Shown here: piece after piece, positions 1-64,000 of the stretch | Layout: each line of letters begins with the position of its first letter | How positions within the stretch are numbered: the first letter of the stretch is position 1 | From: a virus | Strand: one strand, 5' to 3' | DNA: 64,000 bases | Virus record (IMG/VR): IMGVR_UViG_3300013126_000010 | Coordinates: 120,708 to 184,707 of that record | The notes under the pieces: model-generated | What the model was told of the DNA's origin: nothing | The model's database searches: none | The model's input: the letters and a program-made list of their open reading frames with translations, nothing else | Translations under genes and position numbers: made by a program

Positions 1-85
1 TGCCAATTTCGATACTCTGTCGCCATTTAACATTGCTTGTAAAATTTCTTTACGTGTCATATTTTTTTCCTAAACAATAATATAT

Positions 86-358
86 TTACTGTTTTTTCTT
101 AATACTAAATTTTAATGTACTAAGGTCGTATCCACGTTCTTCTAATAATTTTACCAATGGTTGTTCTGAAATCATCGACCCTGGTCTGTATCTTTCATTA
201 CAGAAAACTTGAAATAATAATGCACTATCTGCACCATTATGTCCTGCACCATCACCCCAGAATACAATTATATCATCTGGATCTTTACGTTCCAACTTTC
301 CATATTGTAATCTAAGTTCACCATCTTTTGCTTTAGGTGGCCTGAATTGTTTAGCCAT
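86..358 (-). CDS. hypothetical protein
   Basis: 90-aa ORF on the main coding strand. Confidence 0.6.
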   Translation of the reverse strand: MAKQFRPPKAKDGELRLQYGKLERKDPDDIIVFWGDGAGHNGADSALLFQVFCNERYRPGSMISEQPLVKLLEERGYDLSTLKFSIKKKQ

Positions 359-546
359 TATAGCAATGATCCCACAACAATCCCAATGGCAACACCGACA
401 CTAAGCATGAAAACAAACCATCCATTCAATCCACGTAAAAATCTAGCATGGTCTGTATGATAATCAAATTTTGCATACAAAAATCCACAAACTACAATCA
501 ATATTGCAATTAAAACAGCCATCATGTTTCCTATTTTTCAATTATA

Positions 547-630
547 TGGTAGGTCAGGTGAGAGTCGAACTCACAATCCTTCCGGCAATGCGATCTAAGC
601 GCATCGTGTATGCCATTCCACCACTGACCC
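547..630 (-). tRNA. tRNA-Leu(UAG)
   Basis: GGGTCAG/CTGACCT acceptor, ATGCG-CT TAG AT-CGCAT anticodon arm, long variable arm, GTTCGACTC T-loop, encoded ACCA. Confidence 0.92.
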
Positions 631-631
631 A

Positions 632-955
632 TTATATATTTCGTTCTTTTGAATTATCAAAAATTTGTAAAAACTTATTACCATCAGTATGGGTATCAAC
701 TAATATCATGGTGTATTCTTCTCCACGATATACCCATTTATTTAAAAATCGTTGAGTATATATCTCATTACGATAATAATTTCCATCAGAATCAAGATCT
801 TCTTCAGTTTCAGAAAAAATCACATTATCATTATTTTGTATTCGCCAGAAATAATCCCTGGCATCATCAAATGGATATATACACCAATCTTCTTTATATC
901 CAAAATATTGAAATATTTGATTTCTAAGACTTTGTTCTTGATCTAATAGATTCAT
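632..955 (-). CDS. hypothetical protein
   Basis: 107-aa ORF coupled to the upstream gene. Confidence 0.65.
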   Translation of the reverse strand: MNLLDQEQSLRNQIFQYFGYKEDWCIYPFDDARDYFWRIQNNDNVIFSETEEDLDSDGNYYRNEIYTQRFLNKWVYRGEEYTMILVDTHTDGNKFLQIFDNSKERNI

Positions 956-1335
956 TATTTAATAGTTATTTCACTAGGTAAAGTCCACATGGCACCAGTG
1001 AATGGATCAATTAATACCATCCCAATTATGCCGCCAACCAACAAATTGCCAAAATACCAATTATTCAAGGAACTATCAATAATTCCTAACCCAACATGCT
1101 CATTATTTTTATCTAAAACATCAACATGATAGGTTGATTTTTGAAAATATCCATTACCAGTTGATAATGAAACTGTTGCTGGAATATTTCCTTTATAAAT
1201 GATGGAATTATCGGAATTGGTGATAACTGCTTTCGCATCACCGGTATGTTTAATTGATACTTCTTGTACAGAACCACTAATTATTGTAGCACATCCTGAT
1301 AAAAATAACAAACTTAATGCAAATATCTTTTTCAT
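955..1335 (-). CDS. putative lipoprotein
   Basis: signal peptide with lipobox LFLSGC; C-terminal hydrophobic Gly-rich helix. Confidence 0.65.
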   Translation of the reverse strand: MKKIFALSLLFLSGCATIISGSVQEVSIKHTGDAKAVITNSDNSIIYKGNIPATVSLSTGNGYFQKSTYHVDVLDKNNEHVGLGIIDSSLNNWYFGNLLVGGIIGMVLIDPFTGAMWTLPSEITIK

Positions 1336-1372
1336 AAAAATCTCCTAAAATAATATTTATGAAGATTTCAGG

Positions 1373-1579
1373 TTATTTCCATAATATGAGAGTATTAAAA
1401 AACCAAACAATTATTACAACAATTATACTAACAACCCAAATGGTCCATTCTGTTGATGTAGCACCATATTCTTTGAAAATTTTGTATGCTCTACCTAATG
1501 TTGCTAAAAAATATATGGCTGCAACTGTTATAACAATACTACCAAATAATTTTGATTGTAAAAAATCTAATATGTTCAT
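1373..1579 (-). CDS. small membrane protein
   Basis: two hydrophobic segments. Confidence 0.55.
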   Translation of the reverse strand: MNILDFLQSKLFGSIVITVAAIYFLATLGRAYKIFKEYGATSTEWTIWVVSIIVVIIVWFFNTLILWK

Positions 1580-1687
1580 AATATTTACTCAGGTTATTAG
1601 TAATTTGGATATATCATTTTTCCCACTCTACCACAGTGTATTACTAGGAGATATAATTATGCTGAAAATAACCTATTATTCATCATA

Positions 1688-1891
1688 TCATGTTTTTGTC
1701 ACATGTAATGACGCTACATTATCATGAATTACAACATTTGATGTTACTTGTTGTAATTCCAAATCAATCCCTCTAATAATTTCATCTTCGATATTAATGT
1801 TGTAATATTCTTTTAAATCTATGCTAGCTTCTTCTGTATAGCGAAAAGTTATACCTTTATAGTTACTTTCATGTACATGGTCGTTGTTCAT
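1688..1891 (-). CDS. hypothetical protein
   Basis: ORF on the coding strand. Confidence 0.5.
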   Translation of the reverse strand: MNNDHVHESNYKGITFRYTEEASIDLKEYYNINIEDEIIRGIDLELQQVTSNVVIHDNVASLHVTKT

Positions 1892-1909
1892 ACCTTATCC
1901 TTCAATATG

Positions 1910-2176
1910 TTATCCCCAAACAGTTCCCCATGATTTATCTGAATATAATCTAAACATCATATAATCAGAATGATCACGACTATCCTGTTCTACATACCAA
2001 CATTCATAAGGTTGGTCTTCATCATCAACATCATCCTTATGGTCATATCTTTCAATCAATTTAATAGTGGCACCTAATTTATTGAAAATATAAATTATGG
2101 TGTCTTTTACTGATCCATTGACCAATGATGTTCCAATTTGGTCATAATCATCAATCATTTCTGCCATCGTATTCAT
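1910..2176 (-). CDS. hypothetical protein
   Basis: ORF, stop/start overlap with neighbour. Confidence 0.55.
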   Translation of the reverse strand: MNTMAEMIDDYDQIGTSLVNGSVKDTIIYIFNKLGATIKLIERYDHKDDVDDEDQPYECWYVEQDSRDHSDYMMFRLYSDKSWGTVWG

Positions 2177-2502
2177 TATGAATCCTTAATTAATAATCTA
2201 TCAATGTTTTGTTCCATTAATTGACTAATTCGTTTATGATCGGTATATGGGTTATCTAACCAATGTGAATATTTTAATCTGAAAAATGTTTCTTTTTGTT
2301 GATCATAGATTGTAACGGCCCATATTTGTATACCATCAAACCCACTAGCAGCTAATAATATTCCTTGCCATCCTACCCCTTTTCTGAAATGGTGGGTATG
2401 TTTTACTTCTGGACCAACGTTACTAATCAAATATGAAAAGGTTTCAGTAATTCTATTTTCATAGTCATGATCATATTGCACATTACCGTATATTACTAAC
2501 AT
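2176..2502 (-). CDS. hypothetical protein
   Basis: ORF downstream of a TGCTATAAT promoter-like motif. Confidence 0.55.
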   Translation of the reverse strand: MLVIYGNVQYDHDYENRITETFSYLISNVGPEVKHTHHFRKGVGWQGILLAASGFDGIQIWAVTIYDQQKETFFRLKYSHWLDNPYTDHKRISQLMEQNIDRLLIKDS

Positions 2503-2626
2503 TATTTCATATATTGATTCAAGTTAAAATTATTATAGCATGGTTTATTTAAATATTATACGTTAATTAATGGTATATTTATCGAAGATACTACATATAG
2601 TATAGTGTGACCAATAATGCCACTAG

Positions 2627-2706
2627 AGCTAGGGGTGAGATTCGAACTCACGATGTGGTATTCCTCGTTACAAGGGAGGTACAATCGGCCACTATGTGAC
2701 CCTAGC
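2627..2706 (-). tRNA. tRNA-Thr(UGU), no encoded CCA
   Basis: GCTAGGG/CCCTAGC acceptor, CT TGT AA loop, GTGAG-TTCGAAT-CTCAC T-arm. Confidence 0.85.
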
Positions 2707-2739
2707 TCTAGTAGCACTACGGTATGTTAAAGTATTTTG

Positions 2740-2811
2740 CTCCCCCATCTCGATTCGAACGAGACTCACGATGCTTAACAGGCATGCCGCACACCTAGTG
2801 CGTTCAGGGGA
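2740..2811 (-). tRNA. tRNA-Asn(GUU), no encoded CCA
   Basis: TCCCCTG/TGGGGGA acceptor, CT GTT AA loop, TCTCG-TTCGAAT-CGAGA T-arm, G73. Confidence 0.87.
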
Positions 2812-2830
2812 GCAAAATACTCTATTCTTT

Positions 2831-2859
2831 ATTATAGCATTTATTTATCAAAAATGCAA
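2831..2859 (-). promoter_or_regulatory. sigma70-type early promoter
   Basis: TTGCAT-17 nt-TATAAT with extended TGC; predicted start just upstream of tRNA-Asn. Confidence 0.65.
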
Positions 2860-2949
2860 CAGGATGATATCATTTTGCGGGAACTATGGATTCAAACCAT
2901 ACAAACGCTTCCACTAGCGGTTCTCGATTAGATTGCAGTAATCATCCTA
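2860..2949 (-). ncRNA. cassette E1 enclosing a degenerate tRNA 3' portion
   Basis: TAGGATGAT/ATCATCCTG stem plus TTACTGCAA; loop holds CGC/GCG hairpin, TATGG-TTTGAAT-CCATA T-arm and GTTCCCGCA acceptor-like strand. Confidence 0.6.
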
Positions 2950-2956
2950 CAATTTC

Positions 2957-2985
2957 ATTATAGCATATAAAATGATTATATGCAA
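2957..2985 (-). promoter_or_regulatory. sigma70-type early promoter driving E1
   Basis: TTGCAT-17 nt-TATAAT; predicted +1 near 2950, at the first base of E1. Confidence 0.65.
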
Positions 2986-2992
2986 GTCTTAT

Positions 2993-3553
2993 TTAATCGA
3001 AAAAATTATACCAGACAGTTGGGCCTGATTCATCCAAAAATTTAGTGGAATATCCACTTCCAAATCTTTCAAATAGATAGCATTTATCGATATCCATTAA
3101 TGTTCCTGAATATGGTTCAATCTCTCCAGAAGATTTATTTAAAATAGAAACTTTCATTATATGATGATTAACGATTGATTTAATCAAACTCTCACCTTTA
3201 TTAAAAATTGCACCATCTGCGATAATAGGATAATCAGATTCTTCTTTTACTGAAAATATCAGCCATTTTATAGCAGATGTGTTTCTATATTCTGGAAATA
3301 CATAAATCATGTCAACATTATTATACATAATATGATTTATAGAAACGGATGATAATTTTATTAATCCTAATATAGTATTAGATTCTTTAACTAACAGATA
3401 GGTATTATTATTTTTATATAATGCAATATTATCATTTACTTCTACAATTTTAGATGATCCGACAAAATAATTATCATACACCCATTTATATGATATTTTA
3501 GAATCATCAAATGATCCAGCTGAAAATGATTCTATTATTTCGTTAAATCTCAT
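2993..3553 (-). CDS. hypothetical protein, possible GNAT-like fold
   Basis: VDMIYVFPEYRN resembles GNAT motif A; MRFNEIIE leader. Confidence 0.45.
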   Translation of the reverse strand: MRFNEIIESFSAGSFDDSKISYKWVYDNYFVGSSKIVEVNDNIALYKNNNTYLLVKESNTILGLIKLSSVSINHIMYNNVDMIYVFPEYRNTSAIKWLIFSVKEESDYPIIADGAIFNKGESLIKSIVNHHIMKVSILNKSSGEIEPYSGTLMDIDKCYLFERFGSGYSTKFLDESGPTVWYNFFD

Positions 3554-3590
3554 TAAATTATACCATAAATTGTATCATATTTATCACTAA

Positions 3591-3741
3591 AACTATTATC
3601 AAGGATACACTGGGTTTTTACCAATAACACTTGGTCAGTATGTGCATAACATCCCGAATAATCTAGTTTAGGGAACCACCCCGTCACGTTGATTACCGAT
3701 AAGCAGGAATCGTTCACCTGCATCGTATCCCGATAATAGTT
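3591..3741 (-). ncRNA. candidate structured ncRNA (~150 nt)
   Basis: closing helices AACTATTATC/GATAATAGTT and GGATAC/GTATCC around several internal hairpins; no ORF. Confidence 0.45.
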
Positions 3742-3789
3742 CTATATAATTTGGTGGATTGTTTTTTCGTTACTGTATAAGTACAATCC

Positions 3790-4080
3790 ACCTAAAACTT
3801 ATTTGCTATTACTTATGCAGTAATAGCAAATCCAGCATAAACGTCATCGTTTGCGTTTAATTTTTTGATTTTTACATCTTTCTCGATGATTCTAAATTAT
3901 TCTTTCTCAACCACGTCGAAAACCTTTCATCCCCATAATAAGAGCATTGTTGCTATAATTAGGATTGGGTTCAGGTGTTATCGCTAACAAGGGAGTTCAA
4001 TGCCCTTATTGTGGAGATGGGCGTATCGAAACGCCGTCCGCAATTTTTACTTAAATAATCTTTCAGCCATTTCTAGCAAC
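3790..4080 (-). ncRNA. ssrA: two-piece (circularly permuted) tmRNA
   Basis: acceptor piece ending GCGGAC-GGCGTTTCGATACGCC-CATCTCCA (4012) precedes an intervening segment and the coding piece starting GGGGATGAAAGGTTTTCGAC (3934); G3.U70; tag ORF 3854-3813 ANDDVYAGFAITA* with stop-codon hairpin; outer boundaries approximate. Confidence 0.85.
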
Positions 4081-4088
4081 GAATTCTT

Positions 4089-4289
4089 TTAATCATCATC
4101 TATTTCATCATCTGTGCTTGCACGAATAATCATAGTATCACATGAACATAATAATTCATATGCTTTCTCAAATGTCCCTTCCAGCCAAAATATTTTTTTG
4201 GAGCAAGTATGACATTCAAATACAACACATCCTGTAGTAATATCACATATATTTTTAAACTGTATTTTAAATGTTTCAAAATCAATCAT
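4089..4289 (-). CDS. hypothetical protein with Cys pairs
   Basis: CxxC-like motif (ECHTC). Confidence 0.5.
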   Translation of the reverse strand: MIDFETFKIQFKNICDITTGCVVFECHTCSKKIFWLEGTFEKAYELLCSCDTMIIRASTDDEIDDD

Positions 4290-4428
4290 ATCGTTATGTT
4301 TTTAATAATATTCTATTGTTGCATGATCGAGTCAGATCATCAACGAATTTATATAAGAATACTGTTACATCTGTGAACCAGATAATGACCATCATTTTTA
4401 TAATGATGACCACCAGTATTCTATAATT

Positions 4429-5082
4429 TTAATCTTTACCACTTAATGACAACAGTATTTGAAGAATGTTCAAGAACATATTCAAAATATCCAAATATAG
4501 TTGGACAGTTGCTCTAATGTAATTAGTTTCACCACCATTAATAATTTCACTGGTGTCATACAATATAAATCCAGAGAATATTACAACGGCGGCAAATGAT
4601 ACCATCAATTGTAATCCAGGAATATGAAATATAATCCCTGCAATACTGACCACGATTAGACCGATCAATGCTACGAATAATGTTCCACCTAAAAATCCAA
4701 AATCTTTCTTAGTGATGGTCACATAAGACGATAATGCGATGAATACAAGAGCAGTAAGACCGAATGCATATGCGATTAGTTCTGGACCATTAACAAACTG
4801 TTCAGTAACTTGATGCAGTACTGGTCCAAGTGTTAATCCTTCAAATCCAGTGAACAACAGTACACAAACCAACCCAAGTGATGATTCTGCAGTTGCCATT
4901 GTAAGAAATAACAATCCAATTGCTACTATCAATTGCACCCATATATTAATGGGTTCGATATTCATCAGTACTGCCACCCAAGCTGAAATGGCTGTGTTGA
5001 GTAATGTACCGGATAATAACCAGTATGTATTACGTAGTACTTTGTTCGTTTCGAAAGTTGAATCTATTGTTGTAGCTGCCAT
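4429..5082 (-). CDS. yccA: Bax inhibitor-1/YccA family membrane protein
   Basis: seven TM segments; VLRNTYWLL, GLTLGP, LYDTS and LYLDILNMF motifs. Confidence 0.9.
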   Translation of the reverse strand: MAATTIDSTFETNKVLRNTYWLLSGTLLNTAISAWVAVLMNIEPINIWVQLIVAIGLLFLTMATAESSLGLVCVLLFTGFEGLTLGPVLHQVTEQFVNGPELIAYAFGLTALVFIALSSYVTITKKDFGFLGGTLFVALIGLIVVSIAGIIFHIPGLQLMVSFAAVVIFSGFILYDTSEIINGGETNYIRATVQLYLDILNMFLNILQILLSLSGKD

Positions 5083-5220
5083 TTAAAATTCCTATATTGT
5101 TAAGATTTATTTATTATAACATGATGTAAAAATATCAGCAGATGATGACTAGTCATCTGTACCCATTGTACTGCACTCCTGGGTGGAAGTCATTTAGTCA
5201 CTGACATTAAATTTAGTATA

Positions 5221-5511
5221 TCATACTCCAAAGTATGTTGTCAACTCGTTTATCATTATAACTGGCTGTTCATTTTCAGTAAATATTTTAGGAATTACGT
5301 GCTGATACATATATACATCTTCTTGAATATTTGATAATTCGGTTGGATTATATATCCTATAAAGATCATCAGTAAAATTATTGGTGTGTTCATGATGATA
5401 CTCATAGAATTCATAAAAACTATTAATTATAGAATCCCCTTTCAAAATATCCATTAGTTTTTTACGAGAATTTACTGTTATTTCAGCAAGTCTCATATAC
5501 CCCATCCCCAT
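5221..5511 (-). CDS. hypothetical protein
   Basis: ORF on the coding strand. Confidence 0.5.
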   Translation of the reverse strand: MGMGYMRLAEITVNSRKKLMDILKGDSIINSFYEFYEYHHEHTNNFTDDLYRIYNPTELSNIQEDVYMYQHVIPKIFTENEQPVIMINELTTYFGV

Positions 5512-5678
5512 TTTTCTGAATGTTCTTTGACTTTTTTATTTGCCAGCATCATTTGATCAATCAATGATTGTAATTCTTCATCTGACATTTTTTTTAAGTT
5601 TGGATTTAATTTATTTCCATATACATCGAACATATCTTCAGTATTAACACTGTCATCATCATTTAATTCATTTATCAT
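5493..5678 (-). CDS. hypothetical protein
   Basis: small ORF in operon. Confidence 0.5.
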   Translation of the reverse strand: MINELNDDDSVNTEDMFDVYGNKLNPNLKKMSDEELQSLIDQMMLANKKVKEHSEKWGWGI

Positions 5679-5690
5679 GACAAATTTTCC

Positions 5691-5888
5691 TTATTTTCTA
5701 AATCGTGGCATGTTACCAATATAACCATCAGGAATAAAGCATTCAAGCATTGGGATAAGAGTACTTAGTTCAATTACTGGTGTTTTTTCTACTAATTTAT
5801 ATTCACCATCTATTAAAAGATAATATACATCATCAACATGATGATCCAATTGTGGTTGGAATATTGTTTTTAGGTCTGTTAACGTCAT
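5691..5888 (-). CDS. hypothetical protein
   Basis: small ORF in operon. Confidence 0.5.
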   Translation of the reverse strand: MTLTDLKTIFQPQLDHHVDDVYYLLIDGEYKLVEKTPVIELSTLIPMLECFIPDGYIGNMPRFRK

Positions 5889-5937
5889 TTTTATATAAAC
5901 CTGTTGTTCATATGTTATTTTCTAAATAGTGGCACGA

Positions 5938-6330
5938 TCAATAGATTTTATTCATTATTTCATTAAAGACATCATTGTCTGTATAAGTTTGATAATCTAC
6001 TGTAAAATCAAAAACATCGCTTATGTCGTTACCGAATACATTAATTAATGCAGTTCTCCACTCATTCATACAGGAATCATACTCAGATGGATCGATTTCA
6101 TATGAAGTATAACCAATACTATTAATCCCGTCAGCTGGTCTACATGAAAAATCATGAACTCCATATTTAGACTCTAGTTCATCAATAATTTCTTCACATT
6201 CTTCTGATGGTTCAAAGAAGAAATCTTCAAAAAACTCAGATTCGGCATTAAATAAAAAACCTTTCCAGGTGTGTTGTTTGGTTTTTTGATTGTAAAAGTT
6301 AAAATAGAATACTGAATTATGTGTTGGCAT
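5938..6330 (-). CDS. hypothetical acidic protein
   Basis: 130-aa ORF. Confidence 0.6.
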   Translation of the reverse strand: MPTHNSVFYFNFYNQKTKQHTWKGFLFNAESEFFEDFFFEPSEECEEIIDELESKYGVHDFSCRPADGINSIGYTSYEIDPSEYDSCMNEWRTALINVFGNDISDVFDFTVDYQTYTDNDVFNEIMNKIY

Positions 6331-6497
6331 GATATTTACCTAATTGATGTAAGTGTTATTTTATTTTACCATGGTTATCATCGTTTGGCAAGTCTTTTTT
6401 ATCTTTTTTACCCCAAATTCTATCCCAGTTGTCGTCGAATTTTTTCTTATCTACTGGTCTAGGCTTTGAACCTTTACCACCTTCCCATTGTGACATA

Positions 6498-6707
6498 TTA
6501 TCCCCATTTTAATAAAAATAATGTTTCATGATTTGGATTTTCAAAAGAGAATGTCCTATATGGTGGATTTCGAATGGCAACGGGAGAGATCCATTCTGTA
6601 TAATAACCAATCCCTATATTTTCGTTTAACCATTGGTCCAAATCTTCACCATTTTGGGTTATTTCCCAAATTTTATCATTATTGATGCGTATTTTATTTA
6701 TCGACAT
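6498..6707 (-). CDS. small phage hypothetical protein
   Basis: C-terminal F..LKW ending common in small jumbo-phage ORFs. Confidence 0.55.
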   Translation of the reverse strand: MSINKIRINNDKIWEITQNGEDLDQWLNENIGIGYYTEWISPVAIRNPPYRTFSFENPNHETLFLLKWG

Positions 6708-6904
6708 ACTTCTGCATCATATTCTTTTTCAGTCATGCAAATGATTTTAACAGTATGAAAATGATTTGCCAATACATCATCTTTCAGTCTATCTTTTTCG
6801 GCATCTTCAAAATTGAAGTAGAACTTTTCAGTGGTTTTGTGCATATCAGAATAAATGATACCATCTTTTCGTTTTTGCATTATTACATAAACTTCATATG
6901 CCAT
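6698..6904 (-). CDS. hypothetical protein
   Basis: coupled ORF. Confidence 0.5.
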   Translation of the reverse strand: MAYEVYVIMQKRKDGIIYSDMHKTTEKFYFNFEDAEKDRLKDDVLANHFHTVKIICMTEKEYDAEVCR

Positions 6905-7113
6905 TATACTAACTCACTTAATTTGTCAACAGCTGATTCAATATTGTCAATGGCTTCATCACAATTATTTAAATGATCTTTAACTTCATATAACAATTCA
7001 CGCAATTTATCACGTTCTTTTGACAATGATTCTTTGTGTTTTGTCAATTCTTTGATAGCTTTATCGATATTGTTTGTTTTTTTCATAATTATATACAGGT
7101 TGATGTTTTTCAC
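6904..7113 (-). CDS. small coiled-coil protein
   Basis: heptad-like composition. Confidence 0.5.
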   Translation of the reverse strand: MKNINLYIIMKKTNNIDKAIKELTKHKESLSKERDKLRELLYEVKDHLNNCDEAIDNIESAVDKLSELV

Positions 7114-7157
7114 ATTTCAGGTATGATTGTTTATTTGCGGTAATCAACCTAAATTAG

Positions 7158-7282
7158 CAGGATAGTTTTTATACGTTGCTCTACCAGTCTGAGCTAACTT
7201 CTCCATAGTATTTGGGAGAAGTATGGGATTTGAACCCATGACCAACGGCTTAACAGGCTATTTAATTGCTGTAACTATCCTA
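7158..7282 (-). ncRNA. cassette E2 enclosing circularly permuted tRNA-Asn(GUU)
   Basis: TAGGATAGTT/AACTATCCTG stem plus TTACAGCAA; 3' half 7258-7213, 9-nt linker, 5' half 7203-7174; halves rebuild GAGAAGT/ACTTCTC acceptor and ACGGC/GCCGT anticodon stem. Confidence 0.8.
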
Positions 7283-7293
7283 ATTCATAATTT

Positions 7294-7476
7294 TTATTCT
7301 ACAATTTTACCACTTTTTACAAATCTAGCAGTATTTGCTTGATCTTGAATAGCTTTGATCATCAATTTACGCCAAACTTTATCAGGTGATGATGATACTT
7401 GTTTAGGAATTTTAACCTTAGCCTGTGGTTTTGATTTTTTAACTACTTCTTTTACTGGTTGTTTTTTTGCTGCCAT
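7294..7476 (-). CDS. small basic protein
   Basis: Lys-rich 60-aa ORF. Confidence 0.55.
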   Translation of the reverse strand: MAAKKQPVKEVVKKSKPQAKVKIPKQVSSSPDKVWRKLMIKAIQDQANTARFVKSGKIVE

Positions 7477-7538
7477 TTACTTTTTCCTTTTATGTTTACT
7501 ATTAAAATTATAGCACTCAAATATCATGAATGCAAGTA

Positions 7539-8999
7539 TTATTTACTGATTTCAATATGATTACCAGCTGTTAGTTTAACAATCTGTGGTTTTGATGCAA
7601 TAAATCTAGTCTTAGTTGAGAATGAGATGTGTTCATACGGACTATCATCAGTTACATTCATTTCACCACCAATCATTATAGTTCCAATCACATCAATAAC
7701 ATGATTTGAAGTAAAATCCCCTCTAAATCTCGTAAACATGTCCCCTAGAAGATGTTTTATTGTATTTGCCTTGTATGTTACTCGTTGATCTGCGGTAATC
7801 CCATACATTGTTGCACCAAATCTTGGTAATCGGAATTTGAATTGGGTATCATCGGGTTGTGGAATCCAGTATGGGTAAACTATTTGCAAGTTTTTCTTTT
7901 CCTGATCATCAAATTCATGAATACCATCACCAAGTAGAGTCGCAGAAACCACAACTATCTTATTTGCCCGTAACAATGCCTTAATGGTGTTTACATTCGC
8001 CGTAGTGGGAATAATAACCTCACTAACTGGGTTATTTGCAGCATATTTAAGAACTGTTTTAGCACCAACGGCATAATCATTGTCTTGATCACCAATTATA
8101 CTAACTGATTTGGTTGGATATTGGTGTGTAACATAATCACCAGCTATCATTCCTTCACCATATAACCCTTCATTCCAATAAAAAGTATAAGTTGATGGTG
8201 TTTTACCCGGTACATTAGTAATCGGCAGTAATGTTGGTACTTTATGTGACTCTGAAAAGTCTTGAATTGGTTGCCAGTTATCAGCAAATCCCCCAACAAT
8301 CATAAATGGTGGATTATTTTTGTAATATTCTTCTAATTGCGATGACCATGTATCAGTTGGACCAGTCAATTTCCATGTATTATATGATATTTTTCTAAAA
8401 TCTGATATAACTTTGTTACCTTGTGAATTATGAATGGTAAAAAATTCTTTTAATTTATCATCAAATGCTGTTTTATCATAATCATTGGTAGAATCTGTGA
8501 TAATGGATACTATATTAACAGAATCTGATGTCACACCTACCAATGGTTGTGCATCCATAGATTTTAAATATTCAATTAGACTAGCAATTTCATTATCATT
8601 ATATGAAAATGTTGGCATAATAGGATTTAATTTTCTACTTGCTGGATCTATTCCCGTTTTTATAACCTTTTTAATGGTTGATTCAGTATATCCTGGTCGT
8701 GATGGTATTTTATGAAACGTATTTTGTAAATATGTTTGAATAGCTTTATCCATGGAATTTCGGTCAATGATGGTTTCTCTACCAACTACGGGGATACCAT
8801 TATATTGTTCTGATAAACTTTTATAATTGATTGGCAATACGATCACATTACCTTCTGGCATACCTTTACCAGATTTTAAATGGCATTCAACACATGCTCG
8901 TTGACCATGTAATCCATTATTATAGATTTGTGACCCAACATTGTCATTAGCCATGACAACACCACTCATTACACTTAATAACATTACGATCTTTTTCAT
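7539..8999 (-). CDS. exported c-type cytochrome fused to a type I periplasmic-binding-like domain
   Basis: signal peptide, CVECH heme motif, distal MPTF Met-ligand-like motif, C-terminal PBP1-like region. Confidence 0.7.
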   Translation of the reverse strand: MKKIVMLLSVMSGVVMANDNVGSQIYNNGLHGQRACVECHLKSGKGMPEGNVIVLPINYKSLSEQYNGIPVVGRETIIDRNSMDKAIQTYLQNTFHKIPSRPGYTESTIKKVIKTGIDPASRKLNPIMPTFSYNDNEIASLIEYLKSMDAQPLVGVTSDSVNIVSIITDSTNDYDKTAFDDKLKEFFTIHNSQGNKVISDFRKISYNTWKLTGPTDTWSSQLEEYYKNNPPFMIVGGFADNWQPIQDFSESHKVPTLLPITNVPGKTPSTYTFYWNEGLYGEGMIAGDYVTHQYPTKSVSIIGDQDNDYAVGAKTVLKYAANNPVSEVIIPTTANVNTIKALLRANKIVVVSATLLGDGIHEFDDQEKKNLQIVYPYWIPQPDDTQFKFRLPRFGATMYGITADQRVTYKANTIKHLLGDMFTRFRGDFTSNHVIDVIGTIMIGGEMNVTDDSPYEHISFSTKTRFIASKPQIVKLTAGNHIEISK

Positions 9000-9060
9000 A
9001 TTTTTTCGTCTGTAGTTAATAAAATTACTTCTTAAATACCCTGCATAAGATATTTAAGAA

Positions 9061-9082
9061 GTGACCCTCAAGAGAAGGTCAC
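9061..9082 (-). terminator. hairpin between oxidase and cytochrome genes
   Basis: GTGACC/GGTCAC inverted repeat. Confidence 0.4.
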
Positions 9083-9094
9083 TAATATTACCGA

Positions 9095-12000
9095 TTATTT
9101 CGCAACAGTCGGTGAGGTTGGGCTAGAAGGAACACTCGCACCAACTGCGTTTTTAGATTGAACTCTAAACATGTATGTTACATTGTTAGACAATCCTTTA
9201 ACAGTACCAGTTGACACGTTTGGTCCCAACGCAACAATAGTTGATGCATTGGTCCATCCTTTTCCAGCTGTACAGCTTGCGATCTTTGTTGGAGTGCTTG
9301 CAGTACATTTTTGTATTACAAATGTGGTATTGTTGTTTGATGTATCAGTCCATGTTACATCTACTGTATATGGACTACCAACAGTACCTGATACAGCACC
9401 ATTAATTATAGGAGTTGATGGTTTTGCCTTCATATTAACTACTGCAATATTACTAGCTGGACCAGCAGTATTACTTATCAATGGTGTTACTCTGAATGAA
9501 TATGTCACATTTTTAGCTAATGCCATCGTAGACACAAAATTCATGTTATTACCACTACCACTAAAAGTACCAGCTAATGTTGTCCAGTTATTAGTAGTCG
9601 ATGGTGAATATTCAACGGTATAACCAGTTTGCCCTGTTGACGTGTTAGTCCACGTTAAGGTAGTACCATTAACAGTCGTTCCAGATGCTGATGTAATAAC
9701 ACCTGACAAATCGGTTACTGCATTAAGAGTTGACCCAACAATATTTACTGAGTATGATACCGGTGCAGAACTTACACCTTTGCTATCGGTAACGGTTACA
9801 GTAAAGTTAAATGTCATCCCGTATACTGGAGTTCCACTTAAAACACCATTTGCAAATGTCACACCATATGGAACGGTACCTGTCAGATTCCATGTGTATG
9901 GACCTGTTCCACCAACAACACCAATGGTTTGGCTATATGCTGTACCAATTGCACCAGCTGGTAATGTAGCTGTAGTAATTGATGGAGTCAAGTTTTGACC
10001 AATTACTACGGTGTACGATTGTGATGCCACAGATGGCGTTGGATTTGCACTATCTGTTGCAACAATACTAAATGTATACGTTCCTGCAGTAGTAGGTGTG
10101 CCACTAATTACTCCATTGGCAACAGATAACCCTGGTGGAACTGTACCAGTAGTTGACCATGTATATGGTGTAATACCACCGCTTACACTAATTGGTTGAC
10201 TGTACGCTACATTAATATTACCGTTTGGTAACACTGTTGTCGCAATTACTGATTTAGTAATTACAATGGTAAACGCTCTTGCAGATGATTTAACATTTTT
10301 ACTATCAGTAGCAGTGACTGAGAAGTTAAATGTACCTGCTGCAGTAGGTGTTCCGCTAATAATACCATTAGTCAATGTCAACCCATTTGGCAATCCACCA
10401 GTCAATGTGAATGTATATGGACCAGTACCACCACCAGCTGTTACCGTTTGGTTGTAAGCATTACCCATATTACCATTTGGTAACGATGATGTCAATACAC
10501 TCGGAATCACACTTGATGTTCCAACAGTTAAGGTAGACTGAACTGTTGTTCTTTTCACTGGATTCGAATAATCAGAAACAGTTACACTAAATGAATATAT
10601 ACCAACAGCAGTAGGTGTACCACTTAACTTACCCGATGCATTCAATGTCATTCCTGGTGGCAATGCCCCTGCAGATACTGTGAATTTATAAGGAGCAGTA
10701 GGTGTTACAGTGTTAGTCAAACCACCATCAGCAGTGTAAGTTACTGGATTATATGCTACACCCAAAACACCATCAGCTAATGCTGGTGCAGTGATGTTTA
10801 ATGGCATAACCATTACCAATGGACGCATCATATCGTGCTCTTCATGTCCCAACAAGTGACAATGCCAGATATATTCCATACCATAATCAGTTAATGTATT
10901 CAACAATGTCATACCAGCACTATCAGTCATTGTAACCCCCAATGGTGATGCAGGATCTAATGGTCTAATAGAGTTTGGTAATTTCCATGGCAAATATGGT
11001 TGCACTGGTCTTACAGCAATGAATGTATCCAATGCTGGTGACAATCTAATTGTTTCTTTCATACCTTGTTCTTCTGGGTCAATCGGAAAAACAGTGCCAT
11101 CGATTGCAATACGACCAATTAATTGAACATTTACCAAATGGAAGTGCATATAATGTTGGTCAATACCTTGGTGATCAAGTCTCCAAATTTGGGTACCATC
11201 ACCCAATGTACCAACAATCGGATAATTACCAGTACCATCAACAAATGTTGGATCAACAATTTCTGTTGGTGGGTTGAAGAAGCTGTATGGATTAGCTACA
11301 CCAGCTTGTGGCCCAAGATTTGGCAAAGCACCACCCAACAAAGCGTTCATTCTACCATATTCCATGTCCCAGTTCTCGATAATAGCTTTATCTTGAATTG
11401 GTAATACTACATTAGTTGCACTCAACGTATTTGTATTTGGGTCCCATGGTTTAAATGAAAATGATGGGTCTGCCAAATTTGGTTGTTGTTCTGGAATTGT
11501 TTTACCATAAGCAGCACTATATGATGATGTTGGTACCAATGGTGCTTCTTGTGCCGTTTTGTATATTGATGGCCATGATGTTAACAATTTACCCATATTA
11601 AATGGAGCATCAGGTGTTCCATTAGTCATGCCAACCGTTTTAACAGCATCACAGTAATACAAACTCATCGTGTCAGTAATATTTGGATCGCATACATTGA
11701 CTTGCATAATAGTTCTAGTGTTAGGACCATATCCTGCCAACGTAGATGGTGCGCCACCTTGGAATGTATTATCTGGGTTACCTGCATAATAATCATATCG
11801 TTCATCAAAGAATGGGTATGGTGCAGGAGCATCATTATACAATATAACAGTTTTTCCTTTATATTTTGTAAAATCTACCAATGTGTCATGACGTTCCGCA
11901 GGTCCAACAACCAAACCATGTTCTTTTACACTTAGAGTAAAAATAACTCGACGTGATTGTTCATATGTTACTGGTTGAGTTGGTAATGTTTGTGGTAATG

Positions 12001-14374
12001 GTAACCATCCACCTTCATTTGCCAATATAGTAAATTGTGGACCAACACTTGCAGGATCAGGAGCACCACCATTGCGACCATCAGCAGGCCATGTTGCTGG
12101 ATATGCTGGATTCAACATTGCTGGTACCATTTTTACTTCTGCATTTGGTGCTGCCAGTGCAATGGCACCAGAACCAATACCACCATTAGAATCAGTAATA
12201 GTAACAGTAGGAATATCATCATACGCGGGTGATGCAGGTTGAGTAACAACCAAATCAACAATAGTCTGATCTAAAACTGCAGTTGCTACTGGAGTTACTG
12301 CACCAACCCCGTCAATAGATACTGTCGGTGCTGATGTATATCCGCGACCACCATTACTAACAGTGATTCCAGCGATATTTCCATTTGCATCCAATGTTAC
12401 AAACGCAGTTGCACCTGAACCACCACCACCTGTTATCGTAACAGTAGGTGTTGCCAAGTATGCAGGTGTATTAGTTAATGGATCTACTGTTATTGATGAT
12501 ACTATTCCTGAAACCACTGCAGATACTTGAGCAGGAGTACCAATAACGCCATTTTTCCAACCACCATTAAGGGTAACAATAGGATTTGTATATCCTGTTC
12601 CACCTTGAATCAATGATAATCCAATAGGGTCTGCAACATACCAGTTTAATGATAATGTGCGATCATCTGCACCATTCAATACTTTAAGTCTATGTGTATT
12701 AGGAGTTACAGATAGTTTTGGCCATGCTGTTCCATTAACAGTCGCACTATCCATAAATGATTCTGGAGTGCTAGTTGGATTAGTTGTACCCGGAACTTGT
12801 GGTGGCTCATTTGGTGTAGAACCATCTGGATTATACAACAAGTTTGCAATTGGACCAACAATCTGGGTTGTAATTGGAGGATAAATCCATGTATTGTAAT
12901 CCCAGCGACCAACATCATTAACACCACCTATTGACGTTGGGTGTTGGTTAGGCATATAAACATGTGGTAACCACAAATCACCATCCGTTGGGACTGCCGG
13001 TGTAGTTGCTGTAGCAGGATGTGAACCCCATGCCCATGTTGGATCTTGTTGAGCAATTCTAGTAGGATCTACCCATGTTTTATCTTGAATGATCAACGGG
13101 ATACCAATACCATCAGGCATTTTTGCTAATCCTGGGTTACCACCAGAATTGTTGGTACCATTAATCAAGTCATCTTCAACAGGATCTTTTAAAATATAAC
13201 CAGCTGCCATACCATCATACACATTCAATCTGGTAATACCATATGCATGGTCATGATACCACATGAATTTTGCAGACTGTTGGTTAGTGTAGTACATTGT
13301 GGTAGAACCTTGACCTGGATCATTGGTTGCACCAGGAACCGAACATACTAATTGTGCAGCACATACATCAATTGATTGACCTTGAGCATCGAACCACATA
13401 TCTGGAACAAATTTCAGACCAGTAGCACGTTTGTTAGGGTTAGTTTCACCAACTGCTGCGGTCCATTGATGCGGAGTACCATCAGAAATATAAGGTGTTG
13501 CACCACCATGTAAATGCACGGTAATTCTATTTTGAGAATACTGTGGACCAGCTCCCATAACAGTGTCATCAACCGGTAATGGTAAATTACCTGCCACACC
13601 AGTAGGCAAATAGTTGGTAAATTTCACCCTAACTGGTTTATTTTTATCAGCAATGATGTTTGGTCCCAAATAGTTTGGAGCATGTACAGCAAATACCTGA
13701 TTACCCGCTAAATCTTTAATTGGGGTGCTATCTGGATATGTTAATGCAACATGATCAGACACTTTACCTTGTGCTGTTAGCGTTGACATTACTGCAGGAG
13801 TTTCAATTTGAACATATCCACGCAACGTTGTTGGTGATAATGCGCTGTGCATTTTTTCAGTATATTGAACTACTGCAATCTCATAATAATCAGATGCATA
13901 TTCAACACCATCTTGTGGAACAGCTGGGGTTGCAGCACCACCATATGTTGTAGTGTCAGGCACAGCTACAACCAATTCCATGCCATTGGCATTAGCATAT
14001 CCTACTCGTGGCAAATCATCAATGAATTTTTTCAATCCACCAGAAACAATGGGTGCTCCTGTAAGAGGATCTAGTATATATGCTTTCGTTATAGGATCGG
14101 TTGCCAGTGTTGGTTGTGGTGAGTTTGCATAGTTCGGGGTGGTACTGAATTAATCAGGTTGTACTCCAAAAGTAAACTGATTCCCTGCACCAATACCAGA
14201 AGAGAATGTAGGAATATAGGCAGTAGGATAACATGGACCAACACCATATGATTTTTGACCCGGACAGGTTTGCCCATAGCCATTACCACTCCCCGGATTT
14301 TGAAGGACTGCAAATGATGATTGCGACATTGCGACCATCATTGCAGTAGTTAATAATTTATATTTTCGCATCAT
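9095..14374 (-). CDS. giant multicopper oxidase (MofA/OmpB-like) with four putative Ig repeats and FN3-like tail; interrupted by one in-frame TAA at 14150-14152
   Basis: all four Cu motifs VHLHGG, WYHDH, HYMHFH, WHCHLLGHEEHDMM; upstream 74-aa signal-peptide ORF is in frame and joined by an open 38-codon stretch (PD*FSTTPNYANSP). Confidence 0.85.
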
Positions 14375-14679
14375 TTTTTACCTCTAATTTTTTTAGCGGT
14401 TTTGTGATTATGTCCAAGACCAGTAAGTCTATCCATACTGGTTGGAACGTTGCACCCAGTTGTAGTTTGGCAACTAGCTACTTGTTTAGCAATAAATGCT
14501 TTTTGTCTATCAGCAGATGTGATCCAATTTCGTTGAAGATTTGGATTTTGATCTAAAAACTGATAGATGTTTTGCCCTCGGCTAAATGTTGGGGTAGTAG
14601 TACCTTTTCCATTTTGCCCTGCATGTGCACTAAATGATGACACAAGCATAACCATTATACATAAATGTATATATTTCAT
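14371..14679 (-). CDS. small exported protein of the oxidase cassette
   Basis: Sec signal ending SAHA; overlaps the oxidase start by 4 nt. Confidence 0.65.
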   Translation of the reverse strand: MKYIHLCIMVMLVSSFSAHAGQNGKGTTTPTFSRGQNIYQFLDQNPNLQRNWITSADRQKAFIAKQVASCQTTTGCNVPTSMDRLTGLGHNHKTAKKIRGKK

Positions 14680-14814
14680 TGTATTTTACCTCACTTCATT
14701 AAAAAGATGTTAAATTTAGATTAAATTTATTGATATTGCTATCCTCTGTATGTTATTGATAAAAGAAAATGTAAGATACATGCATATCTTATAACCGATG
14801 ATTCCATTCTATAT

Positions 14815-14960
14815 CAGGATGTATTAATTTTTTGACAGTCGCGTATACCACTTTCGCCACTTACCAGCCACCCGGAGGCTTATGGTCATTAGATGGGACT
14901 TGAACCCACACGTCTTTCGACAACTGTTTTTGATAAATTAAATTTGCTGAAAACATCCTA
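14815..14960 (-). ncRNA. cassette E3 enclosing circularly permuted tRNA-Leu(CAA)-like gene
   Basis: TAGGATGT/ACATCCTG stem plus TTTCAGCAA; 3' half (AT CAA AA ACAGT, variable arm, T-arm, CCA) precedes Leu-type 5' half ending ACTGT; acceptor stem only partly complementary. Confidence 0.7.
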
Positions 14961-15259
14961 AAAATTATCACATTGGTATGATTATTTTCCTACCAACATC
15001 ATTATAATCTATAATATCATGAAAAATTTGAAGTGTCAATCATTTTTGGAAAATTGTAAATATAAAACCTATTTTTTAAAATAATTAGTACACGCTGGCT
15101 GTATGCAACCAATTATTTTAAACCATCGTCGCTTCATGCTGCTGCCACATATTGGGCAAAAATCAGTGCACCATTCATTTATTAGGCGAGAAGGTGGTGG
15201 AGTTGGTTTTATTGGTGTTTTTATGTAATTTAAAACATTCAGAAGGTGTGAGAATATTT

Positions 15260-15343
15260 CAGAAGGTGTGAGAATCGAACTCACACAACCATTTCTGGTT
15301 GATGCATTAGCAGTGCATTTCCTTACCATTCGGACAACCTTCT
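15260..15343 (-). tRNA. tRNA-Ser(GCU), no encoded CCA
   Basis: AGAAGGT/ACCTTCT acceptor, ATGCA-CT GCT AA-TGCAT, long variable arm, G73. Confidence 0.9.
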
Positions 15344-15354
15344 GAAATATTCTC

Positions 15355-15621
15355 TTATTTTGTTTTATTAATAATATCAGAAATATCTATTCCGTGTTTT
15401 TCTAAATCCCAAATTGCATCGACGGTTTTTTCATTACAGTCTTCACTGAGTAAAGATTTAACACAATCTGATATAATCAGATTTGCAAAATTGTTATATA
15501 ACACTGTTTCATAATCAAACGTTATCCGAGATTTTCCATCCCATGATTTATGATATTCTGCTAATTCACTACTACTTTGTGTAATAGCATCTTTATATAA
15601 CTTAGAAATTAATTTATTCAT
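15355..15621 (-). CDS. hypothetical protein
   Basis: 88-aa ORF between tRNAs. Confidence 0.55.
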   Translation of the reverse strand: MNKLISKLYKDAITQSSSELAEYHKSWDGKSRITFDYETVLYNNFANLIISDCVKSLLSEDCNEKTVDAIWDLEKHGIDISDIINKTK

Positions 15622-15639
15622 AATATTAATTTATTTTGT

Positions 15640-15714
15640 TGGCAGACAGGTCCAGCAACGATCTGGAAACTATGGGTTTGGAGTCCATTGTTTTGCCAAT
15701 TAAACTACCTATCT
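15640..15714 (-). tRNA. tRNA-Trp(CCA)
   Basis: AGATAGG/CCTGTCT acceptor, CT CCA AA loop, atypical T-loop ATCGTTG, GCCA end. Confidence 0.82.
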
Positions 15715-15722
15715 ATGTTTTT

Positions 15723-15800
15723 AATATTAAAACACACTCACTTTAACATCACTACACCATTGATGATGTAGTGATGTTAAAGTGAGTGTGTTTTAATATT
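15723..15800. repeat. 34-bp perfect inverted repeat (10-nt loop)
   Basis: aatattaaaacacactcactttaacatcactaca and its exact reverse complement. Confidence 0.95.
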
Positions 15801-15873
15801 GGTAGGGCAGGAGGGTACTTCCCCCTCTTCACCGGTTTAAAGGACCGGTGCATCAATTTAATGCTTCAACCCC
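15800..15873 (-). tRNA. atypical tRNA-Lys(UUU)
   Basis: CCGGT-CC TTT AA-ACCGG anticodon arm (C33), T-loop GGAAGTA, imperfect acceptor, ACCA end. Confidence 0.65.
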
Positions 15874-15980
15874 AATATTATACTGATATTTGATTTACCG
15901 TGCCATCATTATCCTGTATAATATTGGGATAACGAGACACTATTGTTTGTGACTCTTCATAATTTTTCCTATTTTATAAT

Positions 15981-16511
15981 TTATTTAAACATAGCTAAAA
16001 TATCTTTCATAGCTTGAGTATTAGTGTTGCTGGATTGTCCAGCAAATACACCATATCTCATACCTTTATCATACAACCATTTATCATAATAGTCAATTAA
16101 TTTTCCATCCAGCCCTAACAGTTCATCACCATATTGAATTATTAAGTTATTGGGATGCATAAAATCCCTAACATTATATACATAATCAAATGATTCTTCA
16201 ATAGTCATTCCATGTTGTATACAAATCAATAATGCAACTGCTGTACTTCTACTAACTCCTGCATGACAATGAATTAATACTTTATCATTATCAGTGAAAT
16301 CTTTACTAAAGTTTAAGATATTTTGAATATGTTGAACTGATGGTGCAATAAACCCAGTAAACTCAATTGGTATATCATGAAAACGTTCTATATGATACGG
16401 GTTATCAGTATCAATATGTTGAGTATTTGGATCTATAACGCCGATTATTTTAGTACATAAATTGGCGCAACAAGATGCCTCATATATTCCAGTTATTTTC
16501 AATTCGAACAT
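15981..16511 (-). CDS. protein tyrosine/dual-specificity phosphatase
   Basis: HCHAGVSRS CX5R signature. Confidence 0.88.
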   Translation of the reverse strand: MFELKITGIYEASCCANLCTKIIGVIDPNTQHIDTDNPYHIERFHDIPIEFTGFIAPSVQHIQNILNFSKDFTDNDKVLIHCHAGVSRSTAVALLICIQHGMTIEESFDYVYNVRDFMHPNNLIIQYGDELLGLDGKLIDYYDKWLYDKGMRYGVFAGQSSNTNTQAMKDILAMFK

Positions 16512-16729
16512 ATATCATCCTAAAATATTAATGCGGTTACTATTCCACCACAAAGTCACCAATGTCTTCGATTCTACCTACTAGTGGAGAAAGGCGTTAA
16601 TTCACGTTCGTCCTCTATCATGTTCATTACCATGATTCACATTGCTGGACAGGATCTATTATTTTACAATTATTCTAGCCAGCCTTAGAATATTGCCCGG
16701 TATGTATCATAGCGATACAGTTTCAATAT

Positions 16730-16808
16730 TGGTGGACTATAATGGAGTTTAACCATTGCCATTCTAGAGTTTCTAGAACCTGCCTCCCAAATGTGACAGT
16801 TATAGCCC
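16730..16808 (-). tRNA. atypical tRNA-like RNA with Ala-type acceptor and non-canonical anticodon arm
   Basis: GGGCTAT/ATAGTCC-ACCA with G3.U70, AATGG/CCATT T-arm, but TTCTAGA-AAC-TCTAGAA anticodon arm. Confidence 0.5.
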
Positions 16809-16826
16809 AATATATTATTTTTGTAG

Positions 16827-17627
16827 TTACCTATTTTTTGAATTATATTTTCCACAACATCCTATACTACAAAATTTTCTATTTTTTCGAATATCGCGTG
16901 GACAAGCCTTGAATACAATTCCACAATTGGCGCACTCTACGTCTTTCCAATTTTTTCTTCTATCTATTATGACTTTTTCTTTAGGTTGTTTATCTTTTTT
17001 CCCAATAAACCACCCATTATCTAAATATGATTTCACCTCTTCGATTGGAATTATTTTAATAATTTCTCCCTGATGAATCCATGCCATTTGCTTACCATAA
17101 TTCCATGGTTTAATACCGTCTTGGTTTCTAATTTTATGACTATTACTAATTTTTAATTTTGATTCATCACTGTGATTCTTTCCAGTAAAAGTATCATATT
17201 TTATTTTACCATCTTCATGCAATTTAACAAATCGCTCTGAATTTCTTTTTTTATGGTTTTCAACACAATAAGGGTCATTCCAAAAAAACTCAGCTACTTT
17301 TTTTCCGTTTTCTTTTCGCTGTTCAACATCATAATTAGAATTTATATAATCAAATCCACCGTACCCGCCTCGTCTAATATTATATGTGTCAGATCGTGAT
17401 AAAAAATCCTCAGTTACTATTTCTTTTTCACGAGAAAACATAGCTGACGCATCATCAAAATACTCCAAAATATCTTTTGTGAAATTTTCAATTCCGTATT
17501 TTTGGATAGCTGCTTTAATTATTTTCCCAGACCCCATATAACCATCATCAAGATGTTTGGTTTTATGAACTCCGATATAAATTTTATTATTAATATTATT
17601 TGTTATTTTATAGATATAGTAATACAT
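16827..17627 (-). mobile_element. GIY-YIG homing endonuclease (free-standing)
   Basis: YYIYKITNNINNKIYIGVH; NUMOD3-like FTGKNHSDESK; C-terminal CxxC. Confidence 0.88.
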
Positions 17628-17661
17628 ATTATATTCCTCTATATCTATTTATAATAATTTG

Positions 17662-17733
17662 TATTCCCGACGAATCCTGCCATCGTACTGCCGCCTTGAA
17701 AGGGCGATGTTCTAACTTTTAAACTACGGGAAT
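17662..17733 (-). tRNA. tRNA-Glu(UUC), atypical T-arm, no encoded CCA
   Basis: ATTCCCG/CGGGAAT acceptor, TCGCC-CT TTC AA-GGCGG. Confidence 0.75.
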
Positions 17734-17784
17734 ATTATCTCTATATTTCTATTATATCATATTCAGATATAATGTCAAGTAATT

Positions 17785-17982
17785 TGGTGCAAGATTGTAA
17801 ACGTTTCAACTCTGCTCCCGGAAGCTTACTGGTGATCAATTCCATTCGCCCCCTCTTTGTTTGCATATTACCTCTATAACGGCCCTCTGGTGTACCAGAT
17901 ATTATATCGGGGCTATCAATTATAGTTTCATATGGTCACTTCGAACAGTCAGTATTTTACTGTTGCATACACGATGTCTTGC
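17785..17982 (-). ncRNA. candidate ~200-nt RNA with tRNA-like ends (tmRNA-like?)
   Basis: GCAAGA/TCTTGC-ACCA termini, several internal helices, short frame GCA AAC ... TAA (ANKEGANGIDHQ*). Confidence 0.4.
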
Positions 17983-18023
17983 GGTCACCGTATTTTAAGT
18001 TAGGATAGCATCAAGCGTCCTAC

Positions 18024-18290
18024 TTAAAATTCTTTAATTTCAATATAATCTTCAATCATACTTTTAGCTTTATCATATGATCTTTCATGCCATAAAATGT
18101 GATCTAAATCAGATACATGAACATCAGATGGAGTACCAAGATTACTAATCGATTTCAGATATTCTTCAGAACCATCAAAATAATTCAAAAATGCTTGTCC
18201 ATATCGATAAGTATCTACTTTAAGTAATGTCCAGTTATAATATGCCTGAAATTTTTCATATTCTTCTTGTGTTATACTAAAATCTATCAT
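18024..18290 (-). CDS. hypothetical protein
   Basis: RYGQAFLNYF motif typical of small phage proteins. Confidence 0.6.
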   Translation of the reverse strand: MIDFSITQEEYEKFQAYYNWTLLKVDTYRYGQAFLNYFDGSEEYLKSISNLGTPSDVHVSDLDHILWHERSYDKAKSMIEDYIEIKEF

Positions 18291-18497
18291 TTAATGGTTT
18301 TTAATAACTGTTTTACAGATGACATTACCATGTTCATCAACATTATAAGAATTAAATCCAAGACCAGTACAGAAACTTTCAGCATTGGTAATTACCGAAC
18401 TGTTTTTTCTAATTTCTACTGTAGATTCAATCCATGTGATAGTTGTTACACCAACACCAAGCATAAATCCAACTACATAAGGCATATATTTCATCAT
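18291..18497 (-). CDS. small membrane-anchored protein
   Basis: N-terminal hydrophobic helix. Confidence 0.5.
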   Translation of the reverse strand: MMKYMPYVVGFMLGVGVTTITWIESTVEIRKNSSVITNAESFCTGLGFNSYNVDEHGNVICKTVIKNH

Positions 18498-18700
18498 TAT
18501 TTCCTCGGCAATGATTCAAATTGTACTTTCAATCTTCTATTTTCACGTTCCAATAATGAAACTCTATTTTTTAGCCTATTCAATTCACTAATAATTATCG
18601 AAATATCCCTGGAATAATCTTTTTCAGTAGATTTCTGACCTTCTGAAACTATTATATCACTACTTTTATACTGTGTCAACATGTTTTTAATAATACCCAT
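18497..18700 (-). CDS. small coiled-coil protein
   Basis: heptad pattern. Confidence 0.5.
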   Translation of the reverse strand: MGIIKNMLTQYKSSDIIVSEGQKSTEKDYSRDISIIISELNRLKNRVSLLERENRRLKVQFESLPRK

Positions 18701-18719
18701 AAATAAAGTATTTATTATA

Positions 18720-19344
18720 GGTGGTCCAGGTTGATAGAATCAAACTATATACTGTCCACCTAGTTCTAATATATGGTTTAGAAGACCATTACCGGGTAAG
18801 TGTGTTTAATTGTTTGTATATCTTGTTCCATTAATAATAGAGAGTATAGTAGTTTTACTAACATTGAATAATTTAGCAAGTTTCCGTGAACTAAATTGAT
18901 GATGATTTTCTCTAATGTATTTCACGTCGTCCTTTGTTAATTTTGATTGAATATGATCATGTCCTTTTTTCGGTTGTCTAAGTCCCAACTCAGCCGCATG
19001 TTTAAGTTGTTCTGACATTGTTGCCCATTCTAAATTACTGACGTTATTATTCAGTTTATTACCATCTATATGATTTACAGTAAGTTTATTTTCTGGATTA
19101 TCAATAAATGCTTTTGCAACTAATATATGGATCTTAAAACACTTCGCTGGACTATTTCTACCATTAAATCTAGTCACAAACACACAATAACCTTTCTGTG
19201 TCACACTATATTTTAATTCTTTATTAGTTCTTTTAGAATATATTTTACCAGTATTAGATACTTGAAAATAATCTTCATAACCAACTACATCTTTCCATAT
19301 TTCAACCATAAACACCTTTAATATTAATACTGAGCTAAACCTGT
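18720..19344 (-). tRNA. atypical tRNA-Arg(UCU)-like gene split in the D-region by an HNH ORF
   Basis: 5' piece ACAGGTT-TAGCTCAGT (19344-19329); 3' piece ATGGT-CT TCT AA-ACCAT, long variable region, T-arm, AACCTGG-ACCA. Confidence 0.5.
18806..19315 (-). mobile_element. NUMOD4-HNH homing endonuclease
   Basis: EIWKDVVGYEDYFQVSNTG NUMOD4; HILVAKAF..VNHIDGNKLNNNVSNLEW HNH. Confidence 0.9.
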
Positions 19345-19345
19345 A

Positions 19346-19765
19346 TTATTGCGCTAATCGTGTTTTTTCCAATAAATCAATAAATGAATTTTCAATAGTA
19401 CTTCTTTTCATTGAATTCATAAATGAATTAACTATGGTTCTATCATAATACCGTTCAGGAACAATAATACCAACACATGTCAATGCATCATCCAATGATG
19501 GTTCATGAAAATATGCATATGGTAAATCCATTTTACTGCACAGATCTTTGATTTTCAGCATCATATTCGTTTCACCACCATTTTTAATAACAATGGTTTT
19601 ATGATTATCAGCCCAATCATTTAAAATACTTATTTTGTCTTTGAATCCAATAACATTAATGTTTATTTCGGAATATTTCCTAAACATCTCATGTATCACG
19701 TGACTGCTTTGAATACCATGTTGTATGGAACTTAGGTACATATTTGTAAAAAAGTATGCTCTCAT
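19346..19765 (-). CDS. Pth2-like peptidyl-tRNA hydrolase family protein
   Basis: IQHGIQSSH, KTIVIKNGG, FHEPSLDDALTCVG pattern of phage PTH2-fold proteins. Confidence 0.65.
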   Translation of the reverse strand: MRAYFFTNMYLSSIQHGIQSSHVIHEMFRKYSEININVIGFKDKISILNDWADNHKTIVIKNGGETNMMLKIKDLCSKMDLPYAYFHEPSLDDALTCVGIIVPERYYDRTIVNSFMNSMKRSTIENSFIDLLEKTRLAQ

Positions 19766-19794
19766 TTTATCCTCTCTTAATTAATCGTTGGAAA

Positions 19795-19871
19795 TGGTCG
19801 GCTAGGAGGGAGTCAAACCCCCACTGTACGGAGTAGAAATCCGAGGCACTATTCTGTTATGCTACTAGCCG
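19795..19871 (-). tRNA. tRNA-Arg(UCU)
   Basis: CGGCTAG/CTAGCCG-ACCA, TT TCT AC loop. Confidence 0.85.
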
Positions 19872-19944
19872 GTATGTGTTATACCATGTTATATCGTTTT
19901 CGTAAACTTTGGGGTAACTAATGGGGTATGATCCCATACAAATT

Positions 19945-20019
19945 TGGTGGACAGAGTTGGTATCGATCCAACCTATGCTGTGCTTCAAACAGCTGCTAAT
20001 CCATCTCAGCTACCTGTCC
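19945..20019 (-). tRNA. tRNA-Phe(GAA)
   Basis: GGACAGG/TCTGTCC-ACCA, GCTGT-TT GAA GC-ACAGC. Confidence 0.85.
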
Positions 20020-20280
20020 ATTAATTGTAATCCATGCACTAGAAACATCAAAATGTATCATTGTTGAATATTCTTCTACACATAATCTATTCAATTCTTG
20101 TAGAATTTCAGAATTAGAACACATATATACTGGTAAAAAATCATTCAATGGTATTCTGAATACCCCTAATGGAAAATGTTCATTTTTTACATAATGGATT
20201 TTTGTCCATTTTCTTCTTGATTCTAAATCTGCATTGGTAATGGTGTATTCAATCAATGATTTCAAAAATTCGGTAATCAT
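19996..20280 (-). CDS. hypothetical protein (3' end overlaps tRNA-Phe)
   Basis: ORF with RBS. Confidence 0.5.
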   Translation of the reverse strand: MITEFLKSLIEYTITNADLESRRKWTKIHYVKNEHFPLGVFRIPLNDFLPVYMCSNSEILQELNRLCVEEYSTMIHFDVSSAWITINGQVAEMD

Positions 20281-20578
20281 CGTCTTCTCCTATAAAGTAT
20301 AATATATCATACCATGTTCATATGAGGATGTCAACCGAATTTTAATAAAAATGTAGTATAATTATTTTTTGGCATTGAAACATATTTAAATTCGTCCTCG
20401 TTATTACCTGACACTATTGCTTTAAATTCAAGTTCTAATATTGACTTCCAATAAATTGGGTAATTAGCACTATACCCAGTTATATTATGAATATAATCAT
20501 CATAATTTTTCCATACTGATGATGGATAATCATGTCCAAGTGGGATTGTAATAGTGTCATTCATGATATTAAGTATGT

Positions 20579-20655
20579 TGGCACCCTTGGAGAGATTCAA
20601 ACTCCCGACTCCCACGTTCGTAGCATGGTACTCTGTTCAGCTGAGTTACAAGGGC
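20579..20655 (-). tRNA. tRNA-Arg(ACG)
   Basis: GCCCTTG/CAAGGGT-GCCA, CT ACG AA loop. Confidence 0.9.
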
Positions 20656-20694
20656 GTTGCAAAATTCATAAGTTATTGATTTTAATGTATATTT

Positions 20695-20767
20695 TCAGGA
20701 TGGCAGAATTCGAATCTGCGTCTGCGGTACCCAAAACCGCTGCTAAACCAACCTCAGCTACACCCTG
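20695..20767 (-). tRNA. tRNA-Pro(UGG), no encoded CCA
   Basis: CAGGGTG/CATCCTG, GCGGT-TT TGG GT-ACCGC. Confidence 0.9.
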
Positions 20768-20786
20768 AAAATATACACTATATTAT

Positions 20787-20862
20787 TGGTAGAGGTAAAT
20801 GGATTCTAACCATTGATCTTCCGGTTATCAGCCGGATGCATTAAACGCTATGCTATACCTCT
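20787..20862 (-). tRNA. tRNA-Ile(GAU)
   Basis: AGAGGTA/TACCTCT-ACCA, TCCGG-CT GAT AA-CCGGA. Confidence 0.9.
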
Positions 20863-21080
20863 ATTTTATTTTCTTTTACATAATTTTCAAAATCATTTCT
20901 ACTATACGATGTACAATATAACATTTTTGGTGGAGGATTACTACTATACATCCCTGGATACCAATAATACAATATATCACCATCGGTTGGCCATTTGTAA
21001 TTATAATGTTCAACCATTATTTGTAAATTAGATTTTGACATCATCAACTTTGTACAATTTGGTAAATGTTCTTTCACCAC
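20853..21080 (-). CDS. hypothetical protein
   Basis: small ORF; start uncertain. Confidence 0.45.
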   Translation of the reverse strand: MVKEHLPNCTKLMMSKSNLQIMVEHYNYKWPTDGDILYYWYPGMYSSNPPPKMLYCTSYSRNDFENYVKENKIEV

Positions 21081-21234
21081 TTCTACACATAACCGAATTT
21101 GTTAGTGCATTAGCTGCAAATTCTGCTTCATCATATGTATCACATTCCAATACTGTGGTAGTATTACTAACAGCAATAGATTCACAATATTTGTGAATCT
21201 TTGACTCTGAAATTAAAATTTTATAAGTTTTCAT
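21028..21234 (-). CDS. hypothetical protein (probable start MKTYKILISE)
   Basis: RBS AAAGG before the second Met; the longer start in the ORF track runs into cassette E4. Confidence 0.5.
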   Translation of the reverse strand: MKTYKILISESKIHKYCESIAVSNTTTVLECDTYDEAEFAANALTNSVMCRSGERTFTKLYKVDDVKI

Positions 21235-21255
21235 GATATTACCTTTATAATTAAA

Positions 21256-21310
21256 CAGGATACTTTTTATTTTCGCCAATGAAATTTTTTAATTTGCTGA
21301 ATGTATCCTA
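21256..21310 (-). ncRNA. cassette E4 (short; small TTTC/GAAA hairpin cargo)
   Basis: TAGGATAC/GTATCCTG stem plus ATTCAGCAA; 4 nt downstream of tRNA-Ser CCA. Confidence 0.7.
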
Positions 21311-21314
21311 AAGT

Positions 21315-21407
21315 TGGCGGAAGATGACGGAGTTGAACCCCCAAGGCTGCTCATCACAGCTCGACGCATTTCAAGTGCGCTGCAGTCGCCAATCTGCTTG
21401 ATCTTCC
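21315..21407 (-). tRNA. tRNA-Ser(UGA)
   Basis: GGAAGAT/ATCTTCC-GCCA, CT TGA AA loop, long variable arm. Confidence 0.9.
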
Positions 21408-21453
21408 ATTATTCTATATTAACATTATTTTAATACTATGTCAAGTATAATTT

Positions 21454-21529
21454 TGGCAGGACTGACGGGTTTTGATCCCGCTACCTCTACATTGACAGTG
21501 TAGTGCTCTCCCGATTGAGCTACAGTCCT
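21454..21529 (-). tRNA. tRNA-Asp(GUC)
   Basis: AGGACTG/CAGTCCT-GCCA, CTACA-CT GTC AA-TGTAG. Confidence 0.9.
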
Positions 21530-21535
21530 AAAATT

Positions 21536-21620
21536 TGGTGGATTGTCTAAGAATCGAACTTAGCGAGTCAGTGACAGTGGTTCTACAGGCCACTCCGCCT
21601 CCATAACGGTTTACCAATCC
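21536..21620 (-). tRNA. tRNA-Tyr(GUA)
   Basis: GGATTG/CAATCC-ACCA, CT GTA GA loop, variable arm. Confidence 0.85.
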
Positions 21621-22147
21621 ATAAATATTTCTTTAACTTTTTCATCATCTATCCATTCTCCAACTGATATGTTAATTTGGTATTTTGATAGAATCGATTT
21701 TTCTTCTTCTCTCATATCATTAACTAGTTTATAATGTTCAACTTTAAACCGTCTAAATGGATCATATGTTTGATATGTTGCCAACCGTTTATTTAAATCT
21801 TGAGTTATTCCGATTTTGTACATATCTGGATATACTGGATTTGATATTAAATACAATATACCACATTTTAACTTAGGTTTAGATGATGTTTTTTCTTGCG
21901 TTTCTTGTCCAGTGGTTCGTGATAAACTTAATTTTAGTAACGATAACCCGGCTAATTTTTTATAATATCTAGCTTCTTTCTTTTTCTGTTTTGAAGCTTT
22001 TTCTGGGTATTGTTCACAATACGTGTCATAATATACGTCAAGTAAATCTATAGTCACCTCAAATGGTTCAGATATTGGAATTAGTCCTTTATCTATCATA
22101 CCATATATTATATTTTTTGTAATACTATTTCCGATTATTTCGTTCAT
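21611..22147 (-). CDS. GIY-YIG superfamily (T5orf172/MUG113-like) nuclease
   Basis: GILYLISNPVYPDMYKIGITQDLNKRL...E..I motif. Confidence 0.75.
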   Translation of the reverse strand: MNEIIGNSITKNIIYGMIDKGLIPISEPFEVTIDLLDVYYDTYCEQYPEKASKQKKKEARYYKKLAGLSLLKLSLSRTTGQETQEKTSSKPKLKCGILYLISNPVYPDMYKIGITQDLNKRLATYQTYDPFRRFKVEHYKLVNDMREEEKSILSKYQINISVGEWIDDEKVKEIFMDW

Positions 22148-22620
22148 AGTTGAATCATATCATAATAATTCAACTATGTCAACAATATTTTTTACAATTT
22201 TCCAAATTGTTAAAGAGCGTGGCCAATTTTTCTTTGGTCTTAAAACTGAAAAACCCAGTTTGATATTATCTCACTGGGTTCTCTGTTATTTTTTTTTGAA
22301 TCTTTGAAACTTATTATGTTTCTTTGTGATCCTTAACTGAGAAACCGAATTGTTCTGGGCGATAATCATAAAAACTCGGAACAAACGACACCGAAGATGA
22401 TTTATCATCCCATCTGCTAATCTCGATATGTTTAATGTGTGAAGTTTTCATAATATTTCAGTTATATAGTTTATTTATCTTTTTGTTTAAAAAATTAGTT
22501 TTAACATTTTGTATAGTTGTCAAGATTATCACTAATACATGCTTTGTGTCATTCGCAACACGATATTAGTTAATATTCAAAGTATATTAAGATACTTAAC
22601 AACTATACAAAATATTATTG

Positions 22621-22691
22621 TGGAGAATATCGGTACCGCCCCGATCATAGATGCAGTGCAAGTGCTTCCTGAGTGCCTATGCTCATTCCCC
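22621..22691 (-). tRNA. tRNA-Ala(UGC), short D-arm, atypical T-loop
   Basis: GGGGAAT/ATTCTCC with G3.U70, CT TGC AC loop. Confidence 0.72.
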
Positions 22692-22705
22692 ATAACAATA
22701 ATTTT

Positions 22706-22734
22706 ATTATAGCACGTTTTTTAAAGATGTGCAA
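22706..22734 (-). promoter_or_regulatory. sigma70-type early promoter
   Basis: TTGCAC-17 nt-TATAAT upstream of tRNA-Ala; similar motifs near 22950, 23158, 24940, 25440, 7505. Confidence 0.7.
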
Positions 22735-22995
22735 CTTTATTTATTATCAAAATCATAGTCTCCATTTCGGAGACTATGTTAATCAGTGTTCGTATTTCGT
22801 TTAATAACATTTTTTACTACAATTGCTGAATATGATTCCCAATTAGTTAGAATCTCATTCAATTTTTTTAATTTTTCAAATTTATCATCATCAAACATTT
22901 GTTTAATGTTATTATCTGATTTAAGTTCTGTGATTTTTTCCATATTTGTATAATAGCACATTTTCAAAAGATGTGCAACTTATTTATCATTTTAC

Positions 22996-23057
22996 CAGGA
23001 TAGCTTTTACGGTTTTGATTAGAAGTCAAATGTATTAAGCTTGCTGAAACTATCCTT
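22996..23057 (-). ncRNA. cassette E5 carrying a bare Arg(UCU) anticodon stem-loop
   Basis: AAGGATAG/CTATCCTG stem plus TTTCAGCAA; TTTGA-CT TCT AA-TCAAA at 23030-23014. Confidence 0.75.
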
Positions 23058-23096
23058 ATTCTTAACATCAAGGAGGTGATGTAATCTTTTATTTAA

Positions 23097-23151
23097 CAGG
23101 ATGTATTTATTTTCGCCAAATGAAATCTTTTAATTTGCTGTAAACATCCTA
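23097..23151 (-). ncRNA. cassette E6 (near-paralog of E4)
   Basis: TAGGATGT/ACATCCTG stem plus TTACAGCAA; TTTC-ATTTGGC-GAAA hairpin; begins at the predicted +1 of the promoter at 23158-23186. Confidence 0.75.
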
Positions 23152-23157
23152 AAATTT

Positions 23158-23186
23158 ATTATAGCACGTTTTTATAGATTGTGCAA
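23158..23186 (-). promoter_or_regulatory. sigma70-type early promoter driving E6/E5
   Basis: TTGCAC-17 nt-TATAAT. Confidence 0.7.
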
Positions 23187-23451
23187 CTATCTTTTCAAAA
23201 TATTGAAATATTCTTTACGTTCCATATCGAAACTGTTATATCTATACATTATATCATCATAAATGAATCCAAAAATGATTATTGTGAACACTACTGCGCT
23301 AATACAAATATAAGTCACTATTACATATAATAACCAAGTTGGATTATACCAATACAATAATCCTAATCCAACAAATATGGCAAATAAACCGAATATCGTA
23401 TGATAGTTATTATGATATAGCCATATGATAAAATTGGTATATTTTTTTAAT

Positions 23452-23508
23452 CTGGATCACGTTTTTCAAATTTACTGTTTGATTGTTTAGATTGCTGAAA
23501 TGATCCAA
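23452..23508 (-). ncRNA. cassette E7 carrying a bare Tyr(GUA)-like anticodon stem-loop
   Basis: TTGGATCA/TGATCCAG stem (compensatory changes) plus TTTCAGCAA; TCAAA-CA GTA AA-TTTGA. Confidence 0.72.
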
Positions 23509-23525
23509 TATATAACAACAAGAAC

Positions 23526-23602
23526 TGGCAGAGATATTCTGATTTGAACAGAAACTAGATCAGTCAAAGTGACCTGTGCTAACCGGATTACACTATATCT
23601 CA
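23526..23602 (-). tRNA. tRNA-Gln(UUG)
   Basis: GAGATA/TATCTC acceptor, GGTCA-CT TTG AC-TGATC, TTCAAAT T-loop, GCCA end. Confidence 0.85.
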
Positions 23603-23613
23603 ATTATTTTTTA

Positions 23614-23892
23614 TTATTTTTTAATAGCATGTTTAAATTTAAACATCCATTCATCATCTATCAATTCTAAGGAGCATTCGGTACATTTTGCAATAAAATC
23701 ATCACCAATGATTAGCGCGTCGAATGTTTCATATTTTTCAAAAAACTGTAAAGTAATTGGCATCACATTCCATTCCATTTTTGAAATGGTGTTGGTACCA
23801 TCATCACCTTGCTTTACTTCAATGTTGATAGAAGGTCTATTGGTTAATGTACCAATTACATATTCTTTTTCTAAGTTATATACTTTATACAT
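23614..23892 (-). CDS. hypothetical protein
   Basis: ORF in operon. Confidence 0.55.
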   Translation of the reverse strand: MYKVYNLEKEYVIGTLTNRPSINIEVKQGDDGTNTISKMEWNVMPITLQFFEKYETFDALIIGDDFIAKCTECSLELIDDEWMFKFKHAIKK

Positions 23893-23893
23893 T

Positions 23894-24160
23894 CTACTTT
23901 TTTCCTAATGTGGATAATAATTGTGTCTTTTCATTCTGGTATTCTTTATATAATTCTTTTATACATTCTACTAAAAAAATTTTTATCAGTATATACAATA
24001 AGATATAAATCACCAATCCTATTATAAGAGACAAACCGACAACAAGAACATAATTTCCAAAAATAAAAGACATTGATAGCCAAGTAAAGAATACAGTAAT
24101 TATCAATATTGATTTACTATATTTATTATAGACCCATTTTAAAAAATAAAAATATTTCAT
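23894..24160 (-). CDS. two-TM membrane protein (paralog of 24157-24423)
   Basis: YFLKW...two TM...YKEY pattern shared. Confidence 0.6.
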   Translation of the reverse strand: MKYFYFLKWVYNKYSKSILIITVFFTWLSMSFIFGNYVLVVGLSLIIGLVIYILLYILIKIFLVECIKELYKEYQNEKTQLLSTLGKK

Positions 24161-24423
24161 TTATTTTTTAAATCGTCAAATGTTTGTTGACATTCTTTTT
24201 TATATTCTTTATACATAGCTTGCATTGGTTCAATTATTCCATACTGTATAGCCCTGTATAAAAAGTAACAGACGGCGCAACCAAGCACTAACATTAGTAA
24301 TACAAATAAACCAGAAAATCCATATTTAACAAGAATGTATGTTATTGGGATTCCTGACACCCACATTAATGATTCCCGTTTATTTTTCATTACAGCCCAT
24401 TTAAGAAAATATAACAAATGCAT
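24157..24423 (-). CDS. two-TM membrane protein (paralog of 23894-24160)
   Basis: as above. Confidence 0.6.
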   Translation of the reverse strand: MHLLYFLKWAVMKNKRESLMWVSGIPITYILVKYGFSGLFVLLMLVLGCAVCYFLYRAIQYGIIEPMQAMYKEYKKECQQTFDDLKNK

Positions 24424-24430
24424 AATTACC

Positions 24431-24784
24431 TCAATATTTCAATGTCGACCAGAAAGCCAATTTCTCAAGATCTTTTTCAAATTCTGGGTATACTTCATTT
24501 AAGTGGTCATCACTAACTGACAAATAACCTTTTTTAATTTTTTCATCGATTAGTCTTTGCATATCATAATCATCATGAGATACTTTTGATTGGAATTTTT
24601 TACCACGTTTACCCCAGAATGTTACACATTTTGCACCGGTATATCGAACATATGTTGATAATGTCCACCATGGTTTAGAATTATCAACATTACTTGGATG
24701 TTCAAGAAATATCACACCCCAAACTTTATCAGAACCATCTTTAGTGGACCATCCAATAAATTTATAGTTATATTTTCCGCTCAT
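24431..24784 (-). CDS. WGR-domain-like protein
   Basis: SDKVWG...FWGKRG...KIKKGY pattern. Confidence 0.6.
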   Translation of the reverse strand: MSGKYNYKFIGWSTKDGSDKVWGVIFLEHPSNVDNSKPWWTLSTYVRYTGAKCVTFWGKRGKKFQSKVSHDDYDMQRLIDEKIKKGYLSVSDDHLNEVYPEFEKDLEKLAFWSTLKY

Positions 24785-24803
24785 TTTCGCATCTCATTAT
24801 TAA

Positions 24804-24920
24804 CAGGGTAGCAAATATGTTTTACCGCTAAACTACCATAGTGACCAACTCTATGGCTGGGATTCGAACCCAGGACTTTTCTTTACGATAGAAATTATTA
24901 AAATTGCTGAAACTACCCAA
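24804..24920 (-). ncRNA. cassette E8 enclosing circularly permuted tRNA-Thr(CGU)
   Basis: TTGGGTAG/CTACCCTG stem plus TTTCAGCAA; 3' part (anticodon arm TTTCT-AT CGT AA-AGAAA, T-arm CTGGG-TTCGAAT-CCCAG, CCATAGA) 24894-24849; 6-nt linker; 5' part ACTATGG-TA-GTTT-AGCGGTA-AAAC-A 24842-24818. Confidence 0.8.
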
Positions 24921-25090
24921 GGTCATTTCATTAAATTAATTATAGCACATGTTTTATGATGTTGCAACTACTTTATGATTTTAAAACGGTACATTTATAA
25001 TAGGTACATTAGGAATAGTAGCATCCATTTTTTCTCTATCGGTAGTTGAGCACCCATAAAGAAAAAATATACCTATTATGATTAGGAGTT

Positions 25091-25276
25091 TCACTGATTT
25101 GAAACTATGTTATTGATGAAGCGTTGGATCTTATCTTTATCACGTGGTCTATTCGATTTTGTGACCAAATCTTGTAAAGAAGCCAATGATAATGATGTTA
25201 ATTTAACTTTACCATTTTTTGTTTTACCTGGGATACCTTTACGGTTCGCTTTTGATACATTTGCCATTATTTTCAC
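25091..25276 (-). CDS. small basic protein
   Basis: Lys/Arg-rich ORF. Confidence 0.55.
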   Translation of the reverse strand: MKIMANVSKANRKGIPGKTKNGKVKLTSLSLASLQDLVTKSNRPRDKDKIQRFINNIVSNQ

Positions 25277-25433
25277 CTTGTTTTAAGAATTCATGACGGG
25301 TTAGTGAGCATTTTGCACTACAATAATATTCACTGATTACTGAATTCCAATATTGAGTATACACATACTGTTTATTATTTTCATCCATACCAGTAGGAAT
25401 GATGTTGTTACAATTTGCACAATTTACTGTCAT
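25239..25433 (-). CDS. small Zn-binding protein
   Basis: CANC...YCSAKC (TRASH/MYM-like). Confidence 0.55.
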   Translation of the reverse strand: MTVNCANCNNIIPTGMDENNKQYVYTQYWNSVISEYYCSAKCSLTRHEFLKQGENNGKCIKSEP

Positions 25434-25466
25434 AAAAATTATAGCAATTTATTTTGATGTTGCAAG

Positions 25467-25853
25467 TTAAAATTTTCTACTAGCACGTTGGTATGCACTA
25501 ATATTCATTTGTTGAACTATTTGTATATGTTTACCACGTCGTCGATCATGCTCATGTGGACCAAATAATTTATTTTCACGCATTTTGAACTCTCTCATTA
25601 ACAATCTGCGACCATTAAATAATGTAACTTTTGATCTATTGATTATTTTTCTGGCATGTACAAAAGTTTTCACATAGCACAATGCATGGTATTCATAAGA
25701 ATTATGTTTACTATCATATAACGTGTAAAGTTGAACCCTATCAACTTTATGCGATAGAAATGGGATAAAACTTTTTGTCAGTTTATTAAAGTATTCTGTT
25801 AATTCTTGTGTGGTAGTATCTTTACCAACATTTTTGATAATGAGGATCATCAC
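25467..25853 (-). CDS. RRM-like RNA-binding protein
   Basis: IIKNVGKDTTTQEL (RNP2-like) and FNGRRLLMREF C-terminal strand. Confidence 0.55.
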   Translation of the reverse strand: MMILIIKNVGKDTTTQELTEYFNKLTKSFIPFLSHKVDRVQLYTLYDSKHNSYEYHALCYVKTFVHARKIINRSKVTLFNGRRLLMREFKMRENKLFGPHEHDRRRGKHIQIVQQMNISAYQRASRKF

Positions 25854-25914
25854 TCACTTCCTATAAAAAATCTATGATAATTCTATTATACATCATTTTT
25901 TGTATGATGTCAAC

Positions 25915-26802
25915 TTATTTGTAAGTATTTTTTAACCAGTTAAATAGTGCTGGTTTTTGTTTTGGCCAGACATACATATCAAAATATTGATTGAACATTG
26001 ATTGTTTATGTTTATCAGTTTTCACGTGTTGCCACATTCTTCTAAACACATCATCCAAATCCATTCCTTTATTATATTTTGCTAATAATCGTTGTTTGAA
26101 CAATTCTGGATTAAAATTTTCATCTGGTGCAAACATTTTATCTTTATGATTAGTTTTATGTTTTTCATCGAATTGGTTTGCATAGTTACTTAGGAATTCA
26201 TCCCTTGTCATTTTAACCCAATCGCCATTAGCTACAAAGTTTTCATATTCTTTGACATATACGGTGGATATTCTTTTAGGATTTAAATGTCCAATAAATA
26301 ATGCCTGTGTTTCACCTTTATTAAGCATCATGTCTGCTAAATGAGGATTATCACTTAATGTTACCCATTCTGGATTATATTTGTCAGTTTTTGCGGCATT
26401 CTCTGCATCTTTCCGTGCTTTAGATCTACCTCGTCTACCTTCTGGTCCCCATCCGAAATATTGGCTGTATCCGCCGTATCCTGTCCATGATCCTCCTGGC
26501 CATACCGGGGCTTCTAATTCATCGTACTCGGCATTAAATTCTATGATGATAGCATATTTGTATGATCCTGCGAAACTTGCTGCAGTTTTGAATTTACCAG
26601 TAACAAATAACCCTTTTGGATTATTATCAGATTCATAGCTATATACTCTTGGTACTTTTTGTGCACCACTTAAACCATACTGAACTGCTAAAATAGCCTC
26701 ATTGTAGTTATTAAAGCCGTGGAATACCCGTATGGTATCACCTTTTTTTAATGGTTGATTTCCATCAACCTCTATATCATGAAATAATTCTCGTATCAGC
26801 AT
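25915..26802 (-). CDS. ADP-ribosyltransferase-like fold protein
   Basis: RVFHG...GLS...GLFVT...A.SFA...IIEF pattern; leader MLIRELF. Confidence 0.5.
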   Translation of the reverse strand: MLIRELFHDIEVDGNQPLKKGDTIRVFHGFNNYNEAILAVQYGLSGAQKVPRVYSYESDNNPKGLFVTGKFKTAASFAGSYKYAIIIEFNAEYDELEAPVWPGGSWTGYGGYSQYFGWGPEGRRGRSKARKDAENAAKTDKYNPEWVTLSDNPHLADMMLNKGETQALFIGHLNPKRISTVYVKEYENFVANGDWVKMTRDEFLSNYANQFDEKHKTNHKDKMFAPDENFNPELFKQRLLAKYNKGMDLDDVFRRMWQHVKTDKHKQSMFNQYFDMYVWPKQKPALFNWLKNTYK

Positions 26803-27214
26803 TTTCCATTGCATTCCTTAATTGTTCGAATGGTATCAACTCTTGATATCCATCTAATATCAAATTTACATAATCGATTGATGGTTTAGAATTTAACATT
26901 GAATGTCTAGATTCATCTGTCATCGTGTATACATAACAGTCCATCGATGATTCATCGTTTAATTTAATAGATTCAACTACTCTATCATAATAAAATGGAT
27001 AACCTTCTATTCGATCAGTCATTGATAATATATCATCATTAATTTCCCATACTAATCCATATGTAAAAGTATTATTACATTTTATGACATTAGCATGGGT
27101 CAATAATTCAAACTTATAATTGTTCAATACTCCTGGACCAATTAATTTGGCTTGGTATCCAATATGCGATCTATTGGTCAATAATCCATAAGTGAACAAG
27201 AATAAAGTTTTCAT
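26777..27214 (-). CDS. gamma-glutamylcyclotransferase (AIG2-like)
   Basis: LFTYGLL, GLVWEI, DRIEGYP..Y motifs. Confidence 0.82.
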   Translation of the reverse strand: MKTLFLFTYGLLTNRSHIGYQAKLIGPGVLNNYKFELLTHANVIKCNNTFTYGLVWEINDDILSMTDRIEGYPFYYDRVVESIKLNDESSMDCYVYTMTDESRHSMLNSKPSIDYVNLILDGYQELIPFEQLRNAMENADTRIIS

Positions 27215-27660
27215 AGCAATTTCAAATGTTTAGTAATTGGATCAATATTTTCTGGATAGTCTGGTCCTAATGCGAGACATGTTAACGTTGGAACACCATT
27301 AAATTCAGTCAAACCAGCGTCCTTGATTAATTTTACATTTACACCATTTCTGATGGCTAGATCATATATACCCAATAATTCTTCTTCACTGTCAACACTA
27401 ACGCATATTTTCGTGAATCTTCCCTGTAACCATTCTTTAACTGCTGGTTTTTCAACATTTATTTTAATTTCACCTTCAAACATTGCGCTAGAAAGATTTA
27501 ATATTGCACCTAATGATGCGTGGCATGCTTGTGCTACCAGTTTACCAGTTCTAACTTTCTCACCTTTTGTATTTCTTAAATCTTTTCTAATTACAATTAC
27601 TTGTTTTGGTTCGTTATTAGCCATATTAAATAGATTGTTCAAATTTTGGTTGTGGAACAA
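27211..27660 (-). CDS. pth2: peptidyl-tRNA hydrolase, Pth2 family
   Basis: KQVIVIRKDL, GKLVAQACHAS, KICVSV, IKDAGLTEF, TCLALGP. Confidence 0.92.
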   Translation of the reverse strand: MFHNQNLNNLFNMANNEPKQVIVIRKDLRNTKGEKVRTGKLVAQACHASLGAILNLSSAMFEGEIKINVEKPAVKEWLQGRFTKICVSVDSEEELLGIYDLAIRNGVNVKLIKDAGLTEFNGVPTLTCLALGPDYPENIDPITKHLKLL

Positions 27661-27782
27661 ATAATGGTTTCACAGGTTCTATTATTTTTAGTTCTGGTTC
27701 ATTTTGTTGTTTTTTATACTCATCATCATAATGATTTTTGATTGCTGCCATTATGATTATTAATATTGAGTATAATAATATT

Positions 27783-28286
27783 TTATTTAAAGTCTCTTTC
27801 ATATTTATTAATAGAATTTTCTATTATCTCCGCAAAGAGAGTATTTAGTGTTATATCCCGTTTATGAGCCTCAATCATTAATGGATAGAGGACATCATCT
27901 GGCAAATCTAATGGCACAGTAACTCTCGGATCATATTTTAATCCTTTTGACACCAATGATACTTTTTCCAATATGTCTTCTACCATTTCGATATTAATGA
28001 TTTTAATTTCTTCAGATTCATTACATTTAGTTGCGATAGCTTCATCGGCATATTTAGTACTATATTCTGGATCTGTCCATCTATACATTACCGAGGTGGT
28101 ACCATCATATAATTCAACATTATAAACTTGTAACGTATTTGTATCATAAATTGCTGATGCAGAAATGGTTAAGTCATCTGATGTATAATCAACAAATCTA
28201 GCATTATTACCGAAACATTGCCATAAAAATTTACTACCTTCACAGATCTGATAGTTGATGGCTTTTAAGAATTCATCTAATTTCAT
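27783..28286 (-). CDS. hypothetical protein
   Basis: C-terminal AHKRDITLN ribbon-helix-helix-like segment. Confidence 0.6.
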   Translation of the reverse strand: MKLDEFLKAINYQICEGSKFLWQCFGNNARFVDYTSDDLTISASAIYDTNTLQVYNVELYDGTTSVMYRWTDPEYSTKYADEAIATKCNESEEIKIINIEMVEDILEKVSLVSKGLKYDPRVTVPLDLPDDVLYPLMIEAHKRDITLNTLFAEIIENSINKYERDFK

Positions 28287-28474
28287 GCGATACCACCATG
28301 AAGATCATACCAAAATGTTAATTCTGATTGTTCAGAGCATTTCTTCAACTCAGTGAACTTTTCAGGTGATACCGATACATTGACCGAATGTTTAGTTTGA
28401 AATGCTATATCAGTAGTAATGATATAAGTTGAGTCTTCTCGTTTTAGTATTTTACAATTAAGCATATAAACCAC
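28283..28474 (-). CDS. hypothetical protein
   Basis: coupled small ORF. Confidence 0.45.
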   Translation of the reverse strand: MVYMLNCKILKREDSTYIITTDIAFQTKHSVNVSVSPEKFTELKKCSEQSELTFWYDLHGGIA

Positions 28475-28627
28475 ACTGGGTTAGAGTTAAGATAGCTTAA
28501 TTATATCATGTGTCTTCGAAAGTGTCAAGGAAATCACATTTAATACCAGTCCAATTGATAGGACTAACAATAACCCAGTAAATAATTGTACAACTTTGAT
28601 AATCATGTGATTTCCTCAGATATTATG

Positions 28628-29008
28628 TTAATCTAAAACTCGGTGCTGACGGTTGCGCATACAGTTTCTAAAGATTCTTTTATAGGTTTCATCAGCTTGG
28701 AATCCACCTTTTGCAGCTCCACCAATGCCTCCAATTGCGCCACCAGCCGCCGCACCCACAGCAGGGTTACCAAAGATAGCTCCCATAGCTGCACCGGTTG
28801 CACCACCTATTAATGCGCCTGTACCACCTTGTATTAATGTGTCTTTACCAACACTAGCATTTTGTTTTGCAATTATTTCGCATTCTTGTGCATCTTGTTG
28901 TAAAAATGGTGCGCGATTATCACCATAGGTGTCAATCACTGGACGGTATCCAGATGTTTGAGCACAGCCGGTTAATAGTATAAAAAATAATGTGTATCTG
29001 TATTTCAT
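28628..29008 (-). CDS. glycine-zipper lipoprotein
   Basis: lipobox LTGC; GALIGGATGAAMG..GAAAGGAIGG zipper. Confidence 0.8.
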   Translation of the reverse strand: MKYRYTLFFILLTGCAQTSGYRPVIDTYGDNRAPFLQQDAQECEIIAKQNASVGKDTLIQGGTGALIGGATGAAMGAIFGNPAVGAAAGGAIGGIGGAAKGGFQADETYKRIFRNCMRNRQHRVLD

Positions 29009-29011
29009 GTT

Positions 29012-30769
29012 TTAAATTTCCTGTAAAATGTATGTAGATTTATTTACTCCACCATAGGTAATACGACCAGATGAATTTTGGTTAATGTACCATGACCCCG
29101 CTGCACTTATTCCAACTCTCATAGAATAAGTGGTAGATGCAGTAGTAGATGGCGAGTCAACAAATTGCACTGATGTGCTTCTTGGTTGAACTGTTGAACT
29201 AAAATATATGGCATATGCTTGTATGCAAGTAGTTCCTCTGAATAATGCAACTGTTATTGTTCTAGATGATTGTCCAGAATCTAATGTAAACTGGGTTGAT
29301 ATTGATACTTTAGATGACGTAGTGCTAGGTGTTATATTGGCAGACCATATTTGAGACCCTTCTGTACTTAATGGAGTAGTTGTATCTGCTGGTATTATAG
29401 TAGTTCCAGTCGATGATGCAAATGATCCTGTAATAATTTGATTAGAACTATCAGAACCACTTATAACCAATCCTTTATCATTGACAGTAACACTATGATA
29501 TGTCCCAGCAGTCACCCCACTATTTGCCAATGTTAATACAATAGATGTTGATCCTGTACCTGATGCATCACCAGATATAGTGATTGATTGATTATTTAAC
29601 AAATAATTATTAACATCTATTGATGCAACACCATTATTTAATTTGATAAATCCAGATGTGGTTGTTTGTAATGAACTTATGCTATTTAAATTAGAATTTA
29701 TCGGTTGTGCATCTGTGATTCCATATCCACTAATTGTAGTAGGTTTTCCTGATATATTATTCCATGATGGTGATATACTTACTGGATTACCCAACGCTGT
29801 TATTCTTCCTTTACTATCAACTGTAAATGGTGTAATAGTATCATAATTATTATACGTTCCAGCAGTAACACCAGTATTAGATAATGTTAAACTTATATTT
29901 GTAGTACCAGTACCAATAGCATCACCGGATATACTAATAGATTGGTTGGATGTTAAATAAGATGCTTGATCTAATGATGCAACCCCGTTATTTAATTTTA
30001 TAGTTCCAACAGTATTGGTACTTAATCCACTAATTGATGTTAAAATTGAATTTATAGTTTGTGCATCAGTAATGCCATATCCAGATAATGTAGTTGGATT
30101 CGAACCAGAAATAACTCTACCATAAGAATCAACTGTTATTGCTTGGTACGTACCGGCTGTTATACCAGTTGATACTAAATTTATTGTTGGATTACCAGAT
30201 ACACAGTCTCCATTTGTGACAACTATATTACCAGATGTTCCAGTAATAGTCCTTATAACCCAACTACCATTTGATACTCTAGCACTTATACCGGTAGATG
30301 ATAATCCAGCAATGGCTGATAAATCAGAATCCAATGACTGTGCGTCTATTATACCATACCCTAATAATGTATTAGGTTTATTGGAAACATTGCTCCATGG
30401 TGTTGGTATGTTTGGAACTTCTGTATTTTTTACATAGCCTTTTTCAGATACCTTTTGTTCTACGTCATCTTCAGAAATGTATCTCTTAGATGATAATTTA
30501 CTGTCAACATCAGAATCTTTTACATATCCTTTTGTTGTTAATTTGGTATCGATTTCTGATTCTTTTACGTATCCTTTTGTTGTTAATTTAGTTTCAACAT
30601 CAGTATCCGTTATGTATCCTTTTTCTAACAGTTTTTGTTCTAACGAGGTATGGTTTACAACATCTTTTTGGGTTAAAATAGCATCTATGTCATTTTCGTT
30701 AATAACAGCGTGACCATTCTGCAGTAATCCAGGCACGGTAATATTTGAATAAAATTTAATATCTGGCAT
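29012..30769 (-). CDS. tail fibre-like protein
   Basis: PTTLSGYGITDA and SGVTAGTY..VTV..KG repeats; five 15-aa KGY repeats near the N-terminus. Confidence 0.75.
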   Translation of the reverse strand: MPDIKFYSNITVPGLLQNGHAVINENDIDAILTQKDVVNHTSLEQKLLEKGYITDTDVETKLTTKGYVKESEIDTKLTTKGYVKDSDVDSKLSSKRYISEDDVEQKVSEKGYVKNTEVPNIPTPWSNVSNKPNTLLGYGIIDAQSLDSDLSAIAGLSSTGISARVSNGSWVIRTITGTSGNIVVTNGDCVSGNPTINLVSTGITAGTYQAITVDSYGRVISGSNPTTLSGYGITDAQTINSILTSISGLSTNTVGTIKLNNGVASLDQASYLTSNQSISISGDAIGTGTTNISLTLSNTGVTAGTYNNYDTITPFTVDSKGRITALGNPVSISPSWNNISGKPTTISGYGITDAQPINSNLNSISSLQTTTSGFIKLNNGVASIDVNNYLLNNQSITISGDASGTGSTSIVLTLANSGVTAGTYHSVTVNDKGLVISGSDSSNQIITGSFASSTGTTIIPADTTTPLSTEGSQIWSANITPSTTSSKVSISTQFTLDSGQSSRTITVALFRGTTCIQAYAIYFSSTVQPRSTSVQFVDSPSTTASTTYSMRVGISAAGSWYINQNSSGRITYGGVNKSTYILQEI

Positions 30770-30820
30770 AGTAGTTATAGTTCCATTATAACTAGTATTT
30801 ATCTATTATTTAAAAATAAA

Positions 30821-30845
30821 AAAGGGCAGTATTACCTGCCCTTTT
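30821..30845 (-). terminator. intrinsic terminator
   Basis: AAGGGCAG/CTGCCCTT hairpin followed by a U-tract on the minus strand. Confidence 0.7.
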
Positions 30846-30868
30846 AAATAACCTATTTAGTTACTTAA

Positions 30869-31690
30869 TTATTTATTTTTCAATCGTGCCATTCTTTCAG
30901 ACAATGACTCAGTTGATGCTGGTGAAGTGTTACTGCTCGTGTATTTACCAATGATAGTATCAGTAGCATCAACCGGTTTTTTCAATGACTCAGCTTTCAC
31001 TTTGTAATTAGCGGCTTCGATACATTGCTCTTCTGCTTTATTTTTCAAGGCATTGATTGCAACGTCAAATTTATTTCCATTTTTACGTAGCCCAGCTACA
31101 ATTTCAGCTTGCTCTGCACGTTTACGGTTTCGTTCAGTTTCCAATTCAGCTTTTTCGATGTCACGTTTTGCGTCATCAACGGTTTTGCGTAGATTCATCA
31201 AATCTGCTGAAATTTCATCAACCGCAATTTTAAGTTCATCCATCCAGGCTTTTGCTTCTTTAGCTTCTTCCTGTTCTTTTTCTAAGATGGGTGCACGTTT
31301 TTCAACTGCATCCAACAATTTACCAAGATCAACTGTTAGTTCTGATTCATTAACTGAAGCGATAATAGCCGCTGCAGCTTGATTGTTTGGATCAGTAGAA
31401 ATATCAGCTTTAGCTTTTTCCAGGTTTTCCAACAATTGCTGGATTGTTTCAGCTTCTGTCATGAAACGATTGTATGTTTCTTGTTCAGCATCTGCTTCTG
31501 CTTGTTCTTTTTCATAATCACGAACTGCATCATTATACATTTTGATTCGTTCATTGTGTTCTGAAATTTTTTGTCGTATTGCTGTTTCTGCAACACCTTC
31601 CTTATCAACTGTTGCGGCCAAGTCAATAAGACTTGATTCAATACTTTCTGATTTAACAATAAGAAAGTGTTTAAAAAAATTTAAAGACAT
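30869..31690 (-). CDS. long coiled-coil, PspA/IM30-like protein
   Basis: entirely helical heptad composition; C-terminal SLSERMARLK. Confidence 0.55.
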   Translation of the reverse strand: MSLNFFKHFLIVKSESIESSLIDLAATVDKEGVAETAIRQKISEHNERIKMYNDAVRDYEKEQAEADAEQETYNRFMTEAETIQQLLENLEKAKADISTDPNNQAAAAIIASVNESELTVDLGKLLDAVEKRAPILEKEQEEAKEAKAWMDELKIAVDEISADLMNLRKTVDDAKRDIEKAELETERNRKRAEQAEIVAGLRKNGNKFDVAINALKNKAEEQCIEAANYKVKAESLKKPVDATDTIIGKYTSSNTSPASTESLSERMARLKNK

Positions 31691-31747
31691 TGTTTTTCCT
31701 CTTATAAAATAATAAATACATTGTAATTATATCATCTAGCACAAGAA

Positions 31748-32446
31748 ATGTCAAGACAATATTTAATATATAAATTTACCAGCCCATCTAATAAATCATA
31801 TATAGGTAGAACATATGATTTACAGAAGCGAATCAGAGAACACTCTGGTAAATCATCAGGTTGCCCATTATTATGCAATGCTATCCAAAAATACGGGATA
31901 GATAACTTTAAAATTGAAATCATCGAACAAGGCATGTCGTTAGATGAAGCCAATGCAAAAGAGGTTGAAATAATAAATGAGCATAATACATTACACCCAA
32001 ATGGGTATAATATTCAACTTGGTGGTACATTTCATAATCAAACAGAATTCATGAAATCAAAGATTTCACAAACTATGAAATCAAAACCATCTCACCCATC
32101 AGGATATAAATTGAGTGAAGAAACAAAATTAAAAATGTCAGCATCGAAGAAAGGGAAGCCACCAAATAACAAGGGGAAGATATGCAAAAATAAAGGTGTA
32201 CCTCTATCAGATGAACGAAAATTACACCAATCACAGTGTATGCGATCTAAAATGACAACGGAAAAAAGAAAAAATAATTCTTTTGCACAACTTGGTAAAA
32301 CATTATCTAACGACCACAAGCAAAAAATTTCAAATTCAATGACTGGAATTATACGCCCAATAGTAATTTGCCCACATTGCGGTAAGAGTGGTTCGCACAA
32401 TAATATGATAAGATACCATTTTAATAATTGTAAATTAATTCAATGA
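31748..32446 (+). mobile_element. GIY-YIG homing endonuclease, inserted in opposite orientation
   Basis: YLIYKFTSPSNKSYIGRT; NUMOD3 repeats (SEETKLKMSASKKG); preceded by ATAAATA. Confidence 0.88.
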
Positions 32447-32455
32447 CATATTTAT

Positions 32456-32689
32456 TTACCTTTGGTTAGTTTTGTGTTTAAAAATTGTGTTTAAGTCGTT
32501 ATATATTTCAATAGAACATTTAGATGTTATCGAAAATGATGTTCCATCTTTAAAGAACCATATTGTTATATTGTTACTGGTATAATCATATCCAATAGAA
32601 TACACTTCATAGTTTTTTATATCAAACCAAAAACCATGCGGTTGTGCTGATTTTTTAGGTTTAGAAAAAGGGAGGTCTATGCCTATCAT
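32456..32689 (-). CDS. hypothetical protein
   Basis: ORF in operon. Confidence 0.5.
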   Translation of the reverse strand: MIGIDLPFSKPKKSAQPHGFWFDIKNYEVYSIGYDYTSNNITIWFFKDGTSFSITSKCSIEIYNDLNTIFKHKTNQR

Positions 32690-32697
32690 ATACTTTA

Positions 32698-33222
32698 TTA
32701 GTTAATTAATGATAATTCTATTATAACACCTGCCCAACATTTTTGCAACATGTTTTTATCAACTTCTACAAAAAGATATTCAGATGTTGTAGTTGATAGT
32801 TCACGCTCATAAATCTTTAGTAGACTGCGTTTTTCATTTATTTCCATCAATTCAGTAACCGCATTATAAGAATTGTTCCCTAACTGGATTGAATCATTTA
32901 TCACATCTTCACGTTTACTAACATCAATCAATGTCATGAAATACAGTATTTTATTGGTATCATCATATAGGAACTTTGATTTATCATCCGTTAAAATGAT
33001 ATCTTCAAATGTGTCAATACCATTAAGTCTCCATTCAACGACATCATTAGTTGTGACCACCATAGAAGTTGGAAATTTTACAACCGATCCTTTAACTAGT
33101 ATGTTCACAGTATCATCGAATGTTACAGGATTACCTACTTTAAATTTTGATGGTAAGAACTTACTAGACTTGGCGATATCTTTATTACCACCAAGTTTGT
33201 TTTTTAGATAACCAAATATCAT
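32698..33222 (-). CDS. hypothetical protein, possibly YjfK/DUF2491-like
   Basis: beta-rich; terminal YERE..EYL.VE..G..I pattern; PspA-like neighbour. Confidence 0.4.
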   Translation of the reverse strand: MIFGYLKNKLGGNKDIAKSSKFLPSKFKVGNPVTFDDTVNILVKGSVVKFPTSMVVTTNDVVEWRLNGIDTFEDIILTDDKSKFLYDDTNKILYFMTLIDVSKREDVINDSIQLGNNSYNAVTELMEINEKRSLLKIYERELSTTTSEYLFVEVDKNMLQKCWAGVIIELSLIN

Positions 33223-34676
33223 TGTAGTTCCTTTTTCAAAAAGTTTTTATTCAGTTCAATAATATCATATAATACTATTGGGTTATTTTGAGACCATGAT
33301 GATGTAGTTACAAGAACTGGTGGCACTGACAATACTGGAGTACCTTTATTCCAAAATGCGGCCCATGATTTATACTTATCTTGAGTAAGATTTTTATACA
33401 CATCATTCAATGCATTATCGTCGATGTATGAACGAACATAACCATTAACAACATCAGTATCAAATGCAACGAAATATGCGGATTTAGTTTCTGCCATTTG
33501 TCTCACGAACGGTGCATCAAATGTATCCACAGTGAACAAGCATGAGTTTTTGTTATCTTTTTCAGACACTATATTTGCAGCGGCAATCACTGGTTTGGTA
33601 TCATCAACTTTAGTTTTACCGAAACCACCTACTTTTTTGATTACCAGTTCATCATATGTATAATGGCTACCTGATTGATCATTACCAATATAAATGGTAT
33701 GTTTATCTGATAGATCAGCAACTGTTTTAACGTCACTACCATCATTACAAATTAACATTGTTTGTTCTGGTTTGTCAAGACTGAATACCTTTACCAGATC
33801 ATTAGAAGCACTCATTGCATCTTCTTGAGTAAATGCCATATCACATTCACCTCTGGCAAGTTTAGTCAGATTATCTAAACTACCATTTGAATACACATTC
33901 TTGATTTTTAGTTTAGTGGCAGTAGCTAATTGGGTAGCAAATCTACTGTAATCAGATGTTACCGTACCTGTACAAATTTTTATTTCACCGATGTCATCAT
34001 ATTTGATATTATCTGATAAGTAAATACCAGGATCAACACCTTCTGTAATATAGGTGCTATCTTGTTTGACACCAGATGCTTTTAATGATGCAACTTCTTT
34101 ATCAAGATCTTTTAACTTATTACAAACTTCTTGATTTCCTTGTGCACACAATTGATTAGCATCAGACCGCCATGATTGAAATGATGGTTCGTTCATGTGA
34201 TGATAATACATATTATGATCACTAATTGACGATAGCATCGACCACATCATAACAGCATCCCATGCCCCATAATTGGAATGTTGTACAATAATCGGTTGCG
34301 CATATGATGGTGTTCTATAATTAGAATAGAATGTATTTCTACGTTCTGTTCGATATGATTTATTGAACATTGAATTGATATCACTTGCAACTACACGTTT
34401 TGATGGTGATGTATTAGCTGCTTTAAATGATTCGAACAATTTGGTTGGTTTTGTCGATGGTGATGAACTTGAGCTACCAAATTTAAATGCTGTTGAAGTT
34501 TTGGCAATGGAGTTAGAAAATGGTTTACTGGTAGAACCTGTACTAAATGATTTAGAACTGGAACTAAAAGATCTAGAACCAAAACTAGAAGCCCTACCAC
34601 CACTACTACCTTTAGCAAAAGAATCCAGTGACATCAGTACCAAAAGTACTGATAGTATTACAATAATTTTTTTCAT
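33219..34676 (-). CDS. exported protein with Ser-rich N-terminus and TAXI-type solute-binding-like domain
   Basis: signal peptide; CTG..TSDY, NGSLDNL..L..G..DMAFTQ.D, IYIGNDQSGS motifs. Confidence 0.55.
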   Translation of the reverse strand: MKKIIVILSVLLVLMSLDSFAKGSSGGRASSFGSRSFSSSSKSFSTGSTSKPFSNSIAKTSTAFKFGSSSSSPSTKPTKLFESFKAANTSPSKRVVASDINSMFNKSYRTERRNTFYSNYRTPSYAQPIIVQHSNYGAWDAVMMWSMLSSISDHNMYYHHMNEPSFQSWRSDANQLCAQGNQEVCNKLKDLDKEVASLKASGVKQDSTYITEGVDPGIYLSDNIKYDDIGEIKICTGTVTSDYSRFATQLATATKLKIKNVYSNGSLDNLTKLARGECDMAFTQEDAMSASNDLVKVFSLDKPEQTMLICNDGSDVKTVADLSDKHTIYIGNDQSGSHYTYDELVIKKVGGFGKTKVDDTKPVIAAANIVSEKDNKNSCLFTVDTFDAPFVRQMAETKSAYFVAFDTDVVNGYVRSYIDDNALNDVYKNLTQDKYKSWAAFWNKGTPVLSVPPVLVTTSSWSQNNPIVLYDIIELNKNFLKKELQ

Positions 34677-34684
34677 ATTACCTC

Positions 34685-34924
34685 TTATCGAAGTGTATTA
34701 ATGTTGAGATGGTTGGTTTTTTGCGGTATAAGACTAAATTCTACCACTTCTATATCATCTTTACAAGCATCCATTGCATCTTTATTGAAATGCATCACAT
34801 ATTTCATATATCTAGTCACTTGTAATGATGAGCCAAAAATCCTGCCTTCGGCATCAAATTGAAAATCACCATCACCTGAACAAAATAGTCCAGTTTTTGA
34901 ATTCTTAATTTTAATAAACTTCAT
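34685..34924 (-). CDS. hypothetical protein
   Basis: small ORF. Confidence 0.5.
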   Translation of the reverse strand: MKFIKIKNSKTGLFCSGDGDFQFDAEGRIFGSSLQVTRYMKYVMHFNKDAMDACKDDIEVVEFSLIPQKTNHLNINTLR

Positions 34925-34987
34925 AAGTTATCCTAAGTTAATAAACATATCACTATTGTAACATGCGTTTAGCTTTTTTGCAACTCT

Positions 34988-36640
34988 TTATTCCATTTTT
35001 ACTACATCGAACCAATTGAATGGGGGATTTGATGGGAAATGCATCAGGTTTTTTAACTTATCAACTGCAGTGACTTCATTGGTTCCTAATACTACTGCTC
35101 CGGTAGGTGTTAATGATAGTTGCTGTTGGTATTCGGGTTTTGCTTTAATTAAGTATCTGTACTCTTTTTTTGATGCCAGTTCTTTTTTCTCGGCACGTCT
35201 TTGTTGATGTGCTCTGACGAATGATGATAACGCTGATCTAGGAAGGTCACCTGCAGAAAATCTAGCAAAATAGTTAATCACATCATCATCGCCATATTTT
35301 GAGGTTGAAATCATTTTATACAACTTTTTAGCATATTCTTCTTTATAAACATTTGGGTCACATGCAATGGCATATGCCGTTACGAATCGATTAATAGTGT
35401 TTACTAATCTGTCAATATCATATGATAACCAATCATTACCTGCATATCGGAATTCAAGATAATTATCATGTAAATTTAATCCATCATATTTCGCGGTGTA
35501 TCCAGAATGAATAATTTTGGAAGCAGCATTTGATAGATGTTTTTTCATCAATGCAAACATGTTTAATGCTTTCTGTGGTTCAAGACGTATAGCTGATTGG
35601 AATTTTTTAACAACCATCTGACAATAATTATTACCGACCCGCCCAAACTGATCTAGAATATAATTCTCTCCAACAAATAATGCCAATTTTACATAATCAA
35701 GATTTGATTGATCGATATCAGCAAGACTGACATTCATATGCAATCCACACGTGTGATTTGTATAACAACCATATTCACCAGCCCATTGTTTTATTTTTTT
35801 CAAATCTTCTATCATTTGTTGAAGTGGCAATGGTGGACTAATGAATTCAATACCGCTGTCATTGGTGTCATCTGCGGAATCTAGTGATGAATCCGGTTCT
35901 ATAATGTAATGAGTATTGTCACGTGATGCACCATGATAATTTTGATTATATTTTACAGGAGAATCAACAATCTGAGAAAAATCATCTGCCAGTGCTTCCA
36001 GATCACCCTCACCGGCATTATCATAATGCGGCCACGTTAAGTCATACCCCCTGGCAACATCTGACATTTCTCTATATCCTTTTTCTCTGAACCATTCTGC
36101 TTGGTCAGTCCAAAAATTGGATTCAAAGTAATCAGTCTCAAAATCATCTCTATTTTCATCTGTATACTGCTCAAATGCATCAACTGTATAGATGTTTGAT
36201 TCGTCTGACTGTGCAGCTTTAATTTCATCTTCCAAATCTTCGTCATCACCAGTGAAGTTATCACGAACATATTGTTCTATATAATCAGATAAATTTGATA
36301 ACGTCAATTCTTCTGATTGGAATTTTTCATTGGCTTGTTCATATAACCATTCACGATAGTCATTTTCCATTTGTTCTTTTACAGAATCTAAATCATCATT
36401 ATAATTTTCACCATCATTATCATAGAATTCAATAACTTCATCGATTGATTCTGGGGTTGGATCATTATCATAATTTTCTGTATTATACTCACCATTGTCC
36501 AATCCAATATTGGGTACATACATTTCAAACTCTATCCCAGTAATAGCATTCACTGATCCTGCCTTTTTTGCCAACGCTGCAGGTGACATTTTTAGTTCTA
36601 ATAACTGGTCTTCTGTTAGTTTAAATTCTTTTAGTCTCAT
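34988..36640 (-). CDS. putative amidoligase (Amidoligase_2-like)
   Basis: GIEFE, IEPDSSL, GIEFISPP, TNHTCGLHMNVS, KY..LNL, YLEFRY motifs. Confidence 0.8.
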   Translation of the reverse strand: MRLKEFKLTEDQLLELKMSPAALAKKAGSVNAITGIEFEMYVPNIGLDNGEYNTENYDNDPTPESIDEVIEFYDNDGENYNDDLDSVKEQMENDYREWLYEQANEKFQSEELTLSNLSDYIEQYVRDNFTGDDEDLEDEIKAAQSDESNIYTVDAFEQYTDENRDDFETDYFESNFWTDQAEWFREKGYREMSDVARGYDLTWPHYDNAGEGDLEALADDFSQIVDSPVKYNQNYHGASRDNTHYIIEPDSSLDSADDTNDSGIEFISPPLPLQQMIEDLKKIKQWAGEYGCYTNHTCGLHMNVSLADIDQSNLDYVKLALFVGENYILDQFGRVGNNYCQMVVKKFQSAIRLEPQKALNMFALMKKHLSNAASKIIHSGYTAKYDGLNLHDNYLEFRYAGNDWLSYDIDRLVNTINRFVTAYAIACDPNVYKEEYAKKLYKMISTSKYGDDDVINYFARFSAGDLPRSALSSFVRAHQQRRAEKKELASKKEYRYLIKAKPEYQQQLSLTPTGAVVLGTNEVTAVDKLKNLMHFPSNPPFNWFDVVKME

Positions 36641-37939
36641 TTATAATCCTTTAGTTAGAACTGCAGTCCAACTTCCTTCTTCTGATTTTTTCATACTGAT
36701 ACGCTTTTTAATAAAGTAAACCATATCTTCTTTATAATTATCATAATTTGTAAAATATCCTTTACTATTCATATTTTCATCAACACACCCGGCAATGGCG
36801 TATTCCAAGTTCCCCATCATTAACAATTCATCATTATCATTGCTCCATATTTCAGCGCAATCTAAAACTTCATTCAGTGACGGCGACAATACATCTTCAA
36901 ATTTATTTTTTAATTCCCTGGCATAATCGTTGTATGATAACCAATCATCATGATTTTTTTCAACAGCTTCCCAATCAATTTCACCATCATCATCCTGGTA
37001 TCCCTGGTCACGTAAATATTCATAATAACTATCATCATTCATTTCCATATCATTCAATATATCATACACATTTTTCATGGCTTGTTCTTTGATGGAATTT
37101 ACCGCATCCATAATTATTTTAGGCTCCGCGAATATAACAATACCATTGATCGATGGTTCTATATTTCTGAAAACAGTAACTAAATCACCAAAACGATTTT
37201 TCAGGAAGTTCCTGATATCAGGAATCATTGTATCTTCTTCATCCATGAATTGCCCAGATTGAAAATGTAATTGATATTTTTCACCATCGTATTCGGGGTG
37301 TTTTGGTAATAGTATGTATAAATTACCTTGTCTAGAATACTGATCATATCTATTATAATTCTTTGCAGCAGTGCACCATCTTGTGCCACGACCATAGTAA
37401 CATGCCGCCGTTTTGTCTTCTGGTATTAAAATTTTAACAGCATCATTTTCATATACTATTTTTGCATTACCACGATCTTCTGGTTTTTGTGCTATTTCTA
37501 ACTTGTTAACCAATTCAGGTATATGCACTAAATCACCTAGATCAGAAAATGATAATCTATTGATATCTCTATATTCTAATGGTAATAATTTTCTATTTTT
37601 TAATTGATGGAATATCCCCAACCATTCAGAACCATTACTTTGAATTTCTTCTAACTTCGCTTTACCTGCTGCATATACTTTAGCCAACCATCGTGCGTAT
37701 TCTTTGTGGTTAGTGGGATCAGATTCTTCTAGTGCCATTAAAACATGTTCAATAATTATATTTATTGTTTGTTGAGGAACATTTTGCATTCCATAATAAT
37801 GAATATCATGATATCCCTGTGTCAGATATGAATCACTGTGGTAACTATTGTCTTGTTTAAAAGATTGTACAATTTTTAGACCAAAACTTTGGGCGGTCTT
37901 TTGTCTTTTATATTCAATTAAAAATTCTCGTGCTCTCAT
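36641..37939 (-). CDS. conserved jumbo-phage protein of unknown function
   Basis: AACYYGRGTRWCTAA...LYI...KYQLHF motif; MRAREFLIE leader. Confidence 0.7.
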   Translation of the reverse strand: MRAREFLIEYKRQKTAQSFGLKIVQSFKQDNSYHSDSYLTQGYHDIHYYGMQNVPQQTINIIIEHVLMALEESDPTNHKEYARWLAKVYAAGKAKLEEIQSNGSEWLGIFHQLKNRKLLPLEYRDINRLSFSDLGDLVHIPELVNKLEIAQKPEDRGNAKIVYENDAVKILIPEDKTAACYYGRGTRWCTAAKNYNRYDQYSRQGNLYILLPKHPEYDGEKYQLHFQSGQFMDEEDTMIPDIRNFLKNRFGDLVTVFRNIEPSINGIVIFAEPKIIMDAVNSIKEQAMKNVYDILNDMEMNDDSYYEYLRDQGYQDDDGEIDWEAVEKNHDDWLSYNDYARELKNKFEDVLSPSLNEVLDCAEIWSNDNDELLMMGNLEYAIAGCVDENMNSKGYFTNYDNYKEDMVYFIKKRISMKKSEEGSWTAVLTKGL

Positions 37940-37952
37940 TTAACAAAATCTC

Positions 37953-37973
37953 ATAAATACATTATATATTTAT
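37953..37973. promoter_or_regulatory. divergent pair of late-promoter-like ATAAATA motifs
   Basis: ATAAATA on + (37953) and on - (37967-37973) between divergent genes; resembles T4 late TATAAATA. Confidence 0.55.
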
Positions 37974-37989
37974 CACTAGAGGTATTATT

Positions 37990-38370
37990 ATGAAACGAAT
38001 TATAGCAACATCAGTTATTGTATTTTTAACTGGTTGCAGCAATATTAGATTTGATTCAATGAATTATGATAGAATACTAACATTACATGCAACGGCAAAA
38101 TCAATGTCAGTGCAGTGTGATCATCCTGACTTAATTAGACAGCAGTTACCAGAACTTCAACGAATGTCAAATCACGTGGCATTATACAGTAGATTAAGAT
38201 CTGGTGGACCTGAAGTAGCAAGTTCTACTGCAATAGTAGAGTCTATGGTTAACGAACTTGTTTCGAAATATGTAAATTCTGCGCCTAGTACTGGTTACTG
38301 TTCAGAAAAATTGAAATCAATTTCAGATGCTACCTATACAGTGGCAAGTGCATTAGGAGCGCAACAATGA
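37990..38370 (+). CDS. putative lipoprotein
   Basis: lipobox LTGC. Confidence 0.65.
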   Translation: MKRIIATSVIVFLTGCSNIRFDSMNYDRILTLHATAKSMSVQCDHPDLIRQQLPELQRMSNHVALYSRLRSGGPEVASSTAIVESMVNELVSKYVNSAPSTGYCSEKLKSISDATYTVASALGAQQ

Positions 38371-38609
38371 GTATAAATGACTTTTTAATTTCCCCAGTAT
38401 CAGAAATCAAAGATTTAGCTGAACGTGCGGTTAAAATAGAAACAATGTTTAATAACAATGAAATTTCTCAAGAAGAATATAAAGAATTAGCTGATGATTT
38501 ACTGGAATTAAAACATATCAATTCAGAAATGGTTGATTTGGAAGTAATGAGAGAATTATGGTTATTGGTTGATACATTAAAAAATATCAAGTTTTTTGCA
38601 TCATTATAA
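38367..38609 (+). CDS. hypothetical protein
   Basis: coupled to the lipoprotein gene. Confidence 0.6.
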   Translation: MSINDFLISPVSEIKDLAERAVKIETMFNNNEISQEEYKELADDLLELKHINSEMVDLEVMRELWLLVDTLKNIKFFASL

Positions 38610-38612
38610 CAT

Positions 38613-39200
38613 ATGATATTACGAGAGTTACTAGAAGATACAATATCACCATCCCCTGAACAAAATGTGATGTCATTCTGGCATGGTGGTGATTTATCTG
38701 ACACATCAATGCGTCCACAAAAAAATGGTAGATTTGAATACGGTGCTGGTTTATATTTAATAACAAAATTTGAAGTTGCACAACGATATGCTAAAGGGTC
38801 TAGAAAGTTATACATGGTGAATGTTCACCAAGGAACTGAAATTCATTCCGTTCAATTAACCCCAAGTGATGCAATAAATTTTGTTAAATTATATCTATCA
38901 CGTAGTGCACAAAAAGAAGTATTAGAATACATTGACAAAAACATTGAAAGGACTGGCCACTTGAGTGCTAGTTCTTTTAATAATATGGTTCTTAATAGTG
39001 GTGGGTTATCATCAAAAAATACAGTAGCATTATCTCAATTTTTGGTACAGCATGGTGCAGATTATGAAATTATAAAACATCCTTTTGGCTGGGGTGGAGC
39101 AGTAATGATGGTATTATACAATATCAATAAGGTTGCTAGTATCCATCGAGTAATGCCAAAAGATACTATAACAGATTTTGATTTACCTGGGAAATTTTAA
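38613..39200 (+). CDS. ADP-ribosyltransferase-like (ART-PolyVal-type) protein
   Basis: FWHGG...YGAGLYL...VAQRYA pattern; leader MILRELLE. Confidence 0.55.
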   Translation: MILRELLEDTISPSPEQNVMSFWHGGDLSDTSMRPQKNGRFEYGAGLYLITKFEVAQRYAKGSRKLYMVNVHQGTEIHSVQLTPSDAINFVKLYLSRSAQKEVLEYIDKNIERTGHLSASSFNNMVLNSGGLSSKNTVALSQFLVQHGADYEIIKHPFGWGGAVMMVLYNINKVASIHRVMPKDTITDFDLPGKF

Positions 39201-39467
39201 ATGAGAGCAGCTGATGTTATATCATATTATCGCGGGACTAACAATATACATGAGCCAGAATTAATAAAAAATAAACAACTTCGTGCATCAAAAAATCATA
39301 TATCAGGAAAACATGAAAGTGGTTTATCAGTCAGTGATACATTACACATATCAAATTTTTTTAAATATGTTTATAAAGTATCAGGAAGAGAAATTGGTAT
39401 AGGGTCAGATGGTGAGCCTATACTAGATATAGAAAGTATTAAATTTATAAAATGGGTTAAGAAATGA
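39201..39467 (+). CDS. small ART-like protein
   Basis: YYRG...GLSVS pattern. Confidence 0.4.
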   Translation: MRAADVISYYRGTNNIHEPELIKNKQLRASKNHISGKHESGLSVSDTLHISNFFKYVYKVSGREIGIGSDGEPILDIESIKFIKWVKK

Positions 39468-39856
39468 GAGCAAACGAATTTATAACAGAGTTAAGTTTTC
39501 AAATAGATCCGAATTTTGAAAGATTTTATACAGATGATGACTCAGTAGAGTATTCATCATTAGTTAATATCAATGTAAAAAAATTAGATCATCTTTGGAA
39601 AAAAGATCCAGCATTTTATATTGGGAAAGGCGGTGAAGGGCAGATAAAAAGTCGTTATGAAAATTTTGGTGATTTTTTAGCTAGACACCCATCTCATATA
39701 AATGCACCACATGTATCGATATCACCAAGAGGTGTAACATTTACTAATGGTAGACATCGTTTTGCATGGTTTAGAGACCACGGTTATACTGTATTACCAG
39801 TTAGTATGGATAATGATTCCATTCGATATGCAAAGAAGATAGGGTTGATTGCATGA
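39464..39856 (+). CDS. ParB/Srx-like nuclease domain protein
   Basis: FTNGRHRFAW...LPV motif; leader MRANEFITE. Confidence 0.6.
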   Translation: MRANEFITELSFQIDPNFERFYTDDDSVEYSSLVNINVKKLDHLWKKDPAFYIGKGGEGQIKSRYENFGDFLARHPSHINAPHVSISPRGVTFTNGRHRFAWFRDHGYTVLPVSMDNDSIRYAKKIGLIA

Positions 39857-40518
39857 AAGTATACGAAATAATAAATGAAAATGAAACAATAATGGAAGTA
39901 CCACTACCAAGTGAATGGGATAAATCGGTATATACTCCGAAAACATCATATAAAAAACGTATTGATTATGCTGTTGCAAGAGCACAAAAAATTGGCAGAG
40001 GATCATCAAGATCTGCTTTTATCATCCCATATGAAGGTAGGCAAACAATTTTAAAAGTAGCTCATAACAAAAAGGGTATGGCTCAAAATGAAGCAGAAGC
40101 ATCGATTCTTGACGATGGATATGCAAAGAATATGGGTATTTTAATTCCATTAATTGATTATGATGAAGAACATACCCAACCAGTGTGGATTCATACCGAA
40201 CTAGCACAGAAAGCTACTGAAGAACAATTATGTTCTATTTTAAAATGTCCTAGATTGGTAGACTTAGTTAGACATGCTAACATGATAGGATCTGGTAAGA
40301 ATGCATCACAATTTCAAGCAGCATTAAAATCTACATTATCAGATGATGATTTTGAAACATTCCTAGAATATTCAGATAAGTTAACCGATTTATCTAATTC
40401 ATTTGATATTAAATTAGTTGATTTTTCAAGAGCAGCAAATTGGGGTTTATTTAATAATGAACCAGTACTAATAGATTTAGGATTTACATCCAACGTTCAA
40501 CAGTTATATTACAAATAA
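39853..40518 (+). CDS. protein kinase-like protein
   Basis: IGRGSSR Gly-loop, ILKVA Lys, QNEAE, DF..ANWG, VLIDLG. Confidence 0.65.
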   Translation: MKVYEIINENETIMEVPLPSEWDKSVYTPKTSYKKRIDYAVARAQKIGRGSSRSAFIIPYEGRQTILKVAHNKKGMAQNEAEASILDDGYAKNMGILIPLIDYDEEHTQPVWIHTELAQKATEEQLCSILKCPRLVDLVRHANMIGSGKNASQFQAALKSTLSDDDFETFLEYSDKLTDLSNSFDIKLVDFSRAANWGLFNNEPVLIDLGFTSNVQQLYYK

Positions 40519-41313
40519 TTTAATTGTCTTACCTACGTTATCTTCTATACTTGATATAGTACCATTGATATTTCTAAAATAAACATGAAATTCTGATGGT
40601 ACTAACATCATTTGAGATGTAGTCATCATTTTATAATCACCAGTCTGTATTCTTCTTGGATTCATTTGCGGGTCATCATTATGATCCAATGTCATTGAAT
40701 TCATTATTTCATATGGGGTGGTAGAATCATTTACTATATATTCTGTTATGTTTTTACGGAATTCAGAACTAACTCTACTATGGGTTTGAGAATCTGACAC
40801 ATTATATTGATATCCAGCCCATGGTAATAAAACACCATGATTGGTCCTTACTATATTCTCATTTTTAGATACTTCTCTAATATTATACTTAAAGATTCGA
40901 TCTTTATAACCACCTTTAACCCATGCCCCTTCTAATAGGAAACATTGGTTTTTATCAAAAACAATAGTATGTCCAGTTAATTTTGATTCAATCAGATTAT
41001 CAACCGCATCCTTTAAACAATTACATGTCAATGCCTGTTTTATTCTAATACCATCTGGACTTGGTTGATTTGTTCTATCTTTTAATTCGAATTCTTTTTC
41101 GTCATCTCTAACCATTAAACTGGCACTTAATATAGATATTCCATTTGAATTCATCCCTTCACTATACTGAGTAATATCATCAATAAAGTACAATATATCC
41201 ATATCATTTTCTTTAACATGTTTAAATGATACTATAGGAGAATAATTTCTATCTCTATTTTTAATCCCAATCCATCCTTTAGTTGGATAATATTTTGCTA
41301 TTAATACACACAT
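40504..41313 (-). CDS. Ntn-hydrolase/peptidase-like protein
   Basis: Cys2 nucleophile, KNRDRNY, EGMNSNG, RTNHG. Confidence 0.65.
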   Translation of the reverse strand: MCVLIAKYYPTKGWIGIKNRDRNYSPIVSFKHVKENDMDILYFIDDITQYSEGMNSNGISILSASLMVRDDEKEFELKDRTNQPSPDGIRIKQALTCNCLKDAVDNLIESKLTGHTIVFDKNQCFLLEGAWVKGGYKDRIFKYNIREVSKNENIVRTNHGVLLPWAGYQYNVSDSQTHSRVSSEFRKNITEYIVNDSTTPYEIMNSMTLDHNDDPQMNPRRIQTGDYKMMTTSQMMLVPSEFHVYFRNINGTISSIEDNVGKTIKLFVI

Positions 41314-42226
41314 TCTTTATTTAGGTATTTTTGACGGACCTATCCTTAAATATTTGGGGGATAATTTAATAATAATTATGTTTATACCTGGAGGTCAATA
41401 AATTGACCTAATCTTCAATATTTCTCACCATTCGTTCGTTCCTCACTCATGTGAGAAATATTTTGATTGTAGGGTTTTTTTCTTTTTTATTTATTTACAT
41501 GTATTAGAGAACAATTTAATAATTTGATTTTATAATTTCAATTATTAATAATAATACTCTTTATATACACATTACTAGATTGAGGAGATGGATTGACGCT
41601 TGGGTGAACAAGCATCAAAAAAACTTTACTGAGTTGTATCGAAGTCTTTAGACGGTAGGTGTTTGATGAGATTCAACTGATTCGGCTCTGTGCTTACCGT
41701 TACCTACCACGATTTTTAAGACCCTGCGCGTCATTGGGTCATATCAGTTATTGAACTCTATTGCGGAAAAAATGGTTGACAAATTTTGGACGCAATAAGG
41801 GATACATGTTATGGAACTTAAAAAAACAGACTCAAGGAAACCCAGGTACATTTACAGTTTTTTTAATTTGCACTGCGACAATTGTCACATTTACATGCTC
41901 CCAAACCGGTCCGAATATCATGAACGTTTGTGCCGAAGACACACGTTTTAAGGCATCCAACGCGAAGCGAAGGGTAGATGATATAAGCCTACTTTCAGTG
42001 AGTAGGATTGAGTACCACGAACAAGGAATGCGTGGGTTACCCAGTGGAATTATAATTGGCCCACCAACCTTAAACTGAATATTTGTACTGCGATGAGATA
42101 ATTGATGATAATCCCGGATCTTAAATGTTAGCTAATATTGCCTAGCTAAGTGGCATGTATCATTATAGCAGTATTTATCAAAAGTGCAACAAAAAAGCCC
42201 CAGAATTTCTTCTGAGGCTTTATGAG

Positions 42227-42529
42227 TTATACCTGAGAAACTTTTATCTGCAATGGAAAACCTTCACTCCTAGCCATTGTGGTAGCTTCTACACACTTTG
42301 CTTCCGCAATTTCAAATGTGTACGTCCCAACTATTGCACTACCTTCAACATGAACTTGGAGCATTAATTCATTGGCTTTTTCAACACTATGTTTGAAAAT
42401 AGTAGTCAACGCATGCAACACAAATTGCATAGTGGTATGATCATCATTCAGCATAATAACATTCCATTGTTTAGGTTCTGTTAATTTCTGCTTTTGTTTT
42501 TTACGTTCAATTACATCAGTGTCTGCCAT
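42227..42529 (-). CDS. clpS: ATP-dependent Clp protease adaptor ClpS
   Basis: VIMLNDDHTTMQFV, LMLQVHVEG, AEAK, FPL motifs. Confidence 0.93.
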   Translation of the reverse strand: MADTDVIERKKQKQKLTEPKQWNVIMLNDDHTTMQFVLHALTTIFKHSVEKANELMLQVHVEGSAIVGTYTFEIAEAKCVEATTMARSEGFPLQIKVSQV

Positions 42530-42576
42530 AAGATTACCATTTGTTAAAGTTGCTATAATTATATTATAGTATACAA

Positions 42577-43026
42577 TTATTTATCTGTCAATAGGTATGG
42601 CTCATTAATTTCAATAGTACGTGGCTTCATTGTTTCAGGAATGACTAGTTCTAGTAAAATAGTCAAGATACCATTATCAATGATAGCAGAACGAACCTCT
42701 AAATGCTCTGCAAGTTTGAAATTTCTAATGAAATCACGAGATGATAGTCCACGATAAATGAATTCACCTTTGTCAGATGGTGTTTGTTTTACACCTTTAA
42801 CAGTTAGCTGATCTTGTTGAACTTCAATTGAGATTTCAGATTTTGCAAACCCAGCCACTGCTATTTCAATAGAATAGTTATAATCATCATGTTTGATGAT
42901 ATTATGTGGTGGGTAATTTGTTTGGATTTGGTTAGCGAATCGATGTTCGAATGTATCTAACATTCTATCAACACCAATAAAGGCTTTATGTAAAGTAGCT
43001 GTATCGAATTTTGGTAATGTATTCAT
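42577..43026 (-). CDS. small heat-shock protein Hsp20 (IbpA-like)
   Basis: YPPHNI, IEIAVAGF, YRGLSSRDF.R.F.L, NGIL. Confidence 0.93.
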   Translation of the reverse strand: MNTLPKFDTATLHKAFIGVDRMLDTFEHRFANQIQTNYPPHNIIKHDDYNYSIEIAVAGFAKSEISIEVQQDQLTVKGVKQTPSDKGEFIYRGLSSRDFIRNFKLAEHLEVRSAIIDNGILTILLELVIPETMKPRTIEINEPYLLTDK

Positions 43027-43165
43027 TGCATTTCTCCTATAAATTTAGCAAGATTGTTTGGGTACCATACCCAGTTTCGTGACCCAAGTGGCATCACTAA
43101 TACTATTTATCATTGATGGGCTAAAAACCCATCAATATTATATCAAAAATACAAAAATCTACAAA

Positions 43166-43390
43166 TTACCTTTTTATCTGCGGTAATTTTTGTTTTTGCA
43201 AACGTTTCAAATGTCTTGCACGAGCAATAGCTTTTTCACGTTTACGAGACAAAGATGGTTTTTCATAAAATTCTTTTTCTTGTAAGATTTTTAGATTACC
43301 ATTGTCTTTTACTTTATTCTTCAGTCTGCGTAATGCTCTCGAAACGTCCTCGTGTTCTTTCAATCGAACACTTAATGTAGCTTTTATCAT
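43166..43390 (-). CDS. rpsU: ribosomal protein bS21
   Basis: ALRRLK..V...G.L...EKEFYEKPS..RKR. Confidence 0.88.
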   Translation of the reverse strand: MIKATLSVRLKEHEDVSRALRRLKNKVKDNGNLKILQEKEFYEKPSLSRKREKAIARARHLKRLQKQKLPQIKR

Positions 43391-43458
43391 CTATAAGTTA
43401 TCCTGTATTATTTGGTATGGCAATGCCATATGAGTTATGTTAGTTAAAGAATTATTTA

Positions 43459-43899
43459 TCAAAAGTTGTCATCATCTCGATCATTATTATCCATTTCTTC
43501 AAGATAATCAATAATATCATCCATTTCATATATTCTACGCTTACTAATTAGTTTCCATGGAGAATCCTCATCATTAGTTATATAAAATGATCGTGGATGT
43601 ATTAGCATAAAACTCACAAAGTTTTTAGTAATCTCATCACAGTGATCGATATCAATAACGATTATATCACTCATTCTACTGCATGACAATAACCATTGTA
43701 GGTCTGTGTCATTCTCATCGAATATATAAACGTTGATATCATCTCCTGCTGCATTAAAAAATTGTTTTACTTGTAATTTTAAAGCTGGTGATGGTTTTAC
43801 AATTAGATAACCTGGATTAAAATTAAAAAGGTTATCAGGTGGTGTTATAAGATTTAGTCTACTTTGTGTCATTGTTATTATTCCATGGTAGTTCATCAA
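43459..43899 (-). CDS. hypothetical protein
   Basis: LITPPD N-terminal motif. Confidence 0.6.
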   Translation of the reverse strand: MMNYHGIITMTQSRLNLITPPDNLFNFNPGYLIVKPSPALKLQVKQFFNAAGDDINVYIFDENDTDLQWLLSCSRMSDIIVIDIDHCDEITKNFVSFMLIHPRSFYITNDEDSPWKLISKRRIYEMDDIIDYLEEMDNNDRDDDNF

Positions 43900-44938
43900 T
43901 CAAACCTAAGTTGTAAAGTTTTTCTTGATGTTTTAATGTATCATGTTGATTCTTTTCTTTCCATTTTGATTTAGCTTGTTTTTCTGACATAACTTGTTCA
44001 GACTCATCATTCTGATTCACATCCAATGATATATCTTGAACATCATTTTCTGGAATATAAAAATCAACTGGTCCATCATTGTCGTCTAAAGTTGATGTTT
44101 CTATTGCTTCCTCCTTATTAGTAATAATTTTTTTATTAATGATTATATATGAAAAACTATATTGACTGCATAATAGTAATACAACAGCTAATGGGTCAAA
44201 TACTAGTACAATAAAAATCATTACATATCGTACTGCTGATTCTAAATTTTTATCAGTGTCATCAAAAATCAAACCAGCAATTGACTTGATAGGTCCAAAT
44301 TCTACTGATTTCTTTCTAGCCATTATAGTAAATGGTGCCTTCTCATCTCGTAATAATGAAATTTCTTTTCTGGCAGTATTGATTGAATCTAATAAAAATG
44401 TACGTTCATCTTTTTGTGATTTTCTGATATTTACTGAACGTTGAACACCACGTTCAGTATCAGATCTTGATATTGATTGATCAACTGCTGTATTTAATTG
44501 TGATAATGATTTTTCAGACGATGATATAATATCATTTTGAATTTTTATTTTTTCATCAATGATTTCTATTTTATCTTGGATATCACCGATATTAACGGTC
44601 TGTTCCATATTCGCTTTGGCGAGGAATCCATATACGCCTAAACTGGTAATTGTCATTAGTATTATGATAGCAGAAATTACATATAGTTTTATTATTATTG
44701 GGGCAATATTCCAGAATCGTTTTAACCAAATTGTTGCAACTAATTTACTAAGTTCAAGAACAGTTCCCATAATTATTATAGGAATCATTGCACCTGGAAA
44801 TATACTTACTAATCCGCAGATTGAATAATATATTGCGACTGCTGAGATTGACAGTCCACTGAATAATGTTAGGTATGATATTAAAGAATTTGTACGCATG
44901 TAGTATTTATGCATAAAAAAGCCCCAATAAAGGGGCAA
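43859..44938 (-). CDS. multi-TM coiled-coil membrane protein
   Basis: three N-terminal TMs, coiled coil, IVLVFDPLAVVLL TM. Confidence 0.7.
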   Translation of the reverse strand: MPLYWGFFMHKYYMRTNSLISYLTLFSGLSISAVAIYYSICGLVSIFPGAMIPIIIMGTVLELSKLVATIWLKRFWNIAPIIIKLYVISAIIILMTITSLGVYGFLAKANMEQTVNIGDIQDKIEIIDEKIKIQNDIISSSEKSLSQLNTAVDQSISRSDTERGVQRSVNIRKSQKDERTFLLDSINTARKEISLLRDEKAPFTIMARKKSVEFGPIKSIAGLIFDDTDKNLESAVRYVMIFIVLVFDPLAVVLLLCSQYSFSYIIINKKIITNKEEAIETSTLDDNDGPVDFYIPENDVQDISLDVNQNDESEQVMSEKQAKSKWKEKNQHDTLKHQEKLYNLGLIDELPWNNNNDTK

Positions 44939-44965
44939 TGATTAAACCAGGATAGAGTTGTACTA

Positions 44966-45409
44966 TCAAACTATAGTAATGGAAACTTTTCCAACACCTT
45001 TTAACCCAATAGCTTTTGCTGCATACTTTGATAAGTCGATTACTCTGGAGCGAACAAATGGTCCTCGATCATTGATTCTAACAACTACCGATTGATGATT
45101 AGATAAGTTTGTAACTTTAACCATTGTTCCAAAAGGTAATCGTTTATGAGCAGCAGTCATTGCTCTAGGATTAAATGGTTCACCAGAAGCGGTTTTTGGA
45201 CCAGATTCATAACCATAGAATGATGCTAATCCAATCATATCATTCTGATTTGAATTTGCGATCATTTTTTTAGTCTTTGGTGACTTTACTTTTTTAACTA
45301 CTTTATATACATGATGTGCTTTATTTTTCGCATCAACCATAGTAGATGTAGTTAACCCTATTGTTAAAATTAAAAAAAGAGTTAATACTCTCGTATGTGA
45401 ATGTTTCAT
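44966..45409 (-). CDS. rlpA: RlpA-like lytic transglycosylase (DPBB)
   Basis: [36 protein letters not shown]. Confidence 0.92.
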
Positions 45410-46028
45410 AATATCTCCTTCACTTGGTGTGTATCAAATAATACACATTACATTCAGGAAGATGACAAATAATAATATTGGCTTGTCAGGCCCAAAGTTG
45501 TATCATCATCTTCAATTGTTGGGGGGATTAAACAACAATCCCCTTGCCTTTTGTTGAGTTTGGCACCCATTACTTTGGGTTGTGATTTGCCAAGACTCGG
45601 TGACCATTAAACTGCAATGGTCATCTATCCTAGTTTTTAAAAACTTAATTTATTATTATACCAATACTTTTTAAGTATTGCAAGTAGTATTTATCTTTGT
45701 ACTTACTATTCAGAAGTAAATTCTACGATAATACTTGGATCAATTGACGATTGAATTGATTCAACCAACGATTCGATTATTTCAGGAGTGAGGACATAAA
45801 CATTATCATCTTCACTATCTTTTACTAATTTTGAAAATTGTATCACTAATTTTTCTGTTACTATTCTAGCCATAATTAAAGGGTTATGTTATATTTAAGT
45901 TGACGAATCATTCTGTTCACCATTATTTTCGCTAATTTCCATTGTGCTAATGAAATAGGATCATCATGTGGTGTAGATGATTCAAGTACTGTTAATATCA
46001 GTTGTAATTCTTCTAGCTGATGCATTGT

Positions 46029-46253
46029 TCAAGATAGAACTTTTTGTAGATCAGTAAATCCACCAACATATTCACCATCAATAAATATTTGTGGAACTGT
46101 TCTTGCTGTTGGTGCAGCCTCTAACAACTGCTCCTTGGTCCAACCATCACCAATTTTTCTTTCTTCATAAAGAATACCTTTTGCAGAAAGTAATTGTTTT
46201 GCACTTGTACAAAAATGACAGTTATCTTTACTCCATACTATTGCTTGTTTCAT
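46029..46253 (-). CDS. glutaredoxin
   Basis: CHFC, TVPQIF, VGGF. Confidence 0.92.
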   Translation of the reverse strand: MKQAIVWSKDNCHFCTSAKQLLSAKGILYEERKIGDGWTKEQLLEAAPTARTVPQIFIDGEYVGGFTDLQKVLS

Positions 46254-46261
46254 TTTTTCTC

Positions 46262-46729
46262 CTATATAATAATTACATCATCAAAACCTTCATCTTTAGT
46301 AGGAATTTCTAGATTATTTAACATATCTTGATAGATATGTGGACTGATAGTTTTTCCAGGTCTTGATGCCAATCTTCTTGCCAATTCTTTTTCATCTGGT
46401 GCAGGAAAATATACCGCAATCTTCTTATAAGAATCTGGAATCTTCCTCAATTTTTTTATTCTAGCACCTTTCATTACATTGGTTTGATCCCAAATGATAT
46501 TATAGCCATTCTTAACAGCATCCGCTATGGTTTTAGATAAATGATTGGATGCATCTTTGTAAGCAACTTTAAATGCATCATCATATGATATACCAGAATC
46601 ATTAGCAAACCTATCCAAAAAACCATCGGTACTGGCTATAACAGTATTGTTCCAATCAAACATTTGATTAGCAGTCCATGTTGATTTACCTGATCCTGGT
46701 AATCCTATTAACATATATAAAGTTGGCAT
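46262..46729 (-). CDS. P-loop kinase (AAA_33/polynucleotide-kinase-like)
   Basis: GLPGSGKST, WDQTN, RPGK..P motifs. Confidence 0.8.
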   Translation of the reverse strand: MPTLYMLIGLPGSGKSTWTANQMFDWNNTVIASTDGFLDRFANDSGISYDDAFKVAYKDASNHLSKTIADAVKNGYNIIWDQTNVMKGARIKKLRKIPDSYKKIAVYFPAPDEKELARRLASRPGKTISPHIYQDMLNNLEIPTKDEGFDDVIII

Positions 46730-47382
46730 TATAATTTCCTTTCATTTACTGGGACATAATCATTAACACTATCAGGTCCACATAGTTCTCTATATCTCCT
46801 AATATGAAAAAAACCTCTAGTTTCTCCTATTGTTTTTTTATTAGAAAGAACATATTGATAACGTCTAAATGATGGATCATGTTTTTTGAAATATTGATTA
46901 AATTCTTCAATGTTGTGTAAAGTGTTAAAAGTTCCACCAGGAAGTTCTTTATCATATATTGAAATATAATAACCATTTTTTAACATGTTTTTCCACAATT
47001 CATATCCTTCGTCTGACAGATCTTGATCACTCATTAATCGCAATGACAATGGATTATCATCCAAAATTCTACTATATAACTCTGATGCAAATGGTTGTTT
47101 TCCTTTGTAGGTAGGATTCTTTCCTGTTATTGAAACAGTCATACCTTGTGGGTGATGATGAACTTCAGTACCAAGAATGATATTATCATTATCACCGAAC
47201 CAGTAATATTTTACTTCTCCATCAATTTTATTTAAATTATTTGGTAATGGTATTACGTTAACCCCATATTTAATGAGATCTTTTATATTATATACTAATT
47301 GTTGATAGGTATCAATAGTGCCAATTCCCATAGGAGTTTCAAATAACCACGTATTATTAAAATCCGTTCTACTTGTTGTCAT
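46729..47382 (-). CDS. hypothetical protein
   Basis: SDQDLSDEG..LWK pattern, possible GNAT-like. Confidence 0.55.
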   Translation of the reverse strand: MTTSRTDFNNTWLFETPMGIGTIDTYQQLVYNIKDLIKYGVNVIPLPNNLNKIDGEVKYYWFGDNDNIILGTEVHHHPQGMTVSITGKNPTYKGKQPFASELYSRILDDNPLSLRLMSDQDLSDEGYELWKNMLKNGYYISIYDKELPGGTFNTLHNIEEFNQYFKKHDPSFRRYQYVLSNKKTIGETRGFFHIRRYRELCGPDSVNDYVPVNERKL

Positions 47383-47413
47383 TATAAGTTCCTTGTTATC
47401 AAATCATTGAGTA

Positions 47414-49159
47414 TTACCCATGACATGTTGTACATTCACCTTTGCTAACATTGACACCATTAGAGCTTCTTATATAATATAATGATTTTATATAATCATC
47501 TTTAAATGCTTCTTTATGCACTGCTGAAATATATTCTTCGTCTTCACTCGCTGAGAAAAATAGATTAATACTCTGCGACTGATCTATGTATCGCTGTCTT
47601 GAAGATGCTAATCTAATAATTTGATGTTGGTTTAATTCAAAAGCAGTTTTAAATACTTCCTTTTCTAAATCAGTTAACCAATCAACATGTTGCACGGACC
47701 CTTCATGCGATATAATATCTTTAATTATATCATCATTGAATAAGTTTTTCTCTTTCAATAATTTTAACAAAGATGGATTAACTCTATTCATCTTACCAGC
47801 GGCTGTATTTTGAATGTATGCATTTTTATATATTGGTTCTATTCCCTGTGATACCGAACCACAAATTAATGCCGATGTTAATGTTGGTGGACATGTCATA
47901 CGATGAGTATTACGAACACCATATCCTTTACACCATTCTGGTTCTCCCCAGTTAGTTGCCATCCATTGAGATGCTCTTAATGATTCTTGATCTAGATGTT
48001 TAAAAATTTCAATATTTTTAAGATACGCATCCATTGATTCGAATGGTATCATATTATCTTGTAAGTAAGTATGAAAACCCAAAACTCCTAAACCTAATGC
48101 ACGGGTATCTTCAGCGAAACGAACTATTTTCTCCATTCCTTTTGTTTTTTTACCAATTTCAATCATATCTTGATTGACACAATCTAGGAACACGGTGGCG
48201 TTAAACACTGCATCCGTGTCTTTCCATTCATCATATTTTGCTAGATTCATAGATGATAGTACACATGAAAATGTATATTCTTCATCAGAGAATAACTCAA
48301 TTTCGCTGCAGAGATTACTAGCTTTTACGGTGGCACCACGATCCTTATACATCTGAGGGTTCTGACGATTGACCTTATCAATGAAGTGAAAATAACCCTT
48401 ACCAGTTATCATCTTTAGTTTAAGCGCCTTCTGATAGCGCTCTATGGCGTCAGAATCGCCATTATCAAGTTTACTTATAAATTCATCTGTTATATTCCAC
48501 CCAATATTGGCATCATCAGGGAATTTATAAATATAATTTACTAGTTCAAAAAAATCAGGATGATCTATTTCTATATAACCTGCCCATGCTCCACGTCTTC
48601 CTGTTTGTGATACATCTCTTGATAGTTGAACAAAATCCTTGAACACTGGTAATACCCCAGATGCCTTTCCTTTTATTCCTTGGATCGATGAACCACGAGG
48701 TCTTATACCACCGAGATATCCAGAAGTACCAAACCCATTTTTTGTTAAAACAGCTGCTTCAACTTGTGAAGAATAAAAATCATAAATTGAGTCGGAAATT
48801 ACTCCACCTGAACAGCTCACTGGACAACCGACACCTTTTCCCATATTATCTAACACAGGGGTAGAACCAGCCAACCAACCCTTCCAAAATAATTCAAAGA
48901 ACTTTTGTTCCCATTCTGGCGGGTTTGAAGTAAATGATGCAGCATGTTTAGTTATTCTAGTAAAAAGACTTTTTAAATCTGGAACATCGTCTGAAATCAT
49001 TTTTTCTTTTAGCATTTGCCATGATTGAGTAGTAACCCATTCTGGTAATAACCATTGTTCCTGCAAATCTTTTCGTTCTTCGCTTAATTCATCAAAAATT
49101 GTTTTTTCTCTTACCATAAGTCCTCTGTATTTTACCAAGTAAATCTTTTTTCTTTCCAA
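47414..49159 (-). CDS. nrdA: ribonucleotide reductase alpha subunit (class I, no ATP cone)
   Basis: STPV, SCSG, SNLCSEI, CVLSS, PTLTS, DQSQS, LYY, C-terminal CTTC; true start probably the internal MVREK. Confidence 0.93.
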   Translation of the reverse strand: MERKKIYLVKYRGLMVREKTIFDELSEERKDLQEQWLLPEWVTTQSWQMLKEKMISDDVPDLKSLFTRITKHAASFTSNPPEWEQKFFELFWKGWLAGSTPVLDNMGKGVGCPVSCSGGVISDSIYDFYSSQVEAAVLTKNGFGTSGYLGGIRPRGSSIQGIKGKASGVLPVFKDFVQLSRDVSQTGRRGAWAGYIEIDHPDFFELVNYIYKFPDDANIGWNITDEFISKLDNGDSDAIERYQKALKLKMITGKGYFHFIDKVNRQNPQMYKDRGATVKASNLCSEIELFSDEEYTFSCVLSSMNLAKYDEWKDTDAVFNATVFLDCVNQDMIEIGKKTKGMEKIVRFAEDTRALGLGVLGFHTYLQDNMIPFESMDAYLKNIEIFKHLDQESLRASQWMATNWGEPEWCKGYGVRNTHRMTCPPTLTSALICGSVSQGIEPIYKNAYIQNTAAGKMNRVNPSLLKLLKEKNLFNDDIIKDIISHEGSVQHVDWLTDLEKEVFKTAFELNQHQIIRLASSRQRYIDQSQSINLFFSASEDEEYISAVHKEAFKDDYIKSLYYIRSSNGVNVSKGECTTCHG

Positions 49160-50157
49160 TCACGGGAGTAGTCATTTCCCATTGACGAAAAGAAATCATG
49201 TAGTGTAGTTGATTCTAAATCTTTATAAAACCAATCATGAATTGGATTATAGGTTGGTTTAAATATTGATTTATAACCTAATTGTTTTAAACATATATCT
49301 AATCGTGATTCAACAAACCTAATCAATTGGTTATCAGTTATACCCTTGATAGTACCTTTTTCAAATATTTTTTCAATAATATTTGATTCATGATCAAGTA
49401 TTATTTTTGCAGTATCTTTTAGTTCAGTTTCTAAATAATTTAATTCACTTTCTGATATTTGATTATCTTGAACGGCTTCATTCAATAGAGTTCTGTATAA
49501 CCATGCACCAGCTTGAGAATGTAAAGATTCGTCATTTACTGAAAAATTTATACCGGCATTAACATTTACCAGTTTGTTTTTTCCAACATTATTAAAATGT
49601 TTTAAAAACGCAAATGAACTATAGAGAATAGCTCCTTCTATCATGGAAAAAATTCCAACAGATTTTAGTTTATCTAATAGAGTATCTTTTTTAGATACAC
49701 GTTTTTCTATCCATTCCATTCTATTTTTAAGAATTGGGTCTTTTAAATATTCAAGATAAAATTCGTCAGTATCTAATCCTAATACTTCATTTATTTTATT
49801 ATAAAATGGAGCATGAACATTAAGTTCAAAATATGAAAAACAATTTGCCATACGTTGAATATCTGGTCTAGGAAATATCTTTCCTATGTAGTCTCGCCAA
49901 TATTCATTTCCAACAGATAGTTCATATATGGTAAACAATTTTAATGTTGATACAACTCCGTGATATTCAGCTTCTGAAAAATTGGTCTTCATATCATGTA
50001 GGTCTTTTTCAACTTCAATCTCTGATGGTAACCAGAAGATTGATGCCTGCTGTTCTGCAAATTCAATTGCTTGTTTGTAATCAATTGTGTACGTTGATTT
50101 TGGTTCTAATAATCTAATAGCCATTTTTATCCTTTTTTTGTTTACAATTATCACCAT
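49132..50157 (-). CDS. nrdB: ribonucleotide reductase beta subunit
   Basis: FWLPSEI, ELNVHAPFY, IEGAILYSSF, DESLH, HDFF. Confidence 0.93.
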   Translation of the reverse strand: MVIIVNKKRIKMAIRLLEPKSTYTIDYKQAIEFAEQQASIFWLPSEIEVEKDLHDMKTNFSEAEYHGVVSTLKLFTIYELSVGNEYWRDYIGKIFPRPDIQRMANCFSYFELNVHAPFYNKINEVLGLDTDEFYLEYLKDPILKNRMEWIEKRVSKKDTLLDKLKSVGIFSMIEGAILYSSFAFLKHFNNVGKNKLVNVNAGINFSVNDESLHSQAGAWLYRTLLNEAVQDNQISESELNYLETELKDTAKIILDHESNIIEKIFEKGTIKGITDNQLIRFVESRLDICLKQLGYKSIFKPTYNPIHDWFYKDLESTTLHDFFSSMGNDYSRDWKEKRFTW

Positions 50158-50986
50158 GCCATTTTTTATAATTCATTTTATCTAAAAATTTACCACAGTG
50201 GTCACACGTTATATAGTTATCCTTTTTCCATTCATCTGATAAGATTGTTTCGGTTCGTTTTCTAATAAGTTCTTTTCCTGTTGTTTCTTTCCATTCTGGT
50301 GATAACATAGTATCACTCAATTTTTTAGCGGCAGCTGCTCCAATAGTTTCCTTCCATAATTTATCATTTCTCGTTTTAGATATACCAACGGCTACAGCAT
50401 TCCAGTCGGTTGATTCTACTCTTTTCCTAATAGACTCTTTGCCTATTGTTTCTTTCCATTCTGTTGATTGTTTTGTTTGTGATACTTTTATTCCGGCAGC
50501 TTTGTGGTCTCTTACCTCATTGCATTTTTTTACTTTTTCTAACCCTTTTGTATTTTTCCATTCATCACTATTAACCGTTTCTTTAAATTTTTGCTCACGT
50601 ATCAAATCAGTTCCTCTGATCTTCGCAGTTATTCTCGATTTCCTACCACGCTCTATGAATTTTTCTTTGTTGTCTGGATTATTATAATATTTTTTATAAT
50701 TTTCAGATTGAGAGGTATCACCTCCGTCACCGACTTCTTCGATTAAGTTTGCAAATTCAGATGAATTAACAACATCGTATAATTTTGAATAATATATCGA
50801 AATACTGATAAATTCTTCAATAGTACTGCATTCAGCCAGCACGGTGGTTGATACGTCATTCCCGTGTTGTTGTAGATGTCTAGTCCAATATTTTCCAGAT
50901 CCTCGATATGTGTAAGGGTCTTGTACGGTTTTTCCCAAGTAATTTAGACCAGTTATGTTATGTGTTTTTAAATATAAATAATACAT
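50114..50986 (-). mobile_element. GIY-YIG homing endonuclease upstream of nrdB
   Basis: YYLYLKTHNITGLNYLGKT..GSGKYW; repeated EWKETIG units; terminal CDHC..WHG..C. Confidence 0.85.
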
Positions 50987-51152
50987 TAATTTTCCTAAAA
51001 ATGTATTTATCTTTTGATATATCTATTTCATTCGGTAAATGGAATTCATGATAAGTGATGTATTTACCATTTGAAATTTAGTGATTGTTTAGATTGTAGC
51101 GAAATTTTTTTATAAACGCAAAAAGAGGGCTACAAACGTAGCCCATATAATA

Positions 51153-52868
51153 TTAAAGTGTTTTATATGTGTATGAAAATGTGCATGATTCTGGAACATT
51201 TGTTGCAGACAGCATAACACATCTACCGATAACAGTTCCGTTATATACAACATAAGTAGTTCCATCCCATACATATGCAGTATTTGTGGATAAATCATAA
51301 TAATAGACTGTTGCGTCTTGACTACTTGATGGAAAATCAGCGAAACTATTATAATTAAGAACACGAATGATGTATGTTTTAGCAGTAAATATAACGTCAT
51401 CGAGTGCGCTACCATTTGATGAAAAATCATCAGTTAATGTAACTTGTCTATCACTATTCACATCATAGTAAATCGATAATGATAATTGTCCATTTCTAAC
51501 TTTTTGATATTTAGCTAATGTATAATCTATTGTTATTGTAGAATATCCAAAAGATGGAAATCTCACTATATCAGTATCAGCTGGTATATCAATGCTATGA
51601 AAGGCATTGTCAGTATATGATGCATTCAATAAATTAGGAGTTATATAATCGTATGTTGATGTCACACTGTTTAAAATGTCATCACCATCTCTCATATAAT
51701 CATCCACTAAGTTATCACGCGATATGAACATCAAATAAGGATCGGACACGCTTGGTTTATTGGTTGATCTAAAGTGTCGAACAGTATTCTTAGTACCATA
51801 TAATATAATTTCAAAACTTGATACATTATTGAGTTTAAAATTCTCAAATAAATTATTATGTGAACCAGTTGTGTCACTGTAAATGCCTATACTTAACGGA
51901 TATGACCCACTAACTTCAGTATAACTTAGGGTATTGACCCCAAGTGTGCATGATCTAATATCAAAATTAGTGAATATATTATCAGTAAACTTAGTAGTTG
52001 AGCTAATAGATAGTTCAAAATTTTCTATAGTAATATTATTAAATATGTTGGAGTTAAATGACGCTGTAGCAGGTAATGAAGGTAGGTCAATGGGACTGTA
52101 GAAAAACATGCCTAAACCAAATGGGACTGATAATGCAGTATAGTTGGTATTTTTTATTTTAATATTATTAAATGCACTATTTCTAACAGTATCAACGATC
52201 ATTGGTGTATAATAATATGGTAAACTAATATTATTTACTTCAGAATATATAGAGAAATCAGATAGAACGCAATATTTTGGTTGATTTATTTCATCAACTG
52301 GTACATTTATATTATCACGAACAAAAATAAATTGACCATTTCCGGTAAATTTAAAAATAGTTTTATCAATACCAGCACCAACCAATGTAGTATAACTTGG
52401 TATATAAACTGGTGTGCTTATTGTATACTCACCTGGAAGTACATTTAAGGTGACTCTTGATGTAGGATCACCTATTGTATTAGTATTGGCAAATAACGTA
52501 TATAATGCATTTTGTAATGCTGGACCCTGATCGGTTGGATCATTAGGAATAATTGAAAATTCCAGATTAGAAACCCAATCATCCAATCTATCCTGTAATG
52601 AACGTTTGGTTGATCCACCATTTGGTCTTGTCCATATATACGGGAAGTTTAATTTATATTGATATTGCGCTATTAATTGTAATAGATCATCATGTTCAGT
52701 TAATACCTTTGTATTACCGATTGCAGGTGCACCTTCCGAAACTGAACCATTACCAATAAATAATTCTTGTGAATCAACTGCCCAACCTAATTCTGCTGCA
52801 GATAGTTGTGGTAATTCAGTTCTATTTCCTCTTCTATGTTGTATTTTTGAGATTTGATAAATGCTCAC
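51153..52868 (-). CDS. virion structural protein (baseplate/tail-associated)
   Basis: IQHRRG..LPQL..AELGW.VD..ELFIG N-terminal module; beta-helix-like middle. Confidence 0.65.
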   Translation of the reverse strand: MSIYQISKIQHRRGNRTELPQLSAAELGWAVDSQELFIGNGSVSEGAPAIGNTKVLTEHDDLLQLIAQYQYKLNFPYIWTRPNGGSTKRSLQDRLDDWVSNLEFSIIPNDPTDQGPALQNALYTLFANTNTIGDPTSRVTLNVLPGEYTISTPVYIPSYTTLVGAGIDKTIFKFTGNGQFIFVRDNINVPVDEINQPKYCVLSDFSIYSEVNNISLPYYYTPMIVDTVRNSAFNNIKIKNTNYTALSVPFGLGMFFYSPIDLPSLPATASFNSNIFNNITIENFELSISSTTKFTDNIFTNFDIRSCTLGVNTLSYTEVSGSYPLSIGIYSDTTGSHNNLFENFKLNNVSSFEIILYGTKNTVRHFRSTNKPSVSDPYLMFISRDNLVDDYMRDGDDILNSVTSTYDYITPNLLNASYTDNAFHSIDIPADTDIVRFPSFGYSTITIDYTLAKYQKVRNGQLSLSIYYDVNSDRQVTLTDDFSSNGSALDDVIFTAKTYIIRVLNYNSFADFPSSSQDATVYYYDLSTNTAYVWDGTTYVVYNGTVIGRCVMLSATNVPESCTFSYTYKTL

Positions 52869-52914
52869 GATGTGTTCCTAATACTTATAGTATTATTTAT
52901 CAAATATATAACAT

Positions 52915-52941
52915 AAAAATGCCCACATTAAGTGGGCATTG
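52915..52941 (-). terminator. intrinsic terminator
   Basis: ATGCCCAC/GTGGGCAT hairpin plus U-tract. Confidence 0.7.
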
Positions 52942-52944
52942 TGA

Positions 52945-53523
52945 TTAAACAGTTAATAGTTTTAATTCTTTTTCAAGATTCCTTTTAGCTTTGAGTTCAT
53001 AAAAATCTCTGGCCCAATGAGTATGATAAATGAATGGTCTGTCTAACATTGTTTTTAAAAACCATATTCTATTATATACCCATACAGAATCCGATAAATG
53101 ACTGTACTCTGCTCTTACTTGTTCCGAAGCATAGAGATAAGAGTTGAACTCAAAGCCGAGTCCTGCCAGATCCAAGTCCAGTACATCATATGATTCATGA
53201 CTAGAAGCATTATGTGTCTTTGTATCCATAATGATACGTGATACACGTTCAACATACTGTGGCAATAAAGTTTCAGCATGGTGTCGTAAAAATAAATTAT
53301 TACTTTGTTCTTCATTGTCTTTCCTAGTTGGATCATAAACAGCATCATGATAGAATATTGCCAATTGTTGTGGGACAGATAATTTTATACCATGTCCTGC
53401 TGCTAAACTAAACAGAATGGCAATATGCTCCATTGTATGATAATGTCGGTGCGGTTCACTATATAACGTATTTAATTCTTTTCTATGTTCAGGTTTTATC
53501 GGTAGTCTCATATTTCTCCACAT
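52945..53523 (-). CDS. HD-superfamily phosphohydrolase
   Basis: YSEPHRHYHT..H, FYHDAVYD, LDLDLA.LG. Confidence 0.85.
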   Translation of the reverse strand: MWRNMRLPIKPEHRKELNTLYSEPHRHYHTMEHIAILFSLAAGHGIKLSVPQQLAIFYHDAVYDPTRKDNEEQSNNLFLRHHAETLLPQYVERVSRIIMDTKTHNASSHESYDVLDLDLAGLGFEFNSYLYASEQVRAEYSHLSDSVWVYNRIWFLKTMLDRPFIYHTHWARDFYELKAKRNLEKELKLLTV

Positions 53524-54001
53524 TGATAATAGAAGGTAATTGATACATTCTAAATTTTAATTTAACTTCATCACCATCTTCTTTGGTTGGAGATAACCCC
53601 GGTAGAAATGGTTCAAATTCTGATTTTTCAATTTCAACATATTCTCCATTAGTATCATTCCTAACATACGATGCTTCACCTACTTTATGATGCTCGATGA
53701 CTTTCAAATATCGAGTTCCTTTATGTTCCACCCAGTGTTCATCTATGTTAGTACCCCACGGTAAGCCAGAAGATTTGAACGATGGCTCTTTACCACTCTC
53801 CAATAATAATTGATTCATTCTATCTTCATAATTTACATTTACTTCCACTATAGTAGTTTGTAATTTATAAACTGTTCCGAGAGTATTTGTCAATTCTTTT
53901 GATTTGTCTTTTTTGGTTAATTTAACCTCCGTCATGGTTGATAATACCAGTTTTGTTGGTTCGGTGATTGAATCTATTATTTCAACTATTTTGTTTGTCA
54001 T
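53489..54001 (-). CDS. hypothetical protein
   Basis: 170-aa ORF. Confidence 0.6.
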   Translation of the reverse strand: MTNKIVEIIDSITEPTKLVLSTMTEVKLTKKDKSKELTNTLGTVYKLQTTIVEVNVNYEDRMNQLLLESGKEPSFKSSGLPWGTNIDEHWVEHKGTRYLKVIEHHKVGEASYVRNDTNGEYVEIEKSEFEPFLPGLSPTKEDGDEVKLKFRMYQLPSIINVEKYETTDKT

Positions 54002-54488
54002 TGGTCATTTCGGTTATATGTTCTAAAACCCAATGAGGCATATCACGATTCTTATAATTTAGTAAATGAGTTTTTTCATTTAGATAATACTGACGATATG
54101 CAACCACTGCATCAGCATGCTTATAATTATCTGGCATTGCCAGTGCAAATGGAGTCATTGGTCCTTTCATAAGCATAAAAGGACGTTGTTTTAGTGATTC
54201 TAATACCCCAGTTCTTTCATACGCATGATGTTTATTATAGCGATAAGTATACTCAATGCATAATTCAGTTGCCAGGGAATGTAACCAATCATAATTATCA
54301 CTGGATTCTCTAACCCATTTTGCGCATTTATGGTTTTCATGCGTTTTCCTTAATGGTCCACCACTTCCTAAAATATGATGTGCAGTTGATAAAAGTTGGC
54401 ACGATTCTAGGATCATTTTGATATTGTGTCGATTTCCGTGATATTGTGCTGCTAATTTTGGGTCAGTGTCTAAAACAAAAATATTCAT
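53982..54488 (-). CDS. pyrimidine-dimer DNA glycosylase-like protein
   Basis: MNIF.LD.DP..AA..H...H..KMILE..QLLSTAH; AMP...DAV.AYR.YY..EK. Confidence 0.75.
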   Translation of the reverse strand: MNIFVLDTDPKLAAQYHGNRHNIKMILESCQLLSTAHHILGSGGPLRKTHENHKCAKWVRESSDNYDWLHSLATELCIEYTYRYNKHHAYERTGVLESLKQRPFMLMKGPMTPFALAMPDNYKHADAVVAYRQYYLNEKTHLLNYKNRDMPHWVLEHITEMTNDKQNS

Positions 54489-54548
54489 AATATGGTATCA
54501 TAGTAAAATAATGTTTAATCATCTTACTATGATACCATATTATGAATA
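54482..54548. repeat. 25-bp perfect inverted repeat overlapping promoter and start codon
   Basis: tattcataatatggtatcatagtaa and its reverse complement, 17-nt loop. Confidence 0.9.
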
Positions 54549-54557
54549 GAATGTCAA

Positions 54558-54980
54558 TCACAGTAAATCTACTATCTGTATGATTGTATTGATTTTTTCT
54601 TGGATAACTTTGTTTTTGAGGCTTAGGTGGAATCCTTGATGAAGTGGTTTAGGAAGATGATCCATTAAAAACCATCCCCATGCCAGATGCTCTAAACTTA
54701 AAGTAGGAATGAATTCATTGTCAACAATACAGAAATAAGTGTGGAAGTTAAATTGGCTATCTGAGCTAACGAACCTATCCAATGGAATAGTTTTCACTAT
54801 TTCAGTATTACCGATCTCTTCATCCAATTCTCTGGTTAAACATGAATAGGTTGATTCATTGCCAAGATTGGTACCACCTGGGATTACAAATTTACCAGCA
54901 TGCTTACCATCACGTTTTTGTAATAATAGAATTCTATGTGTTGAACGTGCAAATATAATAGCACCTGAGCAGTCTATCAT
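54558..54980 (-). CDS. NUDIX hydrolase
   Basis: PGG....ES...CL.RELDEEIG Nudix box. Confidence 0.85.
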   Translation of the reverse strand: MIDCSGAIIFARSTHRILLLQKRDGKHAGKFVIPGGTNLGNESTYSCLTRELDEEIGNTEIVKTIPLDRFVSSDSQFNFHTYFCIVDNEFIPTLSLEHLAWGWFLMDHLPKPLHQGFHLSLKNKVIQEKINTIIQIVDLL

Positions 54981-55651
54981 TTATAAAATTTTTCAACTCT
55001 ATTCCACCATTCATTTGCCCAATGATGAAATTCATCTCCTTCTATAACAAACTCTTGATATTCTAAATTCTGAGTACATAATAAAACAACTCCTGTCTCG
55101 ATTTTAGTTTTAAATAATTCATTATGTGAAAGTGCGTATGCAGAAAGTTGACAGAAATAATCCGAAATCCAATCTTTCTGTTTTAATTTGTTTGATTGTT
55201 TGAAATCCATTATAGCTGGTTTCCCATTCCATATACCAACCATGTCAGTAGTACCAGCATAAAGAGAAGGATAATATAAACTAACTTCTGATCCCCATAT
55301 TTCATTTACATTATGGAATGCATTGTCGATTATAACTTTAGCCATCTTATTAGAATGAATTTTATTAAGATCGTCACCTGGATCTAATAATCTATCTGCT
55401 AATATATAATGTTCTAAAAATGAATGCATTTTAGTTCCGCGACTAGCAGCTTCATTAGTTATTTGTTGAGCTGCTTCTGCTCCTACTCGTTGCTTCCATT
55501 CGAATAATGCTTTTTTTGATTCTTCTGATTTTGTTTTATCTAGTATGGTAGTAACTGATGAAACCCTACTACCATCTGGAGTACAATAATGTCGTGAACC
55601 ATTAACTGTTTTTCGTGTTAATTCTTTATAGTCGTGTCGTCTTGTAATCAT
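54977..55651 (-). CDS. PD-(D/E)XK exonuclease (Cas4/MGME1-like)
   Basis: SVTTIL, RGT.MH, YAGTTD, IMDFKQS, QLSAYA. Confidence 0.85.
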   Translation of the reverse strand: MITRRHDYKELTRKTVNGSRHYCTPDGSRVSSVTTILDKTKSEESKKALFEWKQRVGAEAAQQITNEAASRGTKMHSFLEHYILADRLLDPGDDLNKIHSNKMAKVIIDNAFHNVNEIWGSEVSLYYPSLYAGTTDMVGIWNGKPAIMDFKQSNKLKQKDWISDYFCQLSAYALSHNELFKTKIETGVVLLCTQNLEYQEFVIEGDEFHHWANEWWNRVEKFYK

Positions 55652-55661
55652 GTAATTTAAT

Positions 55662-55690
55662 AAAAAAGGCTGAATATCTCATCAGCCTTT
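55662..55690 (-). terminator. intrinsic terminator
   Basis: AAGGCTGA/TCAGCCTT hairpin plus U-tract. Confidence 0.65.
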
Positions 55691-55695
55691 ATTTA

Positions 55696-56001
55696 TTAAC
55701 CTCGGTTGCGTTTAAGTGTTTTGTTGGCAGCTTGTATTGCAGAACTGTCAATCCCTTTGTCGGTAGATGGTTGCATTCCTACATCACTATTTTCTTTGTT
55801 TTTAACATTTAACGTTAACCCATGCTCATTAAAATCTGCAACTATATGCTGTAATTTTTGAGTAGGGTCATTGTCATATTGATTTTGGAATGATTCATAA
55901 TCGAAAGATTGTCCAGTTAATCGTCCGATTATGTTAGAAATTGCATTCCAGGAAAATTTACCTGATGTATTTTTATTATTTGATTGTGCTTGCAAATTCA
56001 T
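55696..56001 (-). CDS. hypothetical protein
   Basis: ORF in operon. Confidence 0.6.
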   Translation of the reverse strand: MNLQAQSNNKNTSGKFSWNAISNIIGRLTGQSFDYESFQNQYDNDPTQKLQHIVADFNEHGLTLNVKNKENSDVGMQPSTDKGIDSSAIQAANKTLKRNRG

Positions 56002-56039
56002 AAGGACTGATATCAGTGCATTATGATCGACTGTTTCAG

Positions 56040-56963
56040 TTAAACTTTTTTTTTATTTCTCTGAACAGATTCACGTTTAACACGACCAGCTGCTTCTGTA
56101 CCACCAGCTGCTGGAGCTGAAGCACCGAAGGTATCAGATTCTTCACCTTCTAGCCCACTGCTACCAGTCAAATCGGTAGGAGCCGCACCTACATCACCAA
56201 TTGAGTCTTCGCCAGGAGCAGGTTCTGGAGCACCTTCTGCACCCATTGTTGGAGCAGCTTCGCCAGTTAATAATGATACCGCTTGTGCCAATAATTGACG
56301 ATTTTTTTCTAATACTGTGTAGATTTCTTCTAATGCTGGTTTAACTTTGTCGGCAAATTGACCACTGATTTCAGAACCAAGTTCATCACGAATACTATCA
56401 CATAATTCTAATAAACGTTCTGCTTTTAACATTGCAGTATCATCTAACCAACCGGTAACGTCATCAACCATATCACGAGCTGACATAATCAATGCAGCTT
56501 TTTCTTCTTCACCTTCAGTCAAAACTTGTTCAGTTAATGCATAACGTAATACTTCCATGGCTTCTGAAACTGATTCAGTTTTAGCCATTTTAGAAGCAGT
56601 GGCATACATAACTTCTTCACCACGTTTTCCATAACGTTTATTAAAGTCACCTTTAACTTTTTTCATACCTTTAACGTATTTTTCTTTTTTCTTATTTTCT
56701 TTATCAGACATTTTACGTTCAATGAGTGCTTGATCGATAACATCCAATAATGCTCTACCTTTTTGATAGTCATTATTTTCAGTTAATTGATTGAATGGTG
56801 TAGAGGTTTGTAAATGATTTAATTTTGCTACCAATGTTGAACGAGCGGCAGTCAGTTGTTCGGTAGTGAATGAATCAATATTCAATTTTGTGCCAAATTT
56901 ACGAGCAATGTTTTCATTTAATACACGGCTAGATGTTGGTCTATTTAAGTCAGTAATCTTCAT
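56040..56963 (-). CDS. helical protein, possibly head/scaffold-associated
   Basis: acidic low-complexity C-terminus; YVKGMKK..G.RGEEVMYATA motif. Confidence 0.55.
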   Translation of the reverse strand: MKITDLNRPTSSRVLNENIARKFGTKLNIDSFTTEQLTAARSTLVAKLNHLQTSTPFNQLTENNDYQKGRALLDVIDQALIERKMSDKENKKKEKYVKGMKKVKGDFNKRYGKRGEEVMYATASKMAKTESVSEAMEVLRYALTEQVLTEGEEEKAALIMSARDMVDDVTGWLDDTAMLKAERLLELCDSIRDELGSEISGQFADKVKPALEEIYTVLEKNRQLLAQAVSLLTGEAAPTMGAEGAPEPAPGEDSIGDVGAAPTDLTGSSGLEGEESDTFGASAPAAGGTEAAGRVKRESVQRNKKKV

Positions 56964-56995
56964 GGTTATATTCCTAGAAATGTTTTATATATTTA

Positions 56996-57394
56996 TCAAA
57001 AATCAACATTAAGCCGTTTTATAATTTCACGCTTTAATTGTTTTTTCTTATCAGATGCGTTGCTTAGTCTTGAAATAAGTACATCTTTCATAAAGTTATC
57101 AGTAATTTCATTAATTTGATGTTTATAATAACTAACATCAACAGAGCTGCACCAATATTCAAAATCTAATATTTTCATCTCTTCTATTTGTTTAAATCTC
57201 ATTGATGTGTAATATTTAGCAGCCATTATTGCAATAGATTTTAATTTGAAAGTATGGATTATATCTCCATTTAATCTAGATAAATCCCAATGACCAACAT
57301 CATTGATATTGATTTTGAAATTCTTATACAATATCATGTCATCATTTACGACTGTTAATGGGAACACATCTTTAAATTTTGTTTCAGTACTCAT
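56996..57394 (-). CDS. hypothetical protein
   Basis: probable start at internal MSTET. Confidence 0.55.
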   Translation of the reverse strand: MSTETKFKDVFPLTVVNDDMILYKNFKININDVGHWDLSRLNGDIIHTFKLKSIAIMAAKYYTSMRFKQIEEMKILDFEYWCSSVDVSYYKHQINEITDNFMKDVLISRLSNASDKKKQLKREIIKRLNVDF

Positions 57395-57587
57395 TTGCCA
57401 CCACGATAGGATTATGATTATGACCAATTTTTACAACTAAACCTTTACGAATCATATTTTCAATCACCACCCGGTCATGATCAGAATATGATTTTAAATG
57501 TCTTGGTTCAGTCATATTAGTTAAAAGTTTACCTTCCTCATTGGTAGTATAAATTCCAAAACCTTCTATCAAATCACTCACACGCAT
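57384..57587 (-). CDS. hypothetical protein
   Basis: leader MRVSDLIE. Confidence 0.6.
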   Translation of the reverse strand: MRVSDLIEGFGIYTTNEEGKLLTNMTEPRHLKSYSDHDRVVIENMIRKGLVVKIGHNHNPIVVANEY

Positions 57588-57588
57588 G

Positions 57589-58176
57589 TTATAATCCTGC
57601 GATTTGTTTAATGATATTTAATTCATTGTCAGTGGATGCCAATTGAATTTTTTCACCAGCTTTAGGTGATTGTTGCTGTTGACTTCCTTGACTTTGTGAA
57701 CCAGTACCTGGAATAGACCCTGGTAGATTCAATAATGCTTGTTTGTTGACTTCCAATTTCCCGTTATTTCTAGAGAATGCCGCTAATGGCAATTCTTTAG
57801 TTGATTTCATACCATTTGAATCAACTGATGAGACCGTTGCTTTATCTTGATCAACTTGTGACACAGTGTTACTTGTTGGGGTATCTTCTTTAATCTTTTT
57901 CATATTTGGCTCCCACCATTTACCTTTTCCAAAAGCTTCATCAGCTTTTTGTTTTCGAAAATATGTACTATTGCCACTTTTATCATATATTGGTAATGCC
58001 CATTTTCCTGATTTTAATTTTTTAACACCATATGCTGCAGCAGTGTCAGTATCATTTGACGGAACATTATAAAAATAATACCCTTTTAATATTGGCTTAT
58101 TTGATTCTTTTCTATTCCAGTCATCCTCATGTTTCAATTCATGACCAATTTCGTTACGTTTAAAACTTGACACCAT
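57589..58176 (-). CDS. hypothetical protein
   Basis: NEIGHEL.HED motif. Confidence 0.55.
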   Translation of the reverse strand: MVSSFKRNEIGHELKHEDDWNRKESNKPILKGYYFYNVPSNDTDTAAAYGVKKLKSGKWALPIYDKSGNSTYFRKQKADEAFGKGKWWEPNMKKIKEDTPTSNTVSQVDQDKATVSSVDSNGMKSTKELPLAAFSRNNGKLEVNKQALLNLPGSIPGTGSQSQGSQQQQSPKAGEKIQLASTDNELNIIKQIAGL

Positions 58177-58903
58177 AAAAAGTCTCCAAACTTAGCTGCC
58201 TATCTTCTAAATGATAGATATGGTCTTGTAATTTTTTAATATAGCCTTTATTTCTCAGTATCTTATAAGAAATATTTTCTGCTGAAAATTCGCCTTCACG
58301 TTCCAATCCAGTTTTTCGTAGACTATGTAGACGTTTTTTAACTTGAGAAACAACATCAAGATCATTTGATTTTAGCGCAAATTCTATTTTTGACAAATAG
58401 TTGTCAACCTTATCCAAAACATCTTTATCATTTATATTAACTTTGACTGCTTTTGGAGTAGATATCCATCGATTATCTAAAATACTATAGATACCGGATG
58501 AATGATGTGCTTCTTTGGCATCTTGTACATATACTTCAACATCAATATTTCTTATAGTAATATTATGATCGAAATTATATTGATTCTTTTTAGCTTTGAA
58601 TAATTCTTTATAATATTGTTCACCGTCACCAGGAACATCAACTACTAAATGTAAATCTATATCAGAATTTTCAGTATAGGTATATGCAGCATTTGAACCA
58701 GATATCGTAATATCTTTTAAATATATATGTGGAACTTCAATAAAATCTACTAAATGTTTTGCTATTTCTAATAACTTAAATCTAACCTGACGTTGCATTA
58801 GATGACCAGGACCCCATATTTTTGGGTTTAAATTGTTATGAAAAATTACAGCAGTATCAATTAAACTGTTATGTAATTCTCTTAAATACATTCTTTTCTC
58901 CAA
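58160..58903 (-). CDS. DNA pol beta-superfamily nucleotidyltransferase
   Basis: ISGSNAAYTY..SDIDLH...DVEVY; GEFS.EN..YK.LR..GY. Confidence 0.75.
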   Translation of the reverse strand: MEKRMYLRELHNSLIDTAVIFHNNLNPKIWGPGHLMQRQVRFKLLEIAKHLVDFIEVPHIYLKDITISGSNAAYTYTENSDIDLHLVVDVPGDGEQYYKELFKAKKNQYNFDHNITIRNIDVEVYVQDAKEAHHSSGIYSILDNRWISTPKAVKVNINDKDVLDKVDNYLSKIEFALKSNDLDVVSQVKKRLHSLRKTGLEREGEFSAENISYKILRNKGYIKKLQDHIYHLEDRQLSLETFYGVKF

Positions 58904-58919
58904 ATAGATAGAGTATTTA

Positions 58920-59309
58920 TCATAAACTCTTGATGCCGTAAGGTTTTTGATAATCGAATATAATATTCACCGATGGTATGAAAATTGGAACGTCATATGA
59001 ACATTCTTCTGTTAAATTTTTTATATAGGGCACAAATTGAAATATATCATCTAAAATAGCAGTATGATTGTCAGCACGTTTGAATAGGTCAGGTATTTCC
59101 ATTCTCCACTCAAACATCCAATGTTTTAACCCATAAAATTTATCAGAATATAATACTATTGGAGAGTGGTCATAATATATATTACCACATAAACCGATAG
59201 TTTGTATTATAGTGTTGAAGTTTTGTTGTTGATATATTAAGAGGTTATCATTACCATGATAAACCTTGGTTTCAGTGATATCAATAGTGGTATATAATTG
59301 ATAGATCAT
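58920..59309 (-). CDS. hypothetical protein
   Basis: LYTTIDIT.T..QQQNFNTIIQ motif. Confidence 0.6.
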   Translation of the reverse strand: MIYQLYTTIDITETKVYHGNDNLLIYQQQNFNTIIQTIGLCGNIYYDHSPIVLYSDKFYGLKHWMFEWRMEIPDLFKRADNHTAILDDIFQFVPYIKNLTEECSYDVPIFIPSVNIIFDYQKPYGIKSL

Positions 59310-59325
59310 GAATTATTTAGCAGAC

Positions 59326-59355
59326 AAAAAAATCCCCGGATAAACCGGGGATTTT
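59326..59355 (-). terminator. intrinsic terminator
   Basis: AATCCCCGG/CCGGGGATT hairpin plus U-tract. Confidence 0.75.
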
Positions 59356-59384
59356 AAATTCTCGTCCGTGAGAAACTGTAGATA

Positions 59385-59747
59385 TTAAACAGTAGCTACA
59401 GTAATTGTGTTTCCAACTACAACAGTTGAAGCGGAAACGTCTACGCCATTGATACCAGCTGGGCTTAAATGACGGATACGAGCTTGCAATGTATCTACGT
59501 CGATAGCATGACCATCAATGATTGCGTGAATTTCATTACCATTTTTGAAAGTATACATCAATGGTTGAATTTCTTTAACGATAATTGCAACAGCTTGATC
59601 AACTTCGCCTTGGTTATCAGTGTCTTCAGCTGACAATGATGCTACTGGAGCAACAGTGATAACGATAGCTTTTTGTTGATAAACGCTAAACAATTGACCT
59701 TCGGTGAATGAACCATAATCACCATTTACACGAGTTGTTACTGACAT
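59385..59747 (-). CDS. probable virion structural protein
   Basis: late-promoter-like motif, own terminator, small beta-rich protein. Confidence 0.55.
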   Translation of the reverse strand: MSVTTRVNGDYGSFTEGQLFSVYQQKAIVITVAPVASLSAEDTDNQGEVDQAVAIIVKEIQPLMYTFKNGNEIHAIIDGHAIDVDTLQARIRHLSPAGINGVDVSASTVVVGNTITVATV

Positions 59748-59813
59748 AATATTTCTCCTAATCTGTCTTAATTGTATTTATATATAAAAATACATTTGCT
59801 TACAATGTATTTA

Positions 59814-60248
59814 TCATTTCTCAAATTTTTTAACCATTTTTACACCATCATTTGCTAGTTTATCTGCTAGTTCATTGTAAAAATCACCATTATGACCTTT
59901 AACCCAGATCCATTCTATTGAATGTTGTGCGCTAATGCCATCTAATTCTTGCCATAAATCTGTATTCTTTATATCTTTCCAGTTTTTATTCTTCCAATTG
60001 GTTATCCATTCTGACATGCCTTTTATCACGTATTGTGAATCAGAATATAATTTTACATTACATGGTCTTTTTAATGACTGTAGCGCTCTGATAGCCGCTA
60101 TTAATTCCATTCTATTATTGGTAGTATCGATATCACCACCATATAGTTGTTTTTCAATGTCATTATATTTTAAGACCACACCCCAACCACCTGGGCCTGG
60201 ATTTTTATGACAGGCACCATCGGTATATATAGTTACGATGTCGTTCAT
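59814..60248 (-). CDS. rnhA: ribonuclease HI
   Basis: IYTDGAC..NPGPGGWG, TTNNRMEL, SDSQYV, WVKGH, NELADKLA. Confidence 0.95.
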   Translation of the reverse strand: MNDIVTIYTDGACHKNPGPGGWGVVLKYNDIEKQLYGGDIDTTNNRMELIAAIRALQSLKRPCNVKLYSDSQYVIKGMSEWITNWKNKNWKDIKNTDLWQELDGISAQHSIEWIWVKGHNGDFYNELADKLANDGVKMVKKFEK

Positions 60249-60622
60249 ACAGAGAATTTTGGGTCTTTAGTGCTATAGTTAGGTTTTCGCATTATAGTTT
60301 TTGCTAATACGGTTTTTTGTCTGTTCATGCTATTAACTGGTTTAATGACAATCGGTAAATTAATCTGTGTAAGAATATCAACCAATACTGCTTCCGTTTC
60401 TGGGTTCATATCAGCTATAGTTTTACCATATTTTTGATATTCTTTGACAAATAATTCAACTAATTCTTTTGCAGTTATTTCTTTTTTATTACGTGGATCA
60501 TTCATTCGTTCAATAAAATGTGTTCCAAACTTGATATCTATACCAAGTTTGTTCCATAGTTGATCGACTATATGTTCTACTTTGTGTAATTGATCATGTG
60601 ATATTACTTCCCATATTTTCAT
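60245..60622 (-). CDS. hypothetical protein
   Basis: HFIERMNDPRN...AKTIMRK motif; leader MKIWEVI. Confidence 0.6.
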   Translation of the reverse strand: MKIWEVISHDQLHKVEHIVDQLWNKLGIDIKFGTHFIERMNDPRNKKEITAKELVELFVKEYQKYGKTIADMNPETEAVLVDILTQINLPIVIKPVNSMNRQKTVLAKTIMRKPNYSTKDPKFSV

Positions 60623-60870
60623 AATTTAGATTCCATTACTTTTTTAATACCTCTTTTGAACTTTTTAGCATCACCAGTTCTAATGGCGTTTATGAATCTC
60701 TTCTCCAAATCGGTTGAAGTTTCATAATCGTAATTGTCGTGAATTAATGATAATAAATTAATCGCGGATTCTATTAGATTAGTTCCTCTACTTTCAATTA
60801 CATAATCCTTGTTTCTACTGATACTAATATCGCTCAGTTCTTGTAAAATACTACGAGTAGTTTTTTTCAT
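60619..60870 (-). CDS. conserved small phage protein
   Basis: TRSILQEL...IESAINLL..D.KKF.RG. Confidence 0.65.
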   Translation of the reverse strand: MKKTTRSILQELSDISISRNKDYVIESRGTNLIESAINLLSLIHDNYDYETSTDLEKRFINAIRTGDAKKFKRGIKKVMESKL

Positions 60871-60987
60871 ATATCAAATCACCAATAAAAATTTCTTATT
60901 GTATTTATCCTATTATAGCAGATTGTTATTTTTGATACAAACGATCACAATAGAGAATTTTACATCTCTATTGTGATATTCATATTT

Positions 60988-62703
60988 TTAAGTTCCTAAA
61001 ATATTGCCTAATGGAAGTGAGCAAAATGCATACTTCGATGTAGTCAACGTAGTATTACTTTCATAATCATTGCTATCTCCTGCAAATAGCAATCTACTTG
61101 AATTTTTGAAACTGACTAATACTGTAGCAGTACTATTAGTTGATGGTGGTGAAGTCATTATCATATTGTCAATTTCTAACCCAGTAGTGTTTATCATTGG
61201 TTGTTGCCATGTAGTCATTGCTGCGCCAATAAATACATTACCTGCACCAGCCGTTCCCGCTCGATTAAACCCTCTCATTGATAATACATTGGTTGCAGTT
61301 TTAGTATAAACAGCAATCATTGGATTTTCAGGAAAATAGAGGGGAGTTAAATTAAAAATATTAGTAACACTTCCTGTAGTACGAACTGGAGTTGTTACAT
61401 CAGTAGTATTTGCAGCGTTTAATTGTCTGTGAGAATTATCACCCCAAGCGACTATTGAACCGTCAGATAATAACACTACTGCATTAGCAAACATTCTTAA
61501 TGTTTTCACAGGAGACGCTCCATTTGGACCAGTATATACCAATTTAAAAAATCCTCGGTTTGTAGTTGTACCATCACCACATTGTCCAGATGCATTATAA
61601 CCACAAGTATATATTTTGGTATTAGTTCCATCCCAAGTTGTCATAATAGACCAATTTCGATAAGCAGTTGTAGTCCCATTATATTCATATCCACCAGATT
61701 GAATACTAACAATACTTTGTATTACTGATGTTGGAATTGATGTTGTTGTTCCACTAACATCATATGTTGTTACTTGATTCCAAGTTGTTTTATCTGCTGT
61801 GCTGGTAGTTCCAAGTCCTAACCCATAAGATCCATTGTGACCACATGAAAATAATTTATAGGTGGTACCAGCCGCATTTCTCCAAATTGCGAAAGTAGTA
61901 TTACCAGTAAATTCTCCAACAAATATATTAACAAGAACATCAGTGGCAGATAATGTTGGAAATGCTGAATAACTAAGTGTTAATGGGAATAATTGATTGG
62001 TAGTCAAACCGATTCCGATATTACCAAAACCATTTTCTCCACATACATAAATTATATTTGGAGTTGCAGTTTTCTTGTAAAATAACGTTGCATTCCCAAA
62101 TGTTGTTATGCTTTGACGTACTATATCTTCACCTTGTGGAGGATGATAAAAAGTACTAACACCAGTATCAATTAAAACAGGCTGCCAACCTTCTGTAGTA
62201 TTATTTTGTCCTAATTGCCCTGAATAGTTTGAACCCCATCCATACATATAGCCATTTGAAAACAATACAACTAGCGTTGAACCTAATGATTCAAATTTCG
62301 CAATTGATACACCTTGGACAATAGGCGGGAACATAATTTCTGATGCCAAGTCCTTTGTATTTGGAGAACCTTGTCCTAATTGACCCCAATCATTATTCCC
62401 CCAGCTGATAATCCTATGATCAGCTGTTTGGACGAAAAAACTACCTTTAGATCTAACAGTGTGCACAATAGAGGAGTTAAAAGTCAACCCGTCTGTTTTA
62501 GTAACAATATCTACTGTTTGCCAAGCAGTTCCCGTGCCAGTGCTAACTAATAATGTATTAGTTGCACCTAAAGTGCCGCCCGTTAAATTATCTACATATG
62601 CCTTATTAACGCCATCAGTACTTGAAGAAGGTGTTGCCACATTTGTGATCGTGTTATTATTATTATCTAAACCGTTTTTAGCGGTAAATCGTGAATTTGC
62701 CGT
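60988..62703 (-). CDS. RCC1-repeat (beta-propeller) tail/receptor-binding-like protein
   Basis: WGNNDWGQLG, WGSNYSGQLG, CGYNASGQCG repeats; ITNVATP..D.VNKAYVD fibre motif; frame open up to ACG at 62703. Confidence 0.75.
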   Translation of the reverse strand, partial: TANSRFTAKNGLDNNNNTITNVATPSSSTDGVNKAYVDNLTGGTLGATNTLLVSTGTGTAWQTVDIVTKTDGLTFNSSIVHTVRSKGSFFVQTADHRIISWGNNDWGQLGQGSPNTKDLASEIMFPPIVQGVSIAKFESLGSTLVVLFSNGYMYGWGSNYSGQLGQNNTTEGWQPVLIDTGVSTFYHPPQGEDIVRQSITTFGNATLFYKKTATPNIIYVCGENGFGNIGIGLTTNQLFPLTLSYSAFPTLSATDVLVNIFVGEFTGNTTFAIWRNAAGTTYKLFSCGHNGSYGLGLGTTSTADKTTWNQVTTYDVSGTTTSIPTSVIQSIVSIQSGGYEYNGTTTAYRNWSIMTTWDGTNTKIYTCGYNASGQCGDGTTTNRGFFKLVYTGPNGASPVKTLRMFANAVVLLSDGSIVAWGDNSHRQLNAANTTDVTTPVRTTGSVTNIFNLTPLYFPENPMIAVYTKTATNVLSMRGFNRAGTAGAGNVFIGAAMTTWQQPMINTTGLEIDNMIMTSPPSTNSTATVLVSFKNSSRLLFAGDSNDYESNTTLTTSKYAFCSLPLGNILGT

Positions 62704-62728
62704 AATTCCCTATCCTTATGTTTTAAAT

Positions 62729-63253
62729 TTATTCCCAAGATAAACTTGGGAATATTGAATCAACTTCTGATAATGAAGTTGGTAATGGAATATTGTTGGA
62801 TTGAATATCTTTGCAATACCTATCTACTATTTTCCATATCATATCTCTAACTTCTATTGCTTTTTTTCCTTGTTGTTTAAAATCTTCATCATTTGAATTT
62901 ATATAACTACAGGCAGAATTAATATCATCATAATATTTTTGCTGTGCGAAGTTATTTAATAATTGAGTGGCTTTATAGCCTACGTTGGTTTTAAACGTAT
63001 TCATTTCATTGTCTAGATCAGAACCTTCAATATCTTCAATGGTATATTCTAATATCCATGAACCATCAACGAATGATGGTTCTGTATTTTGAATAATTCT
63101 TTTGAATAATTGTTCTTCTGGCCTAGTTTGTTCTATTACTTCAACTACTCCTGGTGGTAAATCAGTAATAGTTGAAGGGAAAGATGTATTATAAAATTCT
63201 TGGTATAAATCAATAAATTTTATAAATTTGTTATTTTCTATTATTGCATACAT
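62729..63253 (-). CDS. tail fibre assembly/chaperone-like protein (DUF4376-like)
   Basis: LNNFAQQKYYDDINSACSY..S....F..QG..A...RD.IW. Confidence 0.65.
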   Translation of the reverse strand: MYAIIENNKFIKFIDLYQEFYNTSFPSTITDLPPGVVEVIEQTRPEEQLFKRIIQNTEPSFVDGSWILEYTIEDIEGSDLDNEMNTFKTNVGYKATQLLNNFAQQKYYDDINSACSYINSNDEDFKQQGKKAIEVRDMIWKIVDRYCKDIQSNNIPLPTSLSEVDSIFPSLSWE

Positions 63254-63273
63254 ATTATAAATTCCGTTAATTA

Positions 63274-64000
63274 TTAATTACTCACCATTATACCTGAAAC
63301 AAGTGAAGAACCAATTACAATAACTACAGAATTATGTGAATCAAAATACATATAACCCATCGAAGTTAGGCATCCAGATGATGTTGATGATCTAGTTGAC
63401 CAATTGACAAAATCCGTACTGGAATGTATACCAGATGAAGAAGCGGCAACATACAAAGATCCTGTGTATATCACAGTGGAAATGGAGGATGATGGTATGG
63501 TGGATTGATAAGTACAGCTCCAATCAATACCATTTACACTGGATGATATAAATTTAGAGGCAGAATTTGATACACTTCTTACGGTAGATCCATCACTAAA
63601 TAAAGTGTTTAACGTATTTGATGTTGGTACCCCGCTATCTTGCGCAATTGATGAGGTTGGAGTCGTCCCTGTCCTAATAGCCCCATATTGTCCTACAACT
63701 ACAAATGAACTACCATTCCATATTACTGAATATGGTTGAAAATCTCCGGTAATAAGACCACTATTTGTTATTGGAGTCCACGTTACCCCATCCGAACTAT
63801 ATATAGTCCGTGAAATTGATAATGAAACAAAGGTCGAACCATTCCATGTTATAGTATTTAACGCCGTTGTAGTGTTACTGGTTCTAGTTGTCCATGTAAC
63901 GCCATCTGGACTTGTTATTACCGTTCCGGTAGCACCCACTGCCACAAATAGGTTAGACCCATTCCATGTTACTCCATTCAATGCGTTGGTAGTACCGCTG
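63274..64000 (-). CDS. beta-propeller repeat tail protein, 5' truncated by the window edge
   Basis: repeated V.WNGS.FV.VG and SSDG.TWT units. Confidence 0.65.
   Translation of the reverse strand, partial: SGTTNALNGVTWNGSNLFVAVGATGTVITSPDGVTWTTRTSNTTTALNTITWNGSTFVSLSISRTIYSSDGVTWTPITNSGLITGDFQPYSVIWNGSSFVVVGQYGAIRTGTTPTSSIAQDSGVPTSNTLNTLFSDGSTVRSVSNSASKFISSSVNGIDWSCTYQSTIPSSSISTVIYTGSLYVAASSSGIHSSTDFVNWSTRSSTSSGCLTSMGYMYFDSHNSVVIVIGSSLVSGIMVSN

What the first reader, a model, noticed from the sequence alone, without database searches (positions are those of the whole stretch)
2860..24920. Family of eight stem+CAGCAA RNA cassettes that wrap permuted tRNAs or bare anticodon loops
Seen: eight minus-strand elements (2860-2949, 7158-7282, 14815-14960, 21256-21310, 22996-23057, 23097-23151, 23452-23508, 24804-24920). 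Each has an 8-bp terminal helix with compensatory changes (TAGGATAG/CTATCCTG, TAGGATGT/ACATCCTG, TAGGATAC/GTATCCTG, TTGGATCA/TGATCCAG, TTGGGTAG/CTACCCTG). The helix is followed by an unpaired (T/A)T(T/A)C(A/T)GCAA and a YTAA-rich spacer. The cargo is tRNA-derived or anticodon-like: three circularly permuted tRNAs, two clear and two weaker anticodon-like hairpins, one 3' tRNA fragment. E1 and E6 begin at predicted sigma70 +1 positions, and E4 and E7 follow tRNA genes. Inference: a phage small-RNA system in which the flanks act like a permuted intron (a cleavage/ligation signal or small ribozyme) that circularises the cargo. Linker removal at the acceptor ends would then give mature tRNA, by analogy to permuted tRNAs of red algae and some archaea, but with no BHB motif here. 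The frame alone may match an already catalogued metagenomic Rfam motif (possibly freshwater-2, from memory only), but the permuted-tRNA cargo is the notable part.
Basis: partly seen in the sequence, partly recalled or inferred. Interest (0 to 1): 0.93.

Follow-up and report, generated by a model that had tools for sequence, protein, structure and literature searches.

The report
Partner RNAs of phage Ro60-like protein
The eight elements are real small-RNA genes that share one conserved "handle" and carry tRNA pieces; they are most likely the partner RNAs of a Ro60-like ring protein encoded next to them in hundreds of phages, not a self-circularising tRNA cassette.

Summary
All eight minus-strand elements exist as described. 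I found one more in the interval (7094-7151) and two just upstream of the window. A covariance model finds them at E 6e-12 to 8.5e-5.

The shared frame is an 8-bp closing helix, an unpaired N-U-N-C-A-G-C-A-A, an A-rich spacer and a 3' CCUGUU. It recurs in more than 300 elements on 124 IMG/VR loci with strong covariation.

The cargo is modular. It can be an anticodon-arm mimic, a D-arm-like hairpin, a permuted or direct tRNA body with a capped acceptor stem, a larger unknown fold, or nothing.

The frame travels with one gene, DUF2828+DUF7788. Its predicted fold is Ro60 (TROVE ring plus vWA). The gene is present in 59 of 89 framed loci against 2 of 93 chance loci. It is always on the same strand and usually under 100 nt downstream. 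The pairing also occurs in cultured Aeromonas, E. coli, Listeria, Campylobacter, Vibrio and Mycobacterium phages, and is absent from T4 and T5.

Best reading: a Y-RNA-like family for a divergent Ro60 clade. The permuted-intron/circularisation idea is not supported. The handle also matches dictyostelid Class I RNAs feature by feature.

I found no Rfam family or paper for it. This scan has already noted the same family on other DNA (at least 209 genomes).

The parts
2860..2949 (-). E1: handle TAGGATGAT/ATCATCCTG with TACTGCAA. Cargo is a direct-order tRNA-like body (acceptor, D-like and T arms) without an anticodon arm. It starts about 7 nt after a TATAAT box.
   Evidence: (R1 31.8 bits, E 8.5e-5)
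7094..7151 (-). E2b (new, not in the finding): handle AGGTTGAT/ATCAACCT with TACCGCAA and a short hairpin cargo, directly 3' of E2.
   Evidence: (R1 42.5 bits, E 2.4e-7)
7158..7282 (-). E2: handle TAGGATAG/CTATCCTG with TTACAGCAA. Cargo is a permuted tRNA body in the order part of an Asn-GUU anticodon arm, T arm, acceptor stem closed by a 10-nt loop, D arm.
   Evidence: YrlA 39 bits, below gathering 69; z -2.98
14815..14960 (-). E3: handle TAGGATGT/ACATCCTG with TTTCAGCAA. The 121-nt cargo has a GAAA hairpin and a T-arm-like hairpin. It is not a clean permuted tRNA.
   Evidence: 5' part, 16.4 bits; no ARAGORN call
21256..21310 (-). E4: short member, cargo hairpin UUUC-AUUGGC-GAAA (D-loop-like). 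The cargo is identical in an IMG/VR phage (L030) and in Aeromonas phage APT65. E4 starts 4 nt after tRNA-Ser.
   Evidence: RF01414 32.1 bits; R1 61.9 bits
22996..23057 (-). E5: short member, cargo is an anticodon-arm mimic (5-bp stem, loop CUUCUAA, 'anticodon' UCU).
   Evidence: R1 57.9 bits
23097..23151 (-). E6: short member, cargo UUUC-AUUUGGC-GAAA. It starts 7 nt after an extended -10 promoter (TGCACA-16-TATAAT).
   Evidence: RF01414 24.9 bits; R1 58.3 bits
23452..23508 (-). E7: short member with handle TTGGATCA/TGATCCAG (compensated A-U to U-A). Cargo hairpin has loop CAGUAAA. It lies 17 nt after tRNA-Gln.
   Evidence: R1 51.8 bits
24804..24920 (-). E8: handle TTGGGTAG/CTACCCTG. Cargo is a permuted tRNA body in the order intact Thr-CGU anticodon arm, T arm, acceptor stem capped by UUGGUCA, D arm. 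The break is at position 26/27.
   Evidence: (YrlA 25.9 bits)

Best explanation
The elements are genes for a family of small non-coding RNAs built from two modules.

Module 1 is a constant handle. The 5' and 3' ends pair in an 8-bp helix with conserved G-C pairs. An unpaired N-U-N-C-A-G-C-A-A follows on the 5' strand, an A-rich stretch precedes the 3' strand, and the RNA ends in CCUGUU.

Module 2 is interchangeable. It is usually a mimic of a tRNA part: an anticodon arm, a D arm, or a whole L-shaped body whose acceptor end is closed. That body is attached to the handle at position 26, 29 or 44, or at the acceptor end, which is why some look circularly permuted.

I infer that the handle is the binding site for the phage's Ro60-like protein (DUF2828+DUF7788, a HEAT-repeat ring plus a vWA/MIDAS domain). 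In this record that gene lies just upstream of the window, directly after an empty handle. On this reading the RNAs play the role that Y RNAs play for Ro60.

By analogy with Y RNA (a tether and gate for Ro60, with a tRNA-like domain in YrlA), the variable module would bring tRNA-binding factors to the ring or keep them away. Candidates are anticodon nucleases, tRNA repair or modification enzymes, and exoribonucleases. This would serve phage tRNA maintenance or counter-defence.

Shown: the family, its covariation, the tRNA-part cargo, the Ro60 fold of the protein, and the genomic coupling.
Inferred: physical binding, and the tether/decoy function.
For: RNA family:
- 315 unique framed elements lie on 124 IMG/VR loci. 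Conserved positions that my search did not impose include U at motif position 2 (92%), UU after CCUG (82-86%) and A-rich 3' spacers.
- The helix is 98.3% paired in 150 model hits, against 77% in shuffles and 33-47% when slid. There are 232 double changes.

Protein:
- The neighbouring protein hits Pfam DUF2828+DUF7788 and PHROG 850 'RNA-binding protein'.
- Its AlphaFold model (pLDDT 77, pTM 0.76) matches Ro60 structures over the whole length: 9kop/9l5y, 2i91, 1yvp, 2nvo. E is 1e-8 to 1e-6 and TM 0.5-0.6.
- The MIDAS motif DxSGS is invariant.

Coupling:
- The gene is present in 59/89 loci with 2 or more frames, against 2/93 loci where the pattern matched by chance.
- 185/185 element-gene pairs are on the same strand.
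- In 52/60 loci the nearest upstream element is within 100 nt of the gene.
- In this record, the empty handle at G000 116819-116861 is followed by an SD, an ATG and the gene's N-terminal piece.

Cultured phages:
- Frames lie beside the gene in Aeromonas APT65, E. coli EC6 (Felixounavirus), Listeria LMLPA3, Campylobacter CP8 and Mycobacterium MiniLon.
- Whole-record test: KVP40, EC6 and LMLPA3 have both gene and frames. T4 and T5 have neither, although T5 carries a large tRNA array (established knowledge; not checked here).
- In MAG contigs, 21/21 hits are on the gene's strand and upstream of the gene.

tRNA mimicry:
- 58 of 106 short-cargo hairpins carry the Y-U-NNN-R-N anticodon-loop signature, against about 10% expected.
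- 35/123 mid-size cargos give ARAGORN tRNA calls after rotation.
- YrlA sub-threshold hits come through the T-acceptor-D part.

Literature:
- Ro60 binds Y RNAs encoded next to it, and YrlA mimics tRNA (PMC4201824).
- A phage Ro60 binds neighbouring Y-like RNAs (PMC12135203).
- Bas63 gp130 is a Ro60-like protein next to the tRNA genes and counters the ppl defence (bioRxiv 10.1101/2024.10.10.617714).
Against: - No binding, expression or end-mapping data were available.
- The protein is not a sequence-level TROVE member. Pfam TROVE gives no hit.
- The RNAs do not reach the YrlA gathering score and lack its GNCGAA(N)G motif.
- In this record the Ro60-like gene is split into 163-aa and 356-aa open frames by a 1.1-kb insert. 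Its activity here is therefore uncertain.
- The elements are scattered over 29 kb, not all beside the gene.
- Model R1 finds no frames next to the divergent Clostridia-type homologues at 33-35% identity.
- Part of the helix covariation in my regex set was imposed by how I found the 3' arms. The model-based set reduces this bias but does not remove it.
Confidence: 0.75

Rival explanations
1. First reader's model. The flanks are a permuted intron-like cleavage/ligation signal or small ribozyme. It circularises the cargo, and removal of the acceptor linker then yields functional mature tRNAs.
For: - E2 and E8 contain every tRNA part in permuted order.
- A non-permuted version exists in which the two handle arms form an internal hairpin at the anticodon position of an otherwise normal tRNA: APT65 L218 966-1079 and L007. 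Handle and tRNA body are therefore circular permutations of one another.
Against: - Most members have no tRNA body to mature (132 short cargos; empty frames).
- Acceptor stems are capped by a loop, often the conserved UUGGUC, without CCA.
- After any ligation the handle would remain inside the anticodon stem or at position 26.
- There is no BHB motif, and no Rfam ribozyme hit even at E up to 10.
- No RtcB, Rnl1, Rnl2 or CCA enzyme is found in the held 184.7 kb. This is weak evidence, because the record is only about 52% complete.
- A helix of 8 bp plus 9 nt is very small for a catalytic core.
Confidence: 0.05
2. The frame is a generic processing or stability cassette of phage tRNA operons, for example an RNase E, P or Z punctuation mark or an end-protecting clamp. 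It only co-occurs with the Ro60-like gene because both sit in tRNA arrays.
For: - The elements are interleaved with tRNA genes.
- The flanks are conserved (UUUUA before the helix, UU after CCUG) and could be cleavage sites.
- One empty frame is a 5' leader of an mRNA.
Against: - T5, which carries a large tRNA array, and T4 have no frames and no gene.
- In 52/60 loci a frame lies within 100 nt upstream of the gene, always on its strand.
- In Aeromonas APT65, Campylobacter CP8 and Listeria LMLPA3 the frames abut the gene.
- The strictly conserved single-stranded motif points to a specific reader, not to a general nuclease.
Confidence: 0.12
3. The RNAs act on their own, without the ring protein, as tRNA-part decoys or sponges for host anticodon nucleases or synthetases. 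The handle only provides nuclease resistance.
For: - Anticodon-loop signatures are enriched about six-fold over expectation. The mimicked anticodons include UUU, UCU, GUA and GUU.
- By general knowledge, tRNAs with such anticodons are targets of known anticodon nucleases.
Against: This does not explain the sequence-conserved handle motif, nor its coupling to one protein family across phages of four bacterial phyla. It is compatible with the main reading as the function of the variable module.
Confidence: 0.08

Closest known systems
Ro60 (Rsr) with Y RNAs, especially bacterial and mycobacteriophage YrlA (Rfam RF02553; Chen et al. 2014, PMC4201824) and Thermus phage phiLo Ro60 with Yrl1/Yrl2 (PMC12135203)
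   Same: - A ring-plus-vWA protein is encoded next to its small RNAs.
- The RNA ends pair in a closing helix, with a conserved motif just 3' of the 5' strand.
- The effector module can be a tRNA-like T-acceptor-D body with a closed acceptor stem.
- Several different RNAs occur per genome.
   Different: - The protein belongs to another sequence family (DUF2828/DUF7788, 12-16% identity to solved Ro60).
- The handle motif is N-U-N-C-A-G-C-A-A with 3' CCUGUU, not GNCGAA(N)G.
- The RNAs score far below the YrlA gathering score.
- Cargo is far more modular (bare anticodon arms, D arms, several permutation points, empty handles), with up to ten or more copies per genome spread through tRNA arrays.
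Dictyostelid Class I RNAs (Rfam RF01414; Kjellin et al. 2021, PMC7919456)
   Same: - A short covarying stem joins the 5' and 3' ends.
- The RNA starts with (A/U)AG.
- An 11-nt motif lies next to the 5' strand, with the same invariant positions (T3, C6, C9, A10, A11 of CCUUACAGCAA).
- The RNA ends in CUGU, with the C paired to the conserved 5' G.
- Length is about 60 nt, with an A/U-rich variable middle and many clustered genes.
   Different: - The hits are below the gathering score: 32.1, 24.9, 28.4 and 23.2 bits against 41.5.
- Class I RNAs are eukaryotic genes with a DUSE promoter and are reported as unique to Dictyostelia.
- Their known direct binder is the RRM protein CIBP/Rnp1A.
- No tRNA-like cargo has been described for them.
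- I could not test whether dictyostelids have a DUF2828 protein.
Circularly permuted tRNA genes of Cyanidioschyzon merolae and some archaea
   Same: In E2 and E8 the 3' part of the tRNA precedes the 5' part, and the transcript ends pair with each other.
   Different: - There is no bulge-helix-bulge motif, and no splicing endonuclease or ligase context.
- The acceptor end is capped by a loop that is often conserved.
- The break points lie at 26/27, 29/30 or near 44.
- The same flanks enclose non-tRNA cargo.
Phage T4 stable RNAs species 1 and 2 (rnaC, rnaD) in the tRNA cluster
   Same: They are small stable non-tRNA RNAs of unknown function encoded among phage tRNA genes (from general knowledge).
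   Different: T4 has neither the handle nor the Ro60-like gene.

Membership tests
Ro60 / Y RNA ribonucleoprotein (YrlA type) | RNA genes encoded next to a Ro60-type protein gene | tested here: met
   59/89 framed loci carry the gene against 2/93 control loci. All pairs are on the same strand and 52/60 lie within 100 nt. In this record an empty handle abuts the gene. The pairing also occurs in cultured phages.
Ro60 / Y RNA ribonucleoprotein (YrlA type) | Protein has the Ro60 architecture (HEAT-repeat ring plus vWA with MIDAS) | tested here: met
   Foldseek: the top 13 hits are all Ro60/TROVE structures, at E 1e-8 to 6e-5 over about 510-540 columns. DxSGS is invariant.
Ro60 / Y RNA ribonucleoprotein (YrlA type) | Protein is a member of Pfam TROVE (PF05731) | tested here: not met
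   Pfam finds only DUF2828 and DUF7788. There is no TROVE match in the record and no PDB sequence hit.
Ro60 / Y RNA ribonucleoprotein (YrlA type) | RNA reaches the Rfam YrlA gathering score and carries the GNCGAA(N)G Ro-binding motif | tested here: not met
   Best scores are 39 and 25.9 bits in the window and 48.9 bits in L018, against a gathering score of 69. Only the tRNA-like part aligns. The handle motif is CAGCAA.
Ro60 / Y RNA ribonucleoprotein (YrlA type) | RNA physically bound by the protein | not testable with these tools
   No protein-RNA docking tool or RIP data were available.
Dictyostelid Class I RNA (RF01414) | Short 5'/3' closing stem with compensatory changes, (A/U)AG start, CUGU end with the C paired to the 5' G | tested here: met
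   Position profile of 315 elements; pair counts; description in PMC7919456.
Dictyostelid Class I RNA (RF01414) | 11-nt motif next to the 5' strand with invariant T3, C6, C9, A10, A11 | tested here: met
   Phage profile: T 92% at the corresponding position. C, G, C, A, A were fixed by the search pattern, but they recur in the model hits from cultured phages.
Dictyostelid Class I RNA (RF01414) | Score at or above the Rfam gathering score (41.5 bits) | tested here: not met
   32.1 and 24.9 bits (E4, E6); 28.4 and 23.2 bits in APT65; no hits at E up to 0.05 in five other loci.
Dictyostelid Class I RNA (RF01414) | Eukaryotic gene with a DUSE promoter, restricted to Dictyostelia | tested here: not met
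   This is a phage record with bacterial-type -10/-35 boxes.
Permuted tRNA gene matured through a circular intermediate | 3' half precedes 5' half, with all tRNA parts present | tested here: met
   Met for E2 and E8 only. Not met for the other seven in-window members.
Permuted tRNA gene matured through a circular intermediate | Bulge-helix-bulge motif formed by the transcript ends | tested here: not met
   The ends form a continuous 8-bp helix with a one-sided 9-nt motif.
Permuted tRNA gene matured through a circular intermediate | Removable linker at the acceptor ends giving a chargeable 3' end | tested here: inconclusive
   The linker is a hairpin loop, conserved as UU(G/A)GUC in 13 of 123 mid-size cargos, with no encoded CCA. 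Processing cannot be tested here.
Self-cleaving ribozyme | Match to a known ribozyme family | tested here: not met
   No ribozyme hit in Rfam 15, even at E up to 10, over 26 kb.

The most novel reading that the evidence does not exclude
The phage CAGCAA-handle RNAs and the Class I RNAs of dictyostelid amoebae are one RNA family read by the same kind of protein, a DUF2828-type Ro60 relative. The developmental Class I RNAs, thought unique to Dictyostelia, would then be the eukaryotic branch of a Ro-like RNP that phages use with tRNA-mimic modules. Candidate uses are to tether or decoy tRNA-targeting enzymes such as anticodon nucleases. DDB_G0281243 is a protein of unknown function pulled down with Class I RNA DdR-21. 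It would be the obvious candidate partner.
Probability: 0.2. Interest if true: 0.92.

Novelty: new variant of a known kind. Interest (0 to 1): 0.8.

Why it matters
- It gives a likely RNA partner and a testable role to a very large protein family of unknown function. DUF2828/DUF7788 has more than 8000 clusters at 90% identity and occurs in 709 cultured phage records.
- It explains unannotated 'spacers' in the tRNA arrays of well-studied phages, including Felix O1-like, P100-like Listeria, Campylobacter and KVP40 phages.
- It shows a modular way of displaying tRNA parts on a protein-binding handle. This bears on how phages deal with tRNA-directed defence and repair.
- It accounts for apparent 'permuted tRNAs' without invoking a new splicing pathway.
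- The feature-by-feature match to dictyostelid Class I RNAs turns a 20-year-old open question, what those RNAs bind and do, into a direct experiment.

Tried and rejected
- Megablast of 8 kb of the window against cultured phages: no match.
- TROVE, RtcB, Rnl2, Rnl1 and CCA-enzyme Pfam searches of the record: none found. The Rnl1 control rang nowhere, so that result is uninformative.
- I checked whether the permuted tmRNA at 3813-4070 is wrapped in the same frame: it is not.
- Sequence search of the protein against PDB: nothing. The fold search was needed.
- Search for longer (fused or eukaryotic-size) relatives: none scored.
- ESM Atlas look-up: only phage DUF2828 clusters.
- Search of the Class I RNA paper's supplements for DDB_G0281243, DUF2828, vWA and TROVE: nothing.
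- RNAalifold on the 163-nt cargo class recovered only the closing helix.
- E5's anticodon-arm mimic is not a copy of the phage's own tRNA-Arg(UCU) arm.
- Single-sequence folding z-scores are modest, -1 to -3. The case rests on comparative evidence.

Full report
**What is in the sequence.** The window is the last 64 kb of a 184.7-kb IMG/VR virus record that CheckV rates about 52% complete. The finding's interval is a minus-strand region with 13 ARAGORN tRNA genes, one more tRNA seen only by Rfam, and a permuted two-piece tmRNA.

All eight elements are present as described. Each has a closing helix of about 8 bp: (U/A)(A/U)GG(A/G)UNN pairs with NNA(U/C)CC(U/A)G. An unpaired (U/A)U(U/A)C(A/U)GCAA follows, then an A/U-rich spacer with YUAA, then the cargo.

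A regex scan of the whole record found the eight plus two more upstream of the window. One, at G000 117379-117543, has a 165-nt cargo. The other, at G000 116819-116861, has no cargo at all. It sits between a consensus promoter and the SD/ATG of a gene. A ninth in-window copy lies at 7094-7151, directly after E2.

**Is it more than chance?** Two pattern scans of IMG/VR, filtered for a complementary 3' arm, gave 315 unique framed elements on 124 loci. Several positions that the search did not fix are strongly conserved:
- U at the second motif position (92%).
- A before GG (87%) and UUUU upstream.
- UU after CCUG (82-86%).
- An A-rich stretch before the 3' arm.

I built covariance model R1 from 61 short members. 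It recovers the window's short elements at E 6e-12 to 2e-9, and E2b and E1 at 2e-7 and 8.5e-5, in the whole record. In 150 model hits from other phages the helix is 98.3% paired. Column shuffles give 77% and slid partners give 33-47%. There are 232 cells changed on both sides, and the two inner pairs use all four Watson-Crick types. My regex set imposed pairing on six positions. The model-based alignment and the slid controls are the fairer measure.

**What the cargo is.**
- Short members (132 unique): 106 have a 5-bp stem with a 7-nt loop. Of these, 58 carry the anticodon-loop signature Y-U-NNN-R-N, against about 10% expected from shuffled loops. The commonest triplets are UGU, UUU, UCU, GGA, GUA, UGA and GUU.
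- D-arm-like hairpins: other short members look like GCUA..UUGG..UAGC or UUUC-AUUGGC-GAAA. The second form is E4's cargo, and it is identical in an unrelated IMG/VR phage and in Aeromonas phage APT65.
- Mid-size members: these are tRNA bodies. The commonest 117-nt type reads handle, anticodon arm, T arm, acceptor hairpin capped by UUGGUC, D arm, handle; E8 is of this type. Others break after the anticodon arm or inside the anticodon stem (E2). Two carry a direct-order tRNA with a 3-bp acceptor stem.
- Larger classes: cargos of about 163 and about 225-255 nt are conserved but match nothing in Rfam.

**The key neighbour.** A blastn of E6 against cultured phages hit Aeromonas phage APT65. There, four tandem frames lie directly before gene APT65_00123. 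That protein is DUF2828 (PF11443) plus DUF7788 (PF25043), and PHROG 850 'RNA-binding protein'.

Its homologue in this record starts right after the empty handle. It is split into a 163-aa N-terminal frame and a 356-aa C-terminal frame by a 1.1-kb insert that holds an opposite-strand 310-aa ORF.

An AlphaFold model built from a 20-sequence alignment (pLDDT 77, pTM 0.76) matches Ro60 structures over its full length. The hits include the Thermus phage phiLo Ro60, Xenopus Ro60 with Y RNA or misfolded RNA, human Ro60 and Deinococcus Rsr, at E 1e-8 to 6e-5. Below these, only isolated vWA domains match. The MIDAS DxSGS motif is invariant. By sequence the protein is not a Pfam TROVE member.

**Coupling of RNA and protein.**
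- Among loci fetched only by the RNA pattern, 59 of 89 with two or more frames hold the gene within the fetched stretch. Among loci where the pattern matched by chance, 2 of 93 do.
- All 185 element-gene pairs are co-oriented.
- In 52 of 60 loci a frame lies within 100 nt upstream of the gene.
- Model R1 finds frames beside the gene in Listeria phage LMLPA3, Campylobacter phage CP8, Mycobacterium phage MiniLon, E. coli phage EC6 and APT65. EC6 has four, with the handle AGAAGACCNN-UUACAGCAA...NNGGUCUGG.
- In whole-record tests, KVP40, EC6 and LMLPA3 have both the gene and frames. T4 and T5 have neither, although T5 carries a large tRNA array. The frame is therefore not mere tRNA-operon punctuation.
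- In MAG contigs that carry the gene, all 21 model hits lie on the gene's strand and upstream of the gene. The distant Clostridia-type homologues gave no hit.
- The gene occurs in 709 cultured phage records.

**Interpretation.** Ro60 proteins bind Y RNAs that are encoded next to them. Bacterial YrlA has a closing helix that binds Ro60 and a tRNA-like T-acceptor-D domain (PMC4201824). A phage Ro60 binds two neighbouring Y-like RNAs and can assemble with host PNPase (PMC12135203).

The present family has the same architecture and the same gene neighbourhood. It differs in its handle motif and in belonging to a different sequence family of ring protein. I therefore read the elements as the Y-RNA equivalents of the DUF2828-type Ro60 clade. 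The 'permutation' is simply the result of attaching a tRNA body to a terminal handle.

A non-permuted arrangement also exists. In it the handle arms form an internal hairpin at the anticodon position of a normal tRNA, as in APT65 L218 966-1079 and in L007. This fits a modular design.

The function is inferred. The variable modules would present tRNA parts to tRNA-binding factors, as tether, gate or decoy. A preprint reports that the Ro60-like gp130 of the E. coli phage Bas63 counters the ppl defence system. Its authors guess that some neighbouring 'tRNA genes' are Y RNAs. RtcB lies near the gene in the Listeria phage.

A circularising permuted intron is unlikely. Most members have nothing to mature, and the acceptor caps can be conserved and lack CCA. 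There is no BHB motif and no ribozyme match. No ligase or CCA enzyme is found in the half-genome held. The idea cannot be excluded without RNA data, and none could be obtained.

**Class I RNAs.** The only other Rfam family that the short members approach is Dicty_Class_I_RNA: 32.1 and 24.9 bits in the window and 28.4 and 23.2 bits in APT65, against a gathering score of 41.5. The published description matches point by point:
- a short covarying end-to-end stem;
- an AAG start;
- an 11-nt motif CCUUACAGCAA with invariant T3, C6, C9, A10 and A11;
- a CUGU end whose C pairs with the 5' G;
- a length of about 60 nt (PMC7919456).

One of four proteins pulled down with a Class I RNA, DDB_G0281243, has no known function. 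I could not test whether it is a DUF2828 protein. Common descent, or a shared reader, remains a hypothesis.

**Novelty.** I found no Rfam family and no paper describing this RNA family. After reaching these conclusions I consulted the scan's notebook. The same family has been noted on other DNA in at least 209 genomes, including this record, with the same reading. I treat those notes as leads only.

Noticed in passing
window 3813-4070 (-): Circularly permuted two-piece tmRNA (RF04321, 104.7 bits) in a phage, with predicted tag ANDDVYAGFAITA. It is not wrapped in the CAGCAA frame.
   Followed up: partly
G000 114281-116790 (-), about 3.9-6.4 kb upstream of the window (loci L219, L220): The Ro60-like gene of this record is split by a 1.1-kb insert into a 163-aa N-piece and a 356-aa C-piece. 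The insert carries an opposite-strand 310-aa ORF (weak DUF7487). This may be a free-standing mobile gene insertion. Both pieces keep open frames.
   Followed up: partly
IMG/VR loci, e.g. L136 2848-3013 and 3022-3250; G000 117379-117543: Two larger conserved cargo classes sit in the same frame directly upstream of the Ro60-like gene in many phages. One is about 163 nt with CUGGAG...UGAAGG; the other is about 225-255 nt. Neither has an Rfam match, and their folds are unknown.
   Followed up: partly
L218 966-1079 (Aeromonas phage APT65) and L007 about 3270-3400: These are tRNA genes with a 46-nt insert at the anticodon loop. The insert is the handle in internal form: 3' arm, short loop, 5' arm, CUGCA/CCGCAA motif. 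It is the circular permutation of the framed tRNA bodies.
   Followed up: partly
window 17662-17733 (-): A tRNA found by Rfam (43.3 bits) but not by ARAGORN, next to a SegE-like GIY-YIG/NUMOD3 ORF (16827-17627).
   Followed up: no
window 22712-22732, 22956-22976, 23158-23185: A repeated cassette in which a 9-bp hairpin (GCACNTNTTT...) overlaps a TGCACA-16-TATAAT extended -10 promoter. It resembles the promoter/stem-loop cassettes of T4-type phages.
   Followed up: no
window 15981-16511, 18806-19315, 21611-22147 (-): Three genes lie inside the tRNA/small-RNA region: a dual-specificity phosphatase-like gene, an HNH/NUMOD4 homing endonuclease and a T5orf172 (GIY-YIG-like) gene.
   Followed up: no
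window 4429-5082 (-) and 9095-14035 (-): A full-length Bax1-I (BI-1/YccA-type) membrane protein (E 2.5e-53), and a 1646-aa protein with He_PIG Ig domains, fn3 and multicopper-oxidase-like stretches.
   Followed up: no

What the first reader, a model, noticed from the sequence alone, without database searches (positions are those of the whole stretch)
7158..7282. Circularly permuted tRNA-Asn(GUU) in cassette E2
On the minus strand the 3' half (GC-CT GTT AA-GCCGT, TGGTC, ATGGG-TTCAAAT-CCCAT, ACTTCTC-CCA) comes before a 9-nt linker and the 5' half (GAGAAGT-TA-GCTC-AGACTGGTA-GAGC-A-ACG). Joining ACG to GC (position 29/30) restores a perfect 5-bp anticodon stem, and the acceptor strands pair 7/7. 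Base 73 would be C rather than the usual Asn G73. A normal tRNA-Asn also exists at 2740-2811, so this copy is redundant and may have another role.
Basis: partly seen in the sequence, partly recalled or inferred. Interest (0 to 1): 0.8.

Follow-up and report, generated by a model that had tools for sequence, protein, structure and literature searches.

The report
Phage tRNA-shaped Y-like RNA
This is a real small-RNA gene of a large phage: a complete tRNA look-alike written "inside-out" and held shut by a conserved handle that travels with a Ro60-like protein, so it is most likely a tRNA-mimicking partner RNA of that protein and not a spare asparagine tRNA.

Summary
On the minus strand of 7158-7282 the 3' half of a tRNA precedes the 5' half. 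The acceptor strands pair 7/7, and joining ACG to GC gives a 5-bp anticodon stem. ARAGORN calls the joined halves tRNA-Asn(GUU). No such arrangement appears in 200 shuffled windows.

The flanks also matter. A 10-bp closing stem followed by ACAGCAA encloses the tRNA body. This "handle" occurs at least 11 times in the window and in hundreds of phage contigs. In the records tested it tracks a DUF2828/DUF7788 protein, which profile comparison shows to be a remote Ro60 homologue. Relatives with the same tRNA core on another handle, including cultured Vibrio phages, instead carry canonical Ro60 (TROVE). Rfam's nearest family is YrlA (39 bits, below threshold).

Unlike YrlA, this RNA keeps an anticodon hairpin. 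Across relatives the triplet changes freely, yet the loops obey tRNA rules (U33; G36 goes with G37). The same RNA also exists in normal tRNA order, with the handle inserted at position 29/30.

Best reading: a Y-RNA-like tRNA mimic that is not rejoined into a tRNA. It is a new variant of a known kind. This scan has met the ACAGCAA handle family before in at least 72 other genomes.

The parts
7273..7282 (-). Closing stem of the handle, 5' strand (UAGGAUAGUU). It pairs with 7158-7167.
   Evidence: 10 contiguous pairs and present in the MFE fold. In 21 of 23 relatives the equivalent stems have different sequences but still pair over 7-10 bp. Mismatched partners average 3.7 bp.
7266..7272 (-). Conserved handle motif ACAGCAA, single-stranded, directly 3' of the closing-stem strand.
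   Evidence: Found at the same place in relatives as [A/U/G]C[A/U]GCA[A/U/G] and in at least 11 handle copies in this window.
7259..7265 (-). Variable spacer (UUAAAUA) between the motif and the anticodon-like hairpin.
   Evidence: Its length is 6-18 nt and its sequence is not conserved in relatives.
7248..7258 (-). Anticodon-like hairpin: G30-C31, 7-nt loop CUGUUAA (U33, G34 U35 U36, A37 A38), G39-C40.
   Evidence: Pair 31:39 covaries (CG 25, AU 3, GC 1). The loop keeps U33, R37 and A38 while the triplet varies.
7245..7247 (-). C41 G42 U43. These pair with A27 C28 G29 (7174-7176). Stacked on the hairpin, they complete a 5-bp anticodon stem with a strand break at 29/30.
   Evidence: Paired in 98.9% of cells in the 30-sequence alignment, though almost invariant.
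7240..7244 (-). Variable region UGGUC (positions 44-48, with C48 for the Levitt pair with G15).
   Evidence: NGGUC is nearly invariant in alignment A1.
7223..7239 (-). T arm AUGGG-UUCAAAU-CCCAU.
   Evidence: 4 of 5 pairs show changes on both sides across relatives. It aligns to the T arm of Rfam YrlA.
7216..7222 (-). Acceptor stem, 3' strand (ACUUCUC, positions 66-72).
   Evidence: 7/7 pairing with 7197-7203. All 7 pairs show changes on both sides across relatives.
7204..7215 (-). Loop closing the acceptor stem (CCAAAUACUAUG).
   Evidence: Length is 3-30 nt and the sequence is unconserved in relatives. At least nine of 53 permuted relatives begin this loop with NCCA, against fewer than one expected by chance.
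7197..7203 (-). Acceptor stem, 5' strand (GAGAAGU, positions 1-7).
7178..7194 (-). D arm GCUC-AGACUGGUA-GAGC, preceded by U8 A9 at 7195-7196.
   Evidence: Invariant in alignment A1, partly because the search pattern required it. It aligns to the D arm of Rfam YrlA.
7174..7177 (-). A26 and A27 C28 G29, the 5' strand of the upper anticodon stem.
7168..7173 (-). A-rich linker UAUAAA between G29 and the closing stem.
   Evidence: It is 5-14 nt and A-rich in relatives.
7158..7167 (-). Closing stem of the handle, 3' strand (AACUAUCCUG), ending in the family's conserved CCUG.
7096..7150 (-). Neighbouring small handle RNA (AGGUUGAU-U-ACCGCAA ... AUCAACCUG) with short non-tRNA cargo, starting 7 nt after the element.
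   Evidence: Read from the sequence and folded. It has the same handle signature.

Best explanation
The element is a gene for a small non-coding RNA of about 125 nt. It belongs to a large phage family of 'handle-tagged' tRNA mimics.

Shown from sequence and comparison: the RNA's two ends pair in a 10-bp closing stem followed by ACAGCAA, which together form the handle. The handle encloses a full tRNA body whose acceptor stem is sealed by a loop. The anticodon stem is interrupted at 29/30, where the handle branches off, so a three-way junction leaves an intact anticodon-like hairpin.

Inferred: the handle is the docking site for the phage's Ro60-like protein (DUF2828/DUF7788 family), as the stem of a Y RNA is for Ro60. 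The tRNA-shaped part is displayed to factors that recognise tRNA. The RNA works as a Y-RNA-like ribonucleoprotein and the halves are not ligated into a decoding tRNA.

More speculative: the particle serves phage counter-defence or RNA/tRNA surveillance.
For: 1. Anatomy. The closing stem, the motif and all tRNA elements are present.

2. Nearest curated family. Rfam's best match is YrlA, the tRNA-like Y RNA, with E 6e-7. At 39 bits it is below the gathering score of 69. YrlA RNAs are described as resembling circularly permuted tRNAs with closed acceptor stems (10.1101/312249; PMC4201824).

3. Family and covariation. Of 119 matches to a D-arm pattern, 48 are permuted in the same way. The acceptor, T and 31:39 pairs covary. 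Closing stems differ in sequence but still pair. An ACAGCAA-anchored scan gave 53 permuted and 22 normal-order tRNA-like cargoes.

4. Protein partner.
- DUF7788 genes occur in 24 of 40 records that carry the element. That includes, by my sorting, all 12 ACAGCAA-type records that are at least 40% complete.
- They occur in none of the 27 comparison records that lack a handle.
- Of the 10 positives in that comparison set, 9 turned out to carry the handle in normal order; the tenth (L075) has no clear handle.
- Phage DUF2828/DUF7788 proteins align to phage TROVE/Ro60 proteins with hhalign probability 98.2%, E 5e-14, over 342 columns including the vWA DxSGS motif.
- Their best PDB matches by profile are TROVE/Ro60 chains.
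- This phage has such a gene about 11 kb upstream of the element.

5. Second handle type. Relatives with the same tRNA core on a different handle (GUUACUUC type) include Vibrio phages Va1 and TDDLMA. They carry canonical TROVE proteins instead.

6. The handle is the constant part. At least 11 handle copies lie in this window. Their cargo ranges from 30 to 141 nt and most of it is not a tRNA.

7. Not a decoder.
- Triplets differ between near-identical relatives: L014 GUG against L044 UGG, and L229/L241 GGA against L252 GUA.
- A34, A33 and 8-nt loops occur.
- The triplet duplicates a canonical tRNA of the same locus in 17 of 71 cases, about half of the cases where the locus holds at least 10 tRNAs. 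The element therefore does not fill gaps in the tRNA set.

8. Literature.
- Bas63 gp130, described there as structurally like Ro60, counters the Ppl defence system. The authors suspect that some neighbouring 'tRNAs' are Y RNAs (bioRxiv 10.1101/2024.10.10.617714).
- Listeria phage CKA15 shows very abundant unannotated transcripts near its tRNA genes, upstream of the Rsr-like CKA15_055 (PMC12282133).
- Three ACAGCAA handles lie exactly there, upstream of the homologous gene, in both A511 and CKA15.
Against: - No binding, expression or processing data exist for this RNA or this phage.
- The Ro60-like gene of this phage is split by a ~1.1-kb insertion and may not be intact. It lies 11 kb away.
- The defining Ro60-binding motif of YrlA (GNCGAAN0-1G) is absent here, and the Rfam score is below threshold.
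- More than ten handle RNAs per genome is many more than the one to four Y RNAs known per organism.
- Several features look as if tRNA-type selection or processing persists:
  - The anticodon loops follow tRNA grammar. G36 goes with G37 in 10 of 11 loops, and non-G36 never does (0 of 49). U or G dominates at position 34.
  - NCCA is enriched at the start of acceptor loops.
  - Normal-order relatives have free acceptor ends, and Rfam scores one of them as a tRNA at 46.5 bits.
Confidence: 0.7

Rival explanations
1. A true circularly permuted tRNA-Asn gene. The precursor's ends are brought together by the flanking stem, cut, and ligated at 29/30. The acceptor loop is then opened by RNase P and 3' processing, giving a normal decoding tRNA-Asn.
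For: - The joined halves are a canonical tRNA-Asn by ARAGORN, with every tertiary nucleotide in place.
- Homologues keep the half-to-half pairing.
- The flanking stem places G29 next to G30.
- The phage's other tRNA-Asn is atypical and invisible to the Rfam tRNA model.
- Some related phages carry RtcB near the Ro-like gene, for example CKA15_050 and A511.
Against: - The triplet is not conserved among close relatives, and A34, A33 and 8-nt loops occur.
- Position 73 varies, and no CCA follows a discriminator in this copy.
- No bulge-helix-bulge lies at the junction, and the spacer on the 5' side of it varies from 6 to 18 nt.
- The same handle encloses cargo that could never yield a tRNA.
- RtcB is absent from the held part of this genome and from 8 of 10 complete related records.
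- The triplet is as often redundant with a canonical tRNA as not.
Confidence: 0.07
2. A handle-bearing two-piece tRNA-like RNA. RNase P cuts before G1 in the acceptor loop, and the new 3' end is trimmed and receives CCA, as shown for Mycobacterium smegmatis YrlA. The two pieces stay together through the acceptor, anticodon and closing stems. The molecule then engages CCA-end or anticodon-reading factors (synthetase, EF-Tu, modification enzymes or nucleases) while still carrying the Ro60-like protein. This extends the best explanation; it does not replace it.
For: - The 7-bp acceptor stem is the feature that makes M. smegmatis YrlA an RNase P substrate, with CCA added in vivo (PMC4201824).
- At least nine of 53 permuted relatives start the acceptor loop with NCCA, one of them as a 5-nt loop ACCAU.
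- Normal-order relatives have free acceptor ends from the outset.
- This phage also encodes a permuted two-piece tmRNA, so its host must already mature such precursors.
Against: - In this copy the loop begins C-CAA, or CCA with no discriminator.
- Many relatives have 3-5-nt loops (UUU, GAAA, CUUG) that are unlikely RNase P substrates.
- There are no experimental data.
Confidence: 0.25
3. A non-functional relic: leftovers of two tandem tRNA genes or of a rearrangement, with complementarity that is accidental or decaying.
For: The region is rich in tRNA genes and repeats.
Against: - There were zero comparable arrangements in 200 shuffles.
- The same permuted architecture is kept, with compensatory changes, in dozens of unrelated phage contigs and in cultured Vibrio phages.
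- The body is unlike this phage's own tRNA-Asn.
Confidence: 0.01

Closest known systems
YrlA-type Y RNAs bound by Ro60/Rsr in bacteria and mycobacteriophages (Rfam RF02553; Chen et al. 2014, PMC4201824; Wang et al. 2018, bioRxiv 10.1101/312249)
   Same: - The 5' and 3' ends pair in a stem that docks a Ro60-family ring protein.
- The stem encloses a T arm, an acceptor stem sealed by a loop, and a D arm, in that order. This is the topology of a circularly permuted tRNA.
- The tRNA tertiary nucleotides are kept.
- The gene travels with a Ro60-family gene.
- Rfam's best match here is YrlA (E 6e-7).
   Different: - This RNA keeps an anticodon-like hairpin, which YrlA lacks.
- The handle motif is ACAGCAA after a short covarying stem, not GNCGAAN0-1G.
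- The partner is a DUF2828/DUF7788 protein that Pfam's TROVE model does not detect.
- The score of 39 bits is below the gathering score of 69.
- There are ten or more handle RNAs per genome.
- The same RNA also occurs in normal tRNA order, with the handle as an internal arm.
Mycobacterium smegmatis YrlA (Chen et al. 2014, PMC4201824)
   Same: It has a 7-bp acceptor stem. It is cut by RNase P in the acceptor loop and receives CCA in vivo, which is a precedent for two-piece maturation of such an RNA.
   Different: Cleavage is untested here. The M. smegmatis RNA has no anticodon hairpin, and its partner is canonical Rsr.
Circularly permuted tRNA genes of Cyanidioschyzon merolae, other algae and some archaea (established knowledge; review PMC4090602 listed, not read)
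   Same: In the gene the 3' half precedes the 5' half, separated by a short linker that joins the acceptor strands. The flanks pair next to the junction.
   Different: - Those genes use a bulge-helix-bulge cut by the splicing endonuclease, then ligation into a circle.
- Their junctions lie in loops, and their anticodons are conserved and needed for decoding.
- Here there is no bulge-helix-bulge, the junction is inside the anticodon stem, the triplet is variable, and the setting is bacterial-phage.
Two-piece (permuted) tmRNA (Rfam RF04321), present in this same window at 3813-4070
   Same: It is also a permuted tRNA-like gene in which the acceptor 3' piece comes first. Maturation removes the segment that joins the acceptor strands.
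   Different: The element here has no tag reading frame and no G3:U70, and Rfam gives no tmRNA_permuted match at this site. Its D arm and anticodon hairpin are tRNA-like.
Phage Ro60-like proteins: Thermus phage phiLo Ro60 with Yrl1/Yrl2 (PMC12135203); Bas63 gp130, a counter to the Ppl defence (bioRxiv 10.1101/2024.10.10.617714); Listeria phage CKA15_055 (PMC12282133)
   Same: These are phage-encoded Ro60-shaped proteins placed next to tRNA clusters, with suspected or shown small-RNA partners. A511 gp57 and Felixounavirus Alf5 gp043 match the DUF2828-type protein query, and CKA15_055 sits at the position equivalent to gp57. ACAGCAA handles lie beside all three.
   Different: phiLo uses CGAA-motif RNAs without a tRNA shape. 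For Bas63 and CKA15 the partner RNAs were only conjectured, and neither paper, in the passages I read, describes a handle or permuted tRNA cargo.

Membership tests
YrlA (Rfam RF02553) / Y RNA of Ro60 | Score at or above Rfam's gathering threshold (69 bits). | tested here: not met
   39 bits, E 6e-7 at 7151-7261(-). Relatives score 35-59 bits.
YrlA (Rfam RF02553) / Y RNA of Ro60 | The 5' and 3' ends form a stem enclosing a T arm, a loop-closed acceptor stem and a D arm (permuted tRNA topology). | tested here: met
   The closing stem covaries.
YrlA (Rfam RF02553) / Y RNA of Ro60 | Ro60-binding module with GNCGAAN0-1G on the 5' strand (Chen et al. 2014). | tested here: not met
   The 5' strand carries ACAGCAA instead.
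YrlA (Rfam RF02553) / Y RNA of Ro60 | Encoded with a Ro60/TROVE-domain protein. | tested here: inconclusive
   Pfam TROVE is absent from the held genome. A DUF2828/DUF7788 gene, homologous to TROVE proteins at hhalign probability 98.2%, lies about 11 kb upstream but is split by an insertion. Across records the handle and this protein co-occur.
YrlA (Rfam RF02553) / Y RNA of Ro60 | Physical binding to the Ro60-family protein. | not testable with these tools
   This needs RIP, CLIP or EMSA.
Circularly permuted tRNA gene (algal/archaeal type) | The 3' half lies upstream of the 5' half, and the halves reconstitute a cloverleaf. | tested here: met
   ARAGORN calls the joined halves tRNA-Asn(gtt).
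Circularly permuted tRNA gene (algal/archaeal type) | A bulge-helix-bulge at the junction for the splicing endonuclease. | tested here: not met
   The junction is flanked by a 14-nt single strand on the 5' side and a 6-nt single strand on the 3' side, and then by a plain helix.
Circularly permuted tRNA gene (algal/archaeal type) | Anticodon conserved among orthologues (a decoding function). | tested here: not met
   The triplets vary, including between near-identical copies.
Circularly permuted tRNA gene (algal/archaeal type) | A mature contiguous tRNA produced through a circular intermediate. | not testable with these tools
   This needs RNA sequencing. A phage RtcB is absent here and in most relatives.
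Two-piece tmRNA | A tag reading frame and G3:U70 alanine identity. | tested here: not met
   G3 pairs with C70, there is no frame, and Rfam tmRNA_permuted matches only 3813-4070.

The most novel reading that the evidence does not exclude
The handle RNAs are a programmable display system. A Ro60-like ring protein holds RNAs that present authentic tRNA parts, here a full tRNA with a genuine Asn-type anticodon arm. These parts act as bait or decoy for tRNA-directed host defences (anticodon nucleases and the like), or as a platform that recognises and rescues damaged tRNAs. The displayed anticodon is retargeted quickly by evolution while the tRNA loop grammar is kept. Some copies are opened by RNase P and gain a CCA end.
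Probability: 0.2. Interest if true: 0.85.

Novelty: new variant of a known kind. Interest (0 to 1): 0.68.

Why it matters
Ro60/Y-RNA particles are known from animals and bacteria. What the tRNA-like part of bacterial Y RNAs is for has remained open since 2014.

This family is widespread in phages. More than 700 cultured phage genomes carry the protein, among them Felix O1-like coliphages, A511/P100-like Listeria phages, KVP40-like vibriophages and mycobacteriophages. In it the mimic is pushed to a complete tRNA, with an anticodon arm that follows tRNA rules yet changes identity between close relatives. The same RNA also exists in both circular permutations.

That points to anticodon-arm recognition as part of the function. 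The Ro60-like protein gp130 of Bas63, a Felix O1-like coliphage, has been reported to counter a bacterial defence system. The question is therefore testable in tractable phages, including ones that grow on E. coli K-12.

There is also a practical consequence. Some of these genes are currently missed or annotated as 'tRNA-OTHER/pseudo'.

Tried and rejected
- ARAGORN and the Rfam tRNA model on the native sequence made no call, as expected for a permuted order.
- A TROVE (PF05731) search of the phage's own genome was negative. This led to the DUF2828/DUF7788 gene instead.
- The adjacent 486-aa and 1646-aa ORFs are a cytochrome c/binding-protein fusion and a multicopper-oxidase-like giant protein. 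They are unrelated to the RNA.
- My first control set for DUF7788 was contaminated. Of its 10 positives, 9 carry the handle in normal tRNA order. I re-read the control accordingly.
- I looked for pairing between the anticodon-like loop and other single-stranded parts of the RNA, by eye on several members. I found none.
- Rfam found no group I or II intron in the insertion that splits the Ro60-like gene. PHROGs gave nothing for the ORF inside the insertion or for the 60-aa ORF next to the element (7294-7476), and only a weak hit for the 69-aa ORF at 6904-7113.
- RtcB as an obligatory companion ligase is rejected: 0 hits in the own genome and 5 of 30 in relatives.
- CKA15's most abundant transcripts, CKA15_059-061, are not ACAGCAA handles. 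The three handles lie in the unannotated stretch nearer CKA15_055. I could not verify whether that stretch is one of the paper's 'highly transcribed unannotated regions'.
- The promoter scan found no full sigma-70 site upstream on the minus strand. Only a TAGAAT box 13 nt upstream is visible by eye.
- Literature searches for permuted tRNAs in phages and for DUF2828 returned nothing relevant.
Full report
**Observation.** Read on the minus strand, 7258-7174 holds the elements of a tRNA in this order:
- G30-C31
- the loop CUGUUAA
- GCCGU
- a 5-nt variable region
- a T arm
- the acceptor 3' strand
- a 12-nt loop
- the acceptor 5' strand
- U8 A9
- a D arm
- A26
- ACG

All standard tertiary nucleotides are present. 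ARAGORN and the Rfam tRNA model do not call the element in this order. Once the halves are joined at 29/30, ARAGORN calls a 74-nt tRNA-Asn(gtt). A strict scan for this permuted arrangement finds one site in the window and none in 200 dinucleotide-preserving shuffles.

Two corrections apply. ARAGORN alone calls the 'normal' tRNA-Asn at 2739-2811, and the Rfam tRNA model does not report it even at E<=1.

**The flanks.** UAGGAUAGUU (7282-7273) pairs over 10 bp with AACUAUCCUG (7167-7158). The 5' strand is followed directly by ACAGCAA. The whole RNA is thus a three-way junction:
- a closing stem ('handle');
- the tRNA core, reached through the 3-bp helix 27-29/41-43;
- a 2-bp, 7-nt-loop hairpin that stacks on that helix to complete an anticodon arm.

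A permissive Rfam scan gives YrlA, the tRNA-like bacterial Y RNA, as the best match: E 6e-7 at 39 bits, below the gathering score of 69.

**Relatives.** blastn of 3 kb around the site against GenBank phages hit only the element itself, in five Vibrio phages and in unannotated DNA. Pattern scans of IMG/VR gave many more. Of 119 matches to a D-arm pattern, 48 are permuted in the same way.

In a 30-sequence alignment all 7 acceptor pairs and 4 of 5 T-stem pairs show changes on both sides. The 31:39 pair of the small hairpin occurs as C-G, A-U or G-C. I had selected the sequences for acceptor and T pairing, so the percentage paired is partly circular. The diversity of pair types is not.

The closing stems of 21 of 23 ACAGCAA-type members pair over 7-10 bp although their sequences differ. 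Mismatched 5'/3' partners average 3.7 bp. A covariance model of the core finds a second, more divergent permuted element in this window at 24816-24891.

**Two handle types, two proteins.** One set of relatives has the ACAGCAA handle, as this window does. Another set has a bulged helix ending in GUUACUUC directly before the hairpin; it includes L003, L039, L057, L109 and the Vibrio phages.
- Pfam DUF7788 is found in 24 of 40 element-bearing records. By my sorting that includes all 12 ACAGCAA-type records that are at least 40% complete.
- The GUUACUUC-type records instead have TROVE (Ro60) genes.
- In a comparison set of 37 phage records, the 27 without any handle had no DUF7788. Of the 10 positives, 9 proved to carry the handle and one (L075) is unclear.
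- Twelve phage DUF2828/DUF7788 proteins align to six phage TROVE proteins with hhalign probability 98.2% (E 5e-14, 342 columns, including the vWA DxSGS motif). Their best PDB matches by profile are TROVE/Ro60 chains.
- This phage has such a gene about 11 kb upstream of the element. It is in two pieces separated by ~1.1 kb that contain an opposite-strand ORF.
- tblastn finds the protein in 710 GenBank phage records. These include Felix O1-like coliphages, KVP40-like vibriophages, A511/P100-like Listeria phages, Twort-like staphylococcal phages and mycobacteriophages. Annotators call it 'RNA-binding protein' or 'Ro-like RNA binding protein'.

**The same RNA in normal tRNA order.** In L012, L025, L034, L043, L090, L116 and L006 the order is acceptor 5' strand, D arm and ACG, then the handle. 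Here the handle's closing stem is capped by a loop of the type CUUGUCAAG. ACAGCAA, the spacer, the anticodon hairpin, the T arm and the acceptor 3' strand follow.

Rfam scores L012 as a tRNA at 46.5 bits over a 113-nt span. A cultured example is Aeromonas phage Ahp1, where the gene has the CUGUUAA loop, is annotated 'tRNA-OTHER / tRNA-Pseudo', and lies 3 kb from the Ro-like gene.

An ACAGCAA-anchored scan gave 53 permuted forms, 22 normal-order forms and 25 unresolved. The bodies and anticodon arms are of many kinds: Ile, Phe, Lys, Thr, Gly, Arg, Tyr, Ser and a class II body. In many of them the entire 5-bp anticodon arm lies 3' of the handle, which puts the junction at 26/27. The window's element is thus one circular permutation of 'a tRNA with a Ro-handle arm'.

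**The handle is the constant part.** At least 11 handle copies lie on the minus strand of this window and three more lie just upstream of it. Several follow a TATAAT-like box by about 6 nt. Their cargo is 30-141 nt and is mostly not a tRNA. One of them starts 7 nt after the element (7150-7096).

**The anticodon-like loop.** This feature separates the RNA from YrlA, which 'lacks the anticodon loop'. Across relatives the loop keeps U33, R37 and A38, but the triplet varies: GUU, UGU, UGG, GUG, UUU, UGA, GUC, UCC, GAU, GGU and GAA.

Near-identical copies differ in the triplet: L014 GUG against L044 UGG, and L229/L241 GGA against L252 GUA. A34, A33 and an 8-nt loop also occur. The triplet repeats that of a canonical tRNA in the same locus in 17 of 71 cases, about half the time where the locus has at least 10 tRNAs. 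These facts argue against a conserved decoding role.

The loops nevertheless obey tRNA grammar. Among 60 distinct U33 loops, G36 goes with G37 in 10 of 11 and non-G36 never does (0 of 49). The Fisher p of 1.5e-10 is not corrected for relatedness. U or G dominates at position 34. Authentic anticodon-arm shape therefore seems to be selected.

At least nine of 53 permuted relatives start the acceptor loop with NCCA, once as the whole 5-nt loop ACCAU. This recalls M. smegmatis YrlA, whose 7-bp acceptor stem is cut by RNase P and receives CCA in vivo. In this copy the loop begins C-CAA, so the point stays open here.

**Literature.**
- Chen et al. 2014 defined YrlA and its GNCGAAN0-1G motif.
- Wang et al. 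[quoted passage not shown]
- PhageMaP reports that Bas63 gp130, structurally like Ro60, counters the Ppl defence. The authors guess that some adjacent 'tRNAs' are Y RNAs.
- The CKA15 study reports very abundant unannotated transcripts near the tRNA genes, upstream of the Rsr-like CKA15_055. It also detects that protein in virions.

I find three ACAGCAA handles in the unannotated stretch immediately upstream of the homologous gene in A511 and CKA15. I find four handles next to the gene in Felixounavirus Alf5, one with permuted tRNA-like cargo. I could not verify that the CKA15 handles are the reported abundant transcripts. CKA15_059-061, the most abundant, are not handles. Searches for phage permuted tRNAs and for DUF2828 gave no description of this RNA family.

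**Interpretation.** Shown:
- the structure;
- its conservation and covariation;
- the two permutations;
- the association of handle type with Ro60-family protein type;
- the variability and grammar of the anticodon loop.

Inferred: the handle docks the Ro60-like protein, and the RNA acts as a Y-like tRNA mimic without being ligated.

The rejoining model is weakened by several results:
- the variable triplets;
- the lack of a bulge-helix-bulge;
- the variable spacer at the junction;
- handles whose cargo is not a tRNA;
- the rarity of phage RtcB (0 in the own genome, 5 of 30 relatives).

It is not excluded without RNA data. Cleavage of the acceptor loop with CCA addition is a plausible extra step (about 25%). 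A bait, decoy or repair role against tRNA-directed defences is the most interesting reading that remains open (about 20%).

**Prior notes of this scan.** A note on this genome pointed me to a 'Ro60-like gene' upstream, which I then verified myself. After my analysis, a word search showed that the scan has described the ACAGCAA handle with a DUF2828 partner in at least 72 other genomes, with the same reading.

New in this report:
- the retained, grammar-obeying anticodon arm with its junction at 29/30;
- the same tRNA core on a TROVE-linked handle in cultured Vibrio phages;
- the enrichment of NCCA at the start of the acceptor loop;
- the links to the Bas63 and CKA15 experiments.

**Limits.**
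- The genome record is about 52% complete.
- The Ro-like gene here is interrupted.
- No transcript data were available.
- Sequence sets were gathered with patterns that fix parts of the D arm or the handle.
- Counts are not corrected for phylogeny.

Noticed in passing
window 24806-24920 (-): A second, more divergent permuted tRNA-like handle RNA: closing stem GGGUAG/CUACCC(UG), motif UCAGCAA, hairpin loop AUCGUAA, T arm, 7-bp acceptor stem closed by GUUGGUC, and D arm GUUU/AAAC. The 27-29/41-43 helix is nearly lost. The core model scores it at 45 bits. An extended -10 box (TGTGCTATAAT) lies about 25 nt upstream.
   Followed up: partly
window, minus strand: 1590-1675, 2859-2950, 7096-7150, 14814-14961, 21256-21310, 22749-22839, 22997-23056, 23097-23151, 23452-23508; L004 (G000:108000-121000) 9379-9545, ~8743-8860, ~11334-11435: Further copies of the handle (AGG-stem, [A/U]C[A/U]GCAA ... 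stem-CCUG) with 30-141 nt of varied cargo. Several follow a TATAAT-like box by about 6 nt. The two shortest (21256-21310 and 23097-23151) share a cargo that contains GGCGAAAA, which recalls the CGAA motif of Y RNAs.
   Followed up: partly
L004 (G000:C1:108000-121000) 8806-8408 and 7310-6279, minus strand: The phage's Ro60-like DUF2828/DUF7788 gene is in two pieces: residues ~3-133 and ~119-472 of homologues. About 1.1 kb separates them and carries a 310-aa ORF on the opposite strand (weak DUF7487 match). Rfam finds no intron there. Whether it is an intron, a mobile insertion or a pseudogene is unknown.
   Followed up: partly
window 3813-4070 (-): Permuted (two-piece) tmRNA gene, Rfam RF04321 at 104.7 bits, in a phage.
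   Followed up: no
window 2739-2811 (-): The tRNA-Asn(GUU) called by ARAGORN has A8 and a 4-bp anticodon stem. The Rfam tRNA model does not report it even at E<=1. In the other direction, Rfam calls a tRNA at 17662-17733 that ARAGORN misses.
   Followed up: partly
L265 4995-5108 (Aeromonas phage Ahp1_CNU-2021, MT161459.1 11731-11844); also Synechococcus phages B3/B23: Cultured phages carry the normal-order form: a tRNA body with the handle inserted at 29/30 and, in Ahp1, the loop CUGUUAA. GenBank annotates these genes as 'tRNA-OTHER' (in Ahp1 also 'tRNA-Pseudo').
   Followed up: partly
L266 3201-3258, 3289-3348, 3359-3466 (Listeria phage A511); L268 ~3252-3560 (CKA15); L267 5255-5320, ~5416-5490, 5876-5942, 5964-6080 (Escherichia phage Alf5): ACAGCAA handles lie in unannotated DNA right next to the Ro-like gene of well-studied cultured phages. 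In Alf5 two of them (5876-5942 and the one with permuted tRNA-like cargo, 5964-6080) overlap an annotated opposite-strand hypothetical CDS. In CKA15 an RtcB gene ('tRNA splicing ligase', CKA15_050) lies 1.3 kb downstream of the Ro-like gene.
   Followed up: partly
L007, L008, L013, L026, L040 (about 45-kb IMG/VR phages): A tRNA-like gene with acceptor stem, D arm and T arm, but with only a mini arm (ACG-UAUAAACUAG-CGU) in place of the anticodon arm. These records have no handle and no DUF7788 gene.
   Followed up: no
L048 6462-7036: A ROOL RNA (Rfam 290 bits) sits inside a dense tRNA array of a 220-kb phage that also has a TROVE gene and a GUUACUUA-type permuted element.
   Followed up: no
L239 (IMG/VR), normal-order handle RNA: The anticodon-like loop is CUUUAAA, giving the triplet UUA, which would match the UAA stop codon.
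   Followed up: no
window 7539-14035 (-): The ORFs next to the element are a cytochrome c / periplasmic-binding-protein fusion (486 aa) and a 1646-aa protein with multicopper-oxidase, Ig-like and FN3 domains. This stretch has a higher G+C content than its surroundings.
   Followed up: no

What the first reader, a model, noticed from the sequence alone, without database searches (positions are those of the whole stretch)
21256..23508. Mini-cassettes E4-E7 present isolated anticodon-like stem-loops: possible decoys for anticodon nucleases
Seen: E5 holds TTTGA-CT TCT AA-TCAAA (a canonical Arg(UCU) ASL). E7 holds TCAAA-CA GTA AA-TTTGA (Tyr-like). E6 and E4 hold TTTC-AT(T)TGGC-GAAA hairpins, a weaker match. 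Established: hosts use tRNA anticodon nucleases (PrrC, RloC, VapC toxins, PARIS AriB) as anti-phage effectors. Inference: 55-62 nt RNAs, possibly circularised, could titrate such nucleases or tRNA-modifying enzymes, or they may simply be deletion relics of the permuted tRNAs.
Basis: partly seen in the sequence, partly recalled or inferred. Interest (0 to 1): 0.72.

Follow-up and report, generated by a model that had tools for sequence, protein, structure and literature searches.

The report
Anticodon-loop mimics on phage Y-like RNAs
The four 55-60-base elements are real small-RNA genes of a large uncultured phage: each joins a conserved "handle", which travels with a Ro60-like ring protein, to a short hairpin copying a tRNA anticodon arm, so they are most likely that protein's partner RNAs, and a role as nuclease decoys is still untested.

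Summary
Observation confirmed. E4 to E7 (minus strand) each have a 7-8 bp terminal helix, an unpaired UU(U/A)CAGCAA and an AU-rich hairpin.
- E5 holds UUUGA-CUUCUAA-UCAAA. Its loop equals the tRNA-Arg(UCU) loop of 28 tRNAs in related phages.
- E7 holds the tRNA-Tyr loop with A at position 33.
- E4 and E6 hold a UGG-loop hairpin, a weak anticodon mimic.

A covariance model of the handle found 114 copies in 50 related phage loci. All lie on the strand of a DUF2828/DUF7788 gene, and the ones inspected flank it. Its AlphaFold model matches Ro60 structures. Of 62 distinct mini cargos, 33 have a stem of at least 4 bp and a 7-nt loop with U33 and R37 (shuffles 2.7; natural AT-rich windows 6.0). Thirteen carry an exact real anticodon loop (0.2 to 0.6 expected).

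The minis are the commonest class, and E5 has an ortholog with compensatory changes. They are not mere relics.

Best reading: Y-RNA-like partner RNAs of a phage Ro60-like protein that display tRNA parts. The decoy idea is compatible but has no direct support. Circularisation has none.

This scan found the protein-handle system earlier on other DNA (28 notes). It is absent from Rfam and from the papers I searched.

The parts
21256..21310 (-). E4 mini RNA (55 nt): handle plus UUUC-AUUGGC-GAAA hairpin (21271-21284). It starts 4 nt after tRNA-Ser(UGA), 21315-21407.
   Evidence: R1 covariance model 59.9 bits. Rfam RF01414 32.1 bits, below its cut-off. Sequence.
22997..23056 (-). E5 mini RNA (60 nt): handle plus UUUGA-CUUCUAA-UCAAA (23014-23030). 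The loop is an exact tRNA-Arg(UCU) anticodon loop.
   Evidence: R1 55.1 bits. The loop equals 28 real tRNA loops. Ortholog L004:2082-2148 has compensatory changes in the handle and in the hairpin stem.
23097..23151 (-). E6 mini RNA (55 nt): handle plus UUUC-AUUUGGC-GAAA (23111-23125). It is a paralog of E4 with two compensatory handle pairs.
   Evidence: R1 63.9 bits. RF01414 24.9 bits. Pair table.
23158..23185 (-). Sigma-70-type promoter (TGCACA, 16-nt spacer, TATAAT). Its -10 box ends 6 nt before the first base of E6.
   Evidence: Promoter scan 10 of 12 matches. Sequence.
23452..23508 (-). E7 mini RNA (57 nt): handle (UGGAUCA/UGAUCCA) plus UCAAA-CAGUAAA-UUUGA (23466-23482), the Tyr(GUA) loop with U33 replaced by A. 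It starts 17 nt after tRNA-Gln (23526-23602).
   Evidence: R1 51.3 bits. Relatives L041:11535 (CUGUAAA) and L034:11283 (AUGUAAA).
7093..7154 (-). Fifth mini RNA, not in the finding: handle plus UCAUA-CCUGAAA-UGUGA, the Ser(UGA) loop with U33 replaced by C.
   Evidence: R1 35.3 bits, E 5.6e-5. Sequence.
24806..24918 (-). Large cassette of the same family. Order: handle, anticodon arm UUUCU-AUCGUAA-AGAAA, T arm, loop-closed acceptor, D arm, handle.
   Evidence: R1 68.6 bits. YrlA RF02553 25.9 bits against a cut-off of 69. Hairpins.
7158..7282 (-). Large cassette with an Asn(GUU)-type anticodon loop. It is a circular permutation of the handle-bearing tRNAs in L029.
   Evidence: R1 63.5 bits. Comparison with L029 10274-10386.
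14814..14961 (-). Large cassette of the family.
   Evidence: R1 71 bits.
2859..2950 (-). Medium cassette: handle plus a tRNA top half (T arm) with no anticodon arm.
   Evidence: R1 62.7 bits. T-arm hairpin.

Best explanation
E4 to E7 are the minimal members of a family of small phage RNAs built like Y RNAs. The 5' and 3' ends pair into a 7-8 bp helix. The helix is followed by an unpaired UU(U/A)CAGCAA and ends in CUG or CAG. I call this the handle. It is most likely the binding site of the phage's Ro60-like ring protein (DUF2828 plus DUF7788, a TROVE-like domain plus a vWA domain). The interior is an exchangeable display module. In E5, E7 and about half of the minis in related phages it is a tRNA anticodon stem-loop mimic. 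In E4 and E6 it is a hairpin with UGG in its loop. In larger relatives it is a T arm, a tRNA top half or a whole tRNA body. By analogy with Ro60/Y-RNA particles, the displayed tRNA part would bring a tRNA-recognising partner to the ring protein, or hold it there. Shown: the RNA anatomy, covariation in the handle, linkage to the gene on the same strand, the Ro60 fold of the protein, and the enrichment of anticodon-loop features. Inferred: that the protein binds the handle, that the RNAs are expressed, and what the displayed loop contacts.
For: Handle: ten copies in this genome align. The helix covaries (A-U, G-C, U-A and C-G at three positions) while CAGCAA is invariant.

Linkage: model R1 finds 114 copies in 50 related loci fetched through the protein. 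All 114 lie on the protein's strand. In the loci inspected they abut the gene or form an array ending just before its start codon.

Leader: in this genome a cargo-less handle forms the 5' leader of the gene, 9 nt before its ribosome-binding site.

Protein: Pfam gives DUF2828 plus DUF7788. The AlphaFold model has pLDDT 79.5. Its 12 best PDB matches are all Ro60/TROVE structures, full length, E 7e-8 to 1.5e-4.

Anticodon mimicry: 33 of 62 distinct mini cargos have a stem of at least 4 bp and a 7-nt loop with U33 and R37. Shuffles give a mean of 2.7 and a maximum of 8. Natural AT-rich windows give 6.0 and a maximum of 13. Thirteen of 62 loops equal a real anticodon loop, against 0.2 to 0.6 expected. 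Permuting letters within loops gives 27 observed against 9.6.

Selection on structure: E5 and L004:2082 differ by compensatory changes in both helices. The loop UUUGGGU, which equals this phage's tRNA-Pro loop, sits on two unrelated stems.

Expression context: E6 has its own promoter, and E4 and E7 sit like tRNA genes inside the tRNA array.

Precedent: phage phiLo Ro60 binds two upstream Y-like RNAs that have a 5'-3' stem and an unpaired CGAA motif (PMC12135203). Bacterial YrlA RNAs mimic tRNA (PMC4201824).
Against: No binding or expression data exist. The window's minis lie 24-27 kb from the Ro60-like gene, not beside it. That gene is split here into two reading frames of 163 and 353 aa by a 1-kb insert, so its activity is uncertain. 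The anticodon-like hairpins are AU-rich and marginal: they are absent from the minimum-free-energy folds and from the RNAalifold consensus. Many loops depart from tRNA rules: A at position 32 in a third of loops, A or C at position 33 in E7 and in 7093-7154, and loops of 4, 6 or 8 nt. The handle motif differs from the known Ro60-binding motifs GNCGAA and CGAA. In the PhageMaP preprint, a Ro60-like phage protein acted against the Ppl defence when expressed alone, without phage RNAs.
Confidence: 0.6

Rival explanations
1. One reading: the minis act as competitive decoys or sponges that titrate host anticodon nucleases (or tRNA-modifying enzymes), with or without the Ro60-like protein. This would protect host or phage tRNAs during infection.
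For: The loops copy real anticodon loops of several specificities: Arg UCU, Tyr GUA, Asn GUU, Ser GCU and UGA, Thr UGU and GGU, Pro UGG. A Lys UUU arm sits in the larger L012:8979. Each phage carries several different ones. They sit in tRNA islands, and phage tRNAs are thought to counter tRNA nucleases (text quoted). A review places TROVE proteins of jumbo phages among RNA-repair and counter-defence systems (PMC7824862). In the PhageMaP preprint, gp130 of Bas63, a Ro60-like protein next to a tRNA array, counters the Ppl defence. Felixounaviruses encode this protein family at about 42% identity.
Against: There is no direct evidence. The stems are 4-5 AU-rich pairs with free energy near zero, so they are poor free-standing mimics. 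A decoy must compete with a very large tRNA pool. The U33 replacements and odd loop sizes would weaken recognition by enzymes that read the loop. There is no bias towards the best-known nuclease target, Lys UUU, among the minis. The target of Ppl is unknown, and gp130 worked without its RNAs.
Confidence: 0.15
2. Only the handle matters. The minis would be spare operator copies or processing punctuation of the tRNA operon that bind or buffer the Ro60-like protein. On this view the anticodon-like hairpin is an inherited leftover from the tRNA-derived larger cassettes and has no role of its own.
For: A cargo-less handle exists in the gene's 5' leader. The hairpins are thermodynamically marginal and many loops are degenerate. 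The 3' linker of E5 (AACCGUAAAAG) resembles the linker after the D arm of the large cassettes (AACGUAUAAAA), which suggests descent by deletion.
Against: Loop features are enriched well beyond what drift should leave. Identical loops sit on unrelated stems, and hairpin stems show compensatory changes between orthologs. The hairpin keeps a constant place 8-10 nt after CAGCAA.
Confidence: 0.12
3. The minis are non-functional deletion relics of permuted tRNA-like cassettes.
For: There is sequence kinship with the large cassettes. Some loops have decayed: the 6-nt loop of E4 and the U33 replacements.
Against: Minis are the majority class (67 of 106 distinct hits) and occur in nearly every related locus, often several per phage. 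The handle helices of the paralogs E4 and E6 differ by compensatory pairs. E6 has its own promoter. E5 is conserved in a phage whose Ro60-like protein is only 58% identical.
Confidence: 0.06
4. For E4 and E6 only: the loop-displayed UGG(C/U/G) pairs with the NCCA 3' end of tRNAs, as T-box and RNase P RNAs do. This would tether uncharged or damaged tRNAs to the ring protein. These two would then not be anticodon mimics.
For: UGG occurs in 23 of 62 mini cargos (shuffle mean 4.5, maximum 12). It always sits in the apical loop, but its register and the loop size vary (4, 6 or 7 nt), which fits a sequence motif better than an anticodon position. Ro60 rings are known to thread single-stranded 3' ends; this is established knowledge and was not tested here.
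Against: The exact loop UUUGGGU equals the tRNA-Pro(UGG) anticodon loop of this phage, so descent from Pro or Gln anticodon arms explains the UGG equally well. No covariation with discriminator bases was tested.
Confidence: 0.05

Closest known systems
Ro60 (Rsr) with Y RNAs: bacterial and mycobacteriophage YrlA/YrlB (Rfam RF02553; Chen et al. 2014, PMC4201824) and Thermus phage phiLo Ro60 with Yrl1/Yrl2 (PMC12135203)
   Same: A ring protein with the Ro60 fold (TROVE-like plus vWA) is encoded beside several small RNAs on the same strand. In those RNAs the 5' and 3' ends pair next to an unpaired conserved motif, and the variable module mimics tRNA. Short forms without a full tRNA domain (YrlB, Yrl2) also exist.
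   Different: The protein is a DUF2828/DUF7788 family member, and a profile of it finds no Ro60 among PDB sequences. The motif is UU(U/A)CAGCAA, not GNCGAA or CGAA. No copy reaches the Rfam YrlA cut-off (best 39.1 bits against 69). The minis display an anticodon arm, a part that YrlA lacks (YrlA mimics the D arm, T arm and acceptor). Each phage carries many more copies.
Dictyostelium Class I RNAs (Rfam RF01414; Kjellin et al. 2021, PMC7919456)
   Same: Length 42-65 nt; a 6-bp terminal helix that covaries; a single-stranded motif ending in ACAGCAA right after the 5' strand; a conserved G at the start of the helix pairing with the C of a CUG(U) 3' end; a variable interior; multi-copy families. 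The Rfam model hits exactly the minis in three phages, full length: E4 32.1, E6 24.9, L004 26.9 and L005 25.0 bits.
   Different: All hits lie below the Rfam cut-off of 41.5 bits. Class I RNAs are eukaryotic, are reported as unique to Dictyostelia, and have a known binder that is an RRM protein (Rnp1A). I could not test whether dictyostelids encode a DUF2828 protein.
Phage tRNA arrays and tRNA-based counter-defence; Bas63 gp130, a Ro60-like protein that counters Ppl (PhageMaP preprint, doi 10.1101/2024.10.10.617714)
   Same: The minis sit inside a phage tRNA island and copy tRNA anticodon loops. A Ro60-like phage protein next to a tRNA array has an experimentally shown counter-defence effect.
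   Different: The minis cannot decode because they have no acceptor, D or T arm. gp130 worked without phage RNAs, and the target of Ppl is unknown. Homology of gp130 to this protein is inferred at genus level: Felixounavirus proteins are about 42% identical to the L005 protein.

Membership tests
   Seven pairs with A-U, G-C, U-A and C-G exchanges at three positions among ten genome copies. Five of 8 handle pairs show double changes in A5.
   Present in E4, E5, E6 and E7. R1 scores are 51-64 bits.
   All 114 hits in related loci lie on the gene's strand. In this genome the gene (split) lies 24-27 kb away on the same strand, with a handle in its leader. No set of phages lacking the gene was scanned as a control.
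Y RNA / YrlA (Rfam RF02553) | Score at or above the Rfam gathering cut-off of 69 bits, with the GNCGAAN0-1G motif near the 5' end | tested here: not met
   No mini is hit. The large cassettes reach 25.9 to 39.1 bits. The motif here is CAGCAA.
Y RNA / YrlA (Rfam RF02553) | tRNA-like domain with T arm, D arm and acceptor | tested here: not met
   The minis hold only one hairpin. Larger family members do have this domain.
Y RNA / YrlA (Rfam RF02553) | Physically bound by a Ro60 protein | not testable with these tools
   Needs immunoprecipitation or a gel-shift assay.
tRNA anticodon stem-loop (as a mimic) | 5-bp stem with a 7-nt loop | tested here: met
   Met for E5 and E7. E6 has 4 bp and 7 nt. 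E4 has 4 bp and 6 nt.
tRNA anticodon stem-loop (as a mimic) | Pyrimidine at 32, U at 33, purine at 37 | tested here: inconclusive
   E5 meets all three and equals a real loop. E7 has A33. E4 and E6 have A32. Across relatives, U33 is found in 31 of 53 loops and R37 in 43 of 53, but A32 in 18 of 53 against 2 of 86 distinct real tRNA loops.
Dictyostelium Class I RNA (Rfam RF01414) | Score at or above the gathering cut-off of 41.5 bits | tested here: not met
   E4 32.1, E6 24.9, L004 26.9 and L005 25.0 bits. E5 and E7 are not hit.
Dictyostelium Class I RNA (Rfam RF01414) | About 60 nt, a 6-bp terminal helix, an 11-nt motif with near-invariant T3, C6, C9, A10 and A11, and a CUGU end | tested here: met
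   Compared with the description in PMC7919456 and with the model alignment. The resemblance is architectural. Common descent was not tested.
Anticodon-nuclease decoy | Binds or is cleaved by an anticodon nuclease and relieves its effect | not testable with these tools
No known anticodon-nuclease inhibitor family was matched.

The most novel reading that the evidence does not exclude
Each phage of this large group carries a small library of anticodon-loop baits mounted on a common handle. The Ro60-like ring uses these baits to capture host enzymes that read anticodon loops, such as defence nucleases that cut tRNA, and then sequesters or destroys them. The set of loops a phage carries would then mirror the tRNA-targeting defences of its hosts.
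Probability: 0.15. Interest if true: 0.85.

Novelty: new variant of a known kind. Interest (0 to 1): 0.62.

Why it matters
Ro60/Y-RNA particles are conserved from bacteria to humans, yet what the variable part of a Y RNA recruits is known in only a few cases. In this family the variable part can be read directly. It is a tRNA piece, often an exact anticodon loop, and it changes from copy to copy on a constant handle. That makes the question "what does the displayed module bind?" testable with simple pull-downs.

Relatives of the protein occur in 710 cultured phage records, including E. coli K-12 Felixounaviruses. In the PhageMaP preprint, a Ro60-like protein of one phage said to belong to that genus has a counter-defence phenotype. 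The RNAs are annotated in none of the public records I looked at, and they are missing from Rfam. The handle also matches the orphan Class I RNAs of Dictyostelium, which could give those RNAs a first mechanistic lead.

Tried and rejected
- **Rfam.** At gathering cut-offs nothing lies in the four elements. At permissive cut-offs there are only sub-threshold hits to Dicty Class I and YrlA.
- **ARAGORN.** It does not call the minis or the handle-bearing tRNAs of L029.
- **Thermodynamic folding and RNAalifold.** Both recover the handle but not the anticodon-like hairpins. Support for the hairpins is therefore statistical and comparative, not energetic.
- **MITE or transposon reading.** Rejected: the terminal repeats covary instead of keeping their sequence, and I saw no target-site duplication.
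- **Terminator reading.** Rejected: no U tract follows.
- **Circular RNA or a ligase partner.** No RtcB, Rnl1 or Rnl2 in the contig. The contig is only about 52% complete, so this is weak evidence.
- **Profile search against PDB sequences.** No Ro60 hit. Only the fold search shows the relationship.
- **Group I intron in the split Ro60-like gene.** None found by Rfam.
- **Megablast of the region against cultured phages.** Only a tRNA-Asp fragment matched.
- **Dictyostelium side.** I could not establish whether Dictyostelium encodes a DUF2828 protein. The protein search returned only the top phage clusters, the Atlas gave only viral clusters, and the Avesson 2011 paper is not held.
- **Candidate small RNA at 22623-22697.** Not supported by folding (z +0.65) and not pursued.
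- **Missing control.** I did not scan a set of phages lacking the gene with R1.
Full report
**What is there.** The window is AT-rich phage DNA. Its genes, 13 tRNAs and a permuted tmRNA lie on the minus strand. Read on that strand, the four elements have one plan:
- a 7-8 bp helix formed by the two ends;
- an unpaired UU(U/A)CAGCAA right after the 5' strand;
- an AU-rich linker, one short hairpin and an A-rich linker;
- the 3' strand, followed by G (the RNA ends CUG, or CAG in E7).

The coordinates are E4 21256-21310, E5 22997-23056, E6 23097-23151 and E7 23452-23508.
- E5 UUUGA-CUUCUAA-UCAAA is canonical.
- E7 UCAAA-CAGUAAA-UUUGA has A at position 33.
- E6 has only 4 bp.
- E4 has 4 bp and a 6-nt loop.

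A fifth mini lies at 7093-7154. The same handle also encloses larger tRNA-like bodies at 2859-2950, 7158-7282, 14814-14961 and 24806-24918. Three more copies lie just upstream of the window.

**The handle is a selected structure.** Among ten copies in this genome the helix shows A-U, G-C, U-A and C-G exchanges at three positions, while G17-C18-A19-A20 of the motif are invariant. E4 and E6 are paralogs with nearly the same interior, but two of their handle pairs differ by compensatory changes.

**The handle travels with a Ro60-like gene.**
- A cargo-less handle forms the 5' leader of a gene about 3.9 kb upstream of the window, 9 nt before its ribosome-binding site.
- Pfam finds DUF2828 and DUF7788 in that gene.
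- In this genome the gene is split at about residue 140 into reading frames of 163 and 353 aa. Both are well conserved (49% and 52% identity to an intact relative). About 1 kb with an opposite-strand reading frame lies between them. No group I intron was detected.
- With the 353-aa part I fetched 52 related viral loci at 37-59% identity. I then built a covariance model of the handle (R1).
- In about 0.9 Mb searched on both strands, all 114 hits outside this genome lie on the strand of the gene. In the loci I inspected they sit just downstream of the gene, or form an array that ends 6-15 nt before its start codon.
- An AlphaFold model of an intact relative (pLDDT 79.5) has Ro60/TROVE structures as its 12 best PDB matches: phage phiLo, Deinococcus Rsr, Xenopus and human. 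The alignments are full length with E 7e-8 to 1.5e-4. A sequence profile does not find them.
- The protein family is large: more than 8000 clusters and 710 cultured phage records, variously annotated as RNA-binding, Ro-like or DUF2828.

**Test of the anticodon-mimic claim across homologs.**
- Sixty-seven of the 106 distinct R1 hits are minis of at most 80 nt. They give 62 distinct interiors.
- Thirty-three have a hairpin with a stem of at least 4 bp and a 7-nt loop with U at loop position 2 and a purine at position 6. Mononucleotide shuffles give a mean of 2.7 and a maximum of 8. Length-matched natural AT-rich windows from the same loci, with tRNAs and hits masked, give 6.0 and a maximum of 13.
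- Thirteen interiors carry a loop identical to one of the 86 distinct anticodon loops of 638 tRNAs called in the related loci and this genome. Expected values are 0.22 and 0.56.
- The exact loops cover eight specificities: CUUCUAA, CUGCUAA, CUGUUAA, CUGUAAA, UUUGGGU, CUUGUAA, CUUGAAA and UUGGUAA.
- Permuting letters within the loops gives 9.6 loops with U33 and R37, against 27 observed.
- UUUGGGU, which is the loop of this phage's own tRNA-Pro, sits on two unrelated stems.
- E5 and its ortholog L004:2082-2148 differ by compensatory changes in the handle and in the hairpin stem (UUUGA/UCAAA against UUAGA/UCUAA). Their loops differ by one base, and both are valid.

**Limits of the mimicry.**
- The hairpins are energetically marginal. 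They are absent from the minimum-free-energy folds and from the RNAalifold consensus.
- A third of the loops have A at position 32, which is rare in the real tRNAs.
- E7 and the 7093-7154 mini are real loops with position 33 replaced.
- E4 and E6 belong to a separate class. UGG occurs in 23 of 62 interiors (shuffle mean 4.5, maximum 12). It always sits in the apical loop, but the register varies, and distant relatives have a UGGC tetraloop. For these two, "anticodon mimic" is the weaker description.

**The family is modular.**
- In L029 the same RNA as window 7158-7282 occurs in normal tRNA order. There the handle is a loop-closed extra arm between the D arm and the anticodon arm. Rfam calls these tRNAs of 113-118 nt, and ARAGORN calls none.
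- In L012:8979-9079 the handle stands where the acceptor stem would be, on a body with a Lys(UUU) anticodon arm.
- One mini displays a T arm (L034:11522).
- So the handle can carry a whole tRNA, its top half, or its anticodon arm.
- The two circular permutations can arise at the DNA level in tandem arrays. They do not require circular RNA, and no ligase gene was found.

**Expression context.** E6 has a sigma-70-type promoter whose -10 box ends 6 nt before the handle. E5 follows E6 after 41 nt. E4 starts 4 nt after tRNA-Ser, and E7 starts 17 nt after tRNA-Gln. These positions suit co-transcription and processing with the tRNAs. Expression itself is inferred.

**Comparison with what is known.**
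- The closest system is Ro60 with Y RNAs. YrlA RNAs mimic tRNA and lie beside Ro60 genes in bacteria and mycobacteriophages (PMC4201824). Phage phiLo Ro60 binds two upstream RNAs that have a 5'-3' stem and an unpaired CGAA motif, and it engages host PNPase (PMC12135203).
- Here the protein family, the motif (CAGCAA) and the displayed part (an anticodon arm) all differ, and no copy reaches the Rfam YrlA cut-off. I therefore call this a new variant and not a member.
- The Rfam model of Dictyostelium Class I RNAs hits exactly the minis in three phages, always full length and always below its cut-off. The published description of that class matches the handle feature by feature (PMC7919456). I could not test whether dictyostelids have the protein.
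- A jumbo-phage review lists TROVE proteins among RNA-repair and counter-defence functions (PMC7824862).
- The PhageMaP preprint shows that a Ro60-like protein next to the tRNA array of phage Bas63 counters the Ppl defence, even when expressed alone.
- E. coli K-12 Felixounaviruses carry both the protein and four unannotated handle RNAs in the gaps of their tRNA array.

**Verdict.**
- The minis are best read as Y-RNA-like partner RNAs of a phage Ro60-like protein whose display module is an anticodon-arm mimic (confidence 0.6).
- The decoy hypothesis is one possible downstream role (0.15) with no direct support.
- A handle-only role (0.12), relics (0.06) and CCA-end pairing for E4 and E6 (0.05) remain open.
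- Earlier notes of this scan describe the same protein-handle system in this and at least 28 other genomes. I re-derived the linkage, the fold and the Class I resemblance here myself.

Noticed in passing
window 7158-7282 (-) compared with L029 10274-10386 and 10535-10648 (+): The same tRNA-like RNA occurs in two circular permutations. In one the ends lie in the handle and the acceptor is closed by a loop. In the other the order is that of a normal tRNA, and the handle is a loop-closed extra arm between the D arm and the anticodon arm. Rfam calls the latter tRNAs of 113-118 nt; ARAGORN calls none.
   Followed up: partly
L001 6267-8809 (genome 114266-116808, upstream of the window): The Ro60-like gene of this phage is split at about residue 140 into reading frames of 163 and 353 aa. 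About 1 kb lies between them and carries an opposite-strand 310-aa reading frame (weak DUF7487 match). Rfam finds no group I intron. Both halves are well conserved.
   Followed up: partly
L001 8818-8864 (-): A handle with no cargo hairpin forms the 5' leader of the Ro60-like gene, 9 nt before its ribosome-binding site. In relatives the last RNA of the array ends 6-15 nt before the start codon. This suggests the protein may regulate its own translation.
   Followed up: no
E4 21271-21284, E6 23111-23125, and 21 further minis in related loci: UGG is strongly enriched in the apical loops of the mini cargos (23 of 62; shuffle mean 4.5). Its register and the loop size vary. It could pair with tRNA 3' CCA ends, or it may simply descend from Pro or Gln anticodon arms.
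   Followed up: partly
window 21256-21308 and 23097-23149; L004 9560-9616; L005 9386-9436: The Rfam model of Dictyostelium Class I RNAs (RF01414) hits exactly the mini RNAs, full length, at 25-32 bits (cut-off 41.5). The terminal helix, the ACAGCAA motif, the CUG end and the size all match the published description.
   Followed up: partly
window 22706-22733, 22950-22977, 23158-23185, 24939-24967 (-): The promoters of this island share an inverted repeat GCAC(A/G)U...(A/G)UGUGC that fills the spacer between the -35 and -10 boxes. It may be an operator or a hairpin element.
   Followed up: no
window 22623-22697 (-): A GC-rich 75-nt stretch lies just after the promoter at 22733-22706. It has acceptor-like and T-arm-like pairings. 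There is no Rfam or ARAGORN hit, and the fold z-score is +0.65, so it is unsupported as a structured RNA.
   Followed up: partly
L054 5712-5785, 5878-5944, 6334-6409, 6421-6554 (Escherichia phage garuso, MN850566.1): A cultured E. coli K-12 Felixounavirus carries four unannotated handle RNAs (GACC..UUACAGCAA...GGUCUG) in the gaps of the tRNA array after its vWFA (Ro60-like) gene. This makes it a tractable system for experiments.
   Followed up: partly
window 21611-22147 (-) and 18806-19315 (-): Homing-endonuclease-type genes (T5orf172/MUG113 domain; NUMOD4 plus HNH) sit among the tRNAs and mini RNAs.
   Followed up: no
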